A stretch of 64,000 nt of DNA. It comes from Caecitellus pseudoparvulus. Its lineage: Eukaryota; Protista; Bigyra: Bicosoecida. The stretch is taken from the NCBI GenBank assembly GCA_965644315.1, contig CBFFRQ010000094.1, forward strand, positions 245,443-309,442, read 5' to 3'. Below the pieces are notes generated by a model. The model did not search any database, was not told the origin of the DNA, and worked only from the letters and a program-made list of their open reading frames with translations. Shown here in pieces: positions 1 through 64,000 of the stretch. The position numbers and the translations under genes were made by a program. Within the stretch, counting starts at the first letter, position 1; every line of letters begins with the position of its first letter.

Positions 1-472
1 CACCCTCAGCCCACGCGTGCACATCCACGGTGCGATGCCCTTTCAACGCCAGCAGCTCGCGCACCAAGTCTACATTCCCACTAGCACAGGCAAGTCGGAA
101 GCCAGCTTCCGGTCCTTGCCAGTCCTCCAAATGCACGTCGATGGCTTGCTTCCCGCGCAACGCCAGCAGCTCGCGCACCGCCTCAAGACGACCATGGCTG
201 CAGGCTGCTTTGAACGCCTTGCCGAACGCACCGGTGCCGTCAAGGCCTCGCCCTGCCGTCCCTTTCAGCACCTTGCGCAGCGCGGCCAGGTTGCCTTGCG
301 CACATGCCAAGCTGGCAGTCAACGCGATCTCACCCACGGAAGCCGATCCCGCGTTGCCTGCGGTGCTTTGAAAGATACCCTGCAAGATGGACAGGCCCCC
401 AGAAAGGTCCAATTCCGTGCTCACAACTGTCATTTGGCCGGACCCATCGAAAGAAAAGACTCGTGCGCTCAT
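1..472 (-). CDS. Ankyrin-repeat protein, N-terminal part (runs off the left edge of the window)
   Basis: Manual translation from ATG at 472 is stop-free to position 1: MSARVFSFDG...LACAQGNLAALRKVL...KAFKAACSHGRLEAVRELLALRGKQAIDVHLEDWQGPEAGFRLACASGNVDLVRELLALKGHRTVDVHAWAEG. It shows the ankyrin-like A-C-x-x-G...V-R-E-L-L...D-V-H pattern with a 38-aa (114-bp) period; gccagcagctcgcgcacc occurs at both 48 and 162. In-frame stops lie upstream of 472. It is absent from the ORF track because there is no stop in the window. Confidence 0.85.
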   Translation of the reverse strand, partial: MSARVFSFDGSGQMTVVSTELDLSGGLSILQGIFQSTAGNAGSASVGEIALTASLACAQGNLAALRKVLKGTAGRGLDGTGAFGKAFKAACSHGRLEAVRELLALRGKQAIDVHLEDWQGPEAGFRLACASGNVDLVRELLALKGHRTVDVHAWAEG

Positions 473-937
473 GACGTGCAGTGCTCAGTTTCCGCTCCTC
501 GCGTTGCGAGCTCACTCCCTGCGCAGGTGCTGCTCAACGTGTGCGCTGACAGGTGCGGGAAAGGCGAAAACAGCAACTTAGTACTCACAAATAAGACGTG
601 GCGCTGCTTTCACTTGGCTTGACTGGCGGCTTGTGCGGTGCTGGTGGATTGTGCGCCACGCTGCACACTGCGCTCAAAACAGCGCACCTGCGCAGCACCA
701 CCACGCCGCGCCGGTGCCTGCAACGCGAGGGGCGCGAGGGGGGTCGCGGCCTTGGGCGCGGCGGCATGGCGCAGTCAAGCACCACGCCAGCGACACGGTC
801 CAGTGGTGGACAAAACAAAACATCAAAGGTAAATCTAGTGCCTCACGGTGACAGCCTTGAAACGGTTGAATTGCGCAGAGCAGCGGGCTCCTGCGAGGGT
901 GGCACCCTGCTGCCAAACGTCGAAAGACATTTCAGCC

Positions 938-3900
938 TCAGGCTTCCGCCTTGCTCTCTGTAGTGGAGCCATCTTCGCTTTCTGCTTCGGCAGCGGCTTC
1001 TGCGGCAGCCGTGCCGAGCGCCTTGTGGCGGGCGGAGTTGCGTTGCAGCTGCTGCACGCGGGAGTCAATGGCCGGGTACAGGTCAGCCAAGGCACTCCAC
1101 AGGGGCAGCAGGACAAAGTCACAGAAGCCCTGCTGCAGCATGCCCGCACCTCCCGGCTTGTCCAGGGTGTGCATGAAGGGCGTGGGCGGCAGGCCAAGGT
1201 GCGTTTCCATGGCTGCCTGCTGGCCGAATTCCGCAACGACGCAGGCCGACCACTGGTTCGCGACGGGCCAGGGCGTGGCTTGGCCGGAGATGTCGGCACA
1301 GTGCAGCAGGATTTCACACAGGCGCGTGCGCAGGCTGTCGTCGTCTACCACTAGGTCCACCGCCTCGCCTGCGGGTGGTGCGGCAAACGCTGCAGCCTGG
1401 CCGTCCGATGGCGTGGTGGAGGGCGCCGCGGTGCTGTCGCCGCCGCCTGACGCAGTGGGCGATTCGTCCCGCACAACGATGGGCAGGACTGCCTGAGTGC
1501 CAGGTTGGAAGGCGGTGGCGGCACCGGCCTCGTCGTCTGCCGGAGGCGGCAGCGGCACGGCTGGGTGCAGCACTGGCGCTGACAGGGCCTTGATGGCATT
1601 CACCACTTCCACGTGGCGCGACATGTCCGTGGCGAGGATGGAGGACACCATGAGGTCGCGCACGCGGCGCTGCGTGTCTGGCGGCAGGAAGGCGAAAACG
1701 GCAAAGGCGGGTGTGCGCAGGAGTGTGCAGAGGGACGACGAGTGGTGGTTCTCCAGCACGCTGCGGTCGTTGTAACGCAGCGCGAGTGGCGCGTTGGCCT
1801 CCACGAGGAAGGTGTTGGAGACGCCGGGGTGGTCGATGTCGTGCCCCAGTGCAGCCACGAGCAGGGCCAGTGTCTCTTCCGCCGGCAGGGCGGTGTGGGC
1901 GGCAGTCTCGCGCACCAGGCAGTAAGTAGCCTGGGACACGTGCAGGCCGTGAAACGCATTGTGGAACTCGTTCGTGGGGCAGTACGAGCCCAGGGCGGCG
2001 TCGGCGAAGCACAGCACCGTGCCCAGGTCCAGCCCTGGCAGACGCTTGAACAGGTCCAGAGCGCTCAGGAACCGGGCGAAGACTGGCGCGAACAGTTCCC
2101 GCGGAAATGCCCACGGCTCAAAGGCCCAGGAGTCAATGCTGGGCAGCTGCCCCTCCAGGGTCACTTCGATCCAGGCTGCCACCAACTCATGGGGGGGGCG
2201 GCGGGCCACTGGGAACACGGCGTGGCAGCCCGTACTCAGAACACGGCGGGAGCGAGCCTCCAGCGCGTCAGTCGTGAGGGGCGGCATGCCGTGCAGCGTG
2301 GTGGGGTGGGGCGGAGTCGCGTGCACGTCAGCGCCCCCTGCCGCAGGCACACCCCCCGCCGCCGCACCGCCCTTGTGGATGTGCTGCAGCGCCGTCTGCA
2401 GGGTGCTGCCCGCTGACGTGCTGGGCTCCAGGGCGGAGGGGGCGTCTGCCGAGGAGGGGGAGGTGGAGGAGGGCAGGCTGGTGGGGGAGGCGGGAGGGGA
2501 GGACCGCCCCCCCTCTTCGTCCACGTGAAAGGCATGCAGGCCCTCCACATCCAGCGTGGCCAGGGTGGGTGCCTGGGCACCTGCGACGGGGGAGTCCTGC
2601 GTGGACAGGGGGGCTTGGGGGACGAGAAGCCGGGGGCGTCGTCGGGGTGGGCGGGATCGTGCACGACGAGGGGGGGTGGGATGGCCCCCCCCCCGCCACC
2701 CCCCTGGGGCGTGTCGTGGCTGGCTGCTCGCGCGGACGCCAAGTCGTCCGAGACGGGGGTCATGACGTGCACCCCCCCTGCCGAGACCTTGCGGGGGGGG
2801 GGCACCACCACCGTCGGCCCTGCCAGACCTGCCAGGGCCCGCACGCGCCCTGCAAGAAGTGCGCCACCCCCCCCTGCACACCCCTCAGGGGGGGGTGGGC
2901 TGCCTCGCCCCGTCGTCATGGTGTCCACGGTGGTCATGGAGGGCGTGCGGGTGACGTGGCCGCTGCCCCTGGCGCCACTTCCAGCGCTGACGACACTGGT
3001 GCGTGGTGCGGCGGTGGAGGGGGGTGAGGGGGGTCCGTTCCCCGGCGCACCTCCCCCTCCAGAGGAGCTGCCCTCTCCAAAGAAGTCTGCGGTGCCGTCA
3101 CGGGGGGTGGACCACATGGGCCCACCCTCCGCTTCTGAAGCGGGGCTGGTGGCGGGGGCTGGACCCATGGCCGACAAATGCGCCAACATGCCCGCCGCCC
3201 CAGAGCTCGCTGACCGAGGCAGCGACCCCTCTGGCACCAGCGGCGCGACGCTGCCACTGCCGCGGCTGGGGGCTCGGAAGGACTTGGAGGAGGGCAGCGC
3301 CCCCATGCTGGAACGGCGCAGGGCCTTGGCTGCGTGCAGCGGCGTGGCGCCGGGCGGCACCCCCCCCGCCACATTCAGCGCCTCACGGTGCACCGCTGAA
3401 CCGAGGGGGGTGACGGCGCCAGAGGGTGCCGCGGCGCGACTGCCCCCCGGCACCATCCACTGCGTGTAGCTGGCCAGGAAGGACTGCATGGCCAGTTGCC
3501 GCTCATTGGCGCTCATGAGGCCTCGGCGGCCAGAGGGCTCTGCCTGCTCCAGCAGCAGGCTGGGCAGGGCGGCGGCGGCTTCATCTGGGTGCTGGGGGGA
3601 GAGGGCCGGGGACAGGGGGGGGATACTGGGGCGGCTGCGGCGGCGGACACGGCCGCTCTCGGCACTGCCGCTGCCTGACAGCGCGGACAGCGTGCGGTGC
3701 AGGGTGGAGGGGCGCGCTGAGGGGCTGAGTGCGGCGCCCTCCCGGTCTGGCCCAAAGGCGCGCGCGAACAACAGCATCTCCATGCTGTGCCGTGCCAGCG
3801 CCCCCACCATCTCCGCACAGCAGGCCTCCAGCACTGCCGCGTCGTCTGCGGAGAAATCGACAAAGGGACTGGAGTCGGACAGCACCCGGGCCATGCTGGG

Positions 3901-6900
3901 GGTGGCGTCAGCGGGGGCAGATGCGACGCGTTTCAACTCGGCAGTGGGCAGAGCAGGGGGGTGCGGGCTGGTGGACCCATCCCCCCCGCTGGCGCTGGCG
4001 CTGCCCACGGGTGACGTGGAGATGGACAGGCCGGGGAAGTGCACCCCACCTGGGGCAGAGCCAGAAGCAGTGGCGGACACGGATCGGGTGATGCCAGTGC
4101 CTGCAGTGGTGGTGGCGGGGGGCGGCACGGGGGGCGTCGCGTGTGCCAGGGCGCTGTGCAGGGACGCAGCCATGTTGGTCAGGGGGGGTGGCGGCTGCTG
4201 GCGTGCAGCACCACCAGCGGCTTCCCGCCCCAGGACGATGGGCTCAGGTCCCCCGGTGGGTCCCAGGGCGGGTGAGGTGGGGGAGGAGGAGGGCGTGGTG
4301 GAGGGCGAGGAGGTGAAGGGCATGGGCCCAGTCATGGAGGCGAGGGTGCGGGGGGTGGGCCCTCCCCCCGCGCCCTCTGGCTCCGCGTCCACGGAGTTGG
4401 ACAGCGTCGCGCGCGGGCCCATGCTGCTGCCGCTGGCGTTGAGTGCGGCCAGGGCGGCGAGGGAGAGGGCTGTGGCGTCACTGTCCCCGCCGCCGCCGCC
4501 TCGTGGGGAGGGTAGCAGCTCAGACACAGTGCGTGAGCGGGGGCGCCCACGGGGGGTGCTGCTGGAGACGGAGGTGGTGGTGCCCCCCCCTTCAGCGCCC
4601 CCCCCCCCACGGGGGGTGATGACGCGCCATCGGGTGGAGGTGCCCCCCTCCTCCCCCCCCCGTGACGGCGGGCTGACAGACCGTGTGCGAGACGCCTTGA
4701 GGCGGGTGGCGGGGGAGGAGAAGGAGGGGGGGGGTGCATCCCCCCCCCCCGCCGCCGCCGCGCGCCGCGCCTTCTCGAACGGCGACAGCTTGTTCAGCGC
4801 CTGCACCACCGCCACGACGCGCCCCGCTGAATCCTTCACCGGCATGCACAGCACAGAGCGGGTGCGGTACCCAGTGCGTTTGTCAGTGCCGGGGTTGAAC
4901 CGGGCGTCGCGGTACGCATCACGCACATTCAGCATGGTGCCTGAGCTGGCCACAGCCCCCGCCAGGCCGACAGTCATGGGGAACCGCCAGCCGTCGATGT
5001 CCCCTCGAGACACCGCCACCCACAGCTCAGAGCGGGCGTGGTCGACGAGGTACAGTGTCACGCGGTCGGCGCCGAGAGCGCGGTACACCGCCGCCATGAT
5101 GCGTTCCAGCAGCTTGTACACGTCGGTCTCCACGCTGGTGGCCTTGACGATGTCCAGCAGTGCCGCCGTCTGCCGCTGGGCCTGGGCGATGTCCTCGAAC
5201 AGCAGTGCCTTCTGCAGGCACACGCCGACGCTGGCGGCGACGCCCTCGGCCACCTCCAGGTCGGAGGGGGTGAAGGGCACGACGGGGGGGGGGCCATCCC
5301 CCCCCAGGATGAGCCAGTCCACGCCCCCTCCTCCCGGGCCGGACGCGGGAGGGGCAGGCAGGTGAGGGGGCGCTCCAGGCGGCAAGGCGCCGGGCGCGCC
5401 CCCCCGCACCATGGGCGCACTGTCCGCACGAGCTGAGATCGTGTAGGGTGTGGGCGAGGGCGGGGACATGCGCCCCCCCCCCTGCCCCGCCAGGGGGGAC
5501 CCCCCCACCCCGGACAGGGACACTGACGTCACCTCCGCTGCCGACCCCAGGTCGCTCCCGTCCTCTGACGTGTAGCTGAATGTGCGCAGGCGCGCTGTGG
5601 CGCCCTGGCGTGAGGGGCTGGCCATGGCACTGCGGTTGGCAGTGCTGGCGGTGATGAGGCGGAGGGAGGGGGAGGGGGGTCAGGGGGGCTGGCGCGGCGA
5701 AGTGGTGGAGGCTGGCGCGGAGGTGGTGGTGACGGAGGGATGGGGGGGGGGTGCCGCCGGGCGCCGGGGGGGGGGCGTGTCCCCACCCCCCCCCCCCCAC
5801 CGTCACGTTGGGCGCGCGGGCAGTGGTGGCGGACAGGGCGTTGGTTAGGGGGGTTGGAGGGGGGGGTCCGCCCCCCCCCCCCATCTTGTTCACCACCTGG
5901 ATCACCGCCACCACCTTGCCCGAGCTGTTCTTCACTGGCACCGCCATGACCGACACAGCGTTCACGCCTGTGGGCAGCTCCAGGGGGGCCCCGGGGGTGG
6001 ACCCCAGTCCCCCCCCCGCCACAGCACTCTTGCGTCGACGGTGGGGGCGGGGTCCGCTGCGCAGGAACTGCTGTGCCGTGGCCGGGCCCAGAGCAGAGGC
6101 AGCCCGCAGGTGGCCGATGCCGGCCGTGTTCCGGCTCATGCTGGCTGCAGAGGAAGAACGCTGCATGGCAGAGAGGCTTGAGACGCGGGGGCGGGGGGGG
6201 GGCAGGGCGCCTGCCTCGGAGTCTTCGTGGGAGGGGGACGAGCCAGGCAGGCCGCCGCCGCCGCCGCCGCCGGGGGTGGGCCCACCGGCGCACTCTGGGC
6301 GCGTGACGTCACACTGGTCCACTGTGAAGTCAAAGTGGGGGTGGGTGTGGGCGTTGCTCACGACCAGCGGCGTGCCCAGGTGGGCCGCCCACCCCACGAT
6401 GCCGTGCTTCAGCGGCAACTTGATGGGCACTGCGACCGGCGCAGCGGAGCCGAGGGGCGAGCGAGGGGGCAGGGGCTGCAGCCAGCACAAGTGCCCAGAC
6501 GTGTGGTCCACCAGGAAGAAGTTCACGGTGGCGGCGTGCAGCAGCCACTGCAGGCGGCGGGACACCTGTGCCGCCAGGGAAGGAACATCAACTTCCGCAG
6601 CCAGCTCCTTGGTCAGTTGCAGCAGCGTCACGTTCACGTGTTGCACCGCCTCCGACTCCAAAACCACGCTCATGGAGTGCATGCGCTGCGAAGGGCGGCG
6701 GCGTGGCGCGTGAGATGGCCAAGTGGCAGGGCGGCGGCGGCGGCGGCACAAGACGCTGCTGGCGACACGTCGGCTGCACCTGCCGACAAGCCCCGCAGCG
6801 CACGGGGAGCTGCCCGGCGCGGCGCAGGGACGGCACCACGCACCATGCGAGCCACAGCAGTGATGGCCTGCAGCAGCTCCTGCTCCTCTGGCGAGAAGGG

Positions 6901-7454
6901 CGCGGCGGCAGCGTCAGCCTTGGGCCGGCAGCGTGACACCTGCAGCGCAGCCACCGGCGCTTGAGAGTTGTTCAGAATGGGCGCAGCCATGACGCTGCCC
7001 ACCGCCGTGGCGGGCGGGATGAGGTATGCGTCCTGGAACGGCTGCTCTTGAGAGACGTCTGTGCGGAGGCGCATGGTTCAATGGTGCGGGGAGGCTCGCT
7101 GCGGGGCGTTTCGCAGCGCGCCGACCCTCACCGCCAACGCGCACAGGCGCATTCCTGCTCCACGCAACCCCCGCGACACTGCTGATGCCCGAGGGGAATC
7201 CCTGCGATGCGTGCCCCGCGGACTGTGGCTGCAACGCCAGGCGCCCGCCAGACTCAGGCGGCGCTTACCGGACCAGCGTGACAGTGCGCCGGCAACAACA
7301 GGCCACCACCGCCCACTGTGAAGACCTCCGCTGCGTCACACTGGATGAGCTGCCGAGTGCATGTGCCCAGGGAGAGGAAGAGGCTGTCCAGCGTGGCCGC
7401 CCCTTCTGTCAGGTGCACCAGCTGAGCGACAGCCGTCGCCATGGACCCTGCCAT
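938..7454 (-). CDS. GAF-domain class I 3',5'-cyclic nucleotide phosphodiesterase (3 GAF-like domains + PDEase_I catalytic domain), ~2,070 aa after splicing and frameshift correction
   Basis: Catalytic motifs in ORF 938..2881: FHNAFH, ALGHDIDHPGVSN, YNDRSVLENHH, ILATDMSRH, HCADIS, EFGQQ, QQGFCDF. A canonical GAF lies in ORF 2236..5625 (ADRVTLYLVD...GLAGAVA...NVRDAYRDARFNPGTDKRTGYRTRSVLCMPV...VVAVVQALNK). A second GAF lies in ORF 5027..6751 (GIVGWAAHLGTPLVVSNAHTHPHFD...SVMAVPVKNSSGKVVAVIQVVNK). A degenerate GAF is assembled from exons 7454-7269, 7201-7132 and 7058-6844. The frames join through phase-consistent introns and apparent 1-nt indels in G-runs near 5668-5679 and 2608-2621. Confidence 0.88.
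2190..6275. repeat. Low-complexity region with dense poly-G runs (+ strand) encoding Pro/Gly/Ser/Ala-rich inserts of the PDE
   Basis: Many G or C runs of 6-12 nt (e.g. 2685-2704, 2793-2802, 4731-4750, 5742-5798, 5860-5882), plus a GCC trinucleotide run near 6251-6271. Confidence 0.8.
6686..6843 (-). other. PDE intron 3 (158 nt, phase 0; boundaries less certain)
   Basis: GTGCGT donor at 6843, CTCAC branch-like motif, and TTCGCAG acceptor ending at 6686. It is needed to move from ORF 6670..7074 into the ORF 5027..6751 frame. Confidence 0.55.
7059..7131 (-). other. PDE intron 2 (73 nt, phase 1)
   Basis: GTGAGG donor at 7131 and CACAG acceptor ending at 7059. G+AC=Asp gives the GAF-like PVRVGDVSQEQPF...SVMAAPILN. 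Confidence 0.7.
7202..7268 (-). other. PDE intron 1 (67 nt, phase 0)
   Basis: GTAAGC donor at 7268 and CGCAG acceptor ending at 7202. Joins ...HCHAGP to GFPSGISSVAGVAW in frame. Confidence 0.7.
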
Positions 7455-8493
7455 GTTGCTGCTGGCGTTTCGGGCTCGACCAGCCCGGCGGCGTGGCAGC
7501 GCGCTACCCGCGCACCACTCACTGCGCCGCACTCGGGCAGCGATAGCTTGATCAGTCCTTAGCCCAGGCATGGGGTGTGGCGCGGAGAGGGTGATCGGGG
7601 TGAATTTGGCAGGGGCGTCGCACTGCGAGTTGCCGCTGGTGCCTGTTGACGGATTACCAGTTTGGCAGGCAAGTCTTCTAACCACAGACGCGTCGCCGCA
7701 GCCTGGGGAACGGCTGCAGGGGGCTGGCCTACTTCTGTGCCTGTGCCGTGTCTGTCTGCAGCCTGGACACTGTGCAAGGCTCAGTGTCGCTGATCATGTG
7801 CTACTTGGTTTGCCAATTTCCGCAAGGATCATGAGCACTCGGCTTGGTTCTGCAAGACCAAGGCAAGTAAGCTGCGCAAACTGTCTCCAAACAACCCATT
7901 CTGTACAGGTTTGCCCTGCACATCGACCCCTCATGCCCGCTCCGTGAGTGTGTGAGGCAGAGATGCGTCGCTCAACCCCCAGCGCACCTCGGGCACAGGC
8001 CCGATAAAGAAGTCGCCACCGCTCCCACAGCAGAGGCGCTGGGACAAAATCTAGTATTTTTGGAACATCCTTGTATGTTGAGTGGGGCATTGGTGCATGA
8101 AAGAGAGAGAAACTGACTCGAGTCTGAGTAAAGTTCAAGAAAAATGGCTTTGCGGAAATTGAAAAAGTGTGCGAGATGAGACATAGCCACAGAGACCCCT
8201 GCGTGGTGAATAACAATTAGCTGTTGAAACTTGCCCATGTCCGACAGCCCGTGGTAAAGCACCCTTTTCTTCCTCTCACAAACAAGGCCTGCTGAAAGGC
8301 AGCACGCTCATTTGATCACTTGGATACGCATTTGTTGTCAATCTGAGCAGAGTGGCAGATCTGCTCAATGACTCCTGTTTCAGCTACCTCGTCGCCCGCC
8401 TGCCCTGCCGCCAAGAGGAGAGTGTGCCAACGAGCAGACACGCAGCTGGGTACTACATGCCTCGAACTGCATCGTGCTTGAGTGAACCCAAGT

Positions 8494-9722
8494 TCAGGGT
8501 GCATTTGAGCCCTCAGCAGCAGCGGCAGCAGCAGCGGTGGTGGGCGTATCGCTTGATGGCTCGGGCTCACCAGCCTCCCCCGGCGCAGGCGACACAGGTC
8601 GAATGGTCCAGTCAATTTCAGGCTCGCTCAGTCCCGCCAGGTGCTCGTTAACCTGCCGGAAGTGGCCGCAGCCGAAGAAGCCTCGAAACGCTGACAGGGG
8701 TGAAGGGTGTGGGCTGCGCAGCACAAGGTGGCGTGACGTGGACACCAGCTTGGCCTTGCTTTGGGCAGGCTTGCCCCACAGCAAGAACGCCACGTCCTTG
8801 CACTGCTTGGACACGTGGCGAATGGCGGCATCTGTGAAGGTCTCCCAGCCTTGCTTGGCGTGGGAATGCGCTGCGCCGGCACGGACGGTGAGCACAGTGT
8901 TCAGAAGCAGCACACCTTGCTGCGCCCAGCAAGTCAAGTCCCCACATCCAGGCGTGTCTGCGTGTGCGGGGGCAGCGGAGGGTGTGGCACTCGGTGACGG
9001 TGTGGCGAGGCAGGCCGGGGCACGCACTGGCCGACCCTGCAGGCAGGGCCGTGGCCGCTTCCTTCACGATGTTGCGGAGGGAGGGGGGCAGGGGCTTGAC
9101 CCCTGCAGGCACAGAAAAGCTCAGGCCGTGGGCTTGCCCGTGGCCGTGGTAGGGGTCTTGCCCCAGCACCACCACTCGCACTCTGTCCAGAGGCGTGTGC
9201 TGGAAGGCTGCAAAGGTGGCCGCTTCTGGGGGGAAGACAGTGCAGGAGGACCGCTGCTTGGCCACAAATGCCATGAGGTCTCGGAAGTACGGCTTGCCGC
9301 ATTCTTCACGGAACAGGGCATGCCAGGACGGGTGCACGGTGGCAGCTGGCGGGCCTGCGGCATTTGAAAGGTCGCCGCTGAGTGAAGGCCGCTCTCCAGC
9401 GCAGCCTAGGCCCACGCACACGTCTCTGCCATATCTGCCTCAAACGCTTCAATACTCAGCGACATCTGCGGCGACGCCTCTGCTCGTCGAGCTGCCTTGG
9501 TGCCTGTGTCTGGAAGGGAGCAGCGTGGCAGGCACTTGTGGCGTGTCTGTCCAGGGCCTGGCCCACGCACCCGTCCCAGCGCCTTGCGCCTCCCCATCTG
9601 AGCCCGAATCGGAGCGCCCCCGCTTCCCTGCGCAGCAGAAACCACCACGTTGCAGTGCTTGGCGTGGGCGCAATCCCAAGCCGGCCCTGCTCACCTTGCC
9701 GTTTGAAGAAGCTGGTGATCAT
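8494..9722 (-). CDS. UNG: Family 1 uracil-DNA glycosylase, 5 exons (9722-9695, 9627-9571, 9509-9420, 9354-9028, 8957-8494), 321 aa
   Basis: Motifs [65 protein letters not shown] and IDW are all present. Four phase-1 GT-AG introns (9694-9628, 9570-9510, 9419-9355, 9027-8958) join the frames, and the summed exon length of 966 nt is divisible by 3. The N-terminus [14 protein letters not shown] has a PIP-box-like motif and a basic NLS-like patch. Confidence 0.93.
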
Positions 9723-10364
9723 GGCGCTTCTCCCCACACCGAACCACAACAGGCAGGCAGGGCCAACGTGCAAGGCATTCGGCGCAAATTGCGGGCTGTG
9801 CATGCTGTGTTTTTTCGCTTCGCTGAGAGCTTTGCGCTTGCGGGCAAGCGGGGTGCTGGGGCCCCCTCAGAGTTGACTGGAGGGGGGCTCCTGCAAGCAC
9901 GGCATTCCACCGCTCCTGATGGCGAGTGACACGCCAGAGACGCCGCGTGGGCTGTGCTGCCCCGCGATCTACGCGCTCCTAGGCCGATCTAGGGGCAGCA
10001 CGCGCCAGAGAATCACCGAAGAGGTGTTTGAATTGCATTGGCCGTCGTGACACGGCCTGCCGGCGCGCTCAAGGGGCACTGGGGCTGGCGTTCCTGTCAC
10101 AGGAGAGATGGCGTGGCGGCCATGTTGCCGGCGGACGGGCAGGGTGTCTTGAGGAACAAGCGCAGGCCCACCCACCACATTTTCAACCTGACCAATCCAG
10201 CCTTCGCATCGATTTCGATGCTGTTGCAGTGATTTCCTTCCCTTACCTCCCTGCTTTGCATTGCAAAGCACGCCTAACAGGACGTTCCCAGGCCAAGTGT
10301 CGCTGTGCGAGCTCAAGCGCACGTGCCGCGCCTTGCCGCGCTCGTCCCATGCTCCCGAGCGACC
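9723..10364. promoter_or_regulatory. Divergent (head-to-head) intergenic region between UNG and the giant secreted protein gene; presumed bidirectional promoter / 5' UTRs
   Basis: The inferred start codons at 9722 (-) and 10365 (+) point away from each other ~640 bp apart. No convincing coding sequence lies between them and no specific motif was identified. Confidence 0.4.
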
Positions 10365-10424
10365 ATGGGTGGCTTGGCAGCTCTCTTGGCAGCATCCCTT
10401 GCTGCCAGCGTGGCTGCTACCGCC
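10365..10424 (+). other. Predicted N-terminal signal peptide of the giant protein
   Basis: MGGLAALLAASLAASVAATA has a hydrophobic Ala/Leu core and ends in A-x-A, followed by a polar/acidic mature sequence (IPSVEFTDG). Confidence 0.75.
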
Positions 10425-13400
10425 ATTCCGTCCGTGGAGTTCACGGACGGCCTTGGCACGGCTGACTTTGAGGGCGGTGAGCATTTCCGCATTCCTCCTC
10501 GTCCGTCTTCGTGAACCCCGAAGACTCCCACGCCTGCCCTGCCATCGCAGACGTTGGACTCCAGTTTACCTTGCGTAATACTGGAACTACCAATGGCTAC
10601 CAGGCGTTCATGGACCTCAGTGCGTGAAGTTTGCCTGACTGTTCTGCAGCTGTGCTGCGCCCACCCCCATGCTGCTGTTGCCTGCCGGGAGGCACCCACG
10701 GCAACTTGTGCAGCCATGCTAGCCTGACTGCCCAGTAAAATATTTTATTGTAGTGTGTCTCGCTGCGTTCTTGTCCCCGGGCCTTCGGAACAGCGGCATG
10801 GCGTGAGGCGGGGCCGTGCCCCGCCGAAACGTTACGTCAGCCATGGCGCACTGCGGCCCCCGTGCTGCCTATCCATCACGGAATTTTGTGTTGTTTTGAT
10901 GTATGAGACTCGTGTGGGTGTGGTTGGTGTGTACATCCCGTCCTTGCGGCGCTGGGCCGCTCGGCAGCTGCAGTGGGAGCGTTTTCGCGTAGTGGGCCCA
11001 CCCCCCGACACGTCCCTCACTCTGCTTGCCTCGTGCGTCACACCCTCACTGCGCGTGCTGCCCGCTCACCGCAGTTGTGCCTGAAGGTGCCACCGATGAA
11101 GTAATTGACGAGGAGCAAGTGACCACCCCCGTTGACGCTCTGGACCTTGGCAGTGGCGATGCGGATTTTGAGGGTGTCACCCGGCCAGCCTTCATGCTCA
11201 CCTTCGAAGAAGATGGCTGCCTCGATCACCCGTTCTTGGTGAACATGGGAACCCCTCTTCCCATTTGCGCCCAAGCTGGTGACCGGCTGTACTCCTGGAC
11301 GGCCCCTCTCAGCTCTCAACCGCCGAACGACGCGGTGCCCTTCGTGCTCACGCCGTCATCTGGCATCCTTCGAGAGGACCTTGACGCCTTTGACATCCGC
11401 ATTCGGTCTGGCTTCAGGGCGCAGACTCCCAGCGCTGACCCGAACACTTACGTGCCCCAGCTGACCCACAGCGAGAACAGCACGTTCTGGCAGCGGGGCA
11501 CCATTGTGCCGCGTCTCGTTGAGATGACCTTCAACCTACCTTCCCAGGGCTCTGTCGTCATCCGTGATTCCGTACGTCCAGCATCCATGTGTTTGAGGTT
11601 ATCTGTGCTCCTCTGGCGTCGCAGCGTGCCTGCGTCGCGGCAGGTCGCGCACCCTTCTTTCCTCACCCCTGCACCCCGCCTCCTTTCACAGGCTGCACGT
11701 TACCTGACTACTCGCTTGTCTGCGCCTGCAGAGTTCCTCATGCCACTTGCAGAGTGGAACTTCACCATGCCGACTGAGTATGAGCTGTTCGGCGCGACGC
11801 CAGTAACAGTGTCAGGGGACTTGGCACCTTTCCTCTCTCTGTCAGCTGCGGAAATCGAGACCAACCTCCGCACCAATCGCTCGTCCTTGATTCAGCTCGT
11901 GAACGTGACCACTGAGGGGATGAGTGGGCGCCCGGAGCTGGTGCTCACCGTGGCCTACTTCCCCCCTCGCTTCAACCAAGTCACTGGCATTGAGCAGGTG
12001 CGGGCGCTGCCCACCGACTTTGGCGGCTCTGGCACCTTCACCATTTCGACAGGCACCCTCATTTACAAGTCTGCCTCTCGAGTGAACGCCACATTCACCA
12101 CTGTCGCGAATATCGCGGAAACGACGACCATCACGCCAGCATTCCAGGCGTACTCGTTCAGCCACAACACGTATACGCCTGCTGGCCCATACGTTGTGAA
12201 CCAAACTCTCCGGACGGGGTTCAGTTTCCACTTCACCCCGCACATGGCCTTCGAGGCAGTGCACGCAGAGTCGTACTACGGGGATGGGTTTTTCATGTCA
12301 CCCGACACCATGAACACCCTCTTCACCTGCTCGGGGCGACTGGGCGCCATCACCAACTACCCCCTCGTCTACGGGCACCACTGGACCATGACACCAGACC
12401 CCGGCTCCAGCAGTGGCACCAGCAATGTCAGCATTGTGCTGGCTTTCAACCTCACCCTGGCAGCCAGCGACGCCCTCTCTGCAGGCGGACTGACCGCGAA
12501 CGAGGTGCCATTCAATGCCAGCAGCTGCAGCGTGCGGTATGACATGACCATCCTACGCAAGTTCGTGTCGAATGACAACCCTATCATTCACAACCAGGAC
12601 CTATACGGTCGAGCATCCATTGCCTTCCGAGCATGCGACATCGTGCCCCTGTCGCCAGCGTACCCCGGTGGATGCATGACACGAACACTGTCCCCTCCCG
12701 ACGGCGGCAGCCCAGACTCCACGCGAACCATTCGCATGGACGTGGGCAGGCCTACGCTGGAAATCTACGCTCTGGACCTGGTGCCATGCAGCCCGCAGCC
12801 GTGCGGCACCGCAGGCCCCGTGGAACTGCTCACCGATACCCTTGTCACATACCGGCTGCGGTACAACCTGCCGTTCACGTCCTTCGACGACTTCTTCATC
12901 ACCCTGTACTTGCCCGATCTGGTGGTGGATGTTGGGGCACTGAACCCTGATGGGCACCTGAACATTCCCATCTCTGGGGCTGGTGCGGCTCCGCCTGGAC
13001 TTGGCAATTTCTCTCGAGGACCGACCGACACCTTCACTGAGCTTTACTCAGCTGACCCCGTGTTCACGTACAGCACCCCTGCCAGCCTCATTGACCAGAC
13101 CATCGAGATCGCATGGCCGTCAGAGGAGAAGGATGTTCCAGGCCGCCCTTCTCAGATTGACTTCCTTTTCACCTTGCAGGTGCAGGTTGCAGTGTTGCCT
13201 GATCTTACCTCAGCAGGGGCGTTTGCCCTCACGACGGAGTCTGGCAACAGCGCGCGGGGCCAGTCCAAGGTTCCCTCCGTCCTGCGAAACCCTGACTTGC
13301 GCATGCTGGCCTTCTTCGTCGATATTTTCGGCAAGGGCTCTGCGCCCGAGGCCAGCATCGTCGAGCCAGTCGTTGGCTCCCCTTGGCAGCCGCTGAGCCC

Positions 13401-16400
13401 AGCCAGCGGCAACTCCTACCGCTTCGACCCCGCAGCCAACTTCTCTGCTGCCGACTTTGATGCGGTGGAAGGACAAGCTCAGGTTGCGCTTGACTTGGAC
13501 GCAGGCGACAATGTCACCGTCGTGGTGGCTGTGCTGAACGAAGGCGGTGTACGTGCTTTCCGCACGGTCATGAACTGTTCCATGAATGTGACTGAGTGGG
13601 CCTCTGACAGCCTGCGTCGCGACGTCATGGCACCTGAGGTGGACATTTCCGACCTGGGCCTAACCAGCACCTTTGCGACAGACAGCGCATCCTCGCCGCT
13701 GTACCCACACCCAAGCGACCACCCAGACAAGGTCACCGTTTCTCAGGTTGGAGGGCTGTGGAACCTGGGCGTTGAGTTTGGCATCATCGGGCCTGAGGAC
13801 GACGATGAGTCCCAGACCCCTGGGACAAACGTGAAGCTTGTCACGTTTGACATTCCAGTGGCTGACGGCGTGCGGCCTTCCGGGTCTGCTCCGTCTGTGG
13901 TGGACGGCACCCTGTCTGTCGGCTTTGGCGCAAGTCTGACCTCGCTTAACTGCAGGCTGAGCGACTACTCCTCTGTTCCACATGGACGCAGCTTTGTAGA
14001 CGAAGAGCCAGAGGATTACCCAATCGTGCCCCTCGTCGCGTATGCGAAAGGCATGAGCTTCGGTGGCGGTGTAGGCGCGCGCAATGTGTCACACCCCTCA
14101 ACCCCTCGAAATTTGCTTACTGATGGAGAGCAAGAGGTTGTTCTCGCAAGGTTTAACCTCCCAGAGGGGCGTGTGGCCAACGTCACTGTCGTGTTTCAAA
14201 TCAAAGGCGCACAGGTGGGCGACCTGCTCGTCGTGGATCCATCCGGCAGCCCGGACCTGGTCCTGCCTCAGCAGATCACATTTGCACCCGGCGGTTCTGC
14301 CTCTTGCATCGTTGTTTCGAGCATTGTGGCCCAGTGCACCTTGCTCGGAGTAACGAACCCCGGCGACAACATTGCCAACGACATGGTCAACGTCAGTCTC
14401 CCAGTGCGCATGCAGGACATGGCGACCACGCTCCATGCAGGGGCAACGTCGTCTGTCGGTGTGCGCATGGTAATTACAGATGACGAGCTGGGGACCCACG
14501 AGCCTGACGAGCAGACTGTGGCTTTCAGCGTAGCACCCCCAGTGCTCTTGGACGACACGGCAGCAACGCTGACTTCTGACGGGCCGCTGGGGACAGGTGA
14601 CAACCTGACCTATGCCATGACGCTTCGTCATGCTGATGAGGATGCTGGGGCTGTGTTTGAAGCGATTAAAGTCAGGATCAACTCCTACGATACGGAGATC
14701 TCTGCGCTCATCGGGGAGCTCAACGTCACCCTGCCTTGCTGCACTTGTACGGTCGGCGCTGCCCTGGTCGCCTCCAGTCCTGACACTGTGGAAGTCACCA
14801 TTTCAAACTGCGACCAGCTGCCTCTGCACAACGACGACATTTTTGTGGAGATGCCATTCCAAATGACGTCTCCTTCAGCTCCGCGTCAGATCTTGTCTGT
14901 TGACTCCACTTGGTCCTGGCTCTCCGGCCCTGCCAACGAGAGTGATGTTGGGGTTTGGGTCGAGAGGCAGCAAGCAGGATTACCAGCCAATCTGACCATT
15001 GAGGCTGGCCCGCTGCTGACCAACTTGACCCTCGCGGGAACTTCGTTGCTGGCAACGTCTGCATCTCAGGTGGTCATTGCCCAGGAAGACATCAGCCCAG
15101 GCGAAGTCCTTCTCATCGACTTTGCTGTCAACAGCCCGGCAAGCAACTGGACTTCAGATGTCGCCATTACTTTTCCTGCTGATTTCATACTCGTTGGCTC
15201 CTGGATCCCCGAGTTTGGTGCGGGGTGGGCAACCTCCTCTGGAGTTGCACTTGGGTCAAACGCAACTGCGGTGACCCTGACTTCCGCAGAGTGGCAGCTT
15301 GGCATTGTAGGTGTGGACCGCACTGGCCTTCCTGGGGAAATTGCAACGACTATCTTCCGGGCTGCTCTCACACTGAATGCTGCGGGAGTAGGGACTCCCA
15401 CCGCAGGAGATTCGTATACATTCGGTGCAAACATCGAGCCGACCTATCTCGACGAACCTCTCGACACCGTCGTGGTGGACGTGGTGGAGCCGTCGTTGGC
15501 TGTCAGCGTGGCAGCTGTGGGTGGCATCACGGGCGTGGAGGGGCAGGACTCCCTGACCTTCGACGTGACCATCGTGAACGACGACGGCGCTGGGAGCACT
15601 GGCCCCGCGTACGATGTGCGGGTGTACGACGACCGCCTGGGCGAGGACGCGCTGTTGACGACGGGGACGTACCGTGTGACATCTGTGAGCTACACGATTG
15701 GTGCGGGTCCGAGTGTGCCAGCGACAGCGGGTCTTGGTCGTGATGGCGGTGCGTTTGTGGAGATCCCGGAGGTGCCCCACGACGAGACGGTGGTTGTGCG
15801 GTATGTGGTGCAGGTGTCTGGTGACGTGGGCGCAGCTGTGGACCTGGCCGTGTCGCCGCATGTGGCGTACCGCAGCCATCCGTTGGAGCGCAGCGGGCTG
15901 TTGTTTGGGGATGCGTACCCGAGCAGTGCGATCCAGAACTACACGGCTGTGAGCGGGAACACGCTGACTGTGGAGGTGGCTGGCTTTGTGCCATCCCTGG
16001 CAACAGTGGACAGCGTGCTGCCTGGCACGAGCAGCGTGCAGATGGCGCCGGGCAACGCCGACATCGCCTTGGGGGAGGTGTTTGTGGTGGACTACACCCT
16101 GGACAGCCCTGTGAGCAACTGGACGTCTGATGCAGGCGTGACGTTTCCGTCTGACTTGGTGGTTGTGGGGGCGTGGGTGAACGAGTTTGGCAGCGGCTGG
16201 CGCAGCGAGGGCGGCGTGGTGCTGGGCACCAACGCCACGACCGTGACGAGCACTGCTGCGACGTGGGCTCTGGGCGAGGTGTCTGTGAATGACGGCAGTG
16301 TGTCACCTGGGGCAGGTGTGACTGCCGCTGTGCTGCGTGTGGCGTTTGTGCTGGACGGCAGTGGTGCTGGGTCGCCGGTGGCTGGCGTGACCCGGAGTGT

Positions 16401-19400
16401 GGTGGGGTCTCTGTCGCCTGGGCTGTTGGACGCGGCACTGCCCAGCATCTCTGTGGACGTGGTGGAGCCGTCGTTGGCTGTCAGCGTGGCAGCTGTGGGC
16501 GGCATCACAGGCGTGGAGGGGCAGGACTCCCTGACCTTCGACGTGACCATCGTGAACGATGACGGCGCTGGGAGCACTGGCCCCGCGTACGATGTGCGGG
16601 TGTACGACGACCGCCTGGGCGAGGACGCGCTGTTGACGACGGGGACGTACCGTGTGACATCTGTGAGCTACACGATTGGTGCGGGTCCGAGTGTGCCAGC
16701 GACAGCGGGTCTTGGTCGTGATGGCGGTGCGTTTGTGGAGATCCCGGAGGTGCCCCACGACGAGACGGTGGTTGTGCGGTATGTGGTGCAGGTGTCTGGT
16801 GACGTGGGCGCAGCTGTGGACCTGGCCGTGTCGCCGCATGTGGCGTACCGGAGCCATCCTTTGGAGCGCAGCGGGCTGTTGTTTGGGGATGCGTACCCGA
16901 GCAGTGCGATCCAGAACTACACGGCTGTGAGCGGGAACACGCTGACTGTGGAGGTAACAGGTGTACGAGTTGGTGTTTCTTCCCAAGATACCTCTCTTTC
17001 AGGGACAGCTTCTGGTCAACTGAATGGTGGTTGGGAGGATCTTAACATTGGTGAAGTATTGGTCTTCCAGTATGAGGTAGACAGCCCTGTGAGCAACTGG
17101 ACAGCAGTTGCAGAAACAACATTTAGCAATGATTTCACTCTCCTGGCAGCTTGGATTTCCTATCTTGGCTCTGGTTGGGTTTCTGGGAATGGACTTGCGT
17201 TTGGGTCAAATGCGACGTCGACAAGCCAGACAAACGCTGAGTGGGACTTCGGACTAACAGCTGTCAATGATGGGACTCTGTCTCCAGGAACAAGTGTAAC
17301 TGAAACCATCATGACATTGGCCCTTGTTCTGGATGCGTCTTCTGCCGGTTCCCCATCCGCAGCAGATACAGTTGAAGTTCGGGCACGTTTTCCTGGAGGC
17401 CTTCGCGATGGTGGTCAGCCAAGGATCCGCTATAATGTCCTTGAACCGTCGTTGGCTGTCAGCGTGGCAGCTGTGGGCGGCATCACAGGCGTGGAGGGGC
17501 AGGACTCCCTGACCTTCGACGTGACCATCGTGAACGACGACGGCGCTGGGAGCACTGGCCCCGCGTACGATGTGCGGGTGTACGACGACCGCCTGGGCGA
17601 GGACGCGCTGTTGACGACGGGGACGTACCGTGTGACATCTGTGAGCTACACGATTGGTGCGGGTCCGAGTGTGCCAGCGACAGCGGGTCTTGGTCGTGAT
17701 GGCGGTGCGTTTGTGGAGATCCCGGAGGTGCCCCATGACGAGACGGTGGTTGTGCGGTATGTGGTGCAGGTGTCTGGTGATGTGGACGCAGCTGTGGACC
17801 TGGCCGTGTCGCCGCATGTGGCGTACCGCAGCCATCCGTTGGAGCGCAGCGGGCTGTTGTTTGGGGATGCGTACCCGAGCAGTGCGATCCAGAACTACAC
17901 GGCTGTGAGCGGGAACACGCTGACTGTGGAGGTGGCTGGCTTTGTGCCATCCCTGGCAACAGTGGACAGCGTGCTGCCTGGCACGAGCAGCGTGCAGATG
18001 GCGCCGGGCAACGCCGACATCGCCTTGGGGGAGGTGTTTGTGGTGGACTACACCCTGGACAGCCCTGTGAGCAACTGGACGTCTGATGCGGGTGTGACGT
18101 TTCCGTCTGACTTGGTGGTTGTGGGGGCGTGGGTGAACGAGTTTGGCAGCGGCTGGCGCAGCGAGGGCGGCGTGGTGCTGGGCACCAACGCCACGACCGT
18201 GACGAGCACTGCTGCGACGTGGGCTCTGGGCGAGGTGTCTGTGAATGACGGCAGCGTGTCACCTGGGGCAGGTGTGACTGCCACTGTGCTGCGTGTGGCG
18301 TTTGTGCTGGACGGCAGTGGTGCTGGGTCGCCGGTGGCTGGCGTGACCCGGAGTGTGGTGGGGTCTCTGTCGCCTGGGCTGTTGGACGCGGCATTGCCCA
18401 GCATCTCTGTGGACGTGGTGGAGCCGTCGTTGGCTGTCAGCGTGGCAGCTGTGGGCGGCATCACGGGCGTGGAGGGGCAGGACTCCCTGACCTTCGACGT
18501 GACCATCGTGAACGACGACGGCGCTGGGAGCACTGGCCCCGCGTACGATGTGCGGGTGTACGACGACCGCCTGGGCGAGGACGCGCTGTTGACGACGGGG
18601 ACGTACCGTGTGACATCTGTGAGCTACACGATTGGTGCGGGTCCGAGTGTGCCAGCGACAGCGGGTCTTGGCCGTGATGGCGGTGCGTTTGTGGAGATCC
18701 CGGAGGTGCCCCATGACGAGACGGTGGTTGTGCGGTATGTGGTGCAGGTGTCTGGTGATGTGGACGCAGCTGTGGACCTGGCCGTGTCGCCGCATGTGGC
18801 GTACCGGAGCCATCCGTTGGAGCGCAGCGGGCTGTTGTTTGGGGATGCGTACCCGAGCAGTGCGATCCAGAACTACACGGCTGTGAGCGGGAACACGCTG
18901 ACTGTGGAGGTGGCTGGCTTTGTGCCATCCCTGGCAACAGTGGACAGCGTGCTGCCTGGCACGAGCAGCGTGCAGATGGCGCCGGGCAACGCCGACATCG
19001 CCTTGGGGGAGGTGTTTGTGGTGGACTACACCCTGGACAGCCCTGTGAGCAACTGGACGTCTGATGCGGGTGTGACGTTTCCGTCTGACTTGGTGGTTGT
19101 GGGGGCGTGGGTGAACGAGTTTGGCAGCGGCTGGCGCAGCGAGGGCGGCGTGGTGCTGGGCACCAACGCCACGACCGTGACGAGCACTGCTGCGACGTGG
19201 GCTCTGGGCGAGGTGTCTGTGAATGACGGCAGCGTGTCACCTGGGGCAGGTGTGACTGCCACTGTGCTGCGTGTGGCGTTTGTGCTGGACGGCAGTGGTG
19301 CTGGGTCGCCGGTGGCTGGCGTGACCCGGAGTGTGGTGGGGTCTCTGTCGCCTGGGCTGTTGGACGCGGCACTGCCCAGCATCTCTGTGGACGTGGTGGA

Positions 19401-22400
19401 GCCGTCGTTGGCTGTCAGCGTGGCAGCTGTGGGCGGCATCACAGGCGTGGAAGGGCAGGACTCCCTGACCTTCGACGTGACCATCGTGAACGACGACGGC
19501 GCTGGGAGCACTGGCCCCGCGTACGATGTGCGGGTGTACGACGACCGCCTGGGCGAGGACGCGCTGTTGACGACGGGGACGTACCGTGTGACATCTGTGA
19601 GCTACACGATTGGTGCGGGTCCGAGTGTGCCAGCGACAGCGGGTCTTGGCCGTGATGGCGGTGCGTTTGTGGAGATCCCGGAGGTGCCCCACGACGAGAC
19701 GGTGGTTGTGCGGTATGTGGTGCAGGTGTCTGGTGATGTGGGCGCAGCTGTGGACCTGGCCGTGTCGCCGCATGTGGCGTACCGGAGCCATCCTTTGGAG
19801 CGCAGCGGGCTGTTGTTTGGGGATGCGTACCCGAGCAGTGCGATCCAGAACTACACGGCTGTGAGCGGGAACACGCTGACTGTGGAGGTGGCTGGCTTTG
19901 TGCCATCCCTGGCAACAGTGGACAGCGTGCTGCCTGGCACGAGCAGCGTGCAGATGGCGCCGGGCAACGCCGACATCGCCTTGGGGGAGGTGTTTGTGGT
20001 GGACTACACCCTGGACAGCCCTGTGAGCAACTGGACGTCTGATGCGGGTGTGACGTTTCCGTCTGACTTGGTGGTTGTGGGGGCGTGGGTGAACGAGTTT
20101 GGCAGCGGCTGGCGCAGCGAGGGCGGCGTGGTGCTGGGCACCAACGCCACGACTGTGACGAGCACTGCTGCGACGTGGGCTCTGGGCGAGGTGTCTGTGA
20201 ATGACGGCAGCGTGTCACCTGGGGCAGGTGTGACTGCCACTGTGCTGCGTGTGGCGTTTGTGCTGGACGGCAGTGGTGCTGGGTCGCCGGTGGCTGGCGT
20301 GACCCGGAGTGTGGTGGGGTCTCTGTCGCCTGGGCTGTTGGACGCGGCATTGCCCAGCATCTCTGTGGACGTGGTGGAGCCGTCGTTGGCTGTCAGCGTG
20401 GCAGCTGTGGGCGGCATCACGGGCGTGGAGGGGCAGGACTCCCTGACCTTCGACGTGACCATCGTGAACGACGACGGCGCTGGGAGCACTGGCCCCGCGT
20501 ACGATGTGCGGGTGTACGACGACCGCCTGGGCGAGGACGCGCTGTTGACGACGGGGACGTACCGTGTGACATCTGTGAGCTACACGATTGGTGCGGGTCC
20601 GAGTGTGCCAGCGACAGCGGGTCTCGGTCGCGATGGCGGTGCGTTTGTGGAGATCCCGGAGGTGCCCCATGACGAGACGGTGGTTGTGCGGTATGTGGTG
20701 CAGGTGTCTGGTGATGTGGGCGCAGCTGTGGACCTGGCCGTGTCGCCGCATGTGGCGTACCGGAGCCATCCTTTGGAGCGCAGCGGGCTGTTGTTTGGGG
20801 ATGCGTACCCGAGCAGTGCGATCCAGAACTACACGGCTGTGAGCGGGAACACGCTGACTGTGGAGGTGGCTGGCTTTGTGCCATCCCTGGCAACAGTGGA
20901 CAGCGTGCTGCCTGGCACGAGCAGCGTGCAGATGGCGCCGGGCAACGCCGACATCGCCTTGGGGGAGGTGTTTGTGGTGGACTACACCCTGGACAGCCCT
21001 GTGAGCAACTGGACGTCTGATGCGGGCGTGACGTTTCCGTCTGACTTGGTGGTTGTGGGGGCGTGGGTGAACGAGTTTGGCAGCGGCTGGCGCAGCGAGG
21101 GCGGCGTGGTGCTGGGCACCAACGCCACGACCGTGACGAGCACTGCTGCGACGTGGGCTCTGGGCGAGGTGTCTGTGAATGACGGCAGCGTGTCACCTGG
21201 GGCAGGTGTGACTGCCGCTGTGCTGCGTGTGGCGTTTGTGCTGGACGGCAGTGGTGCTGGGTCGCCGGTGGCTGGCGTGACCCGGAGTGTGGTGGGGTCT
21301 CTGTCGCCTGGGCTGTTGGACGCGGCACTGCCCAGCATCTCTGTGGACGTGGTGGAGCCATCGTTGGCTGTCAGCGTGGCAGCTGTGGGCGGCATCACAG
21401 GCGTGGAGGGGCAGGACTCCCTGACCTTCGACGTGACCATCGTGAACGATGACGGCGCTGGGAGCACTGGCCCCGCGTACGATGTGCGGGTGTACGACGA
21501 CCGCCTGGGCGAGGACGCGCTGTTGACGACGGGGACGTACCGTGTGACATCTGTGAGCTACACGATTGGTGCGGGTCCGAGTGTGCCAGCGACAGCGGGT
21601 CTTGGCCGTGATGGCGGTGCGTTTGTGGAGATCCCGGAGGTGCCCCACGACGAGACGGTGGTTGTGCGGTATGTGGTGCAGGTGTCTGGTGACGTGAGCG
21701 CAGCTGTGGACCTGGCCGTGTCGCCGCATGTGGCGTACCGCAGCCATCCGTTGGATCGCAGCGGGCTGTTGTTTGGGGATGCGTACCCGAGCAGTGCGAT
21801 CCAGAACTACACGGCTGTGAGCGGGAACACGCTGACTGTGGAGGTGGCTGGCTTTGCGCCGTCCCTGGCAACAGTGGACAGCGTGCTGCCTGGCACGAGC
21901 AGCGTGCAGATGGCGCCGGGCAACGCCGACATCGCCTTGGGGGAGGTGTTTGTGGTGGACTACACCCTGGACAGCCCTGTGAGCAACTGGACGTCTGATG
22001 CGGGCGTGACGTTTCCGTCTGACTTGGTGGTTGTGGGGGCGTGGGTGAACGAGTTTGGCAGCGGCTGGCGCAGCGAGGGCGGCGTGGTGCTGGGCACCAA
22101 CGCCACGACCGTGACGAGCACTGCTGCGACGTGGGCTCTGGGTGAGGTGTCTGTGAATGACGGCAGTGTGTCACCTGGGGCAGGTGTGACTGCCACTGTG
22201 CTGCGTGTGGCGTTCGTGCTGGACGGCAGTGGTGCTGGGTCGCCGGTGGCCGGCGTGACCCGGAGTGTGGTGGGGTCTCTGTCACCGGGGCTGTTGGACG
22301 CGGCACTGCCCAGCATCTCTGTGGACGTGGTGGAGCCGTCGTTGGCTGTCAGCGTGGCAGCTGTGGGCGGCATCACGGGCGTGGAGGGGCAGGACTCCCT

Positions 22401-25400
22401 GACCTTCGACGTGACCATCGTGAACGACGACGGCGCTGGGAGCACTGGCCCCGCGTACGATGTGCGGGTGTACGACGACCGCCTGGGCGAGGACGCGCTG
22501 TTGACGACGGGGACGTACCGTGTGACATCTGTGAGCTACACGATTGGTGCGGGTCCGAGTGTGCCAGCGACAGCGGGTCTTGGCCGTGATGGCGGTGCGT
22601 TTGTGGAGATCCCGGAGGTGCCCCACGACGAGACGGTGGTTGTGCGGTATGTGGTGCAGGTGTCTGGTGATGTTGAAGCCAGTGCATCTTTGATCGTGTT
22701 GCCGCATGTGGCGTACCGCAGCCATCCGTTGGAGCGCAGCGGGCTGTTGTTTGGGGATGCGTACCCGAGCAGTGCGATCCAGAACTACACGGCCGGGAGC
22801 TCTAATCTGGAAACTGTTGTTGTGTCGTCGCCTTCGTTTCAAGCTTCAATCACTGATGTTGATGACGAAACTTCATTGTCACCGACTGAGGTCGTCCATG
22901 GGTCTTCCATCGAGTACACAATCACTCTTGTTGTGCCCCAGACTAACATGACTGGAGCTGTTTTTGACTTTGACCTTGGACTTGGTGATGGTTTACTGTC
23001 CGCAGCAGAAGTTGTAAGTGTGACTGCAGACCCCGCTCTGGGATCCACTTATGGACCCTTTGTCGATTTTGCCGACGAGGGCTTTGTGCACACGACTTTG
23101 AGCTCCTCCAGCGTCTCGCTCGACTTTGGCACTATTTTCAACACCGATGTTGTGCCAGGGACTACTGAGCTGGTCGTTGTGCGCATTAATGCCTTCGTGT
23201 CTAACTTGACGGCTCCCGTGGACGGGAGTTCTGGCGGCGCACTTCCACGAATCACATCTAGTCTTGGCTTTGTGGACGGGTCGACAGCTACCTTGACTCT
23301 TCGTCTGCCCAACCTTGGCATGGTAGCTTTGGAACCTGGAGTCGAGGTTGATCGGGGCGATCTGGTTCCCATGAATGTGACAGTGTTCCACTCAGCAGTG
23401 TCTTCTTCGACTGCATTTAACTTGACAGTCTTTGATTCCCTGTTGACGGAGGCTCCCAGTGGGCTCACCGCCTACTTGTTTAGCTCCCTTGTTGCGGATG
23501 ACTCTCCAGTCGATTCGGTTGCACTCTATGATGTTGACAACACCGGGCAACTTCTCTTCCTCGATCAGGTTCAGCTGGTCCATGCTGCTGGTCTCAACTA
23601 CACCGTTCGCATTGATAATGCTGTCTCTGCGAATGCCGTTATCGTTTCAAAGCTCTCAGCAAGCTACTTGTCACACCCCAATCCAAGGTATGGCAGTGCA
23701 AGGAAGTTTTTCATCACGGAAGGGGATCTGATTCAACCTGACATTGCTATTGACACCCCAACTTTTGTCGGCATGATTTTGGAGCCTGACAGTCAGAGCA
23801 CCAGTGGAGGTGCACTGATTGGTCAGACCGTTCACATGCAGGTATTGGTCCAGCTTCCTGAAGTTATCACGTCAGATGCCGCCCTGAACGTTTCTTTTGT
23901 CACGTCCGACATGTTTGCTATTGTTTCGTTGGACAACTTGTACTCCAACCGCCCTGCCCTGCTCGTGACAGACGCCGCACCTTCTTTCCAAGACATTCTT
24001 GCTATCCCAACTGCGGTGGCACTGTTCCCTGATTCGAGTGTCAAGATTGAGCTCGGGAACCTAACAAACCTCGACTTTGATGATGACGTCCCCGAGCGCC
24101 TGTACCTAAACATGACCGTCTTTGTCCAGCCTTCCCTGCCAAATGTTCGGGGGCGAGAGCTCACAGCAGTTGCAACATTCACTGCATTGAACCTTGACTC
24201 CGAAGATGTGCAGAGCAATGCGTCCATGATCGTCTTCGAACCGGAAATGACGCTGACAGCTGCGCCGGCTACTGTGACGGCAGATTCGGGGGACATTGTA
24301 GCCTTTACAGTGACTTCCGCAGCTCTCGGGCTTCCTATGCATGGTACAGCGTTTAATGTGGAGCTTTATGACAATGATCTTTCTGCAGGCAAGTACTCCG
24401 TAGTTACAGTTCACGTCGATGGTGCGAAAGTTTACGAATCCGACCCTGGTACAACGCCTGGAGACGGATTCGGAAGTCTCGGCCTCGGGCCGGGTGGAAA
24501 CCTCTCGCCAAACTTCGTGGCCCGAATGCCCCATGTACCTGCCGGCAGCAATAGCCAAGTGACATACACCCTGATGTTGAACACGTCTATCGAGGCGGGC
24601 GAATCTTTTGCCCCAGGACTTGAGGTGCGGTTTACCAGCGTCAACGGAAGCGACTTCTCAGTTCCAAGAAACTACAGCTCAGTGCAAGCATCTCCTTCAT
24701 CCATTGAAGGCTCTCTTCCATCTATCACTGTGCGCGCCGAGAGCGATGAGGCAACGTACGCCCCTGACACGTACAGCCTGGGCAGCACCGTCGTGCACGT
24801 GGTGCGAGTGACGGTTGCGGAGGGCACGATGCGGGGTGCGAGCATGACGCTGACGCTGTCTGACACGACTCGGTTTGCGTTTGTGGGTGTGTCCAGCATC
24901 ACTGCGCCTGGCAGTGTGACGAGCAGCCATGGCGACTGGGACAGCGTGGTGGCGCCGGGCCATGTGTCGAGCGTGGCTGGTACGTCCCTGACCGTGGACA
25001 TGGGCACGGTGGTGAACCGTGACACGTCCAACGCCGTGTCTGAGGTGGTGGAGATGCGGGTGGTGACGGTGGCCCTTGTGAATGTGGGGCACGTGGCCGG
25101 CGTGGTGACGGGCGTGAGCGTGGAGGTGGTGAGCAGCGAGGTGGGCGCTGGTGTCGTGACGGACAGCACGAGCGTGACGGCTGAGGAGCCGGATGTGGCG
25201 TACACTGTGTCGCTGCCTGCTGGCGGTCCGTACGACGCGGGTGACGAGTTGGTGTTCACGGTGAGCGTGAGTGGTCTGGCTACGACAGGCGATGACAGCC
25301 CCGCGTACGGCGTGGTGTTGACGGACGGCGAGTTGTTGTCAGGCAGGTACTCTGTGGTGCAGGTGAACTCCAGCGTGGACGGCGTGTTGTTCACGGCTGA

Positions 25401-28400
25401 TGCGGGTGACAGCGACTCTGGCTTTGGGAGCTTGGGTCGTGGTCCTGGCGGGTCCAGCGTGCCTGCTCTGGTGGGCAGCGTGGGCCGTGTGAATGTGAGC
25501 GAGGTGGTGGTGTTCACGTACGCGGTGAAGCTGGACACGAGCGTGGAGTCCGAGGAGGTGTTTGAGCCTGACGTGACAGTTGCGTGGAGCAGCCACCCCG
25601 GCAGCGTGCACGGTGTGGCGCGGAACTACACGCGTGACATTGGTGGCGCTGGCAAGCCGGACGTGGTGATTGATTCGCCGGTGTACAGCGTGAGCGTGGT
25701 GCCGGATGGCTTCGGCGACTCCCCGAGCGAGGTGGTGGTGGGCCAGGAGGTGATCGTGACGGCAGTGGTGGAGGTGATCGAGGGCACGACGAGTGCTCCC
25801 ATCGTGACGCTGACGCACACTGACGGCACGATGCTGCAGTGGGTGTCGGTGCTGTCCATCGAGGCGTCGTCGCCGAATGTGACGAGCTCCCACGGTGCAT
25901 TCAGCAGCGTGCTGTCGGGGCACACGAGCGTGGTGCCTGGGTCCAGCGTGACTGTGGACTTGGGCACGCTTGAGAATGTGAACGTGGACAACGGCGTGGC
26001 CGAGACGGTGACGGTGCGTGTGCTGGCTGTGGTGCCTGACGCGGGTGCAGTGCGTGGTGCGACGGTGGACGTGGACACGGCGCTGACGGGCGGTGCGTTG
26101 GTGGGGACGTTCACGAGCAGCACGACGTTGACGCTGGCTGAGGGTGAGCTGAATACGAGCCCTGTGGTGGTGCCGCTGTCTGTGACGGATGTGGATGCGG
26201 GCGACTTTGTGACGACGAGCATCACGCTGACGCACGATGGGGCATCGGATGCACCCGTGTACAACGTGACGGTGCGCGATGTGGAGCTGGCGAGCGGAGA
26301 GTACACGGTTGTGGGCGTGTCGGTGGACGGTGTGAGTGTGCCGTACAGCGCTGCGCCTGGTGGTGAGATCGTGGAGGTGGCGAGTCTGGCACACGGCGCG
26401 AGCGTGGTTGTGAACGTGACGCTGCGCATGGACGTGAGCATTGAGACGGGTCACTTTGTGTCCCCGGAGCTGGTTGTGGAGTACACGTCGCACCCTGGCG
26501 GGTCGGGTCGCCCGGCGACGTTTGCGGTGCTGCCCCGGCAGGTGTTCGCTGTGGACGGCGCTGTGATCGGCAGTTCGACTGTGCTGGACGGGTCCAGTGC
26601 GGATGGTGCTGGTTTGGTGGTGGGCACTGTGGTGCAGGTGGTGACCCAGGTGGCGTTGCCTGAAGGCACCAGCCGCGACAGTCTGCTGGTGTTGGAGGTG
26701 ACGGGTGTGACGGACGCCTTCAGCACGTGGAGCGTGGACTCTGTCGTGGACGCGTCTGGCAGCGGTGCCCTGAGCAGCAGCTGTGTGGGGAGCTTCGGCG
26801 CCCTGGCCAGCTACGGCGGCATCGTGCGCAACGCGTCCCATGTGCTGTTGCCCATGTGCGACGTGACGAACACGGACACCGACAACGGAGTGGCTGAGCC
26901 GTTCGTGGTGACGATGTCTGCCCGCGTGTTGGATGTGGTGTCTGTGCAGCAGGGCGCCTCTGTGAACATCACGGCATCATTCACGTCAGTGTCTGATGGT
27001 CCCATTTCTGTGTTGTCTGGCAACTTCACCGTGCGCGAGGCAGGGTTGGAGGCGGCCAGTGTGACGCCCAAGGCTGTGGCGGGTGTGGACGGCGGCGACA
27101 GCGTGGTTGTGACTGCGGTGGTGGACCACACGGGCAGCTCTGACGCGCCTGCGTACAGCATCATCGTGCGGGACAACGGCACGGCAGTGTACCGCGAGGA
27201 CGACGGGTCGGTGGTGGCTGCCGCTGCAGCCCCGCAGTACATCTTGACGGAGGTGCGGGTGAACGGTGTGGTGCAGGGCGGGCCCTTGACCCACGGCAGC
27301 GACGGCGTGGTGGTTGTGATTGCCTCCTTGCCTGCTGGCGCAACTGCGACGGTGCAGGCGACGTTCACGGTGCAGGGCGTGGTGGAGCCGAGCGTGCGGC
27401 TGGTGCCGTGGCTGAGTCTGGACTGGAGCAGTCACCCTGAGGGGAGCGCCGCGCGGAATGCGAGTGTTGTGGGCGGGGAGGGTGTGAGCGCCGCGCTGGT
27501 GGACACGGCGACACCTGCGGGGCAGGTGGGTGTGGTGTCACCCAGTCCTGGTCTGACGGCCAGCATTGGTGAGCTGGTGACGTACACGCTGAACGTGAGT
27601 GTGGTGGAGGGGACGCTGCGGTCCAGTGCGCTGCGCGTGGAGGTGCTGCCAGTTGTGACTGCGGTTGCGACGGAGGTGGTGCAGTTTGGTGCGCCGGCGC
27701 TGAGCAGCGTGCGCAGCTACCGTGTGACGGCGGGTGGCGTGGAGAGCGCTGCGCCGTTGGTGTCGTCTGATGTTGCGGGTGTGGGCAGCACGTTCAGCGG
27801 ATTTGTGGGTCTGGAGAGCGCGTTGGTGAGTGAGCAAGGCTTCACGCTGGGCACTGGGACGGTGGTGAACGGGCACCTGTCTGACGGCGGCGCTGATGGG
27901 CTGGTGGAGGAGATGGAGCTGGTGTACACGGTGCGCGTGCGGGACGTGGACGTTGGCTCCGATGCGATTATGCGTGGTGACACGTTCGAGAGCCGGGTGG
28001 AGTTGACGTCTGCGGGCGTGGAGAGCGGTGAGGTGGTGCTGGTGAGCCCCACGGTGACTGTGATTGAGCCCAGCTTGGCGGCGTTGGTGGTGAGCCCCAC
28101 CGCGGTGTCTGGCGTGGACGGCAGCGATGTGATTGTGTTCGAGGTGCTCGTGAGCCATGACGGCGCCTCGGACGCTGACGCGAACAACGTGGAGGTCGTG
28201 GACACGGCCCTGGTGGGCGGTGTGCCGGGGGCCCCCTACGAGCTGCTGGCCGTGTACGTGGACGGTGTGCTGGTGTACGAGGCCGGCGTGGACGACGACA
28301 GCGCTGTGCTGTCTGACGGTGCGCTGGCGACGTTGCCAGTGCTGGGTCTGGGCAGCACTGCGAATGTGACGTACGTGGTGAGCGTGAGCCCGGTGGCGGA

Positions 28401-31400
28401 GGTGGGCAGCACCCTGACGCCAGATGTGCAGGCAGGGTACACGTCGGTGCCGGACCGCAGCGTGGCGCGGAACTACAGCGTGGTGCCTGGTGTGGGCGCT
28501 GTGGTGTCTGTGGTGGACACGGCAGAGGTGGACTTCAACGCGAGCATGGTTGCGGGTGCGGACGCGCCTGCCGGGAGTGGCGGTGTGACGCCTGTGACTG
28601 TGGGCGGTGAGGTGTCGTTTGAGTTGACGTTCGAGGTGCCTGAGGGGCAGATGAGCGGCGTTGACTTGCTTGTGAACTTCAGCGACCCTGTGCTGGTGCA
28701 GTGGATCAGCAGTGATCCGTCTGTGGTGGTGAGCATCACGCCCAGCTCGCCTGCTGTGACATCCAACTGCAGTGGGGGCCTGGCCGGCGCGGCCAGTGCT
28801 GCTGTGCTGCATGGTGATGGCGCCAGTGCCAGCGTGTCCCTGTGCACGCTCAGCAACACCGACGACGACAACGACGTGGTGGAGACGGTGACGGTGCGGC
28901 TGACGGGTGTGGTGCAGGATGTGCCATCTGCGGTGCAGGGCGCCTCGTTCATCCTGACGGCCAACGTGACCAGTGCTGAGGGGACGCCTGTGAACATGGT
29001 GGCTGGTCCGGGTGTGATTGCGGAGCCACTGCTGGAGGCGTCCCTGTCCAGCGGTCCGGTGGGCGGCAGCGTCGTGGACGCGAACGACACGCTGACGTTT
29101 GTGTTTGTGGTGGGTGCAGCCCCTGGCAGCGATGCGACGGCGTACAATGTGCGGGTGCAGGACACTGCGTTCGCGACTCAGGACGATGGTCTGGGCGGCG
29201 GTCCGGAGGGCAGCTCCAGCGGCGAGCCTCTGTACGAGGTGAGTGGCGTGACTGTGGACGGTGTGGCGGTGCCGCACGACAGCGTGGGCTTTGCTGCGGA
29301 CGGGACGCTGGTGCTGTTGGGGGAGCTGGCAGTGTCCACTGGGGACATTGTGATCGAGGTGAACGTGACGCTGCGCACGGACATCGAGAGCGGGACAGGC
29401 GTGTCTCCGACGTTTGAGGTGACGTGGAGCAGTGCAGTGGACGGGAGCGGGGCACGGAACCGGACGCTGGTGGGGGGTGCCCTGTCAGCGCCGTCCGTGT
29501 CTGTGGCCCGTCCATCTGTCACTGTGCGCGCCGAGAGCGACGAGGCGACGTACGCCCCTGACACGTACAGCCTGGGCAGCACCGTCGTGCACGTGGTGCG
29601 AGTGACGGTTGCGGAGGGCACGATGCGGGGTGCGAGCATGACGCTGACGCTGTCTGACACGACTCGGTTTGCGTTTGTGGGTGTGTCCAGCATCACTGCG
29701 CCTGGCAGTGTGACGAGCAGCCATGGCGACTGGGACAGCGTGGTGGCGCCGGGCCATGTGTCGAGCGTGGCTGGTACGTCCCTGACCGTGGACATGGGCA
29801 CGGTGGTGAACCGTGACACGTCCAACGCCGTGCCTGAGGTGGTGGAGATGCGGGTGGTGACGGTGGCCCTTGTGAATGTGGGGCACGTGGCCGGCGTGGT
29901 GACGGGCGTGAGCGTGGAGGTGGTGAGCAGCGAGGTGGGCGCTGGTGTCGTGACGGACAGCACGAGCGTGACGGCTGAGGAGCCGGATGTGGCGTACACT
30001 GTGTCGCTGCCTGCTGGCGGTCCGTACGACGCGGGTGACGAGTTGGTGTTCACGGTGAGCGTGAGTGGTCTGGCTACGACAGGCGACGACAGCCCCGCGT
30101 ACGGCGTGGTGTTGACGGACGGCGAGTTGTTGTCAGGCAGGTACTCTGTGGTGCAGGTGAACTCCAGCGTGGACGGCGTGTTGTTCACGGCTGATGCGGG
30201 TGACAGCGACTCTGGCTTTGGGAGCTTGGGTCGTGGTCCTGGCGGGTCCAGCGTGCCTGCTCTGGTGGGCAGCGTGGGCCGTGTGAATGTGAGCGAGGTG
30301 GTGGTGTTCACGTACGCGGTGAAGCTGGACACGAGCGTGGAGTCCGAGGAGGTGTTTGAGCCTGACGTGACAGTTGCGTGGAGCAGCCACCCCGGCAGCG
30401 TGCACGGCGTGGCGCGGAACTACACGCGTGACATTGGTGGCGCTGGCAAGCCGGATGTGGTGATTGATTCGCCGGTGTACAGCGTGAGCGTGGTGCCTGA
30501 TGGCTTCGGCGACTCCCCGAGCGAGGTGGTGGTGGGCCAGGAGGTGATCGTGACGGCAGTGGTGGAGGTGATCGAGGGCACGACGAGTGCTCCCATCGTG
30601 ACGCTGACGCACACTGACGGCACGATGCTGCAGTGGGTGTCGGTGCTGTCCATCGAGGCGTCGTCGCCGAATGTGACGAGCTCCCACGGTGCATTCAGCA
30701 GCGTGCTGTCGGGGCACACGAGCGTGGTGCCTGGGTCCAGCGTGACTGTGGACTTGGGCACGCTTGAGAATGTGAACGTGGACAACGGCGTGGCCGAGAC
30801 GGTGACGGTGCGTGTGCTGGCTGTGGTGCCTGACGCGGGTGCAGTGCGTGGTGCGACGGTGGACGTGGACACGGCGCTGACGGGCGGTGCGTTGGTGGGG
30901 ACGTTCACGAGCAGCACGACGTTGACGCTGGCTGAGGGTGAGCTGAACACGAGCCCTGTGGTGGTGCCGCTGTCTGTGACGGATGTGGATGCGGGCGACA
31001 TTGTGACGACGAGCATCACGCTGACGCACGATGGGGCATCGGATGCACCCGTGTACAACGTGACGGTGCGCGATGTGGAGCTGGCGAGCGGGGAGTACAC
31101 GGTGGTGGGCGTGTCGGTGGATGGTGTGAGTGTGCCGTACAGCGCTGCGCCTGGTGGTGAGATCGTGGAGGTGGCGAGTCTGGCGCACGGCGCGAGCGTG
31201 GTTGTGAACGTGACGCTGCGCATGGACGTGAGCATTGAGACGGGTCACTTTGTGTCCCCCGAGCTGGTTGTGGAGTACACGTCGCACCCTGGCGGGTCGG
31301 GTCGCCGGGCGACGTTTGCGGTGCTGCCCCGGCAGGTGTTCGCTGTGGACGGCGCTGTGATCGGCAGTTCGGCTGTGCTGGACGGGTCCAGTGCGGATGG

Positions 31401-34400
31401 TGCTGGTTTGGTGGTGGGCACTGTGGTGCAGGTGGTGACCCAGGTGGCGTTGCCTGAAGGCACCAGCCGCGACAGTCTGCTGGTGTTGGAGGTGACGGGT
31501 GTGACGGATGCCTTCAGCACGTGGAGCGTGGACTCTGTCGTGGACGCGTCTGGCAGCGGTGCCCTGAGCAGCAGCTGTGTGGGGAGCTTCGGCGCCCTGG
31601 CCAGCTACGGCGGCATCGTGCGCAACGCGTCCCATGTGCTGCTGCCCATGTGCGACGTGACGAACACGGACACCGACAACGGAGTGGCTGAGCCGTTCGT
31701 GGTGACGATGTCTGCCCGCGTGTTGGATGTGGTGTCTGTGCAGCAGGGCGCCTCTGTGAACATCACGGCATCATTCACGTCAGTGTCTGATGGTCCCATT
31801 TCTGTGTTGTCTGGCAACTTCACCGTGCGCGAGGCAGGGTTGGAGGCGGCCAGTGTGACGCCCAAGGCTGTGGCGGGTGTGGATGGCGGCGACAGCGTGG
31901 TGGTGACTGCGGTGGTGGACCACACGGGCAGCTCTGACGCGCCTGCGTACAGCATCATCGTGCGGGACAACGGCACGGCAGTGTACCGCGAGGACGACGG
32001 GTCGGTGGTGGCCGCCGCTGCAGCCCCGCAGTACATCTTGACGGAGGTGCGTGTGAACGGTGTGGTGCAGGGCGGGCCCTTGACCCACGGCAGCGACGGC
32101 GTGGTGGTTGTGATTGCCTCCTTGCCTGCTGGTGCGACTGCGACGGTGCAGGCGACGTTCACGGTGCAGGGCGTGGTGGAGCCGAGCGTGCGGCTGGTGC
32201 CGTGGCTGAGCCTGGACTGGAGCAGTCACCCTGAGGGGAGCGCCGCGCGGAATGCGAGTGTTGTGGGCGGTGAGGGTGTGAGCGCCGCGCTGGTGGACAC
32301 GGCGACACCTGCGGGGCAGGTGGGTGTGGTGTCACCCAGTCCTGGTCTGACGGCCAGCATTGGTGAGCTGGTGACGTACACGCTGAACGTGAGTGTGGTG
32401 GAGGGGACGCTGCGGTCCAGTGCGCTGCGCGTGGAGGTGCTGCCAGTTGTGACTGCGGTTGCGACGGAGGTGGTGCAGTTTGGTGCGCCGGCGCTGAGCA
32501 GCGTGCGCAGCTACCGTGTGACGGCGGGTGGCGTGGAGAGCGCTGCGCCGTTGGTGTCGTCTGATGTTGCGGGTGTGGGCAGCACGTTCAGCGGATTTGT
32601 GGGTCTGGAGAGCGCGTTGGTGAGTGAGCAAGGCTTCACGCTGGGCACTGGGACGGTGGTGAACGGGCACCTGTCTGACGGCGGCGCTGATGGGCTGGTG
32701 GAGGAGATGGAGCTGGTGTACACGGTGCGCGTGCGGGACGTGGACGTTGGCTCCGATGCGATTATGCGTGGTGACACGTTCGAGAGCCGGGTGGAGTTGA
32801 CGTCTGCGGGCGTGGAGAGCGGTGAGGTGGTGCTGGTGAGCCCCACGGTGACTGTGATTGAGCCCAGCTTGGCGGCGTTGGTGGTGAGCCCCACCGCGGT
32901 GTCTGGCGTGGACGGCAGCGATGTGATTGTGTTCGAGGTGCTCGTGAGCCATGACGGCGCCTCGGACGCTGACGCGAACAACGTGGAGGTCGTGGACACG
33001 GCCCTGGTGGGCGGTGTGCCGGGGGCCCCCTACGAGCTGCTGGCCGTGTACGTGGACGGTGTGCTGGTGTACGAGGCCGGCGTGGACGACGACAGCGCTG
33101 TGCTGTCTGACGGTGCGCTGGCGACGTTGCCAGTGCTGGGTCTGGGCAGCACTGCGAATGTGACGTACGTGGTGAGCGTGAGCCCGGTGGCGGAGGTGGG
33201 CAGCACCCTGACGCCAGATGTGCAGGCAGGGTACACGTCGGTGCCGGACCGCAGCGTGGCGCGGAACTACAGCGTGGTGCCTGGTGTGGGCGCTGTGGTG
33301 TCTGTGGTGGACACGGCAGAGGTGGACTTCAACGCGAGCATGGTTGCGGGTGCGGACGCGCCTGCCGGGAGTGGCGGTGTGACGCCTGTGACTGTGGGCG
33401 GTGAGGTGTCGTTTGAGTTGACGTTCGAGGTGCCTGAGGGGCAGATGAGCGGCGTTGACTTGCTTGTGAACTTCAGCGACCCTGTGCTGGTGCAGTGGAT
33501 CAGCAGTGATCCGTCTGTGGTGGTGAGCATCACGCCCAGCTCGCCTGCTGTGACATCCAACTGCAGTGGGGGCCTGGCCGGCGCGGCCAGTGCTGCTGTG
33601 CTGCATGGTGATGGCGCCAGTGCCAGCGTGTCCCTGTGCACGCTCAGCAACACCGACGACGACAACGACGTGGTGGAGACGGTGACGGTGCGGCTGACGG
33701 GTGTGGTGCAGGATGTGCCATCTGCGGTGCAGGGCGCCTCGTTCATCCTGACGGCCAACGTGACCAGTGCTGAGGGGACGCCTGTGAACATGGTGGCTGG
33801 TCCGGGTGTGATTGCGGAGCCACTGCTGGAGGCGTCCCTGTCCAGCGGTCCGGTGGGCGGCAGCGTCGTGGACGCGAACGACACGCTGACGTTTGTGTTT
33901 GTGGTGGGTGCAGCCCCTGGCAGCGATGCGACGGCGTACAATGTGCGGGTGCAGGACACTGCGTTCGCGACTCAGGACGATGGTCTGGGCGGCGGTCCGG
34001 AGGGCAGCTCCAGCGGCGAGCCTCTGTACGAGGTGAGTGGCGTGACTGTGGACGGTGTGGCGGTGCCGCACGACAGCGTGGGCTTTGCTGCGGACGGGAC
34101 GCTGGTGCTGTTGGGGGAGCTGGCAGTGTCCACTGGGGACATTGTGATCGAGGTGAACGTGACGCTGCGCACGGACATCGAGAGCGGGACAGGCGTGTCT
34201 CCGACGTTTGAGGTGACGTGGAGCAGTGCAGTGGACGGGAGCGGGGCACGGAACCGGACGCTGGTGGGGGGTGCCCTGTCAGCGCCGTCCGTGTCTGTGG
34301 CCCGTCCATCTGTCACTGTGCGCGCCGAGAGCGACGAGGCGACGTACGCCCCTGACACGTACAGCCTGGGCAGCACCGTCGTGCACGTGGTGCGAGTGAC

Positions 34401-37400
34401 GGTTGCGGAGGGCACGATGCGGGGTGCGAGCATGACGCTGACGCTGTCTGACACGACTCGGTTTGCGTTTGTGGGTGTGTCCAGCATCACTGCGCCTGGC
34501 AGTGTGACGAGCAGCCATGGCGACTGGGACAGCGTGGTGGCGCCGGGCCATGTGTCGAGCGTGGCTGGTACGTCCCTGACCGTGGACATGGGCACGGTGG
34601 TGAACCGTGACACGTCCAACGCCGTGTCTGAGGTGGTGGAGATGCGGGTGGTGACGGTGGCCCTTGTGAATGTGGGGCACGTGGCCGGCGTGGTGACAGG
34701 CGTGAGCGTGGAGGTGGTGAGCAGCGAGGTGGGCGCTGGTGTCGTGACGGACAGCACGAGCGTGACGGCTGAGGAGCCGGACGTGACGTACACTGTGTCG
34801 CTGCCTGCTGGCGGTCCGTACGACGCTGGTGACGAGTTGGTGTTCACGGTGAGCGTGAGTGGTCTGGCTACGACAGGCGACGACAGCCCCGCGTACGGCG
34901 TGGTGTTGACGGACGGCGAGTTGTTGTCGGGCAGGTACTCTGTGGTGCAGGTGAACTCCAGCGTGGACGGCGTGTTGTTCACGGCTGATGCGGGTGACAG
35001 CGACTCTGGCTTTGGGAGCTTGGGTCGTGGTCCTGGCGGGTCCAGCGTGCCTGCTCTGGTGGGCAGCGTGGGCCGTGTGAATGTGAGCGAGGTGGTGGTG
35101 TTCACGTACGCGGTGAAGCTGGACACGAGCGTGGAGTCCGAGGAGGTGTTTGAGCCTGACGTGACAGTTGCGTGGAGCAGCCACCCCGGCAGCGTGCACG
35201 GTGTGGCGCGGAACTACACGCGTGACATTGGTGGCGCTGGCAAGCCGGACGTGGTGATTGATTCGCCGGTGTACAGCGTGAGCGTGGTGCCGGATGGCTT
35301 CGGCGACTCCCCGAGCGAGGTGGTGGTGGGCCAGGAGGTGATCGTGACGGCAGTGGTGGAGGTGATCGAGGGCACGACGAGTGCTCCCATCGTGACGCTG
35401 ACGCACACTGACGGCACGATGCTGCAGTGGGTGTCGGTGCTGTCCATCGAGGCGTCGTCGCCGAATGTGACGAGCTCCCACGGTGCATTCAGCAGCGTGC
35501 TGTCGGGGCACACGAGCGTGGTGCCTGGGTCCAGCGTGACTGTGGACTTGGGCACGCTTGAGAATGTGAACGTGGACAACGGCGTGGCCGAGACGGTGAC
35601 GGTGCGTGTGCTGGCTGTGGTGCCTGACGCGGGTGCAGTGCGTGGTGCGACGGTGGACGTGGACACGGCGCTGACGGGCGGTGCGTTGGTGGGGACGTTC
35701 ACGAGCAGCACGACGTTGACGCTGGCTGAGGGTGAGCTGAATACGAGCCCTGTGGTGGTGCCGCTGTCTGTGACGGATGTGGATGCGGGCGACTTTGTGA
35801 CGACGAGCATCACGCTGACGCACGATGGGGCATCGGATGCACCCGTGTACAACGTGACGGTGCGCGATGTGGAGCTGGCGAGCGGAGAGTACACGGTTGT
35901 GGGCGTGTCGGTGGACGGTGTGAGTGTGCCGTACAGCGCTGCGCCTGGTGGTGAGATCGTGGAGGTGGCGAGTCTGGCACACGGCGCGAGCGTGGTTGTG
36001 AACGTGACGCTGCGCATGGACGTGAGCATTGAGACGGGTCACTTTGTGTCCCCGGAGCTGGTTGTGGAGTACACGTCGCACCCTGGCGGGTCGGGTCGCC
36101 CGGCGACGTTTGCGGTGCTGCCCCGGCAGGTGTTCGCTGTGGACGGCGCTGTGATCGGCAGTTCGACTGTGCTGGACGGGTCCAGTGCGGATGGTGCTGG
36201 TTTGGTGGTGGGCACTGTGGTGCAGGTGGTGACCCAGGTGGCGTTGCCTGAAGGCACCAGCCGCGACAGTCTGCTGGTGTTGGAGGTGACGGGTGTGACG
36301 GACGCCTTCAGCACGTGGAGCGTGGACTCTGTCGTGGACGCGTCTGGCAGCGGTGCCCTGAGCAGCAGCTGTGTGGGGAGCTTCGGCGCCCTGGCCAGCT
36401 ACGGCGGCATCGTGCGCAACGCGTCCCATGTGCTGTTGCCCATGTGCGACGTGACGAACACGGACACCGACAACGGAGTGGCTGAGCCGTTCGTGGTGAC
36501 GATGTCTGCCCGCGTGTTGGATGTGGTGTCTGTGCAGCAGGGCGCCTCTGTGAACATCACGGCATCATTCACGTCAGTGTCTGATGGTCCCATTTCTGTG
36601 TTGTCTGGCAACTTCACCGTGCGCGAGGCAGGGTTGGAGGCGGCCAGTGTGACGCCCAAGGCTGTGGCGGGTGTGGACGGCGGCGACAGCGTGGTTGTGA
36701 CTGCGGTGGTGGACCACACGGGCAGCTCTGACGCGCCTGCGTACAGCATCATCGTGCGGGACAACGGCACGGCAGTGTACCGCGAGGACGACGGGTCGGT
36801 GGTGGCTGCCGCTGCAGCCCCGCAGTACATCTTGACGGAGGTGCGGGTGAACGGTGTGGTGCAGGGCGGGCCCTTGACCCACGGCAGCGACGGCGTGGTG
36901 GTTGTGATTGCCTCCTTGCCTGCTGGCGCAACTGCGACGGTGCAGGCGACGTTCACGGTGCAGGGCGTGGTGGAGCCGAGCGTGCGGCTGGTGCCGTGGC
37001 TGAGTCTGGACTGGAGCAGTCACCCTGAGGGGAGCGCCGCGCGGAATGCGAGTGTTGTGGGCGGGGAGGGTGTGAGCGCCGCGCTGGTGGACACGGCGAC
37101 ACCTGCGGGGCAGGTGGGTGTGGTGTCACCCAGTCCTGGTCTGACGGCCAGCATTGGTGAGCTGGTGACGTACACGCTGAACGTGAGTGTGGTGGAGGGG
37201 ACGCTGCGGTCCAGTGCGCTGCGCGTGGAGGTGCTGCCAGTTGTGACTGCGGTTGCGACGGAGGTGGTGCAGTTTGGTGCGCCGGCGCTGAGCAGCGTGC
37301 GCAGCTACCGTGTGACGGCGGGTGGCGTGGAGAGCGCTGCGCCGTTGGTGTCGTCTGATGTTGCGGGTGTGGGCAGCACGTTCAGCGGATTTGTGGGTCT

Positions 37401-40400
37401 GGAGAGCGCGTTGGTGAGTGAGCAAGGCTTCACGCTGGGCACTGGGACGGTGGTGAACGGGCACCTGTCTGACGGCGGCGCTGATGGGCTGGTGGAGGAG
37501 ATGGAGCTGGTGTACACGGTGCGCGTGCGGGACGTGGACGTTGGCTCCGATGCGATTATGCGTGGTGACACGTTCGAGAGCCGGGTGGAGTTGACGTCTG
37601 CGGGCGTGGAGAGCGGTGAGGTGGTGCTGGTGAGCCCCACGGTGACTGTGATTGAGCCCAGCTTGGCGGCGTTGGTGGTGAGCCCCACCGCGGTGTCTGG
37701 CGTGGACGGCAGCGATGTGATTGTGTTCGAGGTGCTCGTGAGCCATGACGGCGCCTCGGACGCTGACGCGAACAACGTGGAGGTCGTGGACACGGCCCTG
37801 GTGGGCGGTGTGCCGGGGGCCCCCTACGAGCTGCTGGCCGTGTACGTGGACGGTGTGCTGGTGTACGAGGCCGGCGTGGACGACGACAGCGCTGTGCTGT
37901 CTGACGGTGCGCTGGCGACGTTGCCAGTGCTGGGTCTGGGCAGCACTGCGAATGTGACGTACGTGGTGAGCGTGAGCCCGGTGGCGGAGGTGGGCAGCAC
38001 CCTGACGCCAGATGTGCAGGCAGGGTACACGTCGGTGCCGGACCGCAGCGTGGCGCGGAACTACAGCGTGGTGCCTGGTGTGGGCGCTGTGGTGTCTGTG
38101 GTGGACACGGCAGAGGTGGACTTCAACGCGAGCATGGTTGCGGGTGCGGACGCGCCTGCCGGGAGTGGCGGTGTGACGCCTGTGACTGTGGGCGGTGAGG
38201 TGTCGTTTGAGTTGACGTTCGAGGTGCCTGAGGGGCAGATGAGCGGCGTTGACTTGCTTGTGAACTTCAGCGACCCTGTGCTGGTGCAGTGGATCAGCAG
38301 TGATCCGTCTGTGGTGGTGAGCATCACGCCCAGCTCGCCTGCTGTGACATCCAACTGCAGTGGGGGCCTGGCCGGCGCGGCCAGTGCTGCTGTGCTGCAT
38401 GGTGATGGCGCCAGTGCCAGCGTGTCCCTGTGCACGCTCAGCAACACCGACGACGACAACGACGTGGTGGAGACGGTGACGGTGCGGCTGACGGGTGTGG
38501 TGCAGGATGTGCCATCTGCGGTGCAGGGCGCCTCGTTCATCCTGACGGCCAACGTGACCAGTGCTGAGGGGACGCCTGTGAACATGGTGGCTGGTCCGGG
38601 TGTGATTGCGGAGCCACTGCTGGAGGCGTCCCTGTCCAGCGGTCCGGTGGGCGGCAGCGTCGTGGACGCGAACGACACGCTGACGTTTGTGTTTGTGGTG
38701 GGTGCAGCCCCTGGCAGCGATGCGACGGCGTACAATGTGCGGGTGCAGGACACTGCGTTCGCGACTCAGGACGATGGTCTGGGCGGCGGTCCGGAGGGCA
38801 GCTCCAGCGGCGAGCCTCTGTACGAGGTGAGTGGCGTGACTGTGGACGGTGTGGCGGTGCCGCACGACAGCGTGGGCTTTGCTGCGGACGGGACGCTGGT
38901 GCTGTTGGGGGAGCTGGCAGTGTCCACTGGGGACATTGTGATCGAGGTGAACGTGACGCTGCGCACGGACATCGAGAGCGGGACAGGCGTGTCTCCGACG
39001 TTTGAGGTGACGTGGAGCAGTGCAGTGGACGGGAGCGGGGCACGGAACCGGACGCTGGTGGGGGGTGCCCTGTCAGCGCCGTCCGTGTCTGTGGCCCGTC
39101 CATCTGTCACTGTGCGCGCCGAGAGCGACGAGGCGACGTACGCCCCTGACACGTACAGCCTGGGCAGCACCGTCGTGCACGTGGTGCGAGTGACGGTTGC
39201 GGAGGGCACGATGCGGGGTGCGAGCATGACGCTGACGCTGTCTGACACGACTCGGTTTGCGTTTGTGGGTGTGTCCAGCATCACTGCGCCTGGCAGTGTG
39301 ACGAGCAGCCATGGCGACTGGGACAGCGTGGTGGCGCCGGGCCATGTGTCGAGCGTGGCTGGTACGTCCCTGACCGTGGACATGGGCACGGTGGTGAACC
39401 GTGACACGTCCAACGCCGTGTCTGAGGTGGTGGAGATGCGGGTGGTGACGGTGGCCCTTGTGAATGTGGGGCACGTGGCCGGCGTGGTGACAGGCGTGAG
39501 CGTGGAGGTGGTGAGCAGCGAGGTGGGCGCTGGTGTCGTGACGGACAGCACGAGCGTGACGGCTGAGGAGCCGGACGTGACGTACACTGTGTCGCTGCCT
39601 GCTGGCGGTCCGTACGACGCTGGTGACGAGTTGGTGTTCACGGTGAGCGTGAGTGGTCTGGCTACGACAGGCGACGACAGCCCCGCGTACGGCGTGGTGT
39701 TGACGGACGGCGAGTTGTTGTCGGGCAGGTACTCTGTGGTGCAGGTGAACTCCAGCGTGGACGGCGTGTTGTTCACGGCTGATGCGGGTGACAGCGACTC
39801 TGGCTTTGGGAGCTTGGGTCGTGGTCCTGGCGGGTCCAGCGTGCCTGCTCTGGTGGGCAGCGTGGGCCGTGTGAATGTGAGCGAGGTGGTGGTGTTCACG
39901 TACGCGGTGAAGCTGGACACGAGCGTGGAGTCCGAGGAGGTGTTTGAGCCTGACGTGACAGTTGCGTGGAGCAGCCACCCCGGCAGCGTGCACGGTGTGG
40001 CGCGGAACTACACGCGTGACATTGGTGGCGCTGGCAAGCCGGACGTGGTGATTGATTCGCCGGTGTACAGCGTGAGCGTGGTGCCGGATGGCTTCGGCGA
40101 CTCCCCGAGCGAGGTGGTGGTGGGCCAGGAGGTGATCGTGACGGCAGTGGTGGAGGTGATCGAGGGCACGACGAGTGCTCCCATCGTGACGCTGACGCAC
40201 ACTGACGGCACGATGCTGCAGTGGGTGTCGGTGCTGTCCATCGAGGCGTCGTCGCCGAATGTGACGAGCTCCCACGGTGCATTCAGCAGCGTGCTGTCGG
40301 GGCACACGAGCGTGGTGCCTGGGTCCAGCGTGACTGTGGACTTGGGCACGCTTGAGAATGTGAACGTGGACAACGGCGTGGCCGAGACGGTGACGGTGCG

Positions 40401-43400
40401 TGTGCTGGCTGTGGTGCCTGACGCGGGTGCAGTGCGTGGTGCGACGGTGGACGTGGACACGGCGCTGACGGGCGGTGCGTTGGTGGGGACGTTCACGAGC
40501 AGCACGACGTTGACGCTGGCTGAGGGTGAGCTGAATACGAGCCCTGTGGTGGTGCCGCTGTCTGTGACGGATGTGGATGCGGGCGACTTTGTGACGACGA
40601 GCATCACGCTGACGCACGATGGGGCATCGGATGCACCCGTGTACAACGTGACGGTGCGCGATGTGGAGCTGGCGAGCGGAGAGTACACGGTTGTGGGCGT
40701 GTCGGTGGACGGTGTGAGTGTGCCGTACAGCGCTGCGCCTGGTGGTGAGATCGTGGAGGTGGCGAGTCTGGCGCACGGCGCGAGCGTGGTTGTGAACGTG
40801 ACGCTGCGCATGGACGTGAGCATTGAGACGGGTCACTTTGTGTCCCCGGAGCTGGTTGTGGAGTACACGTCGCACCCTGGCGGGTCGGGTCGCCCGGCGA
40901 CGTTTGCGGTGCTGCCCCGGCAGGTGTTCGCTGTGGACGGCGCTGTGATCGGCAGTTCGACTGTGCTGGACGGGTCCAGTGCGGATGGTGCTGGTTTGGT
41001 GGTGGGCACTGTGGTGCAGGTGGTGACCCAGGTGGCGTTGCCTGAAGGCACCAGCCGCGACAGTCTGCTGGTGTTGGAGGTGACGGGTGTGACGGACGCC
41101 TTCAGCACGTGGAGCGTGGACTCTGTCGTGGACGCGTCTGGCAGCGGTGCCCTGAGCAGCAGCTGTGTGGGGAGCTTCGGCGCCCTGGCCAGCTACGGCG
41201 GCATCGTGCGCAACGCGTCCCATGTGCTGTTGCCCATGTGCGACGTGACGAACACGGACACCGACAACGGAGTGGCTGAGCCGTTCGTGGTGACGATGTC
41301 TGCCCGCGTGTTGGATGTGGTGTCTGTGCAGCAGGGCGCCTCTGTGAACATCACGGCATCATTCACGTCAGTGTCTGATGGTCCCATTTCTGTGTTGTCT
41401 GGCAACTTCACCGTGCGCGAGGCAGGGTTGGAGGCGGCCAGTGTGACGCCCAAGGCTGTGGCGGGTGTGGACGGCGGCGACAGCGTGGTTGTGACTGCGG
41501 TGGTGGACCACACGGGCAGCTCTGACGCGCCTGCGTACAGCATCATCGTGCGGGACAACGGCACGGCAGTGTACCGCGAGGACGACGGGTCGGTGGTGGC
41601 TGCCGCTGCAGCCCCGCAGTACATCTTGACGGAGGTGCGGGTGAACGGTGTGGTGCAGGGCGGGCCCTTGACCCACGGCAGCGACGGCGTGGTGGTTGTG
41701 ATTGCCTCCTTGCCTGCTGGTGCGACTGCGACGGTGCAGGCGACGTTCACGGTGCAGGGCGTGGTGGAGCCGAGTGTGCGGCTGGTGCCGTGGCTGAGTC
41801 TGGACTGGAGCAGTCACCCTGAGGGGAGCGCCGCGCGGAATGCGAGTGTTGTGGGCGGGGAGGGTGTGAGCGCCGCGCTGGTGGACACGGCGACACCTGC
41901 GGGGCAGGTGGGTGTGGTGTCACCCAGTCCTGGTCTGACGGCCAGCATCGGTGAGCTGGTGACGTACACGCTGAACGTGAGTGTGGTGGAGGGGACGCTG
42001 CGGTCCAGTGCGCTGCGCGTGGAGGTGCTGCCAGTTGTGACTGCGGTTGCGACGGAGGTGGTGCAGTTTGGTGCGCCGGCGCTGAGCAGCGTGCGCAGCT
42101 ACCGTGTGACGGCGGGTGGCGTGGAGAGCGCTGCGCCGTTGGTGTCGTCTGATGTTGCGGGTGTGGGCAGCACGTTCAGCGGATTTGTGGGTCTGGAGAG
42201 CGCGTTGGTGAGTGAGCAAGGCTTCACGCTGGGCACTGGGACGGTGGTGAACGGGCACCTGTCTGACGGCGGCGCTGATGGGCTGGTGGAGGAGATGGAG
42301 CTGGTGTACACGGTGCGCGTGCGGGACGTGGACGTTGGCTCCGATGCGATTATGCGTGGTGACACGTTCGAGAGCCGGGTGGAGTTGACGTCTGCGGGCG
42401 TGGAGAGCGGTGAGGTGGTGCTGGTGAGCCCCACGGTGACTGTGATTGAGCCCAGCTTGGCGGCGTTGGTGGTGAGCCCCACCGCGGTGTCTGGCGTGGA
42501 CGGCAGCGATGTGATTGTGTTCGAGGTGCTCGTGAGCCATGACGGCGCCTCGGACGCTGACGCGAACAACGTGGAGGTCGTGGACACGGCCCTGGTGGGC
42601 GGTGTGCCGGGGGCCCCCTACGAGCTGCTGGCCGTGTACGTGGACGGTGTGCTGGTGTACGAGGCCGGCGTGGACGACGACAGCGCTGTGCTGTCTGACG
42701 GTGCGCTGGCGACGTTGCCAGTGCTGGGTCTGGGCAGCACTGCGAATGTGACGTACGTGGTGAGCGTGAGCCCGGTGGCGGAGGTGGGCAGCACCCTGAC
42801 GCCAGATGTGCAGGCAGGGTACACGTCGGTGCCGGACCGCAGCGTGGCGCGGAACTACAGCGTGGTGCCTGGTGTGGGCGCTGTGGTGTCTGTGGTGGAC
42901 ACGGCAGAGGTGGACTTCAACGCGAGCATGGTTGCGGGTGCGGACGCGCCTGCCGGGAGTGGCGGTGTGACGCCTGTGACTGTGGGCGGTGAGGTGTCGT
43001 TTGAGTTGACGTTCGAGGTGCCTGAGGGGCAGATGAGCGGCGTTGACTTGCTTGTGAACTTCAGCGACCCTGTGCTGGTGCAGTGGATCAGCAGTGATCC
43101 GTCTGTGGTGGTGAGCATCACGCCCAGCTCGCCTGCTGTGACATCCAACTGCAGTGGGGGCCTGGCCGGCGCGGCCAGTGCTGCTGTGCTGCATGGTGAT
43201 GGCGCCAGTGCCAGCGTGTCCCTGTGCACGCTCAGCAACACCGACGACGACAACGACGTGGTGGAGACGGTGACGGTGCGGCTGACGGGTGTGGTGCAGG
43301 ATGTGCCATCTGCGGTGCAGGGCGCCTCGTTCATCCTGACGGCCAACGTGACCAGTGCTGAGGGGACGCCTGTGAACATGGTGGCTGGTCCGGGTGTGAT

Positions 43401-46400
43401 TGCGGAGCCACTGCTGGAGGCGTCCCTGTCCAGCGGTCCGGTGGGCGGCAGCGTCGTGGACGCGAACGACACGCTGACGTTTGTGTTTGTGGTGGGTGCA
43501 GCCCCTGGCAGCGATGCGACGGCGTACAATGTGCGGGTGCAGGACACTGCGTTCGCGACTCAGGACGATGGTCTGGGCGGCGGTCCGGAGGGCAGCTCCA
43601 GCGGCGAGCCTCTGTACGAGGTGAGTGGCGTGACTGTGGACGGTGTGGCGGTGCCGCACGACAGCGTGGGCTTTGCTGCGGACGGGACGCTGGTGCTGTT
43701 GGGGGAGCTGGCAGTGTCCACTGGGGACATTGTGATCGAGGTGAACGTGACGCTGCGCACGGACATCGAGAGCGGGACAGGCGTGTCTCCGACGTTTGAG
43801 GTGACGTGGAGCAGTGCAGTGGACGGGAGCGGGGCACGGAACCGGACGCTGGTGGGGGGTGCCCTGTCAGCGCCGTCCGTGTCTGTGGCCCGTCCATCTG
43901 TCACTGTGCGCGCCGAGAGCGACGAGGCGACGTACGCCCCTGACACGTACAGCCTGGGCAGCACCGTCGTGCACGTGGTGCGAGTGACGGTTGCGGAGGG
44001 CACGATGCGGGGTGCGAGCATGACGCTGACGCTGTCTGACACGACTCGGTTTGCGTTTGTGGGTGTGTCCAGCATCACTGCGCCTGGCAGTGTGACGAGC
44101 AGCCATGGCGACTGGGACAGCGTGGTGGCGCCGGGCCATGTGTCGAGCGTGGCTGGTACGTCCCTGACCGTGGACATGGGCACGGTGGTGAACCGTGACA
44201 CGTCCAACGCCGTGCCTGAGGTGGTGGAGATGCGGGTGGTGACGGTGGCCCTTGTGAATGTGGGGCACGTGGCCGGCGTGGTGACGGGCGTGAGCGTGGA
44301 GGTGGTGAGCAGCGAGGTGGGCGCTGGTGTCGTGACGGACAGCACGAGCGTGACGGCTGAGGAGCCGGACGTGACGTACACTGTGTCGCTGCCTGCTGGC
44401 GGTCCGTACGACGCGGGTGATGAGTTGGTGTTCACGGTGAGCGTGAGTGGTCTGGCTACGACAGGCGACGACAGCCCCGCGTACGGCGTGGTGTTGACGG
44501 ACGGCGAGTTGTTGTCGGGCAGGTACTCTGTGGTGCAGGTGAACTCCAGCGTGGACGGCGTGTTGTTCACGGCTGATGCGGGTGACAGCGACTCTGGCTT
44601 TGGGAGCTTGGGTCGTGGTCCTGGCGGGTCCAGCGTGCCTGCTCTGGTGGGCAGCGTGGGCCGTGTGAATGTGAGCGAGGTGGTGGTGTTCACGTACGCG
44701 GTGAAGCTGGACACGAGCGTGGAGTCCGAGGAGGTGTTTGAGCCTGACGTGACAGTTGCGTGGAGCAGCCACCCCGGCAGCGTGCACGGTGTGGCGCGGA
44801 ACTACACGCGTGACATTGGTGGCGCTGGCAAGCCGGACGTGGTGATTGATTCGCCGGTGTACAGCGTGAGCGTGGTGCCGGATGGCTTCGGCGACTCCCC
44901 GAGCGAGGTGGTGGTGGGCCAGGAGGTGATCGTGACGGCAGTGGTGGAGGTGATCGAGGGCACGACGAGTGCTCCCATCGTGACGCTGACGCACACTGAC
45001 GGCACGATGCTGCAGTGGGTGTCGGTGCTGTCCATCGAGGCGTCGTCGCCGAATGTGACGAGCTCCCACGGTGCATTCAGCAGCGTGCTGTCGGGGCACA
45101 CGAGCGTGGTGCCTGGGTCCAGCGTGACTGTGGACTTGGGCACGCTTGAGAATGTGAACGTGGACAACGGCGTGGCCGAGACGGTGACGGTGCGTGTGCT
45201 GGCTGTGGTGCCTGACGCGGGTGCAGTGCGTGGTGCGACGGTGGACGTGGACACGGCGCTGACGGGCGGTGCGTTGGTGGGGACGTTCACGAGCAGCACG
45301 ACGTTGACGCTGGCTGAGGGTGAGCTGAACACGAGCCCTGTGGTGGTGCCGCTGTCTGTGACGGATGTGGATGCGGGCGACATTGTGACGACGAGCATCA
45401 CGCTGACGCACGATGGGGCATCGGATGCACCCGTGTACAACGTGACGGTGCGCGATGTGGAGCTGGCGAGCGGGGAGTACACGGTGGTGGGCGTGTCGGT
45501 GGATGGTGTGAGTGTGCCGTACAGCGCTGCGCCTGGTGGTGAGATCGTGGAGGTGGCGAGTCTGGCGCACGGCGCGAGCGTGGTTGTGAACGTGACGCTG
45601 CGCATGGACGTGAGCATTGAGACGGGTCACTTTGTGTCCCCCGAGCTGGTTGTGGAGTACACGTCGCACCCTGGCGGGTCGGGTCGCCCGGCGACGTTTG
45701 CGGTGCTGCCCCGGCAGGTGTTCGCTGTGGACGGCGCTGTGATCGGCAGTTCGACTGTGCTGGACGGGTCCAGTGCGGATGGTGCTGGTTTGGTGGTGGG
45801 CACTGTGGTGCAGGTGGTGACCCAGGTGGCGTTGCCTGAAGGCACCAGCCGCGACAGTCTGCTGGTGTTGGAGGTGACGGGTGTGACGGACGCCTTCAGC
45901 ACGTGGAGCGTGGACTCTGTCGTGGACGCGTCAGGCAGCGGTGCCCTGAGCAGCAGCTGTGTGGGGAGCTTCGGCGCCCTGGCCAGCTACGGCGGCATCG
46001 TGCGCAACGCGTCCCATGTGCTGTTGCCCATGTGCGACGTGACGAACACGGACACCGACAACGGTGTGGCTGAGCCGTTCGTGGTGACGATGTCTGCCCG
46101 CGTGTTGGATGTGGTGTCTGTGCAGCAGGGCGCCTCTGTGAACATCACGGCATCATTCACGTCAGTGTCTGATGGTCCCATTTCTGTGTTGTCTGGCAAC
46201 TTCACCGTGCGCGAGGCAGGGTTGGAGGCGGCCAGTGTGACGCCCAAGGCTGTGGCGGGTGTGGACGGCGGCGACAGCGTGGTGGTGACTGCGGTGGTGG
46301 ACCACACGGGCAGCTCTGACGCGCCTGCGTACAGCATCATCGTGCGGGACAACGGCACGGCAGTGTACCGCGAGGACGACGGGTCGGTGGTGGCCGCCGC

Positions 46401-49400
46401 TGCAGCCCCGCAGTACATCTTGACGGAGGTGCGTGTGAACGGTGTGGTGCAGGGCGGGCCCTTGACCCACGGCAGCGACGGCGTGGTGGTTGTGATTGCC
46501 TCCTTGCCTGCTGGTGCGACTGCGACGGTGCAGGCGACGTTCACGGTGCAGGGCGTGGTGGAGCCGAGCGTGCGGCTGGTGCCGTGGCTGAGCCTGGACT
46601 GGAGCAGTCACCCTGAGGGGAGCGCCGCGCGGAATGCGAGTGTTGTGGGCGGTGAGGGTGTGAGCGCCGCGCTGGTGGACACGGCGACACCTGCGGGGCA
46701 GGTGGGTGTGGTGTCACCCAGTCCTGGTCTGACGGCCAGCATCGGTGAACTGGTGACGTACACGCTGAACGTGAGTGTGGTGGAGGGGACACTGCGGTCC
46801 AGTGCGCTGCGCGTGGAGGTGCTGCCAGTTGTGACTGCGGTTGCGACGGAGGTGGTGCAGTTTGGTGCGCCGGCGCTGAGCAGCGTGCGCAGCTACCGTG
46901 TGACGGCGGGTGGCGTGGAGAGCGCTGCGCCGTTGGTGTCGTCTGATGTTGCGGGTGTGGGCAGCACGTTCAGCGGATTTGTGGGTCTGGAGAGCGCGTT
47001 GGTGAGTGAGCAAGGCTTCACGCTGGGCACTGGGACGGTGGTGAACGGGCACCTGTCTGACGGCGGCGCTGATGGGCTGGTGGAGGAGATGGAGCTGGTG
47101 TACACGGTGCGCGTGCGGGACGTGGACGTTGGCTCCGATGCGATTATGCGTGGTGACACGTTCGAGAGCCGGGTGGAGTTGACGTCTGCGGGCGTGGAGA
47201 GCGGTGAGGTGGTGCTGGTGAGCCCCACGGTGACTGTGATTGAGCCCAGCTTGGCGGCGTTGGTGGTGAGCCCCACCGCGGTGTCTGGCGTGGACGGCAG
47301 CGATGTGATTGTGTTCGAGGTGCTCGTGAGCCATGACGGCGCCTCGGACGCTGACGCGAACAACGTGGAGGTCGTGGACACGGCCCTGGTGGGCGGTGTG
47401 CCGGGGGCCCCCTACGAGCTGCTGGCAGTGTACGTGGACGGTGTGCTGGTGTACGAGGCCGGCGTGGACGACGACAGCGCTGTGCTGTCTGACGGTGCGC
47501 TGGCGACGTTGCCAGTGCTGGGTCTGGGCAGCACTGCGAATGTGACGTACGTGGTGAGCGTGAGCCCGGTGGCGGAGGTGGGCAGCACCCTGACGCCGGA
47601 TGTGCAGGCAGGGTACACGTCGGTGCCGGACCGCAGCGTGGCGCGGAACTACAGCGTGGTGCCTGGTGTGGGCGCTGTGGTGTCTGTGGTGGACACGGCA
47701 GAGGTGGACTTCAACGCGAGCATGGTTGCGGGTACGGACGCGCCTGCCGGGAGTGGCGGTGTGACGCCTGTGACTGTGGGCGGTGAGGTGTCGTTTGAGT
47801 TGACGTTCGAGGTGCCTGAGGGGCAGATGAGCGGCGTTGACTTGCTTGTGAACTTCAGCGACCCTGTGCTGGTGCAGTGGATCAGCAGTGATCCATCTGT
47901 GGTGGTGAGCATCACGTCCAGCTCGCCTGCTGTGACATCCAACTGCAGTGGGGGCCTGGCCGGCGCGGCCAGTGCTGCTGTGCTGCACGGCGACGGCGCC
48001 AGTGCCAGCGTGTCCCTGTGCACGCTCAGCAACACCGACGACGACAACGACGTGGTGGAGACGGTGACGGTGCGGCTGACGGGTGTGGTGCAGGATGTGC
48101 CATCTGCGGTGCAGGGCGCCTCGTTCATCCTGACGGCCAACGTGACCAGTGCTGAGGGGACGCCTGTGAACATGGTGGCTGGTCCGGGTGTGATTGCGGA
48201 GCCACTGCTGGAGGCGTCCCTGTCCAGCGGTCCGGTGGGCGGCAGCGTCGTGGACGCGAACGACACGCTGACGTTTGTGTTTGTGGTGGGTGCAGCCCCT
48301 GGCAGCGATGCGACGGCGTACAATGTGCGGGTGCAGGACACTGCGTTCGCGACTCAGGACGATGGTCTGGGCGGCGGTCCGGAGGGCAGCTCCAGCGGCG
48401 AGCCTCTGTACGAGGTGAGTGGCGTGACTGTGGACGGTGTGGCGGTGCCGCACGACAGCGTGGGCTTTGCTGCGGACGGGACGCTGGTGCTGTTGGGGGA
48501 GCTGGCAGTGTCCACTGGGGACATTGTGATCGAGGTGAACGTGACGCTGCGCACGGACATCGAGAGCGGGACAGGCGTGTCTCCGACGTTTGAGGTGACG
48601 TGGAGCAGTGCAGTGGACGGGAGCGGGGCACGGAACCGGACGCTGGTGGGGGGTGCCCTGTCAGCGCCGTCCGTGTCTGTGGCCCGTCCATCTGTCACTG
48701 TGCGCGCCGAGAGCGACGAGGCGACGTACGCCCCTGACACGTACAGCCTGGGCAGCACCGTCGTGCACGTGGTGCGAGTGACGGTTGCGGAGGGCACGAT
48801 GCGGGGTGCGAGCATGACGCTGACGCTGTCTGACACGACTCGGTTTGCGTTTGTGGGTGTGTCCAGCATCACTGCGCCTGGCAGTGTGACGAGCAGCCAT
48901 GGCGACTGGGACAGCGTGGTGGCGCCGGGCCATGTGTCGAGCGTGGCTGGTACGTCCCTGACCGTGGACATGGGCACGGTGGTGAACCGTGACACGTCCA
49001 ACGCCGTGTCTGAGGTGGTGGAGATGCGGGTGGTGACGGTGGCCCTTGTGAATGTGGGGCACGTGGCCGGCGTGGTGACAGGCGTGAGCGTGGAGGTGGT
49101 GAGCAGCGAGGTGGGCGCTGGTGTCGTGACGGACAGCACGAGCGTGACGGCTGAGGAGCCGGACGTGACGTACACTGTGTCGCTGCCTGCTGGCGGTCCG
49201 TACGACGCTGGTGACGAGTTGGTGTTCACGGTGAGCGTGAGTGGTCTGGCTACGACAGGCGACGACAGCCCCGCGTACGGCGTGGTGTTGACGGACGGCG
49301 AGTTGTTGTCGGGCAGGTACTCTGTGGTGCAGGTGAACTCCAGCGTGGACGGCGTGTTGTTCACGGCTGATGCGGGTGACAGCGACTCTGGCTTTGGGAG

Positions 49401-52400
49401 CTTGGGTCGTGGTCCTGGCGGGTCCAGCGTGCCTGCTCTGGTGGGCAGCGTGGGCCGTGTGAATGTGAGCGAGGTGGTGGTGTTCACGTACGCGGTGAAG
49501 CTGGACACGAGCGTGGAGTCCGAGGAGGTGTTTGAGCCTGACGTGACAGTTGCGTGGAGCAGCCACCCCGGCAGCGTGCACGGTGTGGCGCGGAACTACA
49601 CGCGTGACATTGGTGGCGCTGGCAAGCCGGACGTGGTGATTGATTCGCCGGTGTACAGCGTGAGCGTGGTGCCGGATGGCTTCGGCGACTCCCCGAGCGA
49701 GGTGGTGGTGGGCCAGGAGGTGATCGTGACGGCAGTGGTGGAGGTGATCGAGGGCACGACGAGTGCTCCCATCGTGACGCTGACGCACACTGACGGCACG
49801 ATGCTGCAGTGGGTGTCGGTGCTGTCCATCGAGGCGTCGTCGCCGAATGTGACGAGCTCCCACGGTGCATTCAGCAGCGTGCTGTCGGGGCACACGAGCG
49901 TGGTGCCTGGGTCCAGCGTGACTGTGGACTTGGGCACGCTTGAGAATGTGAACGTGGACAACGGCGTGGCCGAGACGGTGACGGTGCGTGTGCTGGCTGT
50001 GGTGCCTGACGCGGGTGCAGTGCGTGGTGCGACGGTGGACGTGGACACGGCGCTGACGGGCGGTGCGTTGGTGGGGACGTTCACGAGCAGCACGACGTTG
50101 ACGCTGGCTGAGGGTGAGCTGAATACGAGCCCTGTGGTGGTGCCGCTGTCTGTGACGGATGTGGATGCGGGCGACTTTGTGACGACGAGCATCACGCTGA
50201 CGCACGATGGGGCATCGGATGCACCCGTGTACAACGTGACGGTGCGCGATGTGGAGCTGGCGAGCGGAGAGTACACGGTTGTGGGCGTGTCGGTGGACGG
50301 TGTGAGTGTGCCGTACAGCGCTGCGCCTGGTGGTGAGATCGTGGAGGTGGCGAGTCTGGCACACGGCGCGAGCGTGGTTGTGAACGTGACGCTGCGCATG
50401 GACGTGAGCATTGAGACGGGTCACTTTGTGTCCCCGGAGCTGGTTGTGGAGTACACGTCGCACCCTGGCGGGTCGGGTCGCCCGGCGACGTTTGCGGTGC
50501 TGCCCCGGCAGGTGTTCGCTGTGGACGGCGCTGTGATCGGCAGTTCGACTGTGCTGGACGGGTCCAGTGCGGATGGTGCTGGTTTGGTGGTGGGCACTGT
50601 GGTGCAGGTGGTGACCCAGGTGGCGTTGCCTGAAGGCACCAGCCGCGACAGTCTGCTGGTGTTGGAGGTGACGGGTGTGACGGACGCCTTCAGCACGTGG
50701 AGCGTGGACTCTGTCGTGGACGCGTCTGGCAGCGGTGCCCTGAGCAGCAGCTGTGTGGGGAGCTTCGGCGCCCTGGCCAGCTACGGCGGCATCGTGCGCA
50801 ACGCGTCCCATGTGCTGTTGCCCATGTGCGACGTGACGAACACGGACACCGACAACGGAGTGGCTGAGCCGTTCGTGGTGACGATGTCTGCCCGCGTGTT
50901 GGATGTGGTGTCTGTGCAGCAGGGCGCCTCTGTGAACATCACGGCATCATTCACGTCAGTGTCTGATGGTCCCATTTCTGTGTTGTCTGGCAACTTCACC
51001 GTGCGCGAGGCAGGGTTGGAGGCGGCCAGTGTGACGCCCAAGGCTGTGGCGGGTGTGGACGGCGGCGACAGCGTGGTTGTGACTGCGGTGGTGGACCACA
51101 CGGGCAGCTCTGACGCGCCTGCGTACAGCATCATCGTGCGGGACAACGGCACGGCAGTGTACCGCGAGGACGACGGGTCGGTGGTGGCTGCCGCTGCAGC
51201 CCCGCAGTACATCTTGACGGAGGTGCGGGTGAACGGTGTGGTGCAGGGCGGGCCCTTGACCCACGGCAGCGACGGCGTGGTGGTTGTGATTGCCTCCTTG
51301 CCTGCTGGCGCAACTGCGACGGTGCAGGCGACGTTCACGGTGCAGGGCGTGGTGGAGCCGAGCGTGCGGCTGGTGCCGTGGCTGAGTCTGGACTGGAGCA
51401 GTCACCCTGAGGGGAGCGCCGCGCGGAATGCGAGTGTTGTGGGCGGGGAGGGTGTGAGCGCCGCGCTGGTGGACACGGCGACACCTGCGGGGCAGGTGGG
51501 TGTGGTGTCACCCAGTCCTGGTCTGACGGCCAGCATTGGTGAGCTGGTGACGTACACGCTGAACGTGAGTGTGGTGGAGGGGACGCTGCGGTCCAGTGCG
51601 CTGCGCGTGGAGGTGCTGCCAGTTGTGACTGCGGTTGCGACGGAGGTGGTGCAGTTTGGTGCGCCGGCGCTGAGCAGCGTGCGCAGCTACCGTGTGACGG
51701 CGGGTGGCGTGGAGAGCGCTGCGCCGTTGGTGTCGTCTGATGTTGCGGGTGTGGGCAGCACGTTCAGCGGATTTGTGGGTCTGGAGAGCGCGTTGGTGAG
51801 TGAGCAAGGCTTCACGCTGGGCACTGGGACGGTGGTGAACGGGCACCTGTCTGACGGCGGCGCTGATGGGCTGGTGGAGGAGATGGAGCTGGTGTACACG
51901 GTGCGCGTGCGGGACGTGGACGTTGGCTCCGATGCGATTATGCGTGGTGACACGTTCGAGAGCCGGGTGGAGTTGACGTCTGCGGGCGTGGAGAGCGGTG
52001 AGGTGGTGCTGGTGAGCCCCACGGTGACTGTGATTGAGCCCAGCTTGGCGGCGTTGGTGGTGAGCCCCACCGCGGTGTCTGGCGTGGACGGCAGCGATGT
52101 GATTGTGTTCGAGGTGCTCGTGAGCCATGACGGCGCCTCGGACGCTGACGCGAACAACGTGGAGGTCGTGGACACGGCCCTGGTGGGCGGTGTGCCGGGG
52201 GCCCCCTACGAGCTGCTGGCCGTGTACGTGGACGGTGTGCTGGTGTACGAGGCCGGCGTGGACGACGACAGCGCTGTGCTGTCTGACGGTGCGCTGGCGA
52301 CGTTGCCAGTGCTGGGTCTGGGCAGCACTGCGAATGTGACGTACGTGGTGAGCGTGAGCCCGGTGGCGGAGGTGGGCAGCACCCTGACGCCAGATGTGCA

Positions 52401-55400
52401 GGCAGGGTACACGTCGGTGCCGGACCGCAGCGTGGCGCGGAACTACAGCGTGGTGCCTGGTGTGGGCGCTGTGGTGTCTGTGGTGGACACGGCAGAGGTG
52501 GACTTCAACGCGAGCATGGTTGCGGGTGCGGACGCGCCTGCCGGGAGTGGCGGTGTGACGCCTGTGACTGTGGGCGGTGAGGTGTCGTTTGAGTTGACGT
52601 TCGAGGTGCCTGAGGGGCAGATGAGCGGCGTTGACTTGCTTGTGAACTTCAGCGACCCTGTGCTGGTGCAGTGGATCAGCAGTGATCCGTCTGTGGTGGT
52701 GAGCATCACGCCCAGCTCGCCTGCTGTGACATCCAACTGCAGTGGGGGCCTGGCCGGCGCGGCCAGTGCTGCTGTGCTGCATGGTGATGGCGCCAGTGCC
52801 AGCGTGTCCCTGTGCACGCTCAGCAACACCGACGACGACAACGACGTGGTGGAGACGGTGACGGTGCGGCTGACGGGTGTGGTGCAGGATGTGCCATCTG
52901 CGGTGCAGGGCGCCTCGTTCATCCTGACGGCCAACGTGACCAGTGCTGAGGGGACGCCTGTGAACATGGTGGCTGGTCCGGGTGTGATTGCGGAGCCACT
53001 GCTGGAGGCGTCCCTGTCCAGCGGTCCGGTGGGCGGCAGCGTCGTGGACGCGAACGACACGCTGACGTTTGTGTTTGTGGTGGGTGCAGCCCCTGGCAGC
53101 GATGCGACGGCGTACAATGTGCGGGTGCAGGACACTGCGTTCGCGACTCAGGACGATGGTCTGGGCGGCGGTCCGGAGGGCAGCTCCAGCGGCGAGCCTC
53201 TGTACGAGGTGAGTGGCGTGACTGTGGACGGTGTGGCGGTGCCGCACGACAGCGTGGGCTTTGCTGCGGACGGGACGCTGGTGCTGTTGGGGGAGCTGGC
53301 AGTGTCCACTGGGGACATTGTGATCGAGGTGAACGTGACGCTGCGCACGGACATCGAGAGCGGGACAGGCGTGTCTCCGACGTTTGAGGTGACGTGGAGC
53401 AGTGCAGTGGACGGGAGCGGGGCACGGAACCGGACGCTGGTGGGGGGTGCCCTGTCAGCGCCGTCCGTGTCTGTGGCCCGTCCATCTGTCACTGTGCGCG
53501 CCGAGAGCGACGAGGCGACGTACGCCCCTGACACGTACAGCCTGGGCAGCACCGTCGTGCACGTGGTGCGAGTGACGGTTGCGGAGGGCACGATGCGGGG
53601 TGCGAGCATGACGCTGACGCTGTCTGACACGACTCGGTTTGCGTTTGTGGGTGTGTCCAGCATCACTGCGCCTGGCAGTGTGACGAGCAGCCATGGCGAC
53701 TGGGACAGCGTGGTGGCGCCGGGCCATGTGTCGAGCGTGGCTGGTACGTCCCTGACCGTGGACATGGGCACGGTGGTGAACCGTGACACGTCCAACGCCG
53801 TGTCTGAGGTGGTGGAGATGCGGGTGGTGACGGTGGCCCTTGTGAATGTGGGGCACGTGGCCGGCGTGGTGACAGGCGTGAGCGTGGAGGTGGTGAGCAG
53901 CGAGGTGGGCGCTGGTGTCGTGACGGACAGCACGAGCGTGACGGCTGAGGAGCCGGACGTGACGTACACTGTGTCGCTGCCTGCTGGCGGTCCGTACGAC
54001 GCTGGTGACGAGTTGGTGTTCACGGTGAGCGTGAGTGGTCTGGCTACGACAGGCGACGACAGCCCCGCGTACGGCGTGGTGTTGACGGACGGCGAGTTGT
54101 TGTCGGGCAGGTACTCTGTGGTGCAGGTGAACTCCAGCGTGGACGGCGTGTTGTTCACGGCTGATGCGGGTGACAGCGACTCTGGCTTTGGGAGCTTGGG
54201 TCGTGGTCCTGGCGGGTCCAGCGTGCCTGCTCTGGTGGGCAGCGTGGGCCGTGTGAATGTGAGCGAGGTGGTGGTGTTCACGTACGCGGTGAAGCTGGAC
54301 ACGAGCGTGGAGTCCGAGGAGGTGTTTGAGCCTGACGTGACAGTTGCGTGGAGCAGCCACCCCGGCAGCGTGCACGGTGTGGCGCGGAACTACACGCGTG
54401 ACATCGGTGGCGCTGGCAAGCCGGACGTGGTGATTGATTCGCCGGTGTACAGCGTGAGCGTGGTGCCGGATGGCTTCGGCGACTCCCCGAGCGAGGTGGT
54501 GGTGGGCCAGGAGGTGATCGTGACGGCAGTGGTGGAGGTGATCGAGGGCACGACGAGTGCTCCCATCGTGACGCTGACGCACACTGACGGCACGATGCTG
54601 CAGTGGGTGTCGGTGCTGTCCATCGAGGCGTCGTCGCCGAATGTGACGAGCTCCCACGGTGCATTCAGCAGCGTGCTGTCGGGGCACACGAGCGTGGTGC
54701 CTGGGTCCAGCGTGACTGTGGACTTGGGCACGCTTGAGAATGTGAACGTGGACAACGGCGTGGCCGAGACGGTGACGGTGCGTGTGCTGGCTGTGGTGCC
54801 TGACGCGGGTGCAGTGCGTGGTGCGACGGTGGACGTGGACACGGCGCTGACGGGCGGTGCGTTGGTGGGGACGTTCACGAGCAGCACGACGTTGACGCTG
54901 GCTGAGGGTGAGCTGAATACGAGCCCTGTGGTGGTGCCGCTGTCTGTGACGGATGTGGATGCGGGCGACTTTGTGACGACGAGCATCACGCTGACGCACG
55001 ATGGGGCATCGGATGCACCCGTGTACAACGTGACGGTGCGCGATGTGGAGCTGGCGAGCGGGGAGTACACGGTTGTGGGCGTGTCGGTGGACGGTGTGAG
55101 TGTGCCGTACAGCGCTGCGCCTGGTGGTGAGATCGTGGAGGTGGCGAGTCTGGCGCACGGCGCGAGCGTGGTTGTGAACGTGACGCTGCGCATGGACGTG
55201 AGCATTGAGACGGGTCACTTTGTGTCCCCGGAGCTGGTTGTGGAGTACACGTCGCACCCTGGCGGGTCGGGTCGCCCGGCGACGTTTGCGGTGCTGCCCC
55301 GGCAGGTGTTCGCTGTGGACGGCGCTGTGATCGGCAGTTCGACTGTGCTGGACGGGTCCAGTGCGGATGGTGCTGGTTTGGTGGTGGGCACTGTGGTGCA

Positions 55401-58400
55401 GGTGGTGACCCAGGTGGCGTTGCCTGAAGGCACCAGCCGCGACAGTCTGCTGGTGTTGGAGGTGACGGGTGTGACGGACGCCTTCAGCACGTGGAGCGTG
55501 GACTCTGTCGTGGACGCGTCTGGCAGCGGTGCCCTGAGCAGCAGCTGTGTGGGGAGCTTCGGCGCCCTGGCCAGCTACGGCGGCATCGTGCGCAACGCGT
55601 CCCATGTGCTGTTGCCCATGTGCGACGTGACGAACACGGACACCGACAACGGAGTGGCTGAGCCGTTCGTGGTGACGATGTCTGCCCGCGTGTTGGATGT
55701 GGTGTCTGTGCAGCAGGGCGCCTCTGTGAACATCACGGCATCATTCACGTCAGTGTCTGATGGTCCCATTTCTGTGTTGTCTGGCAACTTCACCGTGCGC
55801 GAGGCAGGGTTGGAGGCGGCCAGTGTGACGCCCAAGGCTGTGGCGGGTGTGGACGGCGGCGACAGCGTGGTTGTGACTGCGGTGGTGGACCACACGGGCA
55901 GCTCTGACGCGCCTGCGTACAGCATCATCGTGCGGGACAACGGCACGGCAGTGTACCGCGAGGACGACGGGTCGGTGGTGGCTGCCGCTGCAGCCCCGCA
56001 GTACATCTTGACGGAGGTGCGGGTGAACGGTGTGGTGCAGGGCGGGCCCTTGACCCACGGCAGCGACGGCGTGGTGGTTGTGATTGCCTCCTTGCCTGCT
56101 GGCGCAACTGCGACGGTGCAGGCGACGTTCACGGTGCAGGGCGTGGTGGAGCCGAGCGTGCGGCTGGTGCCGTGGCTGAGTCTGGACTGGAGCAGTCACC
56201 CTGAGGGGAGCGCCGCGCGGAATGCGAGTGTTGTGGGCGGGGAGGGTGTGAGCGCCGCGCTGGTGGACACGGCGACACCTGCGGGGCAGGTGGGTGTGGT
56301 GTCACCCAGTCCTGGTCTGACGGCCAGCATCGGTGAGCTGGTGACGTACACGCTGAACGTGAGTGTGGTGGAGGGGACGCTGCGGTCCAGTGCGCTGCGC
56401 GTGGAGGTGCTGCCAGTTGTGACTGCGGTTGCGACGGAGGTGGTGCAGTTTGGTGCGCCGGCGCTGAGCAGCGTGCGCAGCTACCGTGTGACGGCGGGTG
56501 GCGTGGAGAGCGCTGCGCCGTTGGTGTCGTCTGATGTTGCGGGTGTGGGCAGCACGTTCAGCGGATTTGTGGGTCTGGAGAGCGCGTTGGTGAGTGAGCA
56601 AGGCTTCACGCTGGGCACTGGGACGGTGGTGAACGGGCACCTGTCTGACGGCGGCGCTGATGGGCTGGTGGAGGAGATGGAGCTGGTGTACACGGTGCGC
56701 GTGCGGGACGTGGACGTTGGCTCCGATGCGATTATGCGTGGTGACACGTTCGAGAGCCGGGTGGAGTTGACGTCTGCGGGCGTGGAGAGCGGTGAGGTGG
56801 TGCTGGTGAGCCCCACGGTGACTGTGATTGAGCCCAGCTTGGCGGCGTTGGTGGTGAGCCCCACCGCGGTGTCTGGCGTGGACGGCAGCGATGTGATTGT
56901 GTTCGAGGTGCTCGTGAGCCATGACGGCGCCTCGGACGCTGACGCGAACAACGTGGAGGTCGTGGACACGGCCCTGGTGGGCGGTGTGCCGGGGGCCCCC
57001 TACGAGCTGCTGGCCGTGTACGTGGACGGTGTGCTGGTGTACGAGGCCGGCGTGGACGACGACAGCGCTGTGCTGTCTGACGGTGCGCTGGCGACGTTGC
57101 CAGTGCTGGGTCTGGGCAGCACTGCGAATGTGACGTACGTGGTGAGCGTGAGCCCGGTGGCGGAGGTGGGCAGCACCCTGACGCCAGATGTGCAGGCAGG
57201 GTACACGTCGGTGCCGGACCGCAGCGTGGCGCGGAACTACAGCGTGGTGCCTGGTGTGGGCGCTGTGGTGTCTGTGGTGGACACGGCAGAGGTGGACTTC
57301 AACGCGAGCATGGTTGCGGGTGCGGACGCGCCTGCCGGGAGTGGCGGTGTGACGCCTGTGACTGTGGGCGGTGAGGTGTCGTTTGAGTTGACGTTCGAGG
57401 TGCCTGAGGGGCAGATGAGCGGCGTTGACTTGCTTGTGAACTTCAGCGACCCTGTGCTGGTGCAGTGGATCAGCAGTGATCCGTCTGTGGTGGTGAGCAT
57501 CACGCCCAGCTCGCCTGCTGTGACATCCAACTGCAGTGGGGGCCTGGCCGGCGCGGCCAGTGCTGCTGTGCTGCATGGTGATGGCGCCAGTGCCAGCGTG
57601 TCCCTGTGCACGCTCAGCAACACCGACGACGACAACGACGTGGTGGAGACGGTGACGGTGCGGCTGACGGGTGTGGTGCAGGATGTGCCATCTGCGGTGC
57701 AGGGCGCCTCGTTCATCCTGACGGCCAACGTGACCAGTGCTGAGGGGACGCCTGTGAACATGGTGGCTGGTCCGGGTGTGATTGCGGAGCCACTGCTGGA
57801 GGCGTCCCTGTCCAGCGGTCCGGTGGGCGGCAGCGTCGTGGACGCGAACGACACGCTGACGTTTGTGTTTGTGGTGGGTGCAGCCCCTGGCAGCGATGCG
57901 ACGGCGTACAATGTGCGGGTGCAGGACACTGCGTTCGCGACTCAGGACGATGGTCTGGGCGGCGGTCCGGAGGGCAGCTCCAGCGGCGAGCCTCTGTACG
58001 AGGTGAGTGGCGTGACTGTGGACGGTGTGGCGGTGCCGCACGACAGCGTGGGCTTTGCTGCGGACGGGACGCTGGTGCTGTTGGGGGAGCTGGCAGTGTC
58101 CACTGGGGACATTGTGATCGAGGTGAACGTGACGCTGCGCACGGACATCGAGAGCGGGACAGGCGTGTCTCCGACGTTTGAGGTGACGTGGAGCAGTGCA
58201 GTGGACGGGAGCGGGGCACGGAACCGGACGCTGGTGGGGGTGCCCTGTCAGCGCCGTCCGTGTCTGTGGCCCGTCCATCTGTCACTGTGCGCGCCGAGAG
58301 CGACGAGGCGACGTACGCCCCTGACACGTACAGCCTGGGCAGCACCGTCGTGCACGTGGTGCGAGTGACGGTTGCGGAGGGCACGATGCGGGGTGCGAGC

Positions 58401-61400
58401 ATGACGCTGACGCTGTCTGACACGACTCGGTTTGCGTTTGTGGGTGTGTCCAGCATCACTGCGCCTGGCAGTGTGACGAGCAGCCATGGCGACTGGGACA
58501 GCGTGGTGGCGCCGGGCCATGTGTCGAGCGTGGCTGGTACGTCCCTGACCGTGGACATGGGCACGGTGGTGAACCGTGACACGTCCAACGCCGTGTCTGA
58601 GGTGGTGGAGATGCGGGTGGTGACGGTGGCCCTTGTGAATGTGGGGCACGTGGCCGGCGTGGTGACAGGCGTGAGCGTGGAGGTGGTGAGCAGCGAGGTG
58701 GGCGCTGGTGTCGTGACGGACAGCACGAGCGTGACGGCTGAGGAGCCGGACGTGACGTACACTGTGTCGCTGCCTGCTGGCGGTCCGTACGACGCTGGTG
58801 ACGAGTTGGTGTTCACGGTGAGCGTGAGTGGTCTGGCTACGACAGGCGACGACAGCCCCGCGTACGGCGTGGTGTTGACGGACGGCGAGTTGTTGTCGGG
58901 CAGGTACTCTGTGGTGCAGGTGAACTCCAGCGTGGACGGCGTGTTGTTCACGGCTGATGCGGGTGACAGCGACTCTGGCTTTGGGAGCTTGGGTCGTGGT
59001 CCTGGCGGGTCCAGCGTGCCTGCTCTGGTGGGCAGCGTGGGCCGTGTGAATGTGAGCGAGGTGGTGGTGTTCACGTACGCGGTGAAGCTGGACACGAGCG
59101 TGGAGTCCGAGGAGGTGTTTGAGCCTGACGTGACAGTTGCGTGGAGCAGCCACCCCGGCAGCGTGCACGGTGTGGCGCGGAACTACACGCGTGACATTGG
59201 TGGCGCTGGCAAGCCGGACGTGGTGATTGATTCGCCGGTGTACAGCGTGAGCGTGGTGCCGGATGGCTTCGGCGACTCCCCGAGCGAGGTGGTGGTGGGC
59301 CAGGAGGTGATCGTGACGGCAGTGGTGGAGGTGATCGAGGGCACGACGAGTGCTCCCATCGTGACGCTGACGCACACTGACGGCACGATGCTGCAGTGGG
59401 TGTCGGTGCTGTCCATCGAGGCGTCGTCGCCGAATGTGACGAGCTCCCACGGTGCATTCAGCAGCGTGCTGTCGGGGCACACGAGCGTGGTGCCTGGGTC
59501 CAGCGTGACTGTGGACTTGGGCACGCTTGAGAATGTGAACGTGGACAACGGCGTGGCCGAGACGGTGACGGTGCGTGTGCTGGCTGTGGTGCCTGACGCG
59601 GGTGCAGTGCGTGGTGCGACGGTGGACGTGGACACGGCGCTGACGGGCGGTGCGTTGGTGGGGACGTTCACGAGCAGCACGACGTTGACGCTGGCTGAGG
59701 GTGAGCTGAATACGAGCCCTGTGGTGGTGCCGCTGTCTGTGACGGATGTGGATGCGGGCGACTTTGTGACGACGAGCATCACGCTGACGCACGATGGGGC
59801 ATCGGATGCACCCGTGTACAACGTGACGGTGCGCGATGTGGAGCTGGCGAGCGGAGAGTACACGGTTGTGGGCGTGTCGGTGGACGGTGTGAGTGTGCCG
59901 TACAGCGCTGCGCCTGGTGGTGAGATCGTGGAGGTGGCGAGTCTGGCGCACGGCGCGAGCGTGGTTGTGAACGTGACGCTGCGCATGGACGTGAGCATTG
60001 AGACGGGTCACTTTGTGTCCCCGGAGCTGGTTGTGGAGTACACGTCGCACCCTGGCGGGTCGGGTCGCCCGGCGACGTTTGCGGTGCTGCCCCGGCAGGT
60101 GTTCGCTGTGGACGGCGCTGTGATCGGCAGTTCGACTGTGCTGGACGGGTCCAGTGCGGATGGTGCTGGTTTGGTGGTGGGCACTGTGGTGCAGGTGGTG
60201 ACCCAGGTGGCGTTGCCTGAAGGCACCAGCCGCGACAGTCTGCTGGTGTTGGAGGTGACGGGTGTGACGGACGCCTTCAGCACGTGGAGCGTGGACTCTG
60301 TCGTGGACGCGTCTGGCAGCGGTGCCCTGAGCAGCAGCTGTGTGGGGAGCTTCGGCGCCCTGGCCAGCTACGGCGGCATCGTGCGCAACGCGTCCCATGT
60401 GCTGTTGCCCATGTGCGACGTGACGAACACGGACACCGACAACGGTGTGGCTGAGCCGTTCGTGGTGACGATGTCTGCCCGCGTGTTGGATGTGGTGTCT
60501 GTGCAGCAGGGCGCCTCTGTGAACATCACGGCATCATTCACGTCAGTGTCTGATGGTCCCATTTCTGTGTTGTCTGGCAACTTCACCGTGCGCGAGGCAG
60601 GGTTGGAGGCGGCCAGTGTGACGCCCAAGGCCGTGGCTGGCGTGGACGGCGGCGACAGCGTGGTGGTGACTGCGGTGGTGGACCACACGGGCAGCTCTGA
60701 CGCGCCTGCGTACAGCATCATCGTGCGGGACAACGGCACGGCAGTGTACCGCGAGGACGACGGGTCGGTGGTGGCCGCCGCTGCAGCCCCGCAGTACATC
60801 TTGACGGAGGTGCGTGTGAACGGTGTGGTGCAGGGCGGGCCCTTGACCCACGGCAGCGACGGCGTGGTGGTTGTGATTGCCTCCTTGCCTGCTGGTGCGA
60901 CTGCGACGGTGCAGGCGACGTTCACGGTGCAGGGCGTGGTGGAGCCGAGCGTGCGGCTGGTGCCGTGGCTGAGCCTGGACTGGAGCAGTCACCCTGAGGG
61001 GAGCGCCGCGCGGAATGCGAGTGTTGTGGGCGGTGAGGGTGTGAGCGCCGCGCTGGTGGACACGGCGACACCTGCGGGGCAGGTGGGTGTGGTGTCACCC
61101 AGTCCTGGTCTGACGGCCAGCATCGGTGAACTGGTGACGTACACGCTGAACGTGAGTGTGGTGGAGGGGACACTGCGGTCCAGTGCGCTGCGCGTGGAGG
61201 TGCTGCCAGTTGTGACTGCGGTTGCGACGGAGGTGGTGCAGTTTGGTGCGCCGGCGCTGAGCAGCGTGCGCAGCTACCGTGTGACGGCGGGTGGCGTGAA
61301 GAGCGCTGCGCCGTTGGTGTCGTCTGATGTTGCGGGTGTGGGGAGCACGTTCAGCGGATTTGTGGGTCTGGAGAGCGCGTTGGTGAGTGAGCAAGGCTTC

Positions 61401-64000
61401 ACGCTGGGCACCGGGACGGTGGTGAACGGGCACCTGTCTGACGGCGGCGCTGATGGGCTGGTGGAGGAGATGGAGCTGGTGTACACGGTGCGCGTGCGGG
61501 ACGTGGATGTTGGCTCCGATGCGATTATGCGTGGTGACACGTTCGAGAGCCGGGTGGAGTTGACGTCTGCGGGCGTGGAGAGCGGTGAGGTGGTGCTGGT
61601 GAGCCCCACGGTGACTGTGATTGAGCCCAGCTTGGCGGCGTTGGTGGTGAGCCCCACCGCGGTGTCTGGCGTGGACGGCAGCGATGTGATTGTGTTCGAG
61701 GTGCTCGTGAGCCATGACGGCGCCTCGGACGCTGACGCGAACAACGTGGAGGTCGTGGACACGGCCCTGGTGGGCGGTGTGCCGGGGGCCCCCTACGAGC
61801 TGCTGGCCGTGTACGTGGACGGTGTGCTGGTGTACGAGGCCGGCGTGGACGACGACAGCGCTGTGCTGTCTGACGGTGCGCTGGCGACGTTGCCAGTGCT
61901 GGGTCTGGGCAGCACTGCGAATGTGACGTACGTGGTGAGCGTGAGCCCGGTGGCGGAGGTGGGCAGCACCCTGACGCCAGATGTGCAGGCAGGGTACACG
62001 TCGGTGCCGGACCGCAGCGTGGCGCGGAACTACAGCGTGGTGCCTGGTGTGGGCGCTGTGGTGTCTGTGGTGGACACGGCAGAGGTGGACTTCAACGCGA
62101 GCATGGTTGCGGGTGCGGACGCGCCTGCCGGGAGTGGCGGTGTGACGCCTGTGACTGTGGGCGGTGAGGTGTCGTTTGAGTTGACGTTCGAGGTGCCTGA
62201 GGGGCAGATGAGCGGCGTTGACTTGCTTGTGAACTTCAGCGACCCTGTGCTGGTGCAGTGGATCAGCAGTGATCCGTCTGTGGTGGTGAGCATCACGCCC
62301 AGCTCGCCTGCTGTGACATCCAACTGCAGTGGGGGCCTGGCCGGCGCGGCCAGTGCTGCTGTGCTGCATGGTGATGGCGCCAGTGCCAGCGTGTCCCTGT
62401 GCACGCTCAGCAACACCGACGACGACAACGACGTGGTGGAGACGGTGACGGTGCGGCTGACGGGTGTGGTGCAGGATGTGCCATCTGCGGTGCAGGGCGC
62501 CTCGTTCATCCTGACGGCCAACGTGACCAGTGCTGAGGGGACGCCTGTGAACATGGTGGCTGGTCCGGGTGTGATTGCGGAGCCACTGCTGGAGGCGTCC
62601 CTGTCCAGCGGTCCGGTGGGCGGCAGCGTCGTGGACGCGAACGACACGCTGACGTTTGTGTTTGTGGTGGGTGCAGCCCCTGGCAGCGATGCGACGGCGT
62701 ACAATGTGCGGGTGCAGGACACTGCGTTCGCGACTCAGGACGATGGTCTGGGCGGCGGTCCGGAGGGCAGCTCCAGCGGCGAGCCTCTGTACGAGGTGAG
62801 TGGCGTGACTGTGGACGGTGTGGCGGTGCCGCACGACAGCGTGGGCTTTGCTGCGGACGGGACGCTGGTGCTGTTGGGGGAGCTGGCAGTGTCCACTGGG
62901 GACATTGTGATCGAGGTGAACGTGACGCTGCGCACGGACATCGAGAGCGGGACAGGCGTGTCTCCGACGTTTGAGGTGACGTGGAGCAGTGCAGTGGACG
63001 GGAGCGGGGCACGGAACCGGACGCTGGTGGGGGGTGCCCTGTCAGCGCCGTCCGTGTCTGTGGCCCGTCCATCTGTCACTGTGCGCGCCGAGAGCGACGA
63101 GGCGACGTACGCCCCTGACACGTACAGCCTGGGCAGCACCGTCGTGCACGTGGTGCGAGTGACGGTTGCGGAGGGCACGATGCGGGGTGCGAGCATGACG
63201 CTGACGCTGTCTGACACGACTCGGTTTGCGTTTGTGGGTGTGTCCAGCATCACTGCGCCTGGCAGTGTGACGAGCAGCCATGGCGACTGGGACAGCGTGG
63301 TGGCGCCGGGCCATGTGTCGAGCGTGGCTGGTACGTCCCTGACCGTGGACATGGGCACGGTGGTGAACCGTGACACGTCCAACGCCGTGTCTGAGGTGGT
63401 GGAGATGCGGGTGGTGACGGTGGCCCTTGTGAATGTGGGGCACGTGGCCGGCGTGGTGACAGGCGTGAGCGTGGAGGTGGTGAGCAGCGAGGTGGGCGCT
63501 GGTGTCGTGACGGACAGCACGAGCGTGACGGCTGAGGAGCCGGACGTGACGTACACTGTGTCGCTGCCTGCTGGCGGTCCGTACGACGCTGGTGACGAGT
63601 TGGTGTTCACGGTGAGCGTGAGTGGTCTGGCTACGACAGGCGACGACAGCCCCGCGTACGGCGTGGTGTTGACGGACGGCGAGTTGTTGTCGGGCAGGTA
63701 CTCTGTGGTGCAGGTGAACTCCAGCGTGGACGGCGTGTTGTTCACGGCTGATGCGGGTGACAGCGACTCTGGCTTTGGGAGCTTGGGTCGTGGTCCTGGC
63801 GGGTCCAGCGTGCCTGCTCTGGTGGGCAGCGTGGGCCGTGTGAATGTGAGCGAGGTGGTGGTGTTCACGTACGCGGTGAAGCTGGACACGAGCGTGGAGT
63901 CCGAGGAGGTGTTTGAGCCTGACGTGACAGTTGCGTGGAGCAGCCACCCCGGCAGCGTGCACGGTGTGGCGCGGAACTACACGCGTGACATTGGTGGCGC
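10365..64000 (+). CDS. Giant secreted repetitive beta-sandwich (DUF11 / fimbrial-D2-like) protein, >17,600 aa, C-terminus beyond the window; exons 10365-10476, 10551-10619, 11075-11571, 11692->64000
   Basis: There is a 47-kb stop-free ORF (11026..58368), and the frame continues to the window end after a single-G deletion at 58236-58240. Upstream exons supply an ATG in ACCATGG context and a signal peptide (MGGLAALLAASLAASVAATA), giving IPSVEFTDGLGTADFEG-D-VGLQFTLRNTGTTNGYQAFMDL-I-VPEG. The composition is V/S/G/T/A/D-rich and acidic, with alternating ~160-aa A and B domains. Confidence 0.9.
10477..10550 (+). other. Giant gene intron 1 (74 nt, phase 1)
   Basis: GTGAGC donor and pyrimidine-rich ...GCCATCGCAG acceptor. 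It removes the in-frame stop at 10512-10514; G+AC=Asp. Confidence 0.8.
10620..11074 (+). other. Giant gene intron 2 (455 nt, phase 1)
   Basis: GTGCGT donor and GCTCACCGCAG acceptor with a CTCAC branch-like motif. A+TT=Ile joins FMDL to VPEG in the frame of the 47-kb ORF. Confidence 0.75.
11572..11691 (+). other. Giant gene intron 3 (120 nt, phase 0, stop-free, hidden inside the ORF)
   Basis: GTACGT donor, CCTCAC branch-like motif and TCCTTTCACAG acceptor. The read-through peptide VRPASMCLRLSVLLWRRS...LLSQ is Arg-rich and compositionally unlike the acidic flanks. Confidence 0.75.
15475..22792 (+). repeat. Coding tandem array, 978-bp (326-aa) unit, 7.5 copies (8 B-type + 7 A-type domains)
   Basis: The unit start (V-V/L-E-P-S-L) recurs at 15481, 16459, 17437, 18415, 19393, 20371, 21349 and 22327, an exact 978 spacing. 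Copies are near-identical except for one divergent A domain at 16956-17445. Confidence 0.97.
22793..24717 (+). other. Unique (non-homogenised) linker of two diverged A+B domain pairs between the two arrays
   Basis: The same motif skeleton is present (e.g. LIGQTVHMQVLVQLPE...ELGNLTNLDFDDDVPE; ADSGDIVAFTV...AFNVELYD...FTSVNG...PRNYS), but there is no nucleotide-level repeat and more codons end in A/T. Confidence 0.8.
24718..64000 (+). repeat. Coding higher-order tandem array, 4,794-bp (1,598-aa) unit, 8 full copies + partial ninth, continuing past the window
   Basis: The unit start (P-S-I/V-T-V-R-A-E-S-D-E) occurs at 24718, 29512, 34306, 39100, 43894, 48688, 53482, 58275 and 63069 (spacing 4794, or 4793 across the indel). 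Only scattered SNPs separate the copies. Confidence 0.98.
58236..58240 (+). other. Single-G deletion frameshift in repeat unit 7 (probable sequencing/consensus error)
   Basis: The run after CTGGT is G5 here but G6 in every other copy (e.g. 29472-29477, 53442-53447, 63029-63034). It causes the apparent stop at 58366-58368. Confidence 0.9.

What the first reader, a model, noticed from the sequence alone, without database searches (positions are those of the whole stretch)
10365..64000. Titin-scale secreted protein (>17,600 aa, ~105 tandem beta-domains) in an intron-containing eukaryotic gene: candidate undescribed extracellular fibre/adhesin system
Seen in sequence: a signal-peptide exon, three 5' GT-AG introns, then one >52-kb exon that is open to the window edge apart from one homopolymer indel. 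The summed coding length is ~52,990 nt (~17,660 codons) with no C-terminus yet. The protein alternates two ~160-aa domain types: A (G-x-x-V-x-x-x-x-x-V-x-x-x-E-G...LG-x-x-x-N-x-D-x-D-N...E) and B (EP-x-L...D-A/G-x-D...AY-x-V-x-x-x-D...W/Y-x-S-H-P...R-N-Y). Manual count is ~4 domains before the arrays, 15 in array 1, 4 in the linker and 80+ in array 2. Established: titin and the PKZILLA polyketide synthases are the familiar eukaryotic proteins of this size class, and both are intracellular. Inference: at ~4-5 nm per Ig-like domain an extended chain would reach ~0.4-0.5 micrometre or more. That suits a tether, prey-capture or attachment filament, extrusome content, or cell-coat element. The function is not determinable from sequence alone.
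Basis: partly seen in the sequence, partly recalled or inferred. Interest (0 to 1): 0.95.

Follow-up and report, generated by a model that had tools for sequence, protein, structure and literature searches.

The report
Giant bacterial-type adhesin stalk in protist
A marine protist carries a gene for a surface protein of at least 17,600 amino acids that looks like a whole bacterial "sticky fibre" gene taken over, stripped of its internal chemical cross-links and greatly lengthened; such fibres were thought to be confined to bacteria and archaea.

Summary
In detail: four exons, 52,987 coding nt (at least 17,660 codons), open to the contig end, with one G6-to-G5 slip at 58,236-58,240. There are about 109 beta-domains in a 326-aa array and a 1,598-aa super-repeat (8.2 copies). 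Copies differ almost only at silent sites (pN/pS 0.07), so the frame is under selection. The protein is not an orphan. Head and stalk are homologous to giant bacterial DUF11/CLIPPER surface proteins (1,778 clusters; e.g. the planctomycete Stieleria), and a B+A pair folds into two pilin-type CnaA beta-sandwiches. The bacterial Lys/Asp/Asn isopeptide triad is lost (0 of 61 domains, against 349 of 440 in bacteria), and N-glycosylation sequons are enriched. Seven paralogous loci with a visible end finish in multi-pass membrane modules; the closest (C53) has head, stalk, EGF/TSP1 and membrane helices. Relatives occur in Cafeteria and Balamuthia. Best reading: a membrane-anchored, roughly 0.5-micrometre fibrillar tether of bacterial origin. 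Giant extracellular eukaryotic proteins are already known (Dumpy, MST3). The scan noted paralogs of this family before, on other contigs of this genome.

The parts
10365..10476 (+). Exon 1: start codon, about 20-aa Ala/Leu-rich signal peptide and start of head domain 1
   Evidence: signal peptide judged by eye, no predictor run
10477..10550 (+). Intron 1 (74 nt, GT-AG, phase 1)
10551..10619 (+). Exon 2; matches positions 45-65 of the bacterial head profile in the predicted frame
   Evidence: weak alone, iE 0.025
10620..11074 (+). Intron 2 (455 nt, GT-AG, phase 1)
11075..11571 (+). Exon 3; matches positions 77-208 of the bacterial head profile
   Evidence: iE 7e-12; E 6.9e-8, genome search with the bacterial alignment
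11572..11691 (+). Intron 3 (120 nt, GT-AG, phase 0, in frame and stop-free; could be retained)
   Evidence: no match to head profile
11692..15486 (+). Start of exon 4: remaining head domains (profile 393-828 matched at about 12,214-13,587), then degenerate A, B and A' domains
15487..22830 (+). Array 1: 978-nt (326-aa) B + A' units, 8 B and 7 A'; one older A' copy at about 16,950-17,440
22834..24717 (+). Linker of four unique domains (A-B-A-B)
24718..64000 (+). Array 2: 4,794-nt (1,598-aa) super-repeat of five different A/B pairs, about 8.2 copies, 82 domains, cut by the contig end
58236..58240 (+). Five-G run (six G in the six earlier units): single frameshift, most likely a consensus error; leads to the stop at 58,366-58,368

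Best explanation
A domesticated bacterial fibrillar-adhesin gene working as a very long cell-surface tether. SHOWN: gene structure; homology of head and stalk to bacterial DUF11/CLIPPER giants; CnaA-type fold (predicted); loss of the isopeptide triad; purifying selection on the repeats; membrane modules in paralogs. INFERRED: the signal peptide sends the chain into the ER; it is N-glycosylated and folds into at least 109 beta-sandwiches in series (about 0.5 micrometre at 4.5-5 nm each); a C-terminal EGF/TSP1 plus multi-pass module, as in paralog C53, holds it in the plasma or flagellar membrane; the conserved head sits at the far end and contacts surfaces or bacterial prey. Glycans, two disulfides per super-repeat and a conserved acidic loop (possibly Ca2+-binding) may replace the lost cross-links. 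Unequal crossing-over and conversion set the reach.
For: Profile of 29 B+A pairs hits 1,778 clusters; the top 150 are mostly 2.5-7.7 kaa and bacterial in type; three tested carry DUF11 far above cut-off. Model pLDDT 90; A domain matches pilin CnaA domains EbpB Z 13.4, RrgB 12.6, CLIPPER 9IFR 12.2, rmsd 2.3-2.7; best Atlas match DUF11, TM 0.74. Exons 2, 3, 4 scored apart match successive positions of a 60-sequence bacterial head profile. 44 silent vs 8 replacement differences among units, p 4e-18. 22 of 38 Asn per unit in sequons vs 7.6 by shuffle; 52% of all Asn vs 14-26% in bacteria. EGF/TSP1/multi-TM module in the same open frame as A/B repeats on C95, C78, C44, C54, C89, C53; C55 ends in another Cys-rich + TM module. 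C53 also has the head and is the closest paralog. CLIPPER repeats form stalks of fibrillar adhesins (10.1101/2025.04.25.650565).
Against: This gene's own C-terminus is missing and no continuation contig was found. No known ligand-binding domain at the tip: the first two head domains of a bacterial homologue are beta-sandwiches, the second clearly CnaA-type. No function has been shown for this bacterial subfamily either. No expression data. A shared fold shows no function. Trees are unrooted and short, so direction of transfer is not proven.
Confidence: 0.55

Rival explanations
1. Long-range contact or force sensor: the stalk is an antenna that gates or activates the multi-pass module (as PKD1/MST3 or adhesion GPCRs do); loss of isopeptide clamps would make it an extensible spring.
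For: Paralogs have about 8-9 hydrophobic helices with large cytoplasmic loops, more than an anchor needs; weak lead to TRP-like PF06011 clusters (score 0.79); the Balamuthia relative is followed by a PF06011-marked multi-pass frame.
Against: No Pfam channel or GPCR match for the module; Atlas score under 0.9; module not seen for this gene. Not exclusive of tethering.
Confidence: 0.17
2. Protective coat or spacer: a dense brush of acidic, glycosylated rods that keeps giant viruses, predators or bacteria away; repeat number sets coat thickness.
For: Strongly acidic (183 D+E vs 45 K+R per unit), nearly Lys-free, about 240 sequons; at least eight long paralogs with independently expanded arrays; no recognisable adhesive tip.
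Against: The bacterial head is kept in two paralogs under evident constraint; near-identical repeats do not look like a diversifying antigen.
Confidence: 0.12
3. Released or extruded fibre without an anchor (matrix, stalk or extrusome material).
For: Signal peptide; C-terminus unknown; one eukaryotic relative (P0003) ends in a Ser/Pro/Thr tract without a clear module in the called frame.
Against: All seven paralogous loci of this genome with a visible end have membrane modules.
Confidence: 0.09
4. Length inflated by assembly, or gene recently broken at 58,240.
For: Units 3 and 6 are identical over 4,794 nt; contig ends in the array; no reads examined; the frameshift is in the consensus.
Against: All other unit pairs differ by 4-34 mostly silent sites in mosaic patterns, which read errors or assembler duplication do not give; unit 8, past the slip, has 6 silent and 1 replacement private changes; similar slips break paralog arrays on C53 and C164. 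Even without array 2 the protein exceeds 4,700 aa.
Confidence: 0.07

Closest known systems
Bacterial giant DUF11/CLIPPER (PF01345) surface proteins, subfamily with a conserved 900-aa head and alternating pilin-D2-like and DUF11 domains (e.g. Stieleria tagensis P0036; Planctomycetota, sortase-anchored and others)
   Same: Homologous head in the same order, same A/B alternation and motifs, same CnaA-type fold.
   Different: Eukaryotic gene with introns; isopeptide Lys and Asn lost; sequons and Cys pairs gained; three to six times longer through near-identical arrays; paralogs end in EGF/TSP1/multi-pass modules instead of bacterial sorting signals.
Gram-positive pilin D2 domains and antigen I/II C-terminal domains (RrgB, BcpA, SpaD, EbpB, SpaP, PrgB)
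   Same: Fold of the A domain and of tandem pairs (Z 12-13.6).
   Different: 8-20% identity; those are cross-linked and often sortase-polymerised; here one chain without cross-links.
Chlamydomonas MST3/Mstax and animal PKD1
   Same: One giant chain sets the length of a surface filament and ends in a multi-pass membrane domain (PMC11015965); architecture of the paralogs is analogous.
   Different: MST3 is a hydroxyproline-rich helix with a PKD-like domain; no homology found.
Drosophila Dumpy (2.5 MDa)
   Same: Extracellular, membrane-tethered giant of the same size class (PMC10895422; anchoring role from own knowledge).
   Different: EGF/DPY modules, 78 exons; unrelated sequence and fold.
Titin
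   Same: Size class and higher-order super-repeat of beta-sandwiches.
   Different: Intracellular I-set Ig and FN3 domains with a kinase (own knowledge); no such Pfam match here.

Membership tests
CLIPPER/DUF11 (PF01345) | Match to the Pfam model above its cut-off | tested here: not met
   No hit for window segments; only 1 of 29 pairs hits, E 1.9e-4; none in NCBIfam.
CLIPPER/DUF11 (PF01345) | CnaA-like beta-sandwich fold | tested here: met
   AF2 pLDDT 90; Z 12.2 to 9IFR, 12.4 to TTHA1873; TM 0.74 to a DUF11 cluster. Direct matches are mainly for the A domain; B is covered by the tandem and Atlas matches.
CLIPPER/DUF11 (PF01345) | Sequence homology to DUF11-bearing proteins by profile search | tested here: met
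Intramolecular isopeptide-bond domains (CLIPPER, pilin D2) | Lys/Asp/Asn triad | tested here: not met
   Triad in 211/282 A and 138/158 B bacterial domains, 0/30 and 0/31 in this genome; B keeps the Asp (27/31) and mostly has Pro at the Asn site. Triad columns were assigned from alignment and the spacing.
Fibrillar adhesins | N-terminal export signal | tested here: inconclusive
   Ala/Leu-rich 20-aa N-terminus by eye; sequon enrichment fits ER passage; no predictor available.
Fibrillar adhesins | Tandem stalk domains | tested here: met
Fibrillar adhesins | Known adhesive domain at the tip | tested here: inconclusive
   Head domains 1-2 of a bacterial homologue: beta-sandwiches, best matches pilin and antigen I/II; only DUF11 in Pfam.
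Fibrillar adhesins | C-terminal surface anchor | not testable with these tools
   Contig ends; present in seven paralogous loci.
Fibrillar adhesins | Demonstrated binding to a ligand or surface | not testable with these tools
   Needs experiment.
Titin-like / Dumpy-like giants | I-set Ig, FN3, EGF-DPY or ZP domains | tested here: not met
   No such Pfam hit in window segments.
PKD1/MST3-like or adhesion-GPCR-like receptors | Channel or 7TM domain after a giant ectodomain | tested here: inconclusive
   Paralog module: about 8-9 helices, no Pfam hit, weak TRP-like lead.

The most novel reading that the evidence does not exclude
A family of protist surface fibre-receptors arose when a whole bacterial giant-adhesin gene was taken up by an ancestor of this organism and Cafeteria, lost its isopeptide cross-links, was fused to eukaryotic multi-pass signalling modules, and now forms single-chain, length-tunable antennae of 0.5 micrometre or more (this member possibly above 20,000 aa) that capture or sense bacterial prey.
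Probability: 0.25. Interest if true: 0.85.

Novelty: new variant of a known kind. Interest (0 to 1): 0.62.

Why it matters
The 2025 survey of isopeptide-bond domains set eukaryotic hits aside as probable contamination. Here is an intron-bearing, selected, multi-copy eukaryotic branch of that domain class, shared with Cafeteria and hidden from annotation because array frameshifts split it into small hypothetical genes. It gives named candidates for how bacterivorous nanoflagellates attach to surfaces and catch prey, whose molecular basis I did not find described, and it can be tested in Cafeteria, which is in culture and has a spatial proteome. It is also a natural experiment in how a stalk fold does without its covalent clamp. 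If expressed at full length it is among the largest extracellular proteins known.

Tried and rejected
Extending the contig: it ends at the window edge. DNA search for more array-2 units could not be scored; protein searches found no other contig with the unit above 39% identity. C78 starts at a contig edge but follows the C44/C54 layout, so it more likely continues C164 (inference). C184 and C197 carry the membrane module but showed no A/B match. The spliced model was scored exon by exon; the joined search was left out. Word-based searches for long relatives gave nothing or two fragments. PDB sequence search: nothing. Bacterial contamination rejected: introns, sequons, eukaryote-type neighbours (GAF-phosphodiesterase, split UDG), eukaryotic neighbours of relatives. 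Integrin leg hits in Foldseek are generic tandem-Ig matches (TM about 0.4, rmsd about 10). The organism could not be named; a stramenopile near bicosoecids is a guess from the Cafeteria relatives (about 30% identity).

Full report
Observation. The + strand has a stop-free frame from 10,993 to 58,368 and a second from 58,182 to the edge. The window is the last 64 kb of contig C94 in a 30.6-Mb, 215-contig genome, so the missing C-terminus is an assembly limit. Three GT-AG introns (74, 455, 120 nt) join four exons in phase, for 52,987 coding nt, at least 17,660 codons. The exon-4 part alone is about 1.75 MDa (two frames summed for composition only). The single break is a five-G run at 58,236-58,240 where six earlier units have six.

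Anatomy. After a probable 20-residue signal peptide come about eight unique domains, array 1 (978-nt period; 8 B and 7 divergent A' domains), a four-domain linker and array 2 (4,794-nt period; five different A/B pairs; about 8.2 copies, 82 domains): about 109 domains. Among array-2 copies 52 sites vary, 43 at third codon positions, 44 silent and 8 replacement, pN/pS 0.07, p 4e-18; array 1 gives 24 to 5. Variants are shared in mosaic blocks, as expected from unequal crossing-over and conversion. Units 3 and 6 are identical, so one or more copies could still be assembly-made; reads were not available. The order of the five pairs is old: marine fragments P0010, P0034 and P0042 are collinear with it at 44-54% identity, and paralog C53 has the same series.

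What the domains are. Pfam and NCBIfam miss the window protein. A profile of 29 pairs from the window and paralogs hits 1,778 clusters; the best 150 are mostly giant proteins of bacterial type. Three tested carry DUF11 far above cut-off with DUF7619, DUF7507, SdrD_B or a sortase domain; one is from the planctomycete Stieleria tagensis. AlphaFold gives two all-beta domains, pLDDT 90. The A domain matches CnaA-type pilin domains and the CLIPPER structure 9IFR at Z 12-13; the best Atlas match is a DUF11 cluster, TM 0.74. [quoted passage not shown]

The whole gene is homologous, not only the stalk. The unique start of exon 4 matches the N-terminal region of dozens of the bacterial proteins. Against a profile of 60 such heads, exons scored separately match successive positions in the frames the splice model predicts: exon 2 at 45-65 (weak), exon 3 at 77-208 (iE 7e-12), exon 4 at 393-828; introns do not match. 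The exon-4 match is circular, since it chose the proteins; exons 2 and 3 are independent support for the splice model. The joined search was left out. The first two head domains of the Stieleria protein fold as beta-sandwiches, the second CnaA-type; no known ligand-binding tip was found.

What changed in the eukaryote. The Lys/Asp/Asn triad is present in 211 of 282 A and 138 of 158 B bacterial domains and in none of 61 from this genome; B keeps the Asp as a vestige. Sequons are three times the shuffle expectation (22 vs 7.6 per unit), two A domains per unit have a Cys pair, and the acidic Asn-x-Asp-x-Asp-Asn...Glu loop is kept from bacteria; calcium binding there is a guess. In quick trees of B and of A domains, this genome, Cafeteria and the marine eukaryote-like proteins form one side of a branch against the bacteria (SH-aLRT 99 and 93). 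The trees are unrooted, the domains short, compositions differ and the profile was built from this group, so a bacterium-to-protist transfer is the likely reading (broad bacterial family, intact chemistry there, vestigial here) but is not proven.

The missing end. At least eight other contig stretches encode A/B stalks in frames of 2,100-7,900 codons. P0011, 98% identical to the C95 gene, ends in EGF-like repeats, a TSP1 domain and about 8-9 hydrophobic helices. This module lies in the same open frame as A/B repeats on C95, C78, C44, C54, C89 and C53; C55 ends in a different Cys-rich plus membrane module. C53 is the closest paralog and the only other one with the head: head, about 40 domains, EGF/TSP1, membrane module, about 9,000 aa with one frameshift. 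It is the best model for the end of this gene. No continuation contig was identified.

Distribution. Cafeteria roenbergensis has at least 22 kb of tandem A/B domains, split by frameshifts into small annotated genes such as FNF28_03689. A complete relative sits among eukaryotic genes on a metagenome contig. Balamuthia mandrillaris has a 4,237-aa relative with the head, followed by a multi-pass frame; its domains group among bacteria. The organism itself is unnamed; its UDG is 99% identical to one in a Mariana Trench metagenome run.

Mechanism. Most likely (0.55) a membrane-anchored tether reaching about 0.5 micrometre or more, head outward, for attachment or prey contact. Fold, homology, selection and paralog anchors are shown; export, length, anchoring of this member and adhesion are inferred. 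Rivals: contact or force sensor through the multi-pass module (0.17), protective coat (0.12), released fibre (0.09), inflated or broken gene (0.07).

Comparison and verdict. It works like a bacterial fibrillar adhesin and descends from the DUF11/CLIPPER-bearing giants, but fails two membership features (Pfam cut-off, isopeptide triad), so I file it as a derived eukaryotic variant, not a CLIPPER member. Size alone is not unprecedented outside cells: Dumpy is 2.5 MDa, MST3 8,572 aa, and DUF11 is common in huge bacterial proteins (PMC11573180). I found no paper on a eukaryotic branch; the library is incomplete. Earlier notes of this scan flagged paralogs and the DUF11 likeness; my DUF11 lead was written down before I saw them, and they are not counted as evidence. 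Interest 0.62.

Noticed in passing
L038:6001-22550 (Balamuthia mandrillaris KAL6071150.1, P0027): Intron-containing eukaryotic gene that keeps the whole bacterial head (484 bits) and at least one B domain with an intact Lys/Asp/Asn triad (near residue 1,703); groups among bacteria. Candidate for a eukaryotic intramolecular isopeptide bond and a separate acquisition. The downstream multi-pass frames are probably the same gene.
   Followed up: partly
L035:1-22286 (Cafeteria, VLTL01000052.1): At least 22 kb of tandem A/B domains broken by many frameshifts and annotated as several small hypothetical genes; probably one giant gene.
   Followed up: partly
P0034, P0042, P0064 (NCBI MAGs labelled Mesoflavibacter and Desulfobacteraceae): Short contigs (1-2 kb) whose proteins are collinear with this protist's repeats and lack the triad; likely mis-binned protist DNA.
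   Followed up: partly
L036:221-1700 and L039:6351-7600 (C95-type paralogs; also C44, C164): A second subfamily has a different N-terminus: a Cys-Cys-Arg...Asn-Ser-Cys-Pro motif domain, then cadherin-like and IPT-like domains by eye. From memory it recalls integrin-beta-like/Sib-type adhesion proteins; no Pfam hit, untested.
   Followed up: no
G000:C164:1-24518: Paralog with about 24 near-identical 326-aa units, many frameshifts, cut by the contig end; C78:1-11100 may be its continuation.
   Followed up: partly
window 16950-17440: One diverged A' domain stranded inside the otherwise homogenised array 1 (about 260 differences from the other units).
   Followed up: partly
window 938-6751 (- strand): Large GAF-GAF-phosphodiesterase (PDEase_I) gene in pieces (introns or slips), with long low-complexity linkers.
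   Followed up: partly
window 8494-9722 (- strand): Uracil-DNA glycosylase gene in two or more exons, head to head with the giant gene, about 640 nt between the presumed start codons.
   Followed up: partly
G000:C18, C30, C56, C32, C69, C52, C41, C6, C43 and others: More than 20 loci share the Cys-rich plus membrane tail of P0001, several in frames of 3,000-8,000 codons: a large family of giant-ectodomain membrane proteins in this genome.
   Followed up: no
G000:C184:36300-38648 and C197:46987-49317: Two near-duplicate loci carry the EGF/TSP1/multi-pass module without detected A/B stalk.
   Followed up: partly

Follow-up and report, generated by a model that had tools for sequence, protein, structure and literature searches.

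The window analyzed here is a stretch of 64,000 nucleotides from contig C94 of Caecitellus pseudoparvulus, a GC-rich marine protist. It raises the question of whether a giant surface protein of bacterial type, or only a part of one, has become a gene of this eukaryote. The preliminary description had found that the N-terminal region and domain skeleton encoded in positions 10551-15480 resemble bacterial DUF11 / isopeptide-forming fimbrial D2 proteins, and suggested a possible transfer from bacteria followed by intron gain. The motifs it listed are all present, in the order given, in the translation of 11077-16500, and the alternation of IGE..PEG with EP.L..DAGD..AYDV follows this series of motifs. 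Positions below are those of the window, and the features are on the plus strand unless noted otherwise.

The gene starts with exon 1 (10365-10476), identified from the sequence and from RNA contigs, which provides the start codon (ATG at 10365) and a hydrophobic N-terminus whose Ala/Leu-rich stretch is a probable signal peptide. Three introns, each bounded by GT..AG, follow: intron 1 (10477-10550, 74 nt), intron 2 (10620-11074, 455 nt), and intron 3 (11572-11691, 120 nt, in frame and free of stops). They delimit exon 2 (10551-10619; 23 codons, FTLRNTG motif, running on into exon 3), exon 3 (11075-11571), and exon 4. Contigs from three marine metatranscriptome runs, from different studies, cover the gene. 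RNA contig X1 is spliced at all three introns and X2 at introns 1 and 2; at the intron 3 junction, X1 has 255 letters on the shorter side. Both contigs join 10476 to 10551 and begin at 10211-10216; the 5' UTR is therefore at least 150 nt long. The clustering of the introns near the beginning of the gene was thus correctly described, as none of the three is farther than 1.33 kb from the ATG. Because they are spliced out in metatranscriptome contigs, we conclude that the gene is real, expressed, and eukaryotic.

From exon 4 onward, a single frame remains open up to the end of the contig, except for a one-base deletion at 58236. Aligned against the preceding copy, which lies 4,794 bp upstream and is otherwise identical, the sequence here has a run of five G where that copy has six, which shifts the frame; a homopolymer error in the assembly is the probable cause. 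The window contains the 5' part of the gene, with at least 17,600 codons, encoding more than 17,000 residues; the 3' end is missing, because the contig ends inside the last repeat array. On the minus strand, the neighboring gene (8494-9421) belongs to the UDG family; its domain is divided between two reading frames. A phosphodiesterase-like region also adjoins on the same contig.

The repeat domains are bacterial in type and the contig ends within an array of them, both of which would fit bacterial contamination or an assembly chimera of bacterial DNA with a eukaryotic contig. This explanation is refuted by the three spliceosomal introns removed in RNA. In addition, at least ten other contigs of the genome carry related genes, most of which are joined to TSP1 and a multi-pass membrane anchor; the Lys and Asn residues that the bacterial units keep are lost in every eukaryotic domain examined; and the UDG-family gene and the phosphodiesterase-like region adjoin on the same contig. 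We give contamination practically no chance, and the preliminary description was right to argue against it.

Most of 10551-15480 encodes an orphan head of about 1,100 residues (about 1,140 with exon 2). Exon 3 is a portion of this head, and the first ~950 codons of exon 4 (11692-14532), rich in N-glycosylation sequons, are the remainder; the two together contain 17 sequons versus 7.6±2.5 in shuffles. A phmmer search with exon-4 residues 1-1200 against 1.84 billion representatives retrieved no bacterial protein and no named eukaryotic protein, only six short metagenome fragments. Those fragments that were traced sit on eukaryotic-looking metagenome contigs of uncultured organisms. Pfam had no match to the head at E<=10, also when the head was cut into 200-residue pieces, and the NCBIfam scan of the head had none either. 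The only relatives of the head are one paralogue, on contig C53, and fragments on metagenome contigs of uncultured organisms. The C53 paralogue is colinear with the exon-4 head at 29-32% identity, and exon 3 has colinear homologues in this paralogue and on metagenome contigs L011 and L012. The AF2 model of the head was unusable (pLDDT 32.9).

These searches bear on the possibility that the entire N-terminal region is a colinear copy of the front of a bacterial DUF11/D2 protein, the full gene having been transferred and its introns gained later. By protein-language-model features, the head taken alone lies nearest to DUF11 clusters of bacteria (score 0.91), at low recognition and with only 142-157 features shared, and a few head motifs look like the start of a B domain. 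With hhalign, head residues 595-942 are colinear with the whole unit, at a non-significant level (E 0.045, probability 1.2%). Against this stand the absence of any bacterial protein from the exhaustive head search, P0010 and P0011 (the two bacterial proteins matched by the stalk) included, and the blank results from Pfam and NCBIfam even at E<=10. In the hhalign comparison with the A/B unit, the head showed no significance before exon-4 residue 950. The claim of a bacterial-like N-terminal region is therefore not upheld by phmmer, Pfam, or hhalign, and we regard a transferred bacterial head as quite improbable. Since the introns sit in the orphan head and not in the bacterial-type part, they provide no support for intron gain after transfer.

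The bacterial-type part is the stalk, which begins at about 14533 and continues to the end of the contig as alternating A and B domains (52 B and 51 A in the window). These more than 100 beta-sandwich domains are arranged as about 51 B+A double modules and, following a non-repeat N-terminal head, give the protein the head and tandem stalk of fibrillar adhesin architecture. The first double module (14533-15480, about 950 nt; by HMM, B at exon-4 residues 948-1080 and A at 1105-1289) is diverged, with 29-45% identity to the downstream repeats (E about 1e-22), and is the only bacterial-type part within 10551-15480. It is followed by array A (15481-22332), seven B+A units of 978 bp (326 residues) whose DNA is 98-100% identical, except for a diverged A-domain segment around 16956-17445. 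A unique stretch (22333-25182) contains three diverged B+A modules, and HMMs built solely from bacterial P0010 detect all six of its domains (i-E 2.7e-4 to 3.5e-12). Array B (25183-64000), which runs off the contig end, has a 4,794-bp (1,598-residue) super-repeat as its unit, present in at least 8.1 copies; each super-repeat comprises five B+A modules, and the copies are 98-100% identical in DNA.

As judged from sequence comparisons, the A/B module of the stalk is homologous to the bacterial double module of TIGR01451/DUF11 (CLIPPER) and TIGR04226 (RrgB-D2 type). In phmmer searches the stalk matched P0010, a protein on a bacterial contig (E 3.5e-21), and P0011, an 'isopeptide-forming domain-containing fimbrial protein' from a Roseomonas MAG (E 5.8e-11). 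In P0010 and P0011, TIGR04226 and TIGR01451 have 5-8 matched stretches each, and the A domain is colinear with the TIGR04226 regions of both. BLASTP was colinear across 1,126 columns (E 8e-30). An hhalign comparison of a eukaryote-only with a bacteria-only unit profile gave 99.7% and E 1.8e-25 over 277 columns, and the bacterial side of this comparison carries PF01345 (E 1.7e-25 and 1.9e-37). Domains in the window are detected by HMMs made from bacterial sequences alone, and, of 201 bacterial genomes searched with the eukaryote-only profile, 6 contain whole double modules (best E 1.5e-17). The identity of the eukaryotic stalk to bacteria is about 22-25%. The DUF11/D2 resemblance seen earlier thus holds for the A/B stalk, in phmmer, BLASTP, hhalign, and the bacterial-genome search, but not for most of 10551-15480, which is the head without a bacterial counterpart.

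The HMM scans proposed in the preliminary description gave a divided result. One B domain per super-repeat (26179-26442, recurring every 4,794 bp) reached PF01345 with 24.8-25.2 bits against a gathering cut-off of 24.6, a margin of 0.2-0.6 bit, and scored 23.4 when more flank was included. This domain is located outside 10551-15480; in the Pfam scans, PF01345 reported no other B domain and nothing in 10551-15480, even at E<=10. TIGR01451 (cut-off 24 bits) had no match in the gene, its sole match in the genome being one of 19.2 bits on contig C89, and TIGR04226 (cut-off 30 bits) had no match in the gene or the whole genome at E<=1.

The AF2 model of one B+A unit (26152-27042; pLDDT 89.6, pTM 0.83) consists of two beta-sandwich domains. 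For the modelled A domain, the structural matches include EbpB (Z 12.8), RrgB (Z 11.9), and 9IFR, a crystal structure of CLIPPER (Z 11.3; 2.5 A, with 122 residues aligned to a chain of 123), so that a pilin-type CnaA/CLIPPER-like beta-sandwich fold is predicted for it (Z 11-13). For the modelled B domain, the matches are generic sandwiches of the MG, cohesin, and integrin-hybrid types, with Z about 10-11. Superposition of the A domain on Gram-positive pilin shafts (RrgB D2/D3 region, EbpB, EbpC, SpaD, BcpA) gives Z 11-13 and an rmsd of 2.5-2.9 A over 126-136 residues. However, the sequence identity to these shafts is 8-13%, the protist A domain lacks the isopeptide residues, and the protist protein carries its more than 100 domains on one polypeptide instead of assembling from subunits, with no pilus polymerisation logic.

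We compared the protein to bacterial fibrillar adhesins and fimbrial proteins in which TIGR01451/DUF11 (CLIPPER, PF01345) and TIGR04226 (RrgB_K2N_iso_D2) domains alternate, such as P0010, P0011, and an Acinetobacter silvestris adhesin (PDB 9IFR). They share with it a unit of two domains and about 300-320 residues, of the same fold class, whose colinearity extends through several units; the motifs VEP.L, DAGD, A.DV..D, and YTS.P, and IGE.V.Y, PEGT, and GT..N.D.D; and an N-terminal head in front of a long tandem stalk (Costa et al. 2025). In contrast to these proteins, every protist domain examined has other residues in place of the Lys and Asn in the two isopeptide triads, and Lys is nearly absent, at 0.23% of the protein. 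In the bacterial units, K10/D46/N110 and K168/E187/N295 are invariant. In this genome, the pair of isopeptide Lys (within 2 columns) and Asn is found in 0 of 57 B domains and 0 of 51 A domains, which contradicts the earlier label 'isopeptide-forming'; the B-domain Asp, retained in 54 of 57, is the sole triad residue kept. An isopeptide-forming identity, for which CnaA/CnaB domains use Lys in the first strand, Asn/Asp in the last, and a catalytic Asp/Glu, was rejected, as Lys/Asn are replaced in all domains examined. The protist gene further differs from the bacterial ones in its three-fold enrichment of N-glycosylation sequons, a Cys pair in some A domains (glycosylation and disulfides are predicted features), its spliceosomal introns, and its being barely or not detected by curated HMMs.

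The relatives on the other contigs are paralogues with 25-39% identity, and in most of those that reach a 3' end the last elements are TSP1, an anchor with multiple membrane passes, and a tail. In the paralogues on C53, C89, C95, C44, and C54, head and stalk are combined with TSP1, a set of about nine hydrophobic helices, and a tail that is acidic. The bacterial adhesins instead have a sortase signal or an OmpA-like anchor. Contig-edge fragments on C78, C184, and C197 have no DNA in common with array B. The five paralogues, like giant eukaryotic adhesion-type receptors, pair a long ectodomain with a multi-pass module; this is an analogy only, as their membrane module matches no Pfam family and their stalk domains are of bacterial type. 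The family also occurs outside this genome, on metagenome contig L012 from an organism in which TAG is a sense codon, and is therefore older than this species.

In the tree, 22 eukaryotic units (one from L012) are split from 23 bacterial units (UFBoot 97 / SH-aLRT 90); this tree is unrooted, the compositions of the groups differ, which could aid their separation, and bacteria are represented by two metagenome proteins and one phylum. The eukaryotic group nests among several bacterial lineages under midpoint rooting only, and no donor or root for the module was found with this bacterial sample. Word-based protein searches, in which low-complexity candidates predominated, retrieved no named eukaryotic relative. 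DUF11/CLIPPER is a widespread stalk domain of bacteria and archaea; earlier eukaryotic matches were set aside as contamination, leaving no credible eukaryotic member (Costa et al., 10.1101/2025.04.25.650565). Since Pfam and NCBIfam miss nearly all domains of this gene, surveys built on them would overlook eukaryotic members.

This last point fits another reading of the same homology, in which the module belongs to an old eukaryotic family or came via another eukaryote or a virus, its apparent patchiness reflecting poor sampling of protist genomes and escape from the curated HMMs. The divergence among the paralogues on their many contigs, the presence of the module on L012, and the low identity to bacteria agree with this reading as well. 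However, the eukaryotic units form one group, placed among bacterial lineages by midpoint rooting, the literature on DUF11/CLIPPER holds no credible eukaryotic member, and the exhaustive head search returned no named eukaryotic protein. We consider an old eukaryotic family possible but unlikely, and transfer from bacteria plausible on these comparisons. Colossin A of Dictyostelium, a giant slug protein of Cna_B repeats, is listed as a candidate transfer from bacteria (PMC3188802) and is likewise a giant extracellular protein of a eukaryote in which a beta-sandwich domain of bacterial pilin/adhesin type has been massively amplified. It differs in its eukaryotic lineage and in its repeat: the protist unit is a two-domain DUF11+D2 module, joined to an orphan head and, in the paralogues, to a multi-pass anchor, and no Pfam scan of the gene matched Cna_B (PF05738).

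Overall, the gene likely encodes a giant secreted or cell-surface protein with a signal peptide, an orphan head, a bacterial-type stalk devoid of cross-links, an inferred membrane anchor, and a module of prokaryotic origin. Most likely, a eukaryotic ancestor acquired the A/B module in a single event from a prokaryote; the module was then fused to a eukaryotic head, TSP1, and membrane anchor and amplified. By analogy with the 3'-complete paralogues, the anchor of the protein would consist of TSP1, a multi-pass membrane module, and, in the cytoplasm, an acidic tail. The stalk, which may be stabilized by glycans and disulfides in place of isopeptide bonds, would form a long rod of about 0.4-0.5 um, assuming 4-5 nm per domain, and hold the head, putatively adhesive by analogy, off the cell.

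The gene starts with an ATG at position 10365 on the plus strand and encodes an Ala/Leu-rich N-terminus, which from its sequence would be the signal peptide of the giant protein. Three introns with GT..AG borders follow on the same strand, at 10477-10550, 10620-11074, and 11572-11691; the third is 120 nt long, in-frame, and stop-free. The 5' part of the gene is matched by contigs from three marine metatranscriptome runs from different studies, with 95-99% identity to the window. In these RNA contigs exactly these three introns are skipped: all three in run X1, and the first two in run X2. A DNA-like run from a related strain retains all of them. The preliminary description had placed three introns at the 5' end of the gene, and this is where they are spliced in the metatranscriptome RNA. 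The motifs that it listed all occur, in the order in which it gave them, when 11077-16500 is translated in the long-ORF frame, and the alternating pattern follows them.

From 11692 a single open frame continues to the end of the contig, apart from a frame change near 58.2 kb. At 58236 a run of G is one G shorter than in the copy 4,794 bp upstream, and the ORF shifts frame. Over the 700 bp compared the copies differ at no other position, so the missing G probably reflects an assembly error in the homopolymer. The last base of the window (64000) is also the end of the contig and lies within a near-identical 4.8-kb tandem array; the gene is therefore cut off before its 3' end. The GC content of the window is 60-73%. 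The upstream neighbor (8494-9421, minus strand) encodes a UDG-family domain whose two parts (profile positions 3-63 and 44-140) lie in overlapping ORFs of different frames, a split that implies a putative intron or frameshift near 8908-8928.

The encoded protein consists of an N-terminal head of approximately 1,100 residues and a stalk in which two beta-sandwich domains, here called A and B, alternate as B+A double modules. All parts are encoded on the plus strand. The head extends from exon 2 to approximately 14532 and is followed by a diverged first B+A module (14533-15480), by seven 978-bp B+A units (array A, 15481-22332), and by a unique stretch of three diverged modules (22333-25182). Array B begins at 25183 and is built from a 4,794-bp super-repeat that comprises five B+A modules. 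At least 8.1 copies are present, with 98-100% DNA identity; the copy number is a lower bound because the contig ends inside the array. The window contains 52 B and 51 A domains. The protein is acidic and rich in Val, Ser, Gly, Ala, and Thr, with just 0.23% Lys. One A domain (16956-17445) is strongly diverged within the otherwise homogenized array A, with a lag-978 identity of about 0.5-0.6. Residues and sequons were counted in the concatenated exon translations; for homology searches and folding the exons were taken singly, and the first domain spans exons 1-3.

The region 10551-15480 had been likened to bacterial DUF11/D2 giant surface proteins. For the alternating domains this family assignment was right, though the curated models almost miss the stalk. 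A phmmer search with one super-repeat as query matched two bacterial proteins, P0010 (E 3.5e-21) and P0011 (E 5.8e-11). The contig encoding P0010 carries ordinary bacterial genes; P0011, from a Roseomonas MAG, is named "isopeptide-forming domain-containing fimbrial protein". In BLASTP the super-repeat and P0010 align colinearly over 1,126 columns. Both bacterial proteins contain five to eight matched stretches each of TIGR04226 (the RrgB-D2-type domain) and TIGR01451, in addition to PF01345 (DUF11, also called CLIPPER), and the alignment equates B with DUF11/TIGR01451 and A with TIGR04226. A profile built only from eukaryotic sequences (21 units from eight contigs) matched a bacteria-only profile with 99.7% probability (E 1.8e-25, 277 columns), and HMMs built from P0010 alone detected the unique modules of the window. 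The sole match in a search of genome contigs with P0010 as query, SdrD_B in an Acidimicrobiia MAG, served as the handle for the phylum sample. Of 201 bacterial genomes from this one phylum, 6 contained complete double modules recognized by the eukaryote-only profile, with a best E of 1.5e-17. Word-based protein searches returned nothing, neither for the eukaryote-only unit profile among 8,000 low-complexity candidates nor for a 950-residue unique B/A stretch; both blanks carry little weight.

Scans of long pieces of the gene against Pfam and NCBIfam detected no DUF11, TIGR01451, or TIGR04226, and with short pieces (E<=10) Pfam had no match in array A or in the head, including 200-residue pieces of the latter. 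In six-frame scans of the genome, PF01345 reached 24.8-25.0 bits (cut-off 24.6) in a single B domain of each super-repeat and in no other; the one TIGR01451 match, on another contig, was below threshold, and TIGR04226 had no match in the whole genome. Among the HMMs suggested in the preliminary description, PF01345 thus detects the gene marginally, and the other two do not. The scans also reported a Pfam "Egh16-like virulence factor" and an NCBIfam "cobalt-precorrin-7 methyltransferase" at 16492-22491 (E approximately 1e-9), and a holin in the long pieces. These spurious scores arise from weak matches summed over near-identical repeats; no single stretch passes for the first two.

The B+A unit at 26152-27042, folded with a 29-row alignment, gave a model with pLDDT 89.6 and pTM 0.83. 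The top ranks in Foldseek were two-domain bacterial adhesins (AgI/II C-terminal domains, PrgB, Cna, and FnBPA) and integrin legs. With an exhaustive structural aligner the A domain matched EbpB (Z 12.8), RrgB (Z 11.9), SpaD, and 9IFR, a crystal structure of CLIPPER (Z 11.3; 2.5 A over 122 aligned residues on a chain of 123), and the B domain matched MG, cohesin, and integrin-hybrid sandwiches with Z of about 10-11. A phmmer search of one B domain against the PDB sequences gave chance matches only; the unit profile gave weak but consistent matches to pilins, adhesins, and 9IFR (E 0.004-0.09).

In the bacterial units K10, D46, and N110 of the B domain, and K168, E187, and N295 of the A domain, are invariant, in agreement with the Lys-Asn-Asp triad described for CLIPPER (Costa et al.). 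We compared these columns in the 57 distinct B and 51 distinct A domains of this genome. Lys was absent from the donor column in all of them (0/57 and 0/51), and lies within two columns of it in two B domains and one A domain. Asn occupies the acceptor column in one B domain and in no A domain. The term "isopeptide-forming" therefore does not apply to these domains: the pair of Lys and Asn is found in none of the 57 B and none of the 51 A domains. The Asp of the B domain, retained in 54 of 57, is the only residue of either triad that was kept. N-X-S/T sequons are enriched: 22, versus 7.5±2.5 expected, in the super-repeat at 25183-29976, and 17, versus 7.6±2.5 expected, in the head. A co-occurring pair of Cys was found in 10-14 of the 51 A domains. 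The isopeptide cross-links may have been stripped, and perhaps replaced by N-glycans of the secretory pathway and disulfides. In the same super-repeat 58% of all Asn fall within sequons, and two of its five A domains contain the Cys pair, at columns with Gly or a gap in the bacterial units.

The bacterial counterpart suggested for the N-terminal region was not recovered for the head. Exon-4 residues 1-1200, searched with phmmer against 1.84 billion representatives, matched no bacterial protein; the six matches were all short metagenome fragments, and the head has no Pfam match. Comparison of the head with the unit profile in hhalign was not significant before residue 950, and an AF2 model from an 11-sequence alignment was unusable (pLDDT 32.9). 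Language-model features gave a weak pointer to DUF11 clusters, under the recognition level, which we treat as no more than a lead. Colinear counterparts of the head are present in a paralogue on contig C53 (27-32% identity) and on the metagenome contigs L011 and L012. In L012 the head is followed by B and A domains that are likewise free of the Lys and Asn. The neighboring rhamnosidase gene on L012 (1787-4273, minus strand) is interrupted in frame by nine stops, every one a TAG, and at five of these the L011 orthologue has Gln. TAG is probably read as sense by the source organism of L012, which would therefore be a different one. The head, the part of the protein most likely to bind something, is entirely uncharacterized.

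A/B stalks were also found on ten other contigs of this genome (C53, C54, C95, C55, C44, C164, C89, C78, C184, and C197), and C40 has a single A-type match only. The C53 paralogue ends (383158-386754; 3158-6754 in the excised piece L047) with a TSP1 domain, approximately nine hydrophobic helices without a Pfam match, and a long acidic tail. This end recurs on C89, C95, C44, C54, C78, C184, and C197. Three of these are fragments at contig edges with A/B modules and the anchor and without a 5' end (C78:1-10000, C184:34000-41986, and C197:44500-52669), one of which might be the missing end of the window gene. When they were compared with a super-repeat, an array A unit, and the unique B/A stretch of the window, no DNA was shared. 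At the protein level the fragments on C184 and C197 hardly differ, and these two may be haplotigs or recent duplicates.

In a maximum likelihood phylogeny of 45 units, the 22 eukaryotic units split from the 23 bacterial ones (UFBoot 97, SH-aLRT 90). The tree is unrooted; midpoint rooting places the eukaryotic group among bacterial lineages. Bacterial sampling was narrow, and the two groups differ in composition. DUF11 is reported to be broad in bacteria and archaea with no accepted eukaryotic members (Costa et al.). Given this distribution and the tree, a single acquisition of the module from a prokaryote is the most economical reading, and one we consider moderately probable. The earlier proposal of transfer followed by intron gain is partly supported, in that the stalk is of a bacterial type. 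Intron gain in the transferred DNA is unsupported because all three introns sit in the orphan head, and fusion of transferred modules to eukaryotic exons fits the data at least as well. In such a scenario the acquired module would have been fused to the orphan head, with TSP1 and a multi-pass membrane anchor as further partners in paralogues, and amplification would have produced a family of surface fibers of up to >17,000 residues. We give about an even chance to the full scenario: the first verified eukaryotic clade of CLIPPER (DUF11) and RrgB-D2-type domains, acquired once from a prokaryote by an ancestor of several marine protists, stripped of its cross-links, fused, and amplified.

In this gene an uncharacterized head precedes a new eukaryotic variant of the bacterial stalk module, one that lacks the cross-links. 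A survey of intramolecular isopeptide domains raised the question of eukaryotic members and put every eukaryotic hit down to contamination (Costa et al. 2025). Here the same domain families are found in a gene that is spliced and expressed, and related genes lie on many contigs of the genome, which means that members do exist in eukaryotes and escape the curated HMMs. Colossin of Dictyostelium is a precedent, likewise a giant extracellular protein of a protist made from bacterial adhesin parts; the present family is a second, independent case. The eukaryotic stalk is a natural experiment in which the fold was kept, both cross-link residues are gone from every domain examined, and glycosylation sites were gained, and it makes testable how far the mechanical and proteolytic stability of such stalks depends on the isopeptide bond.
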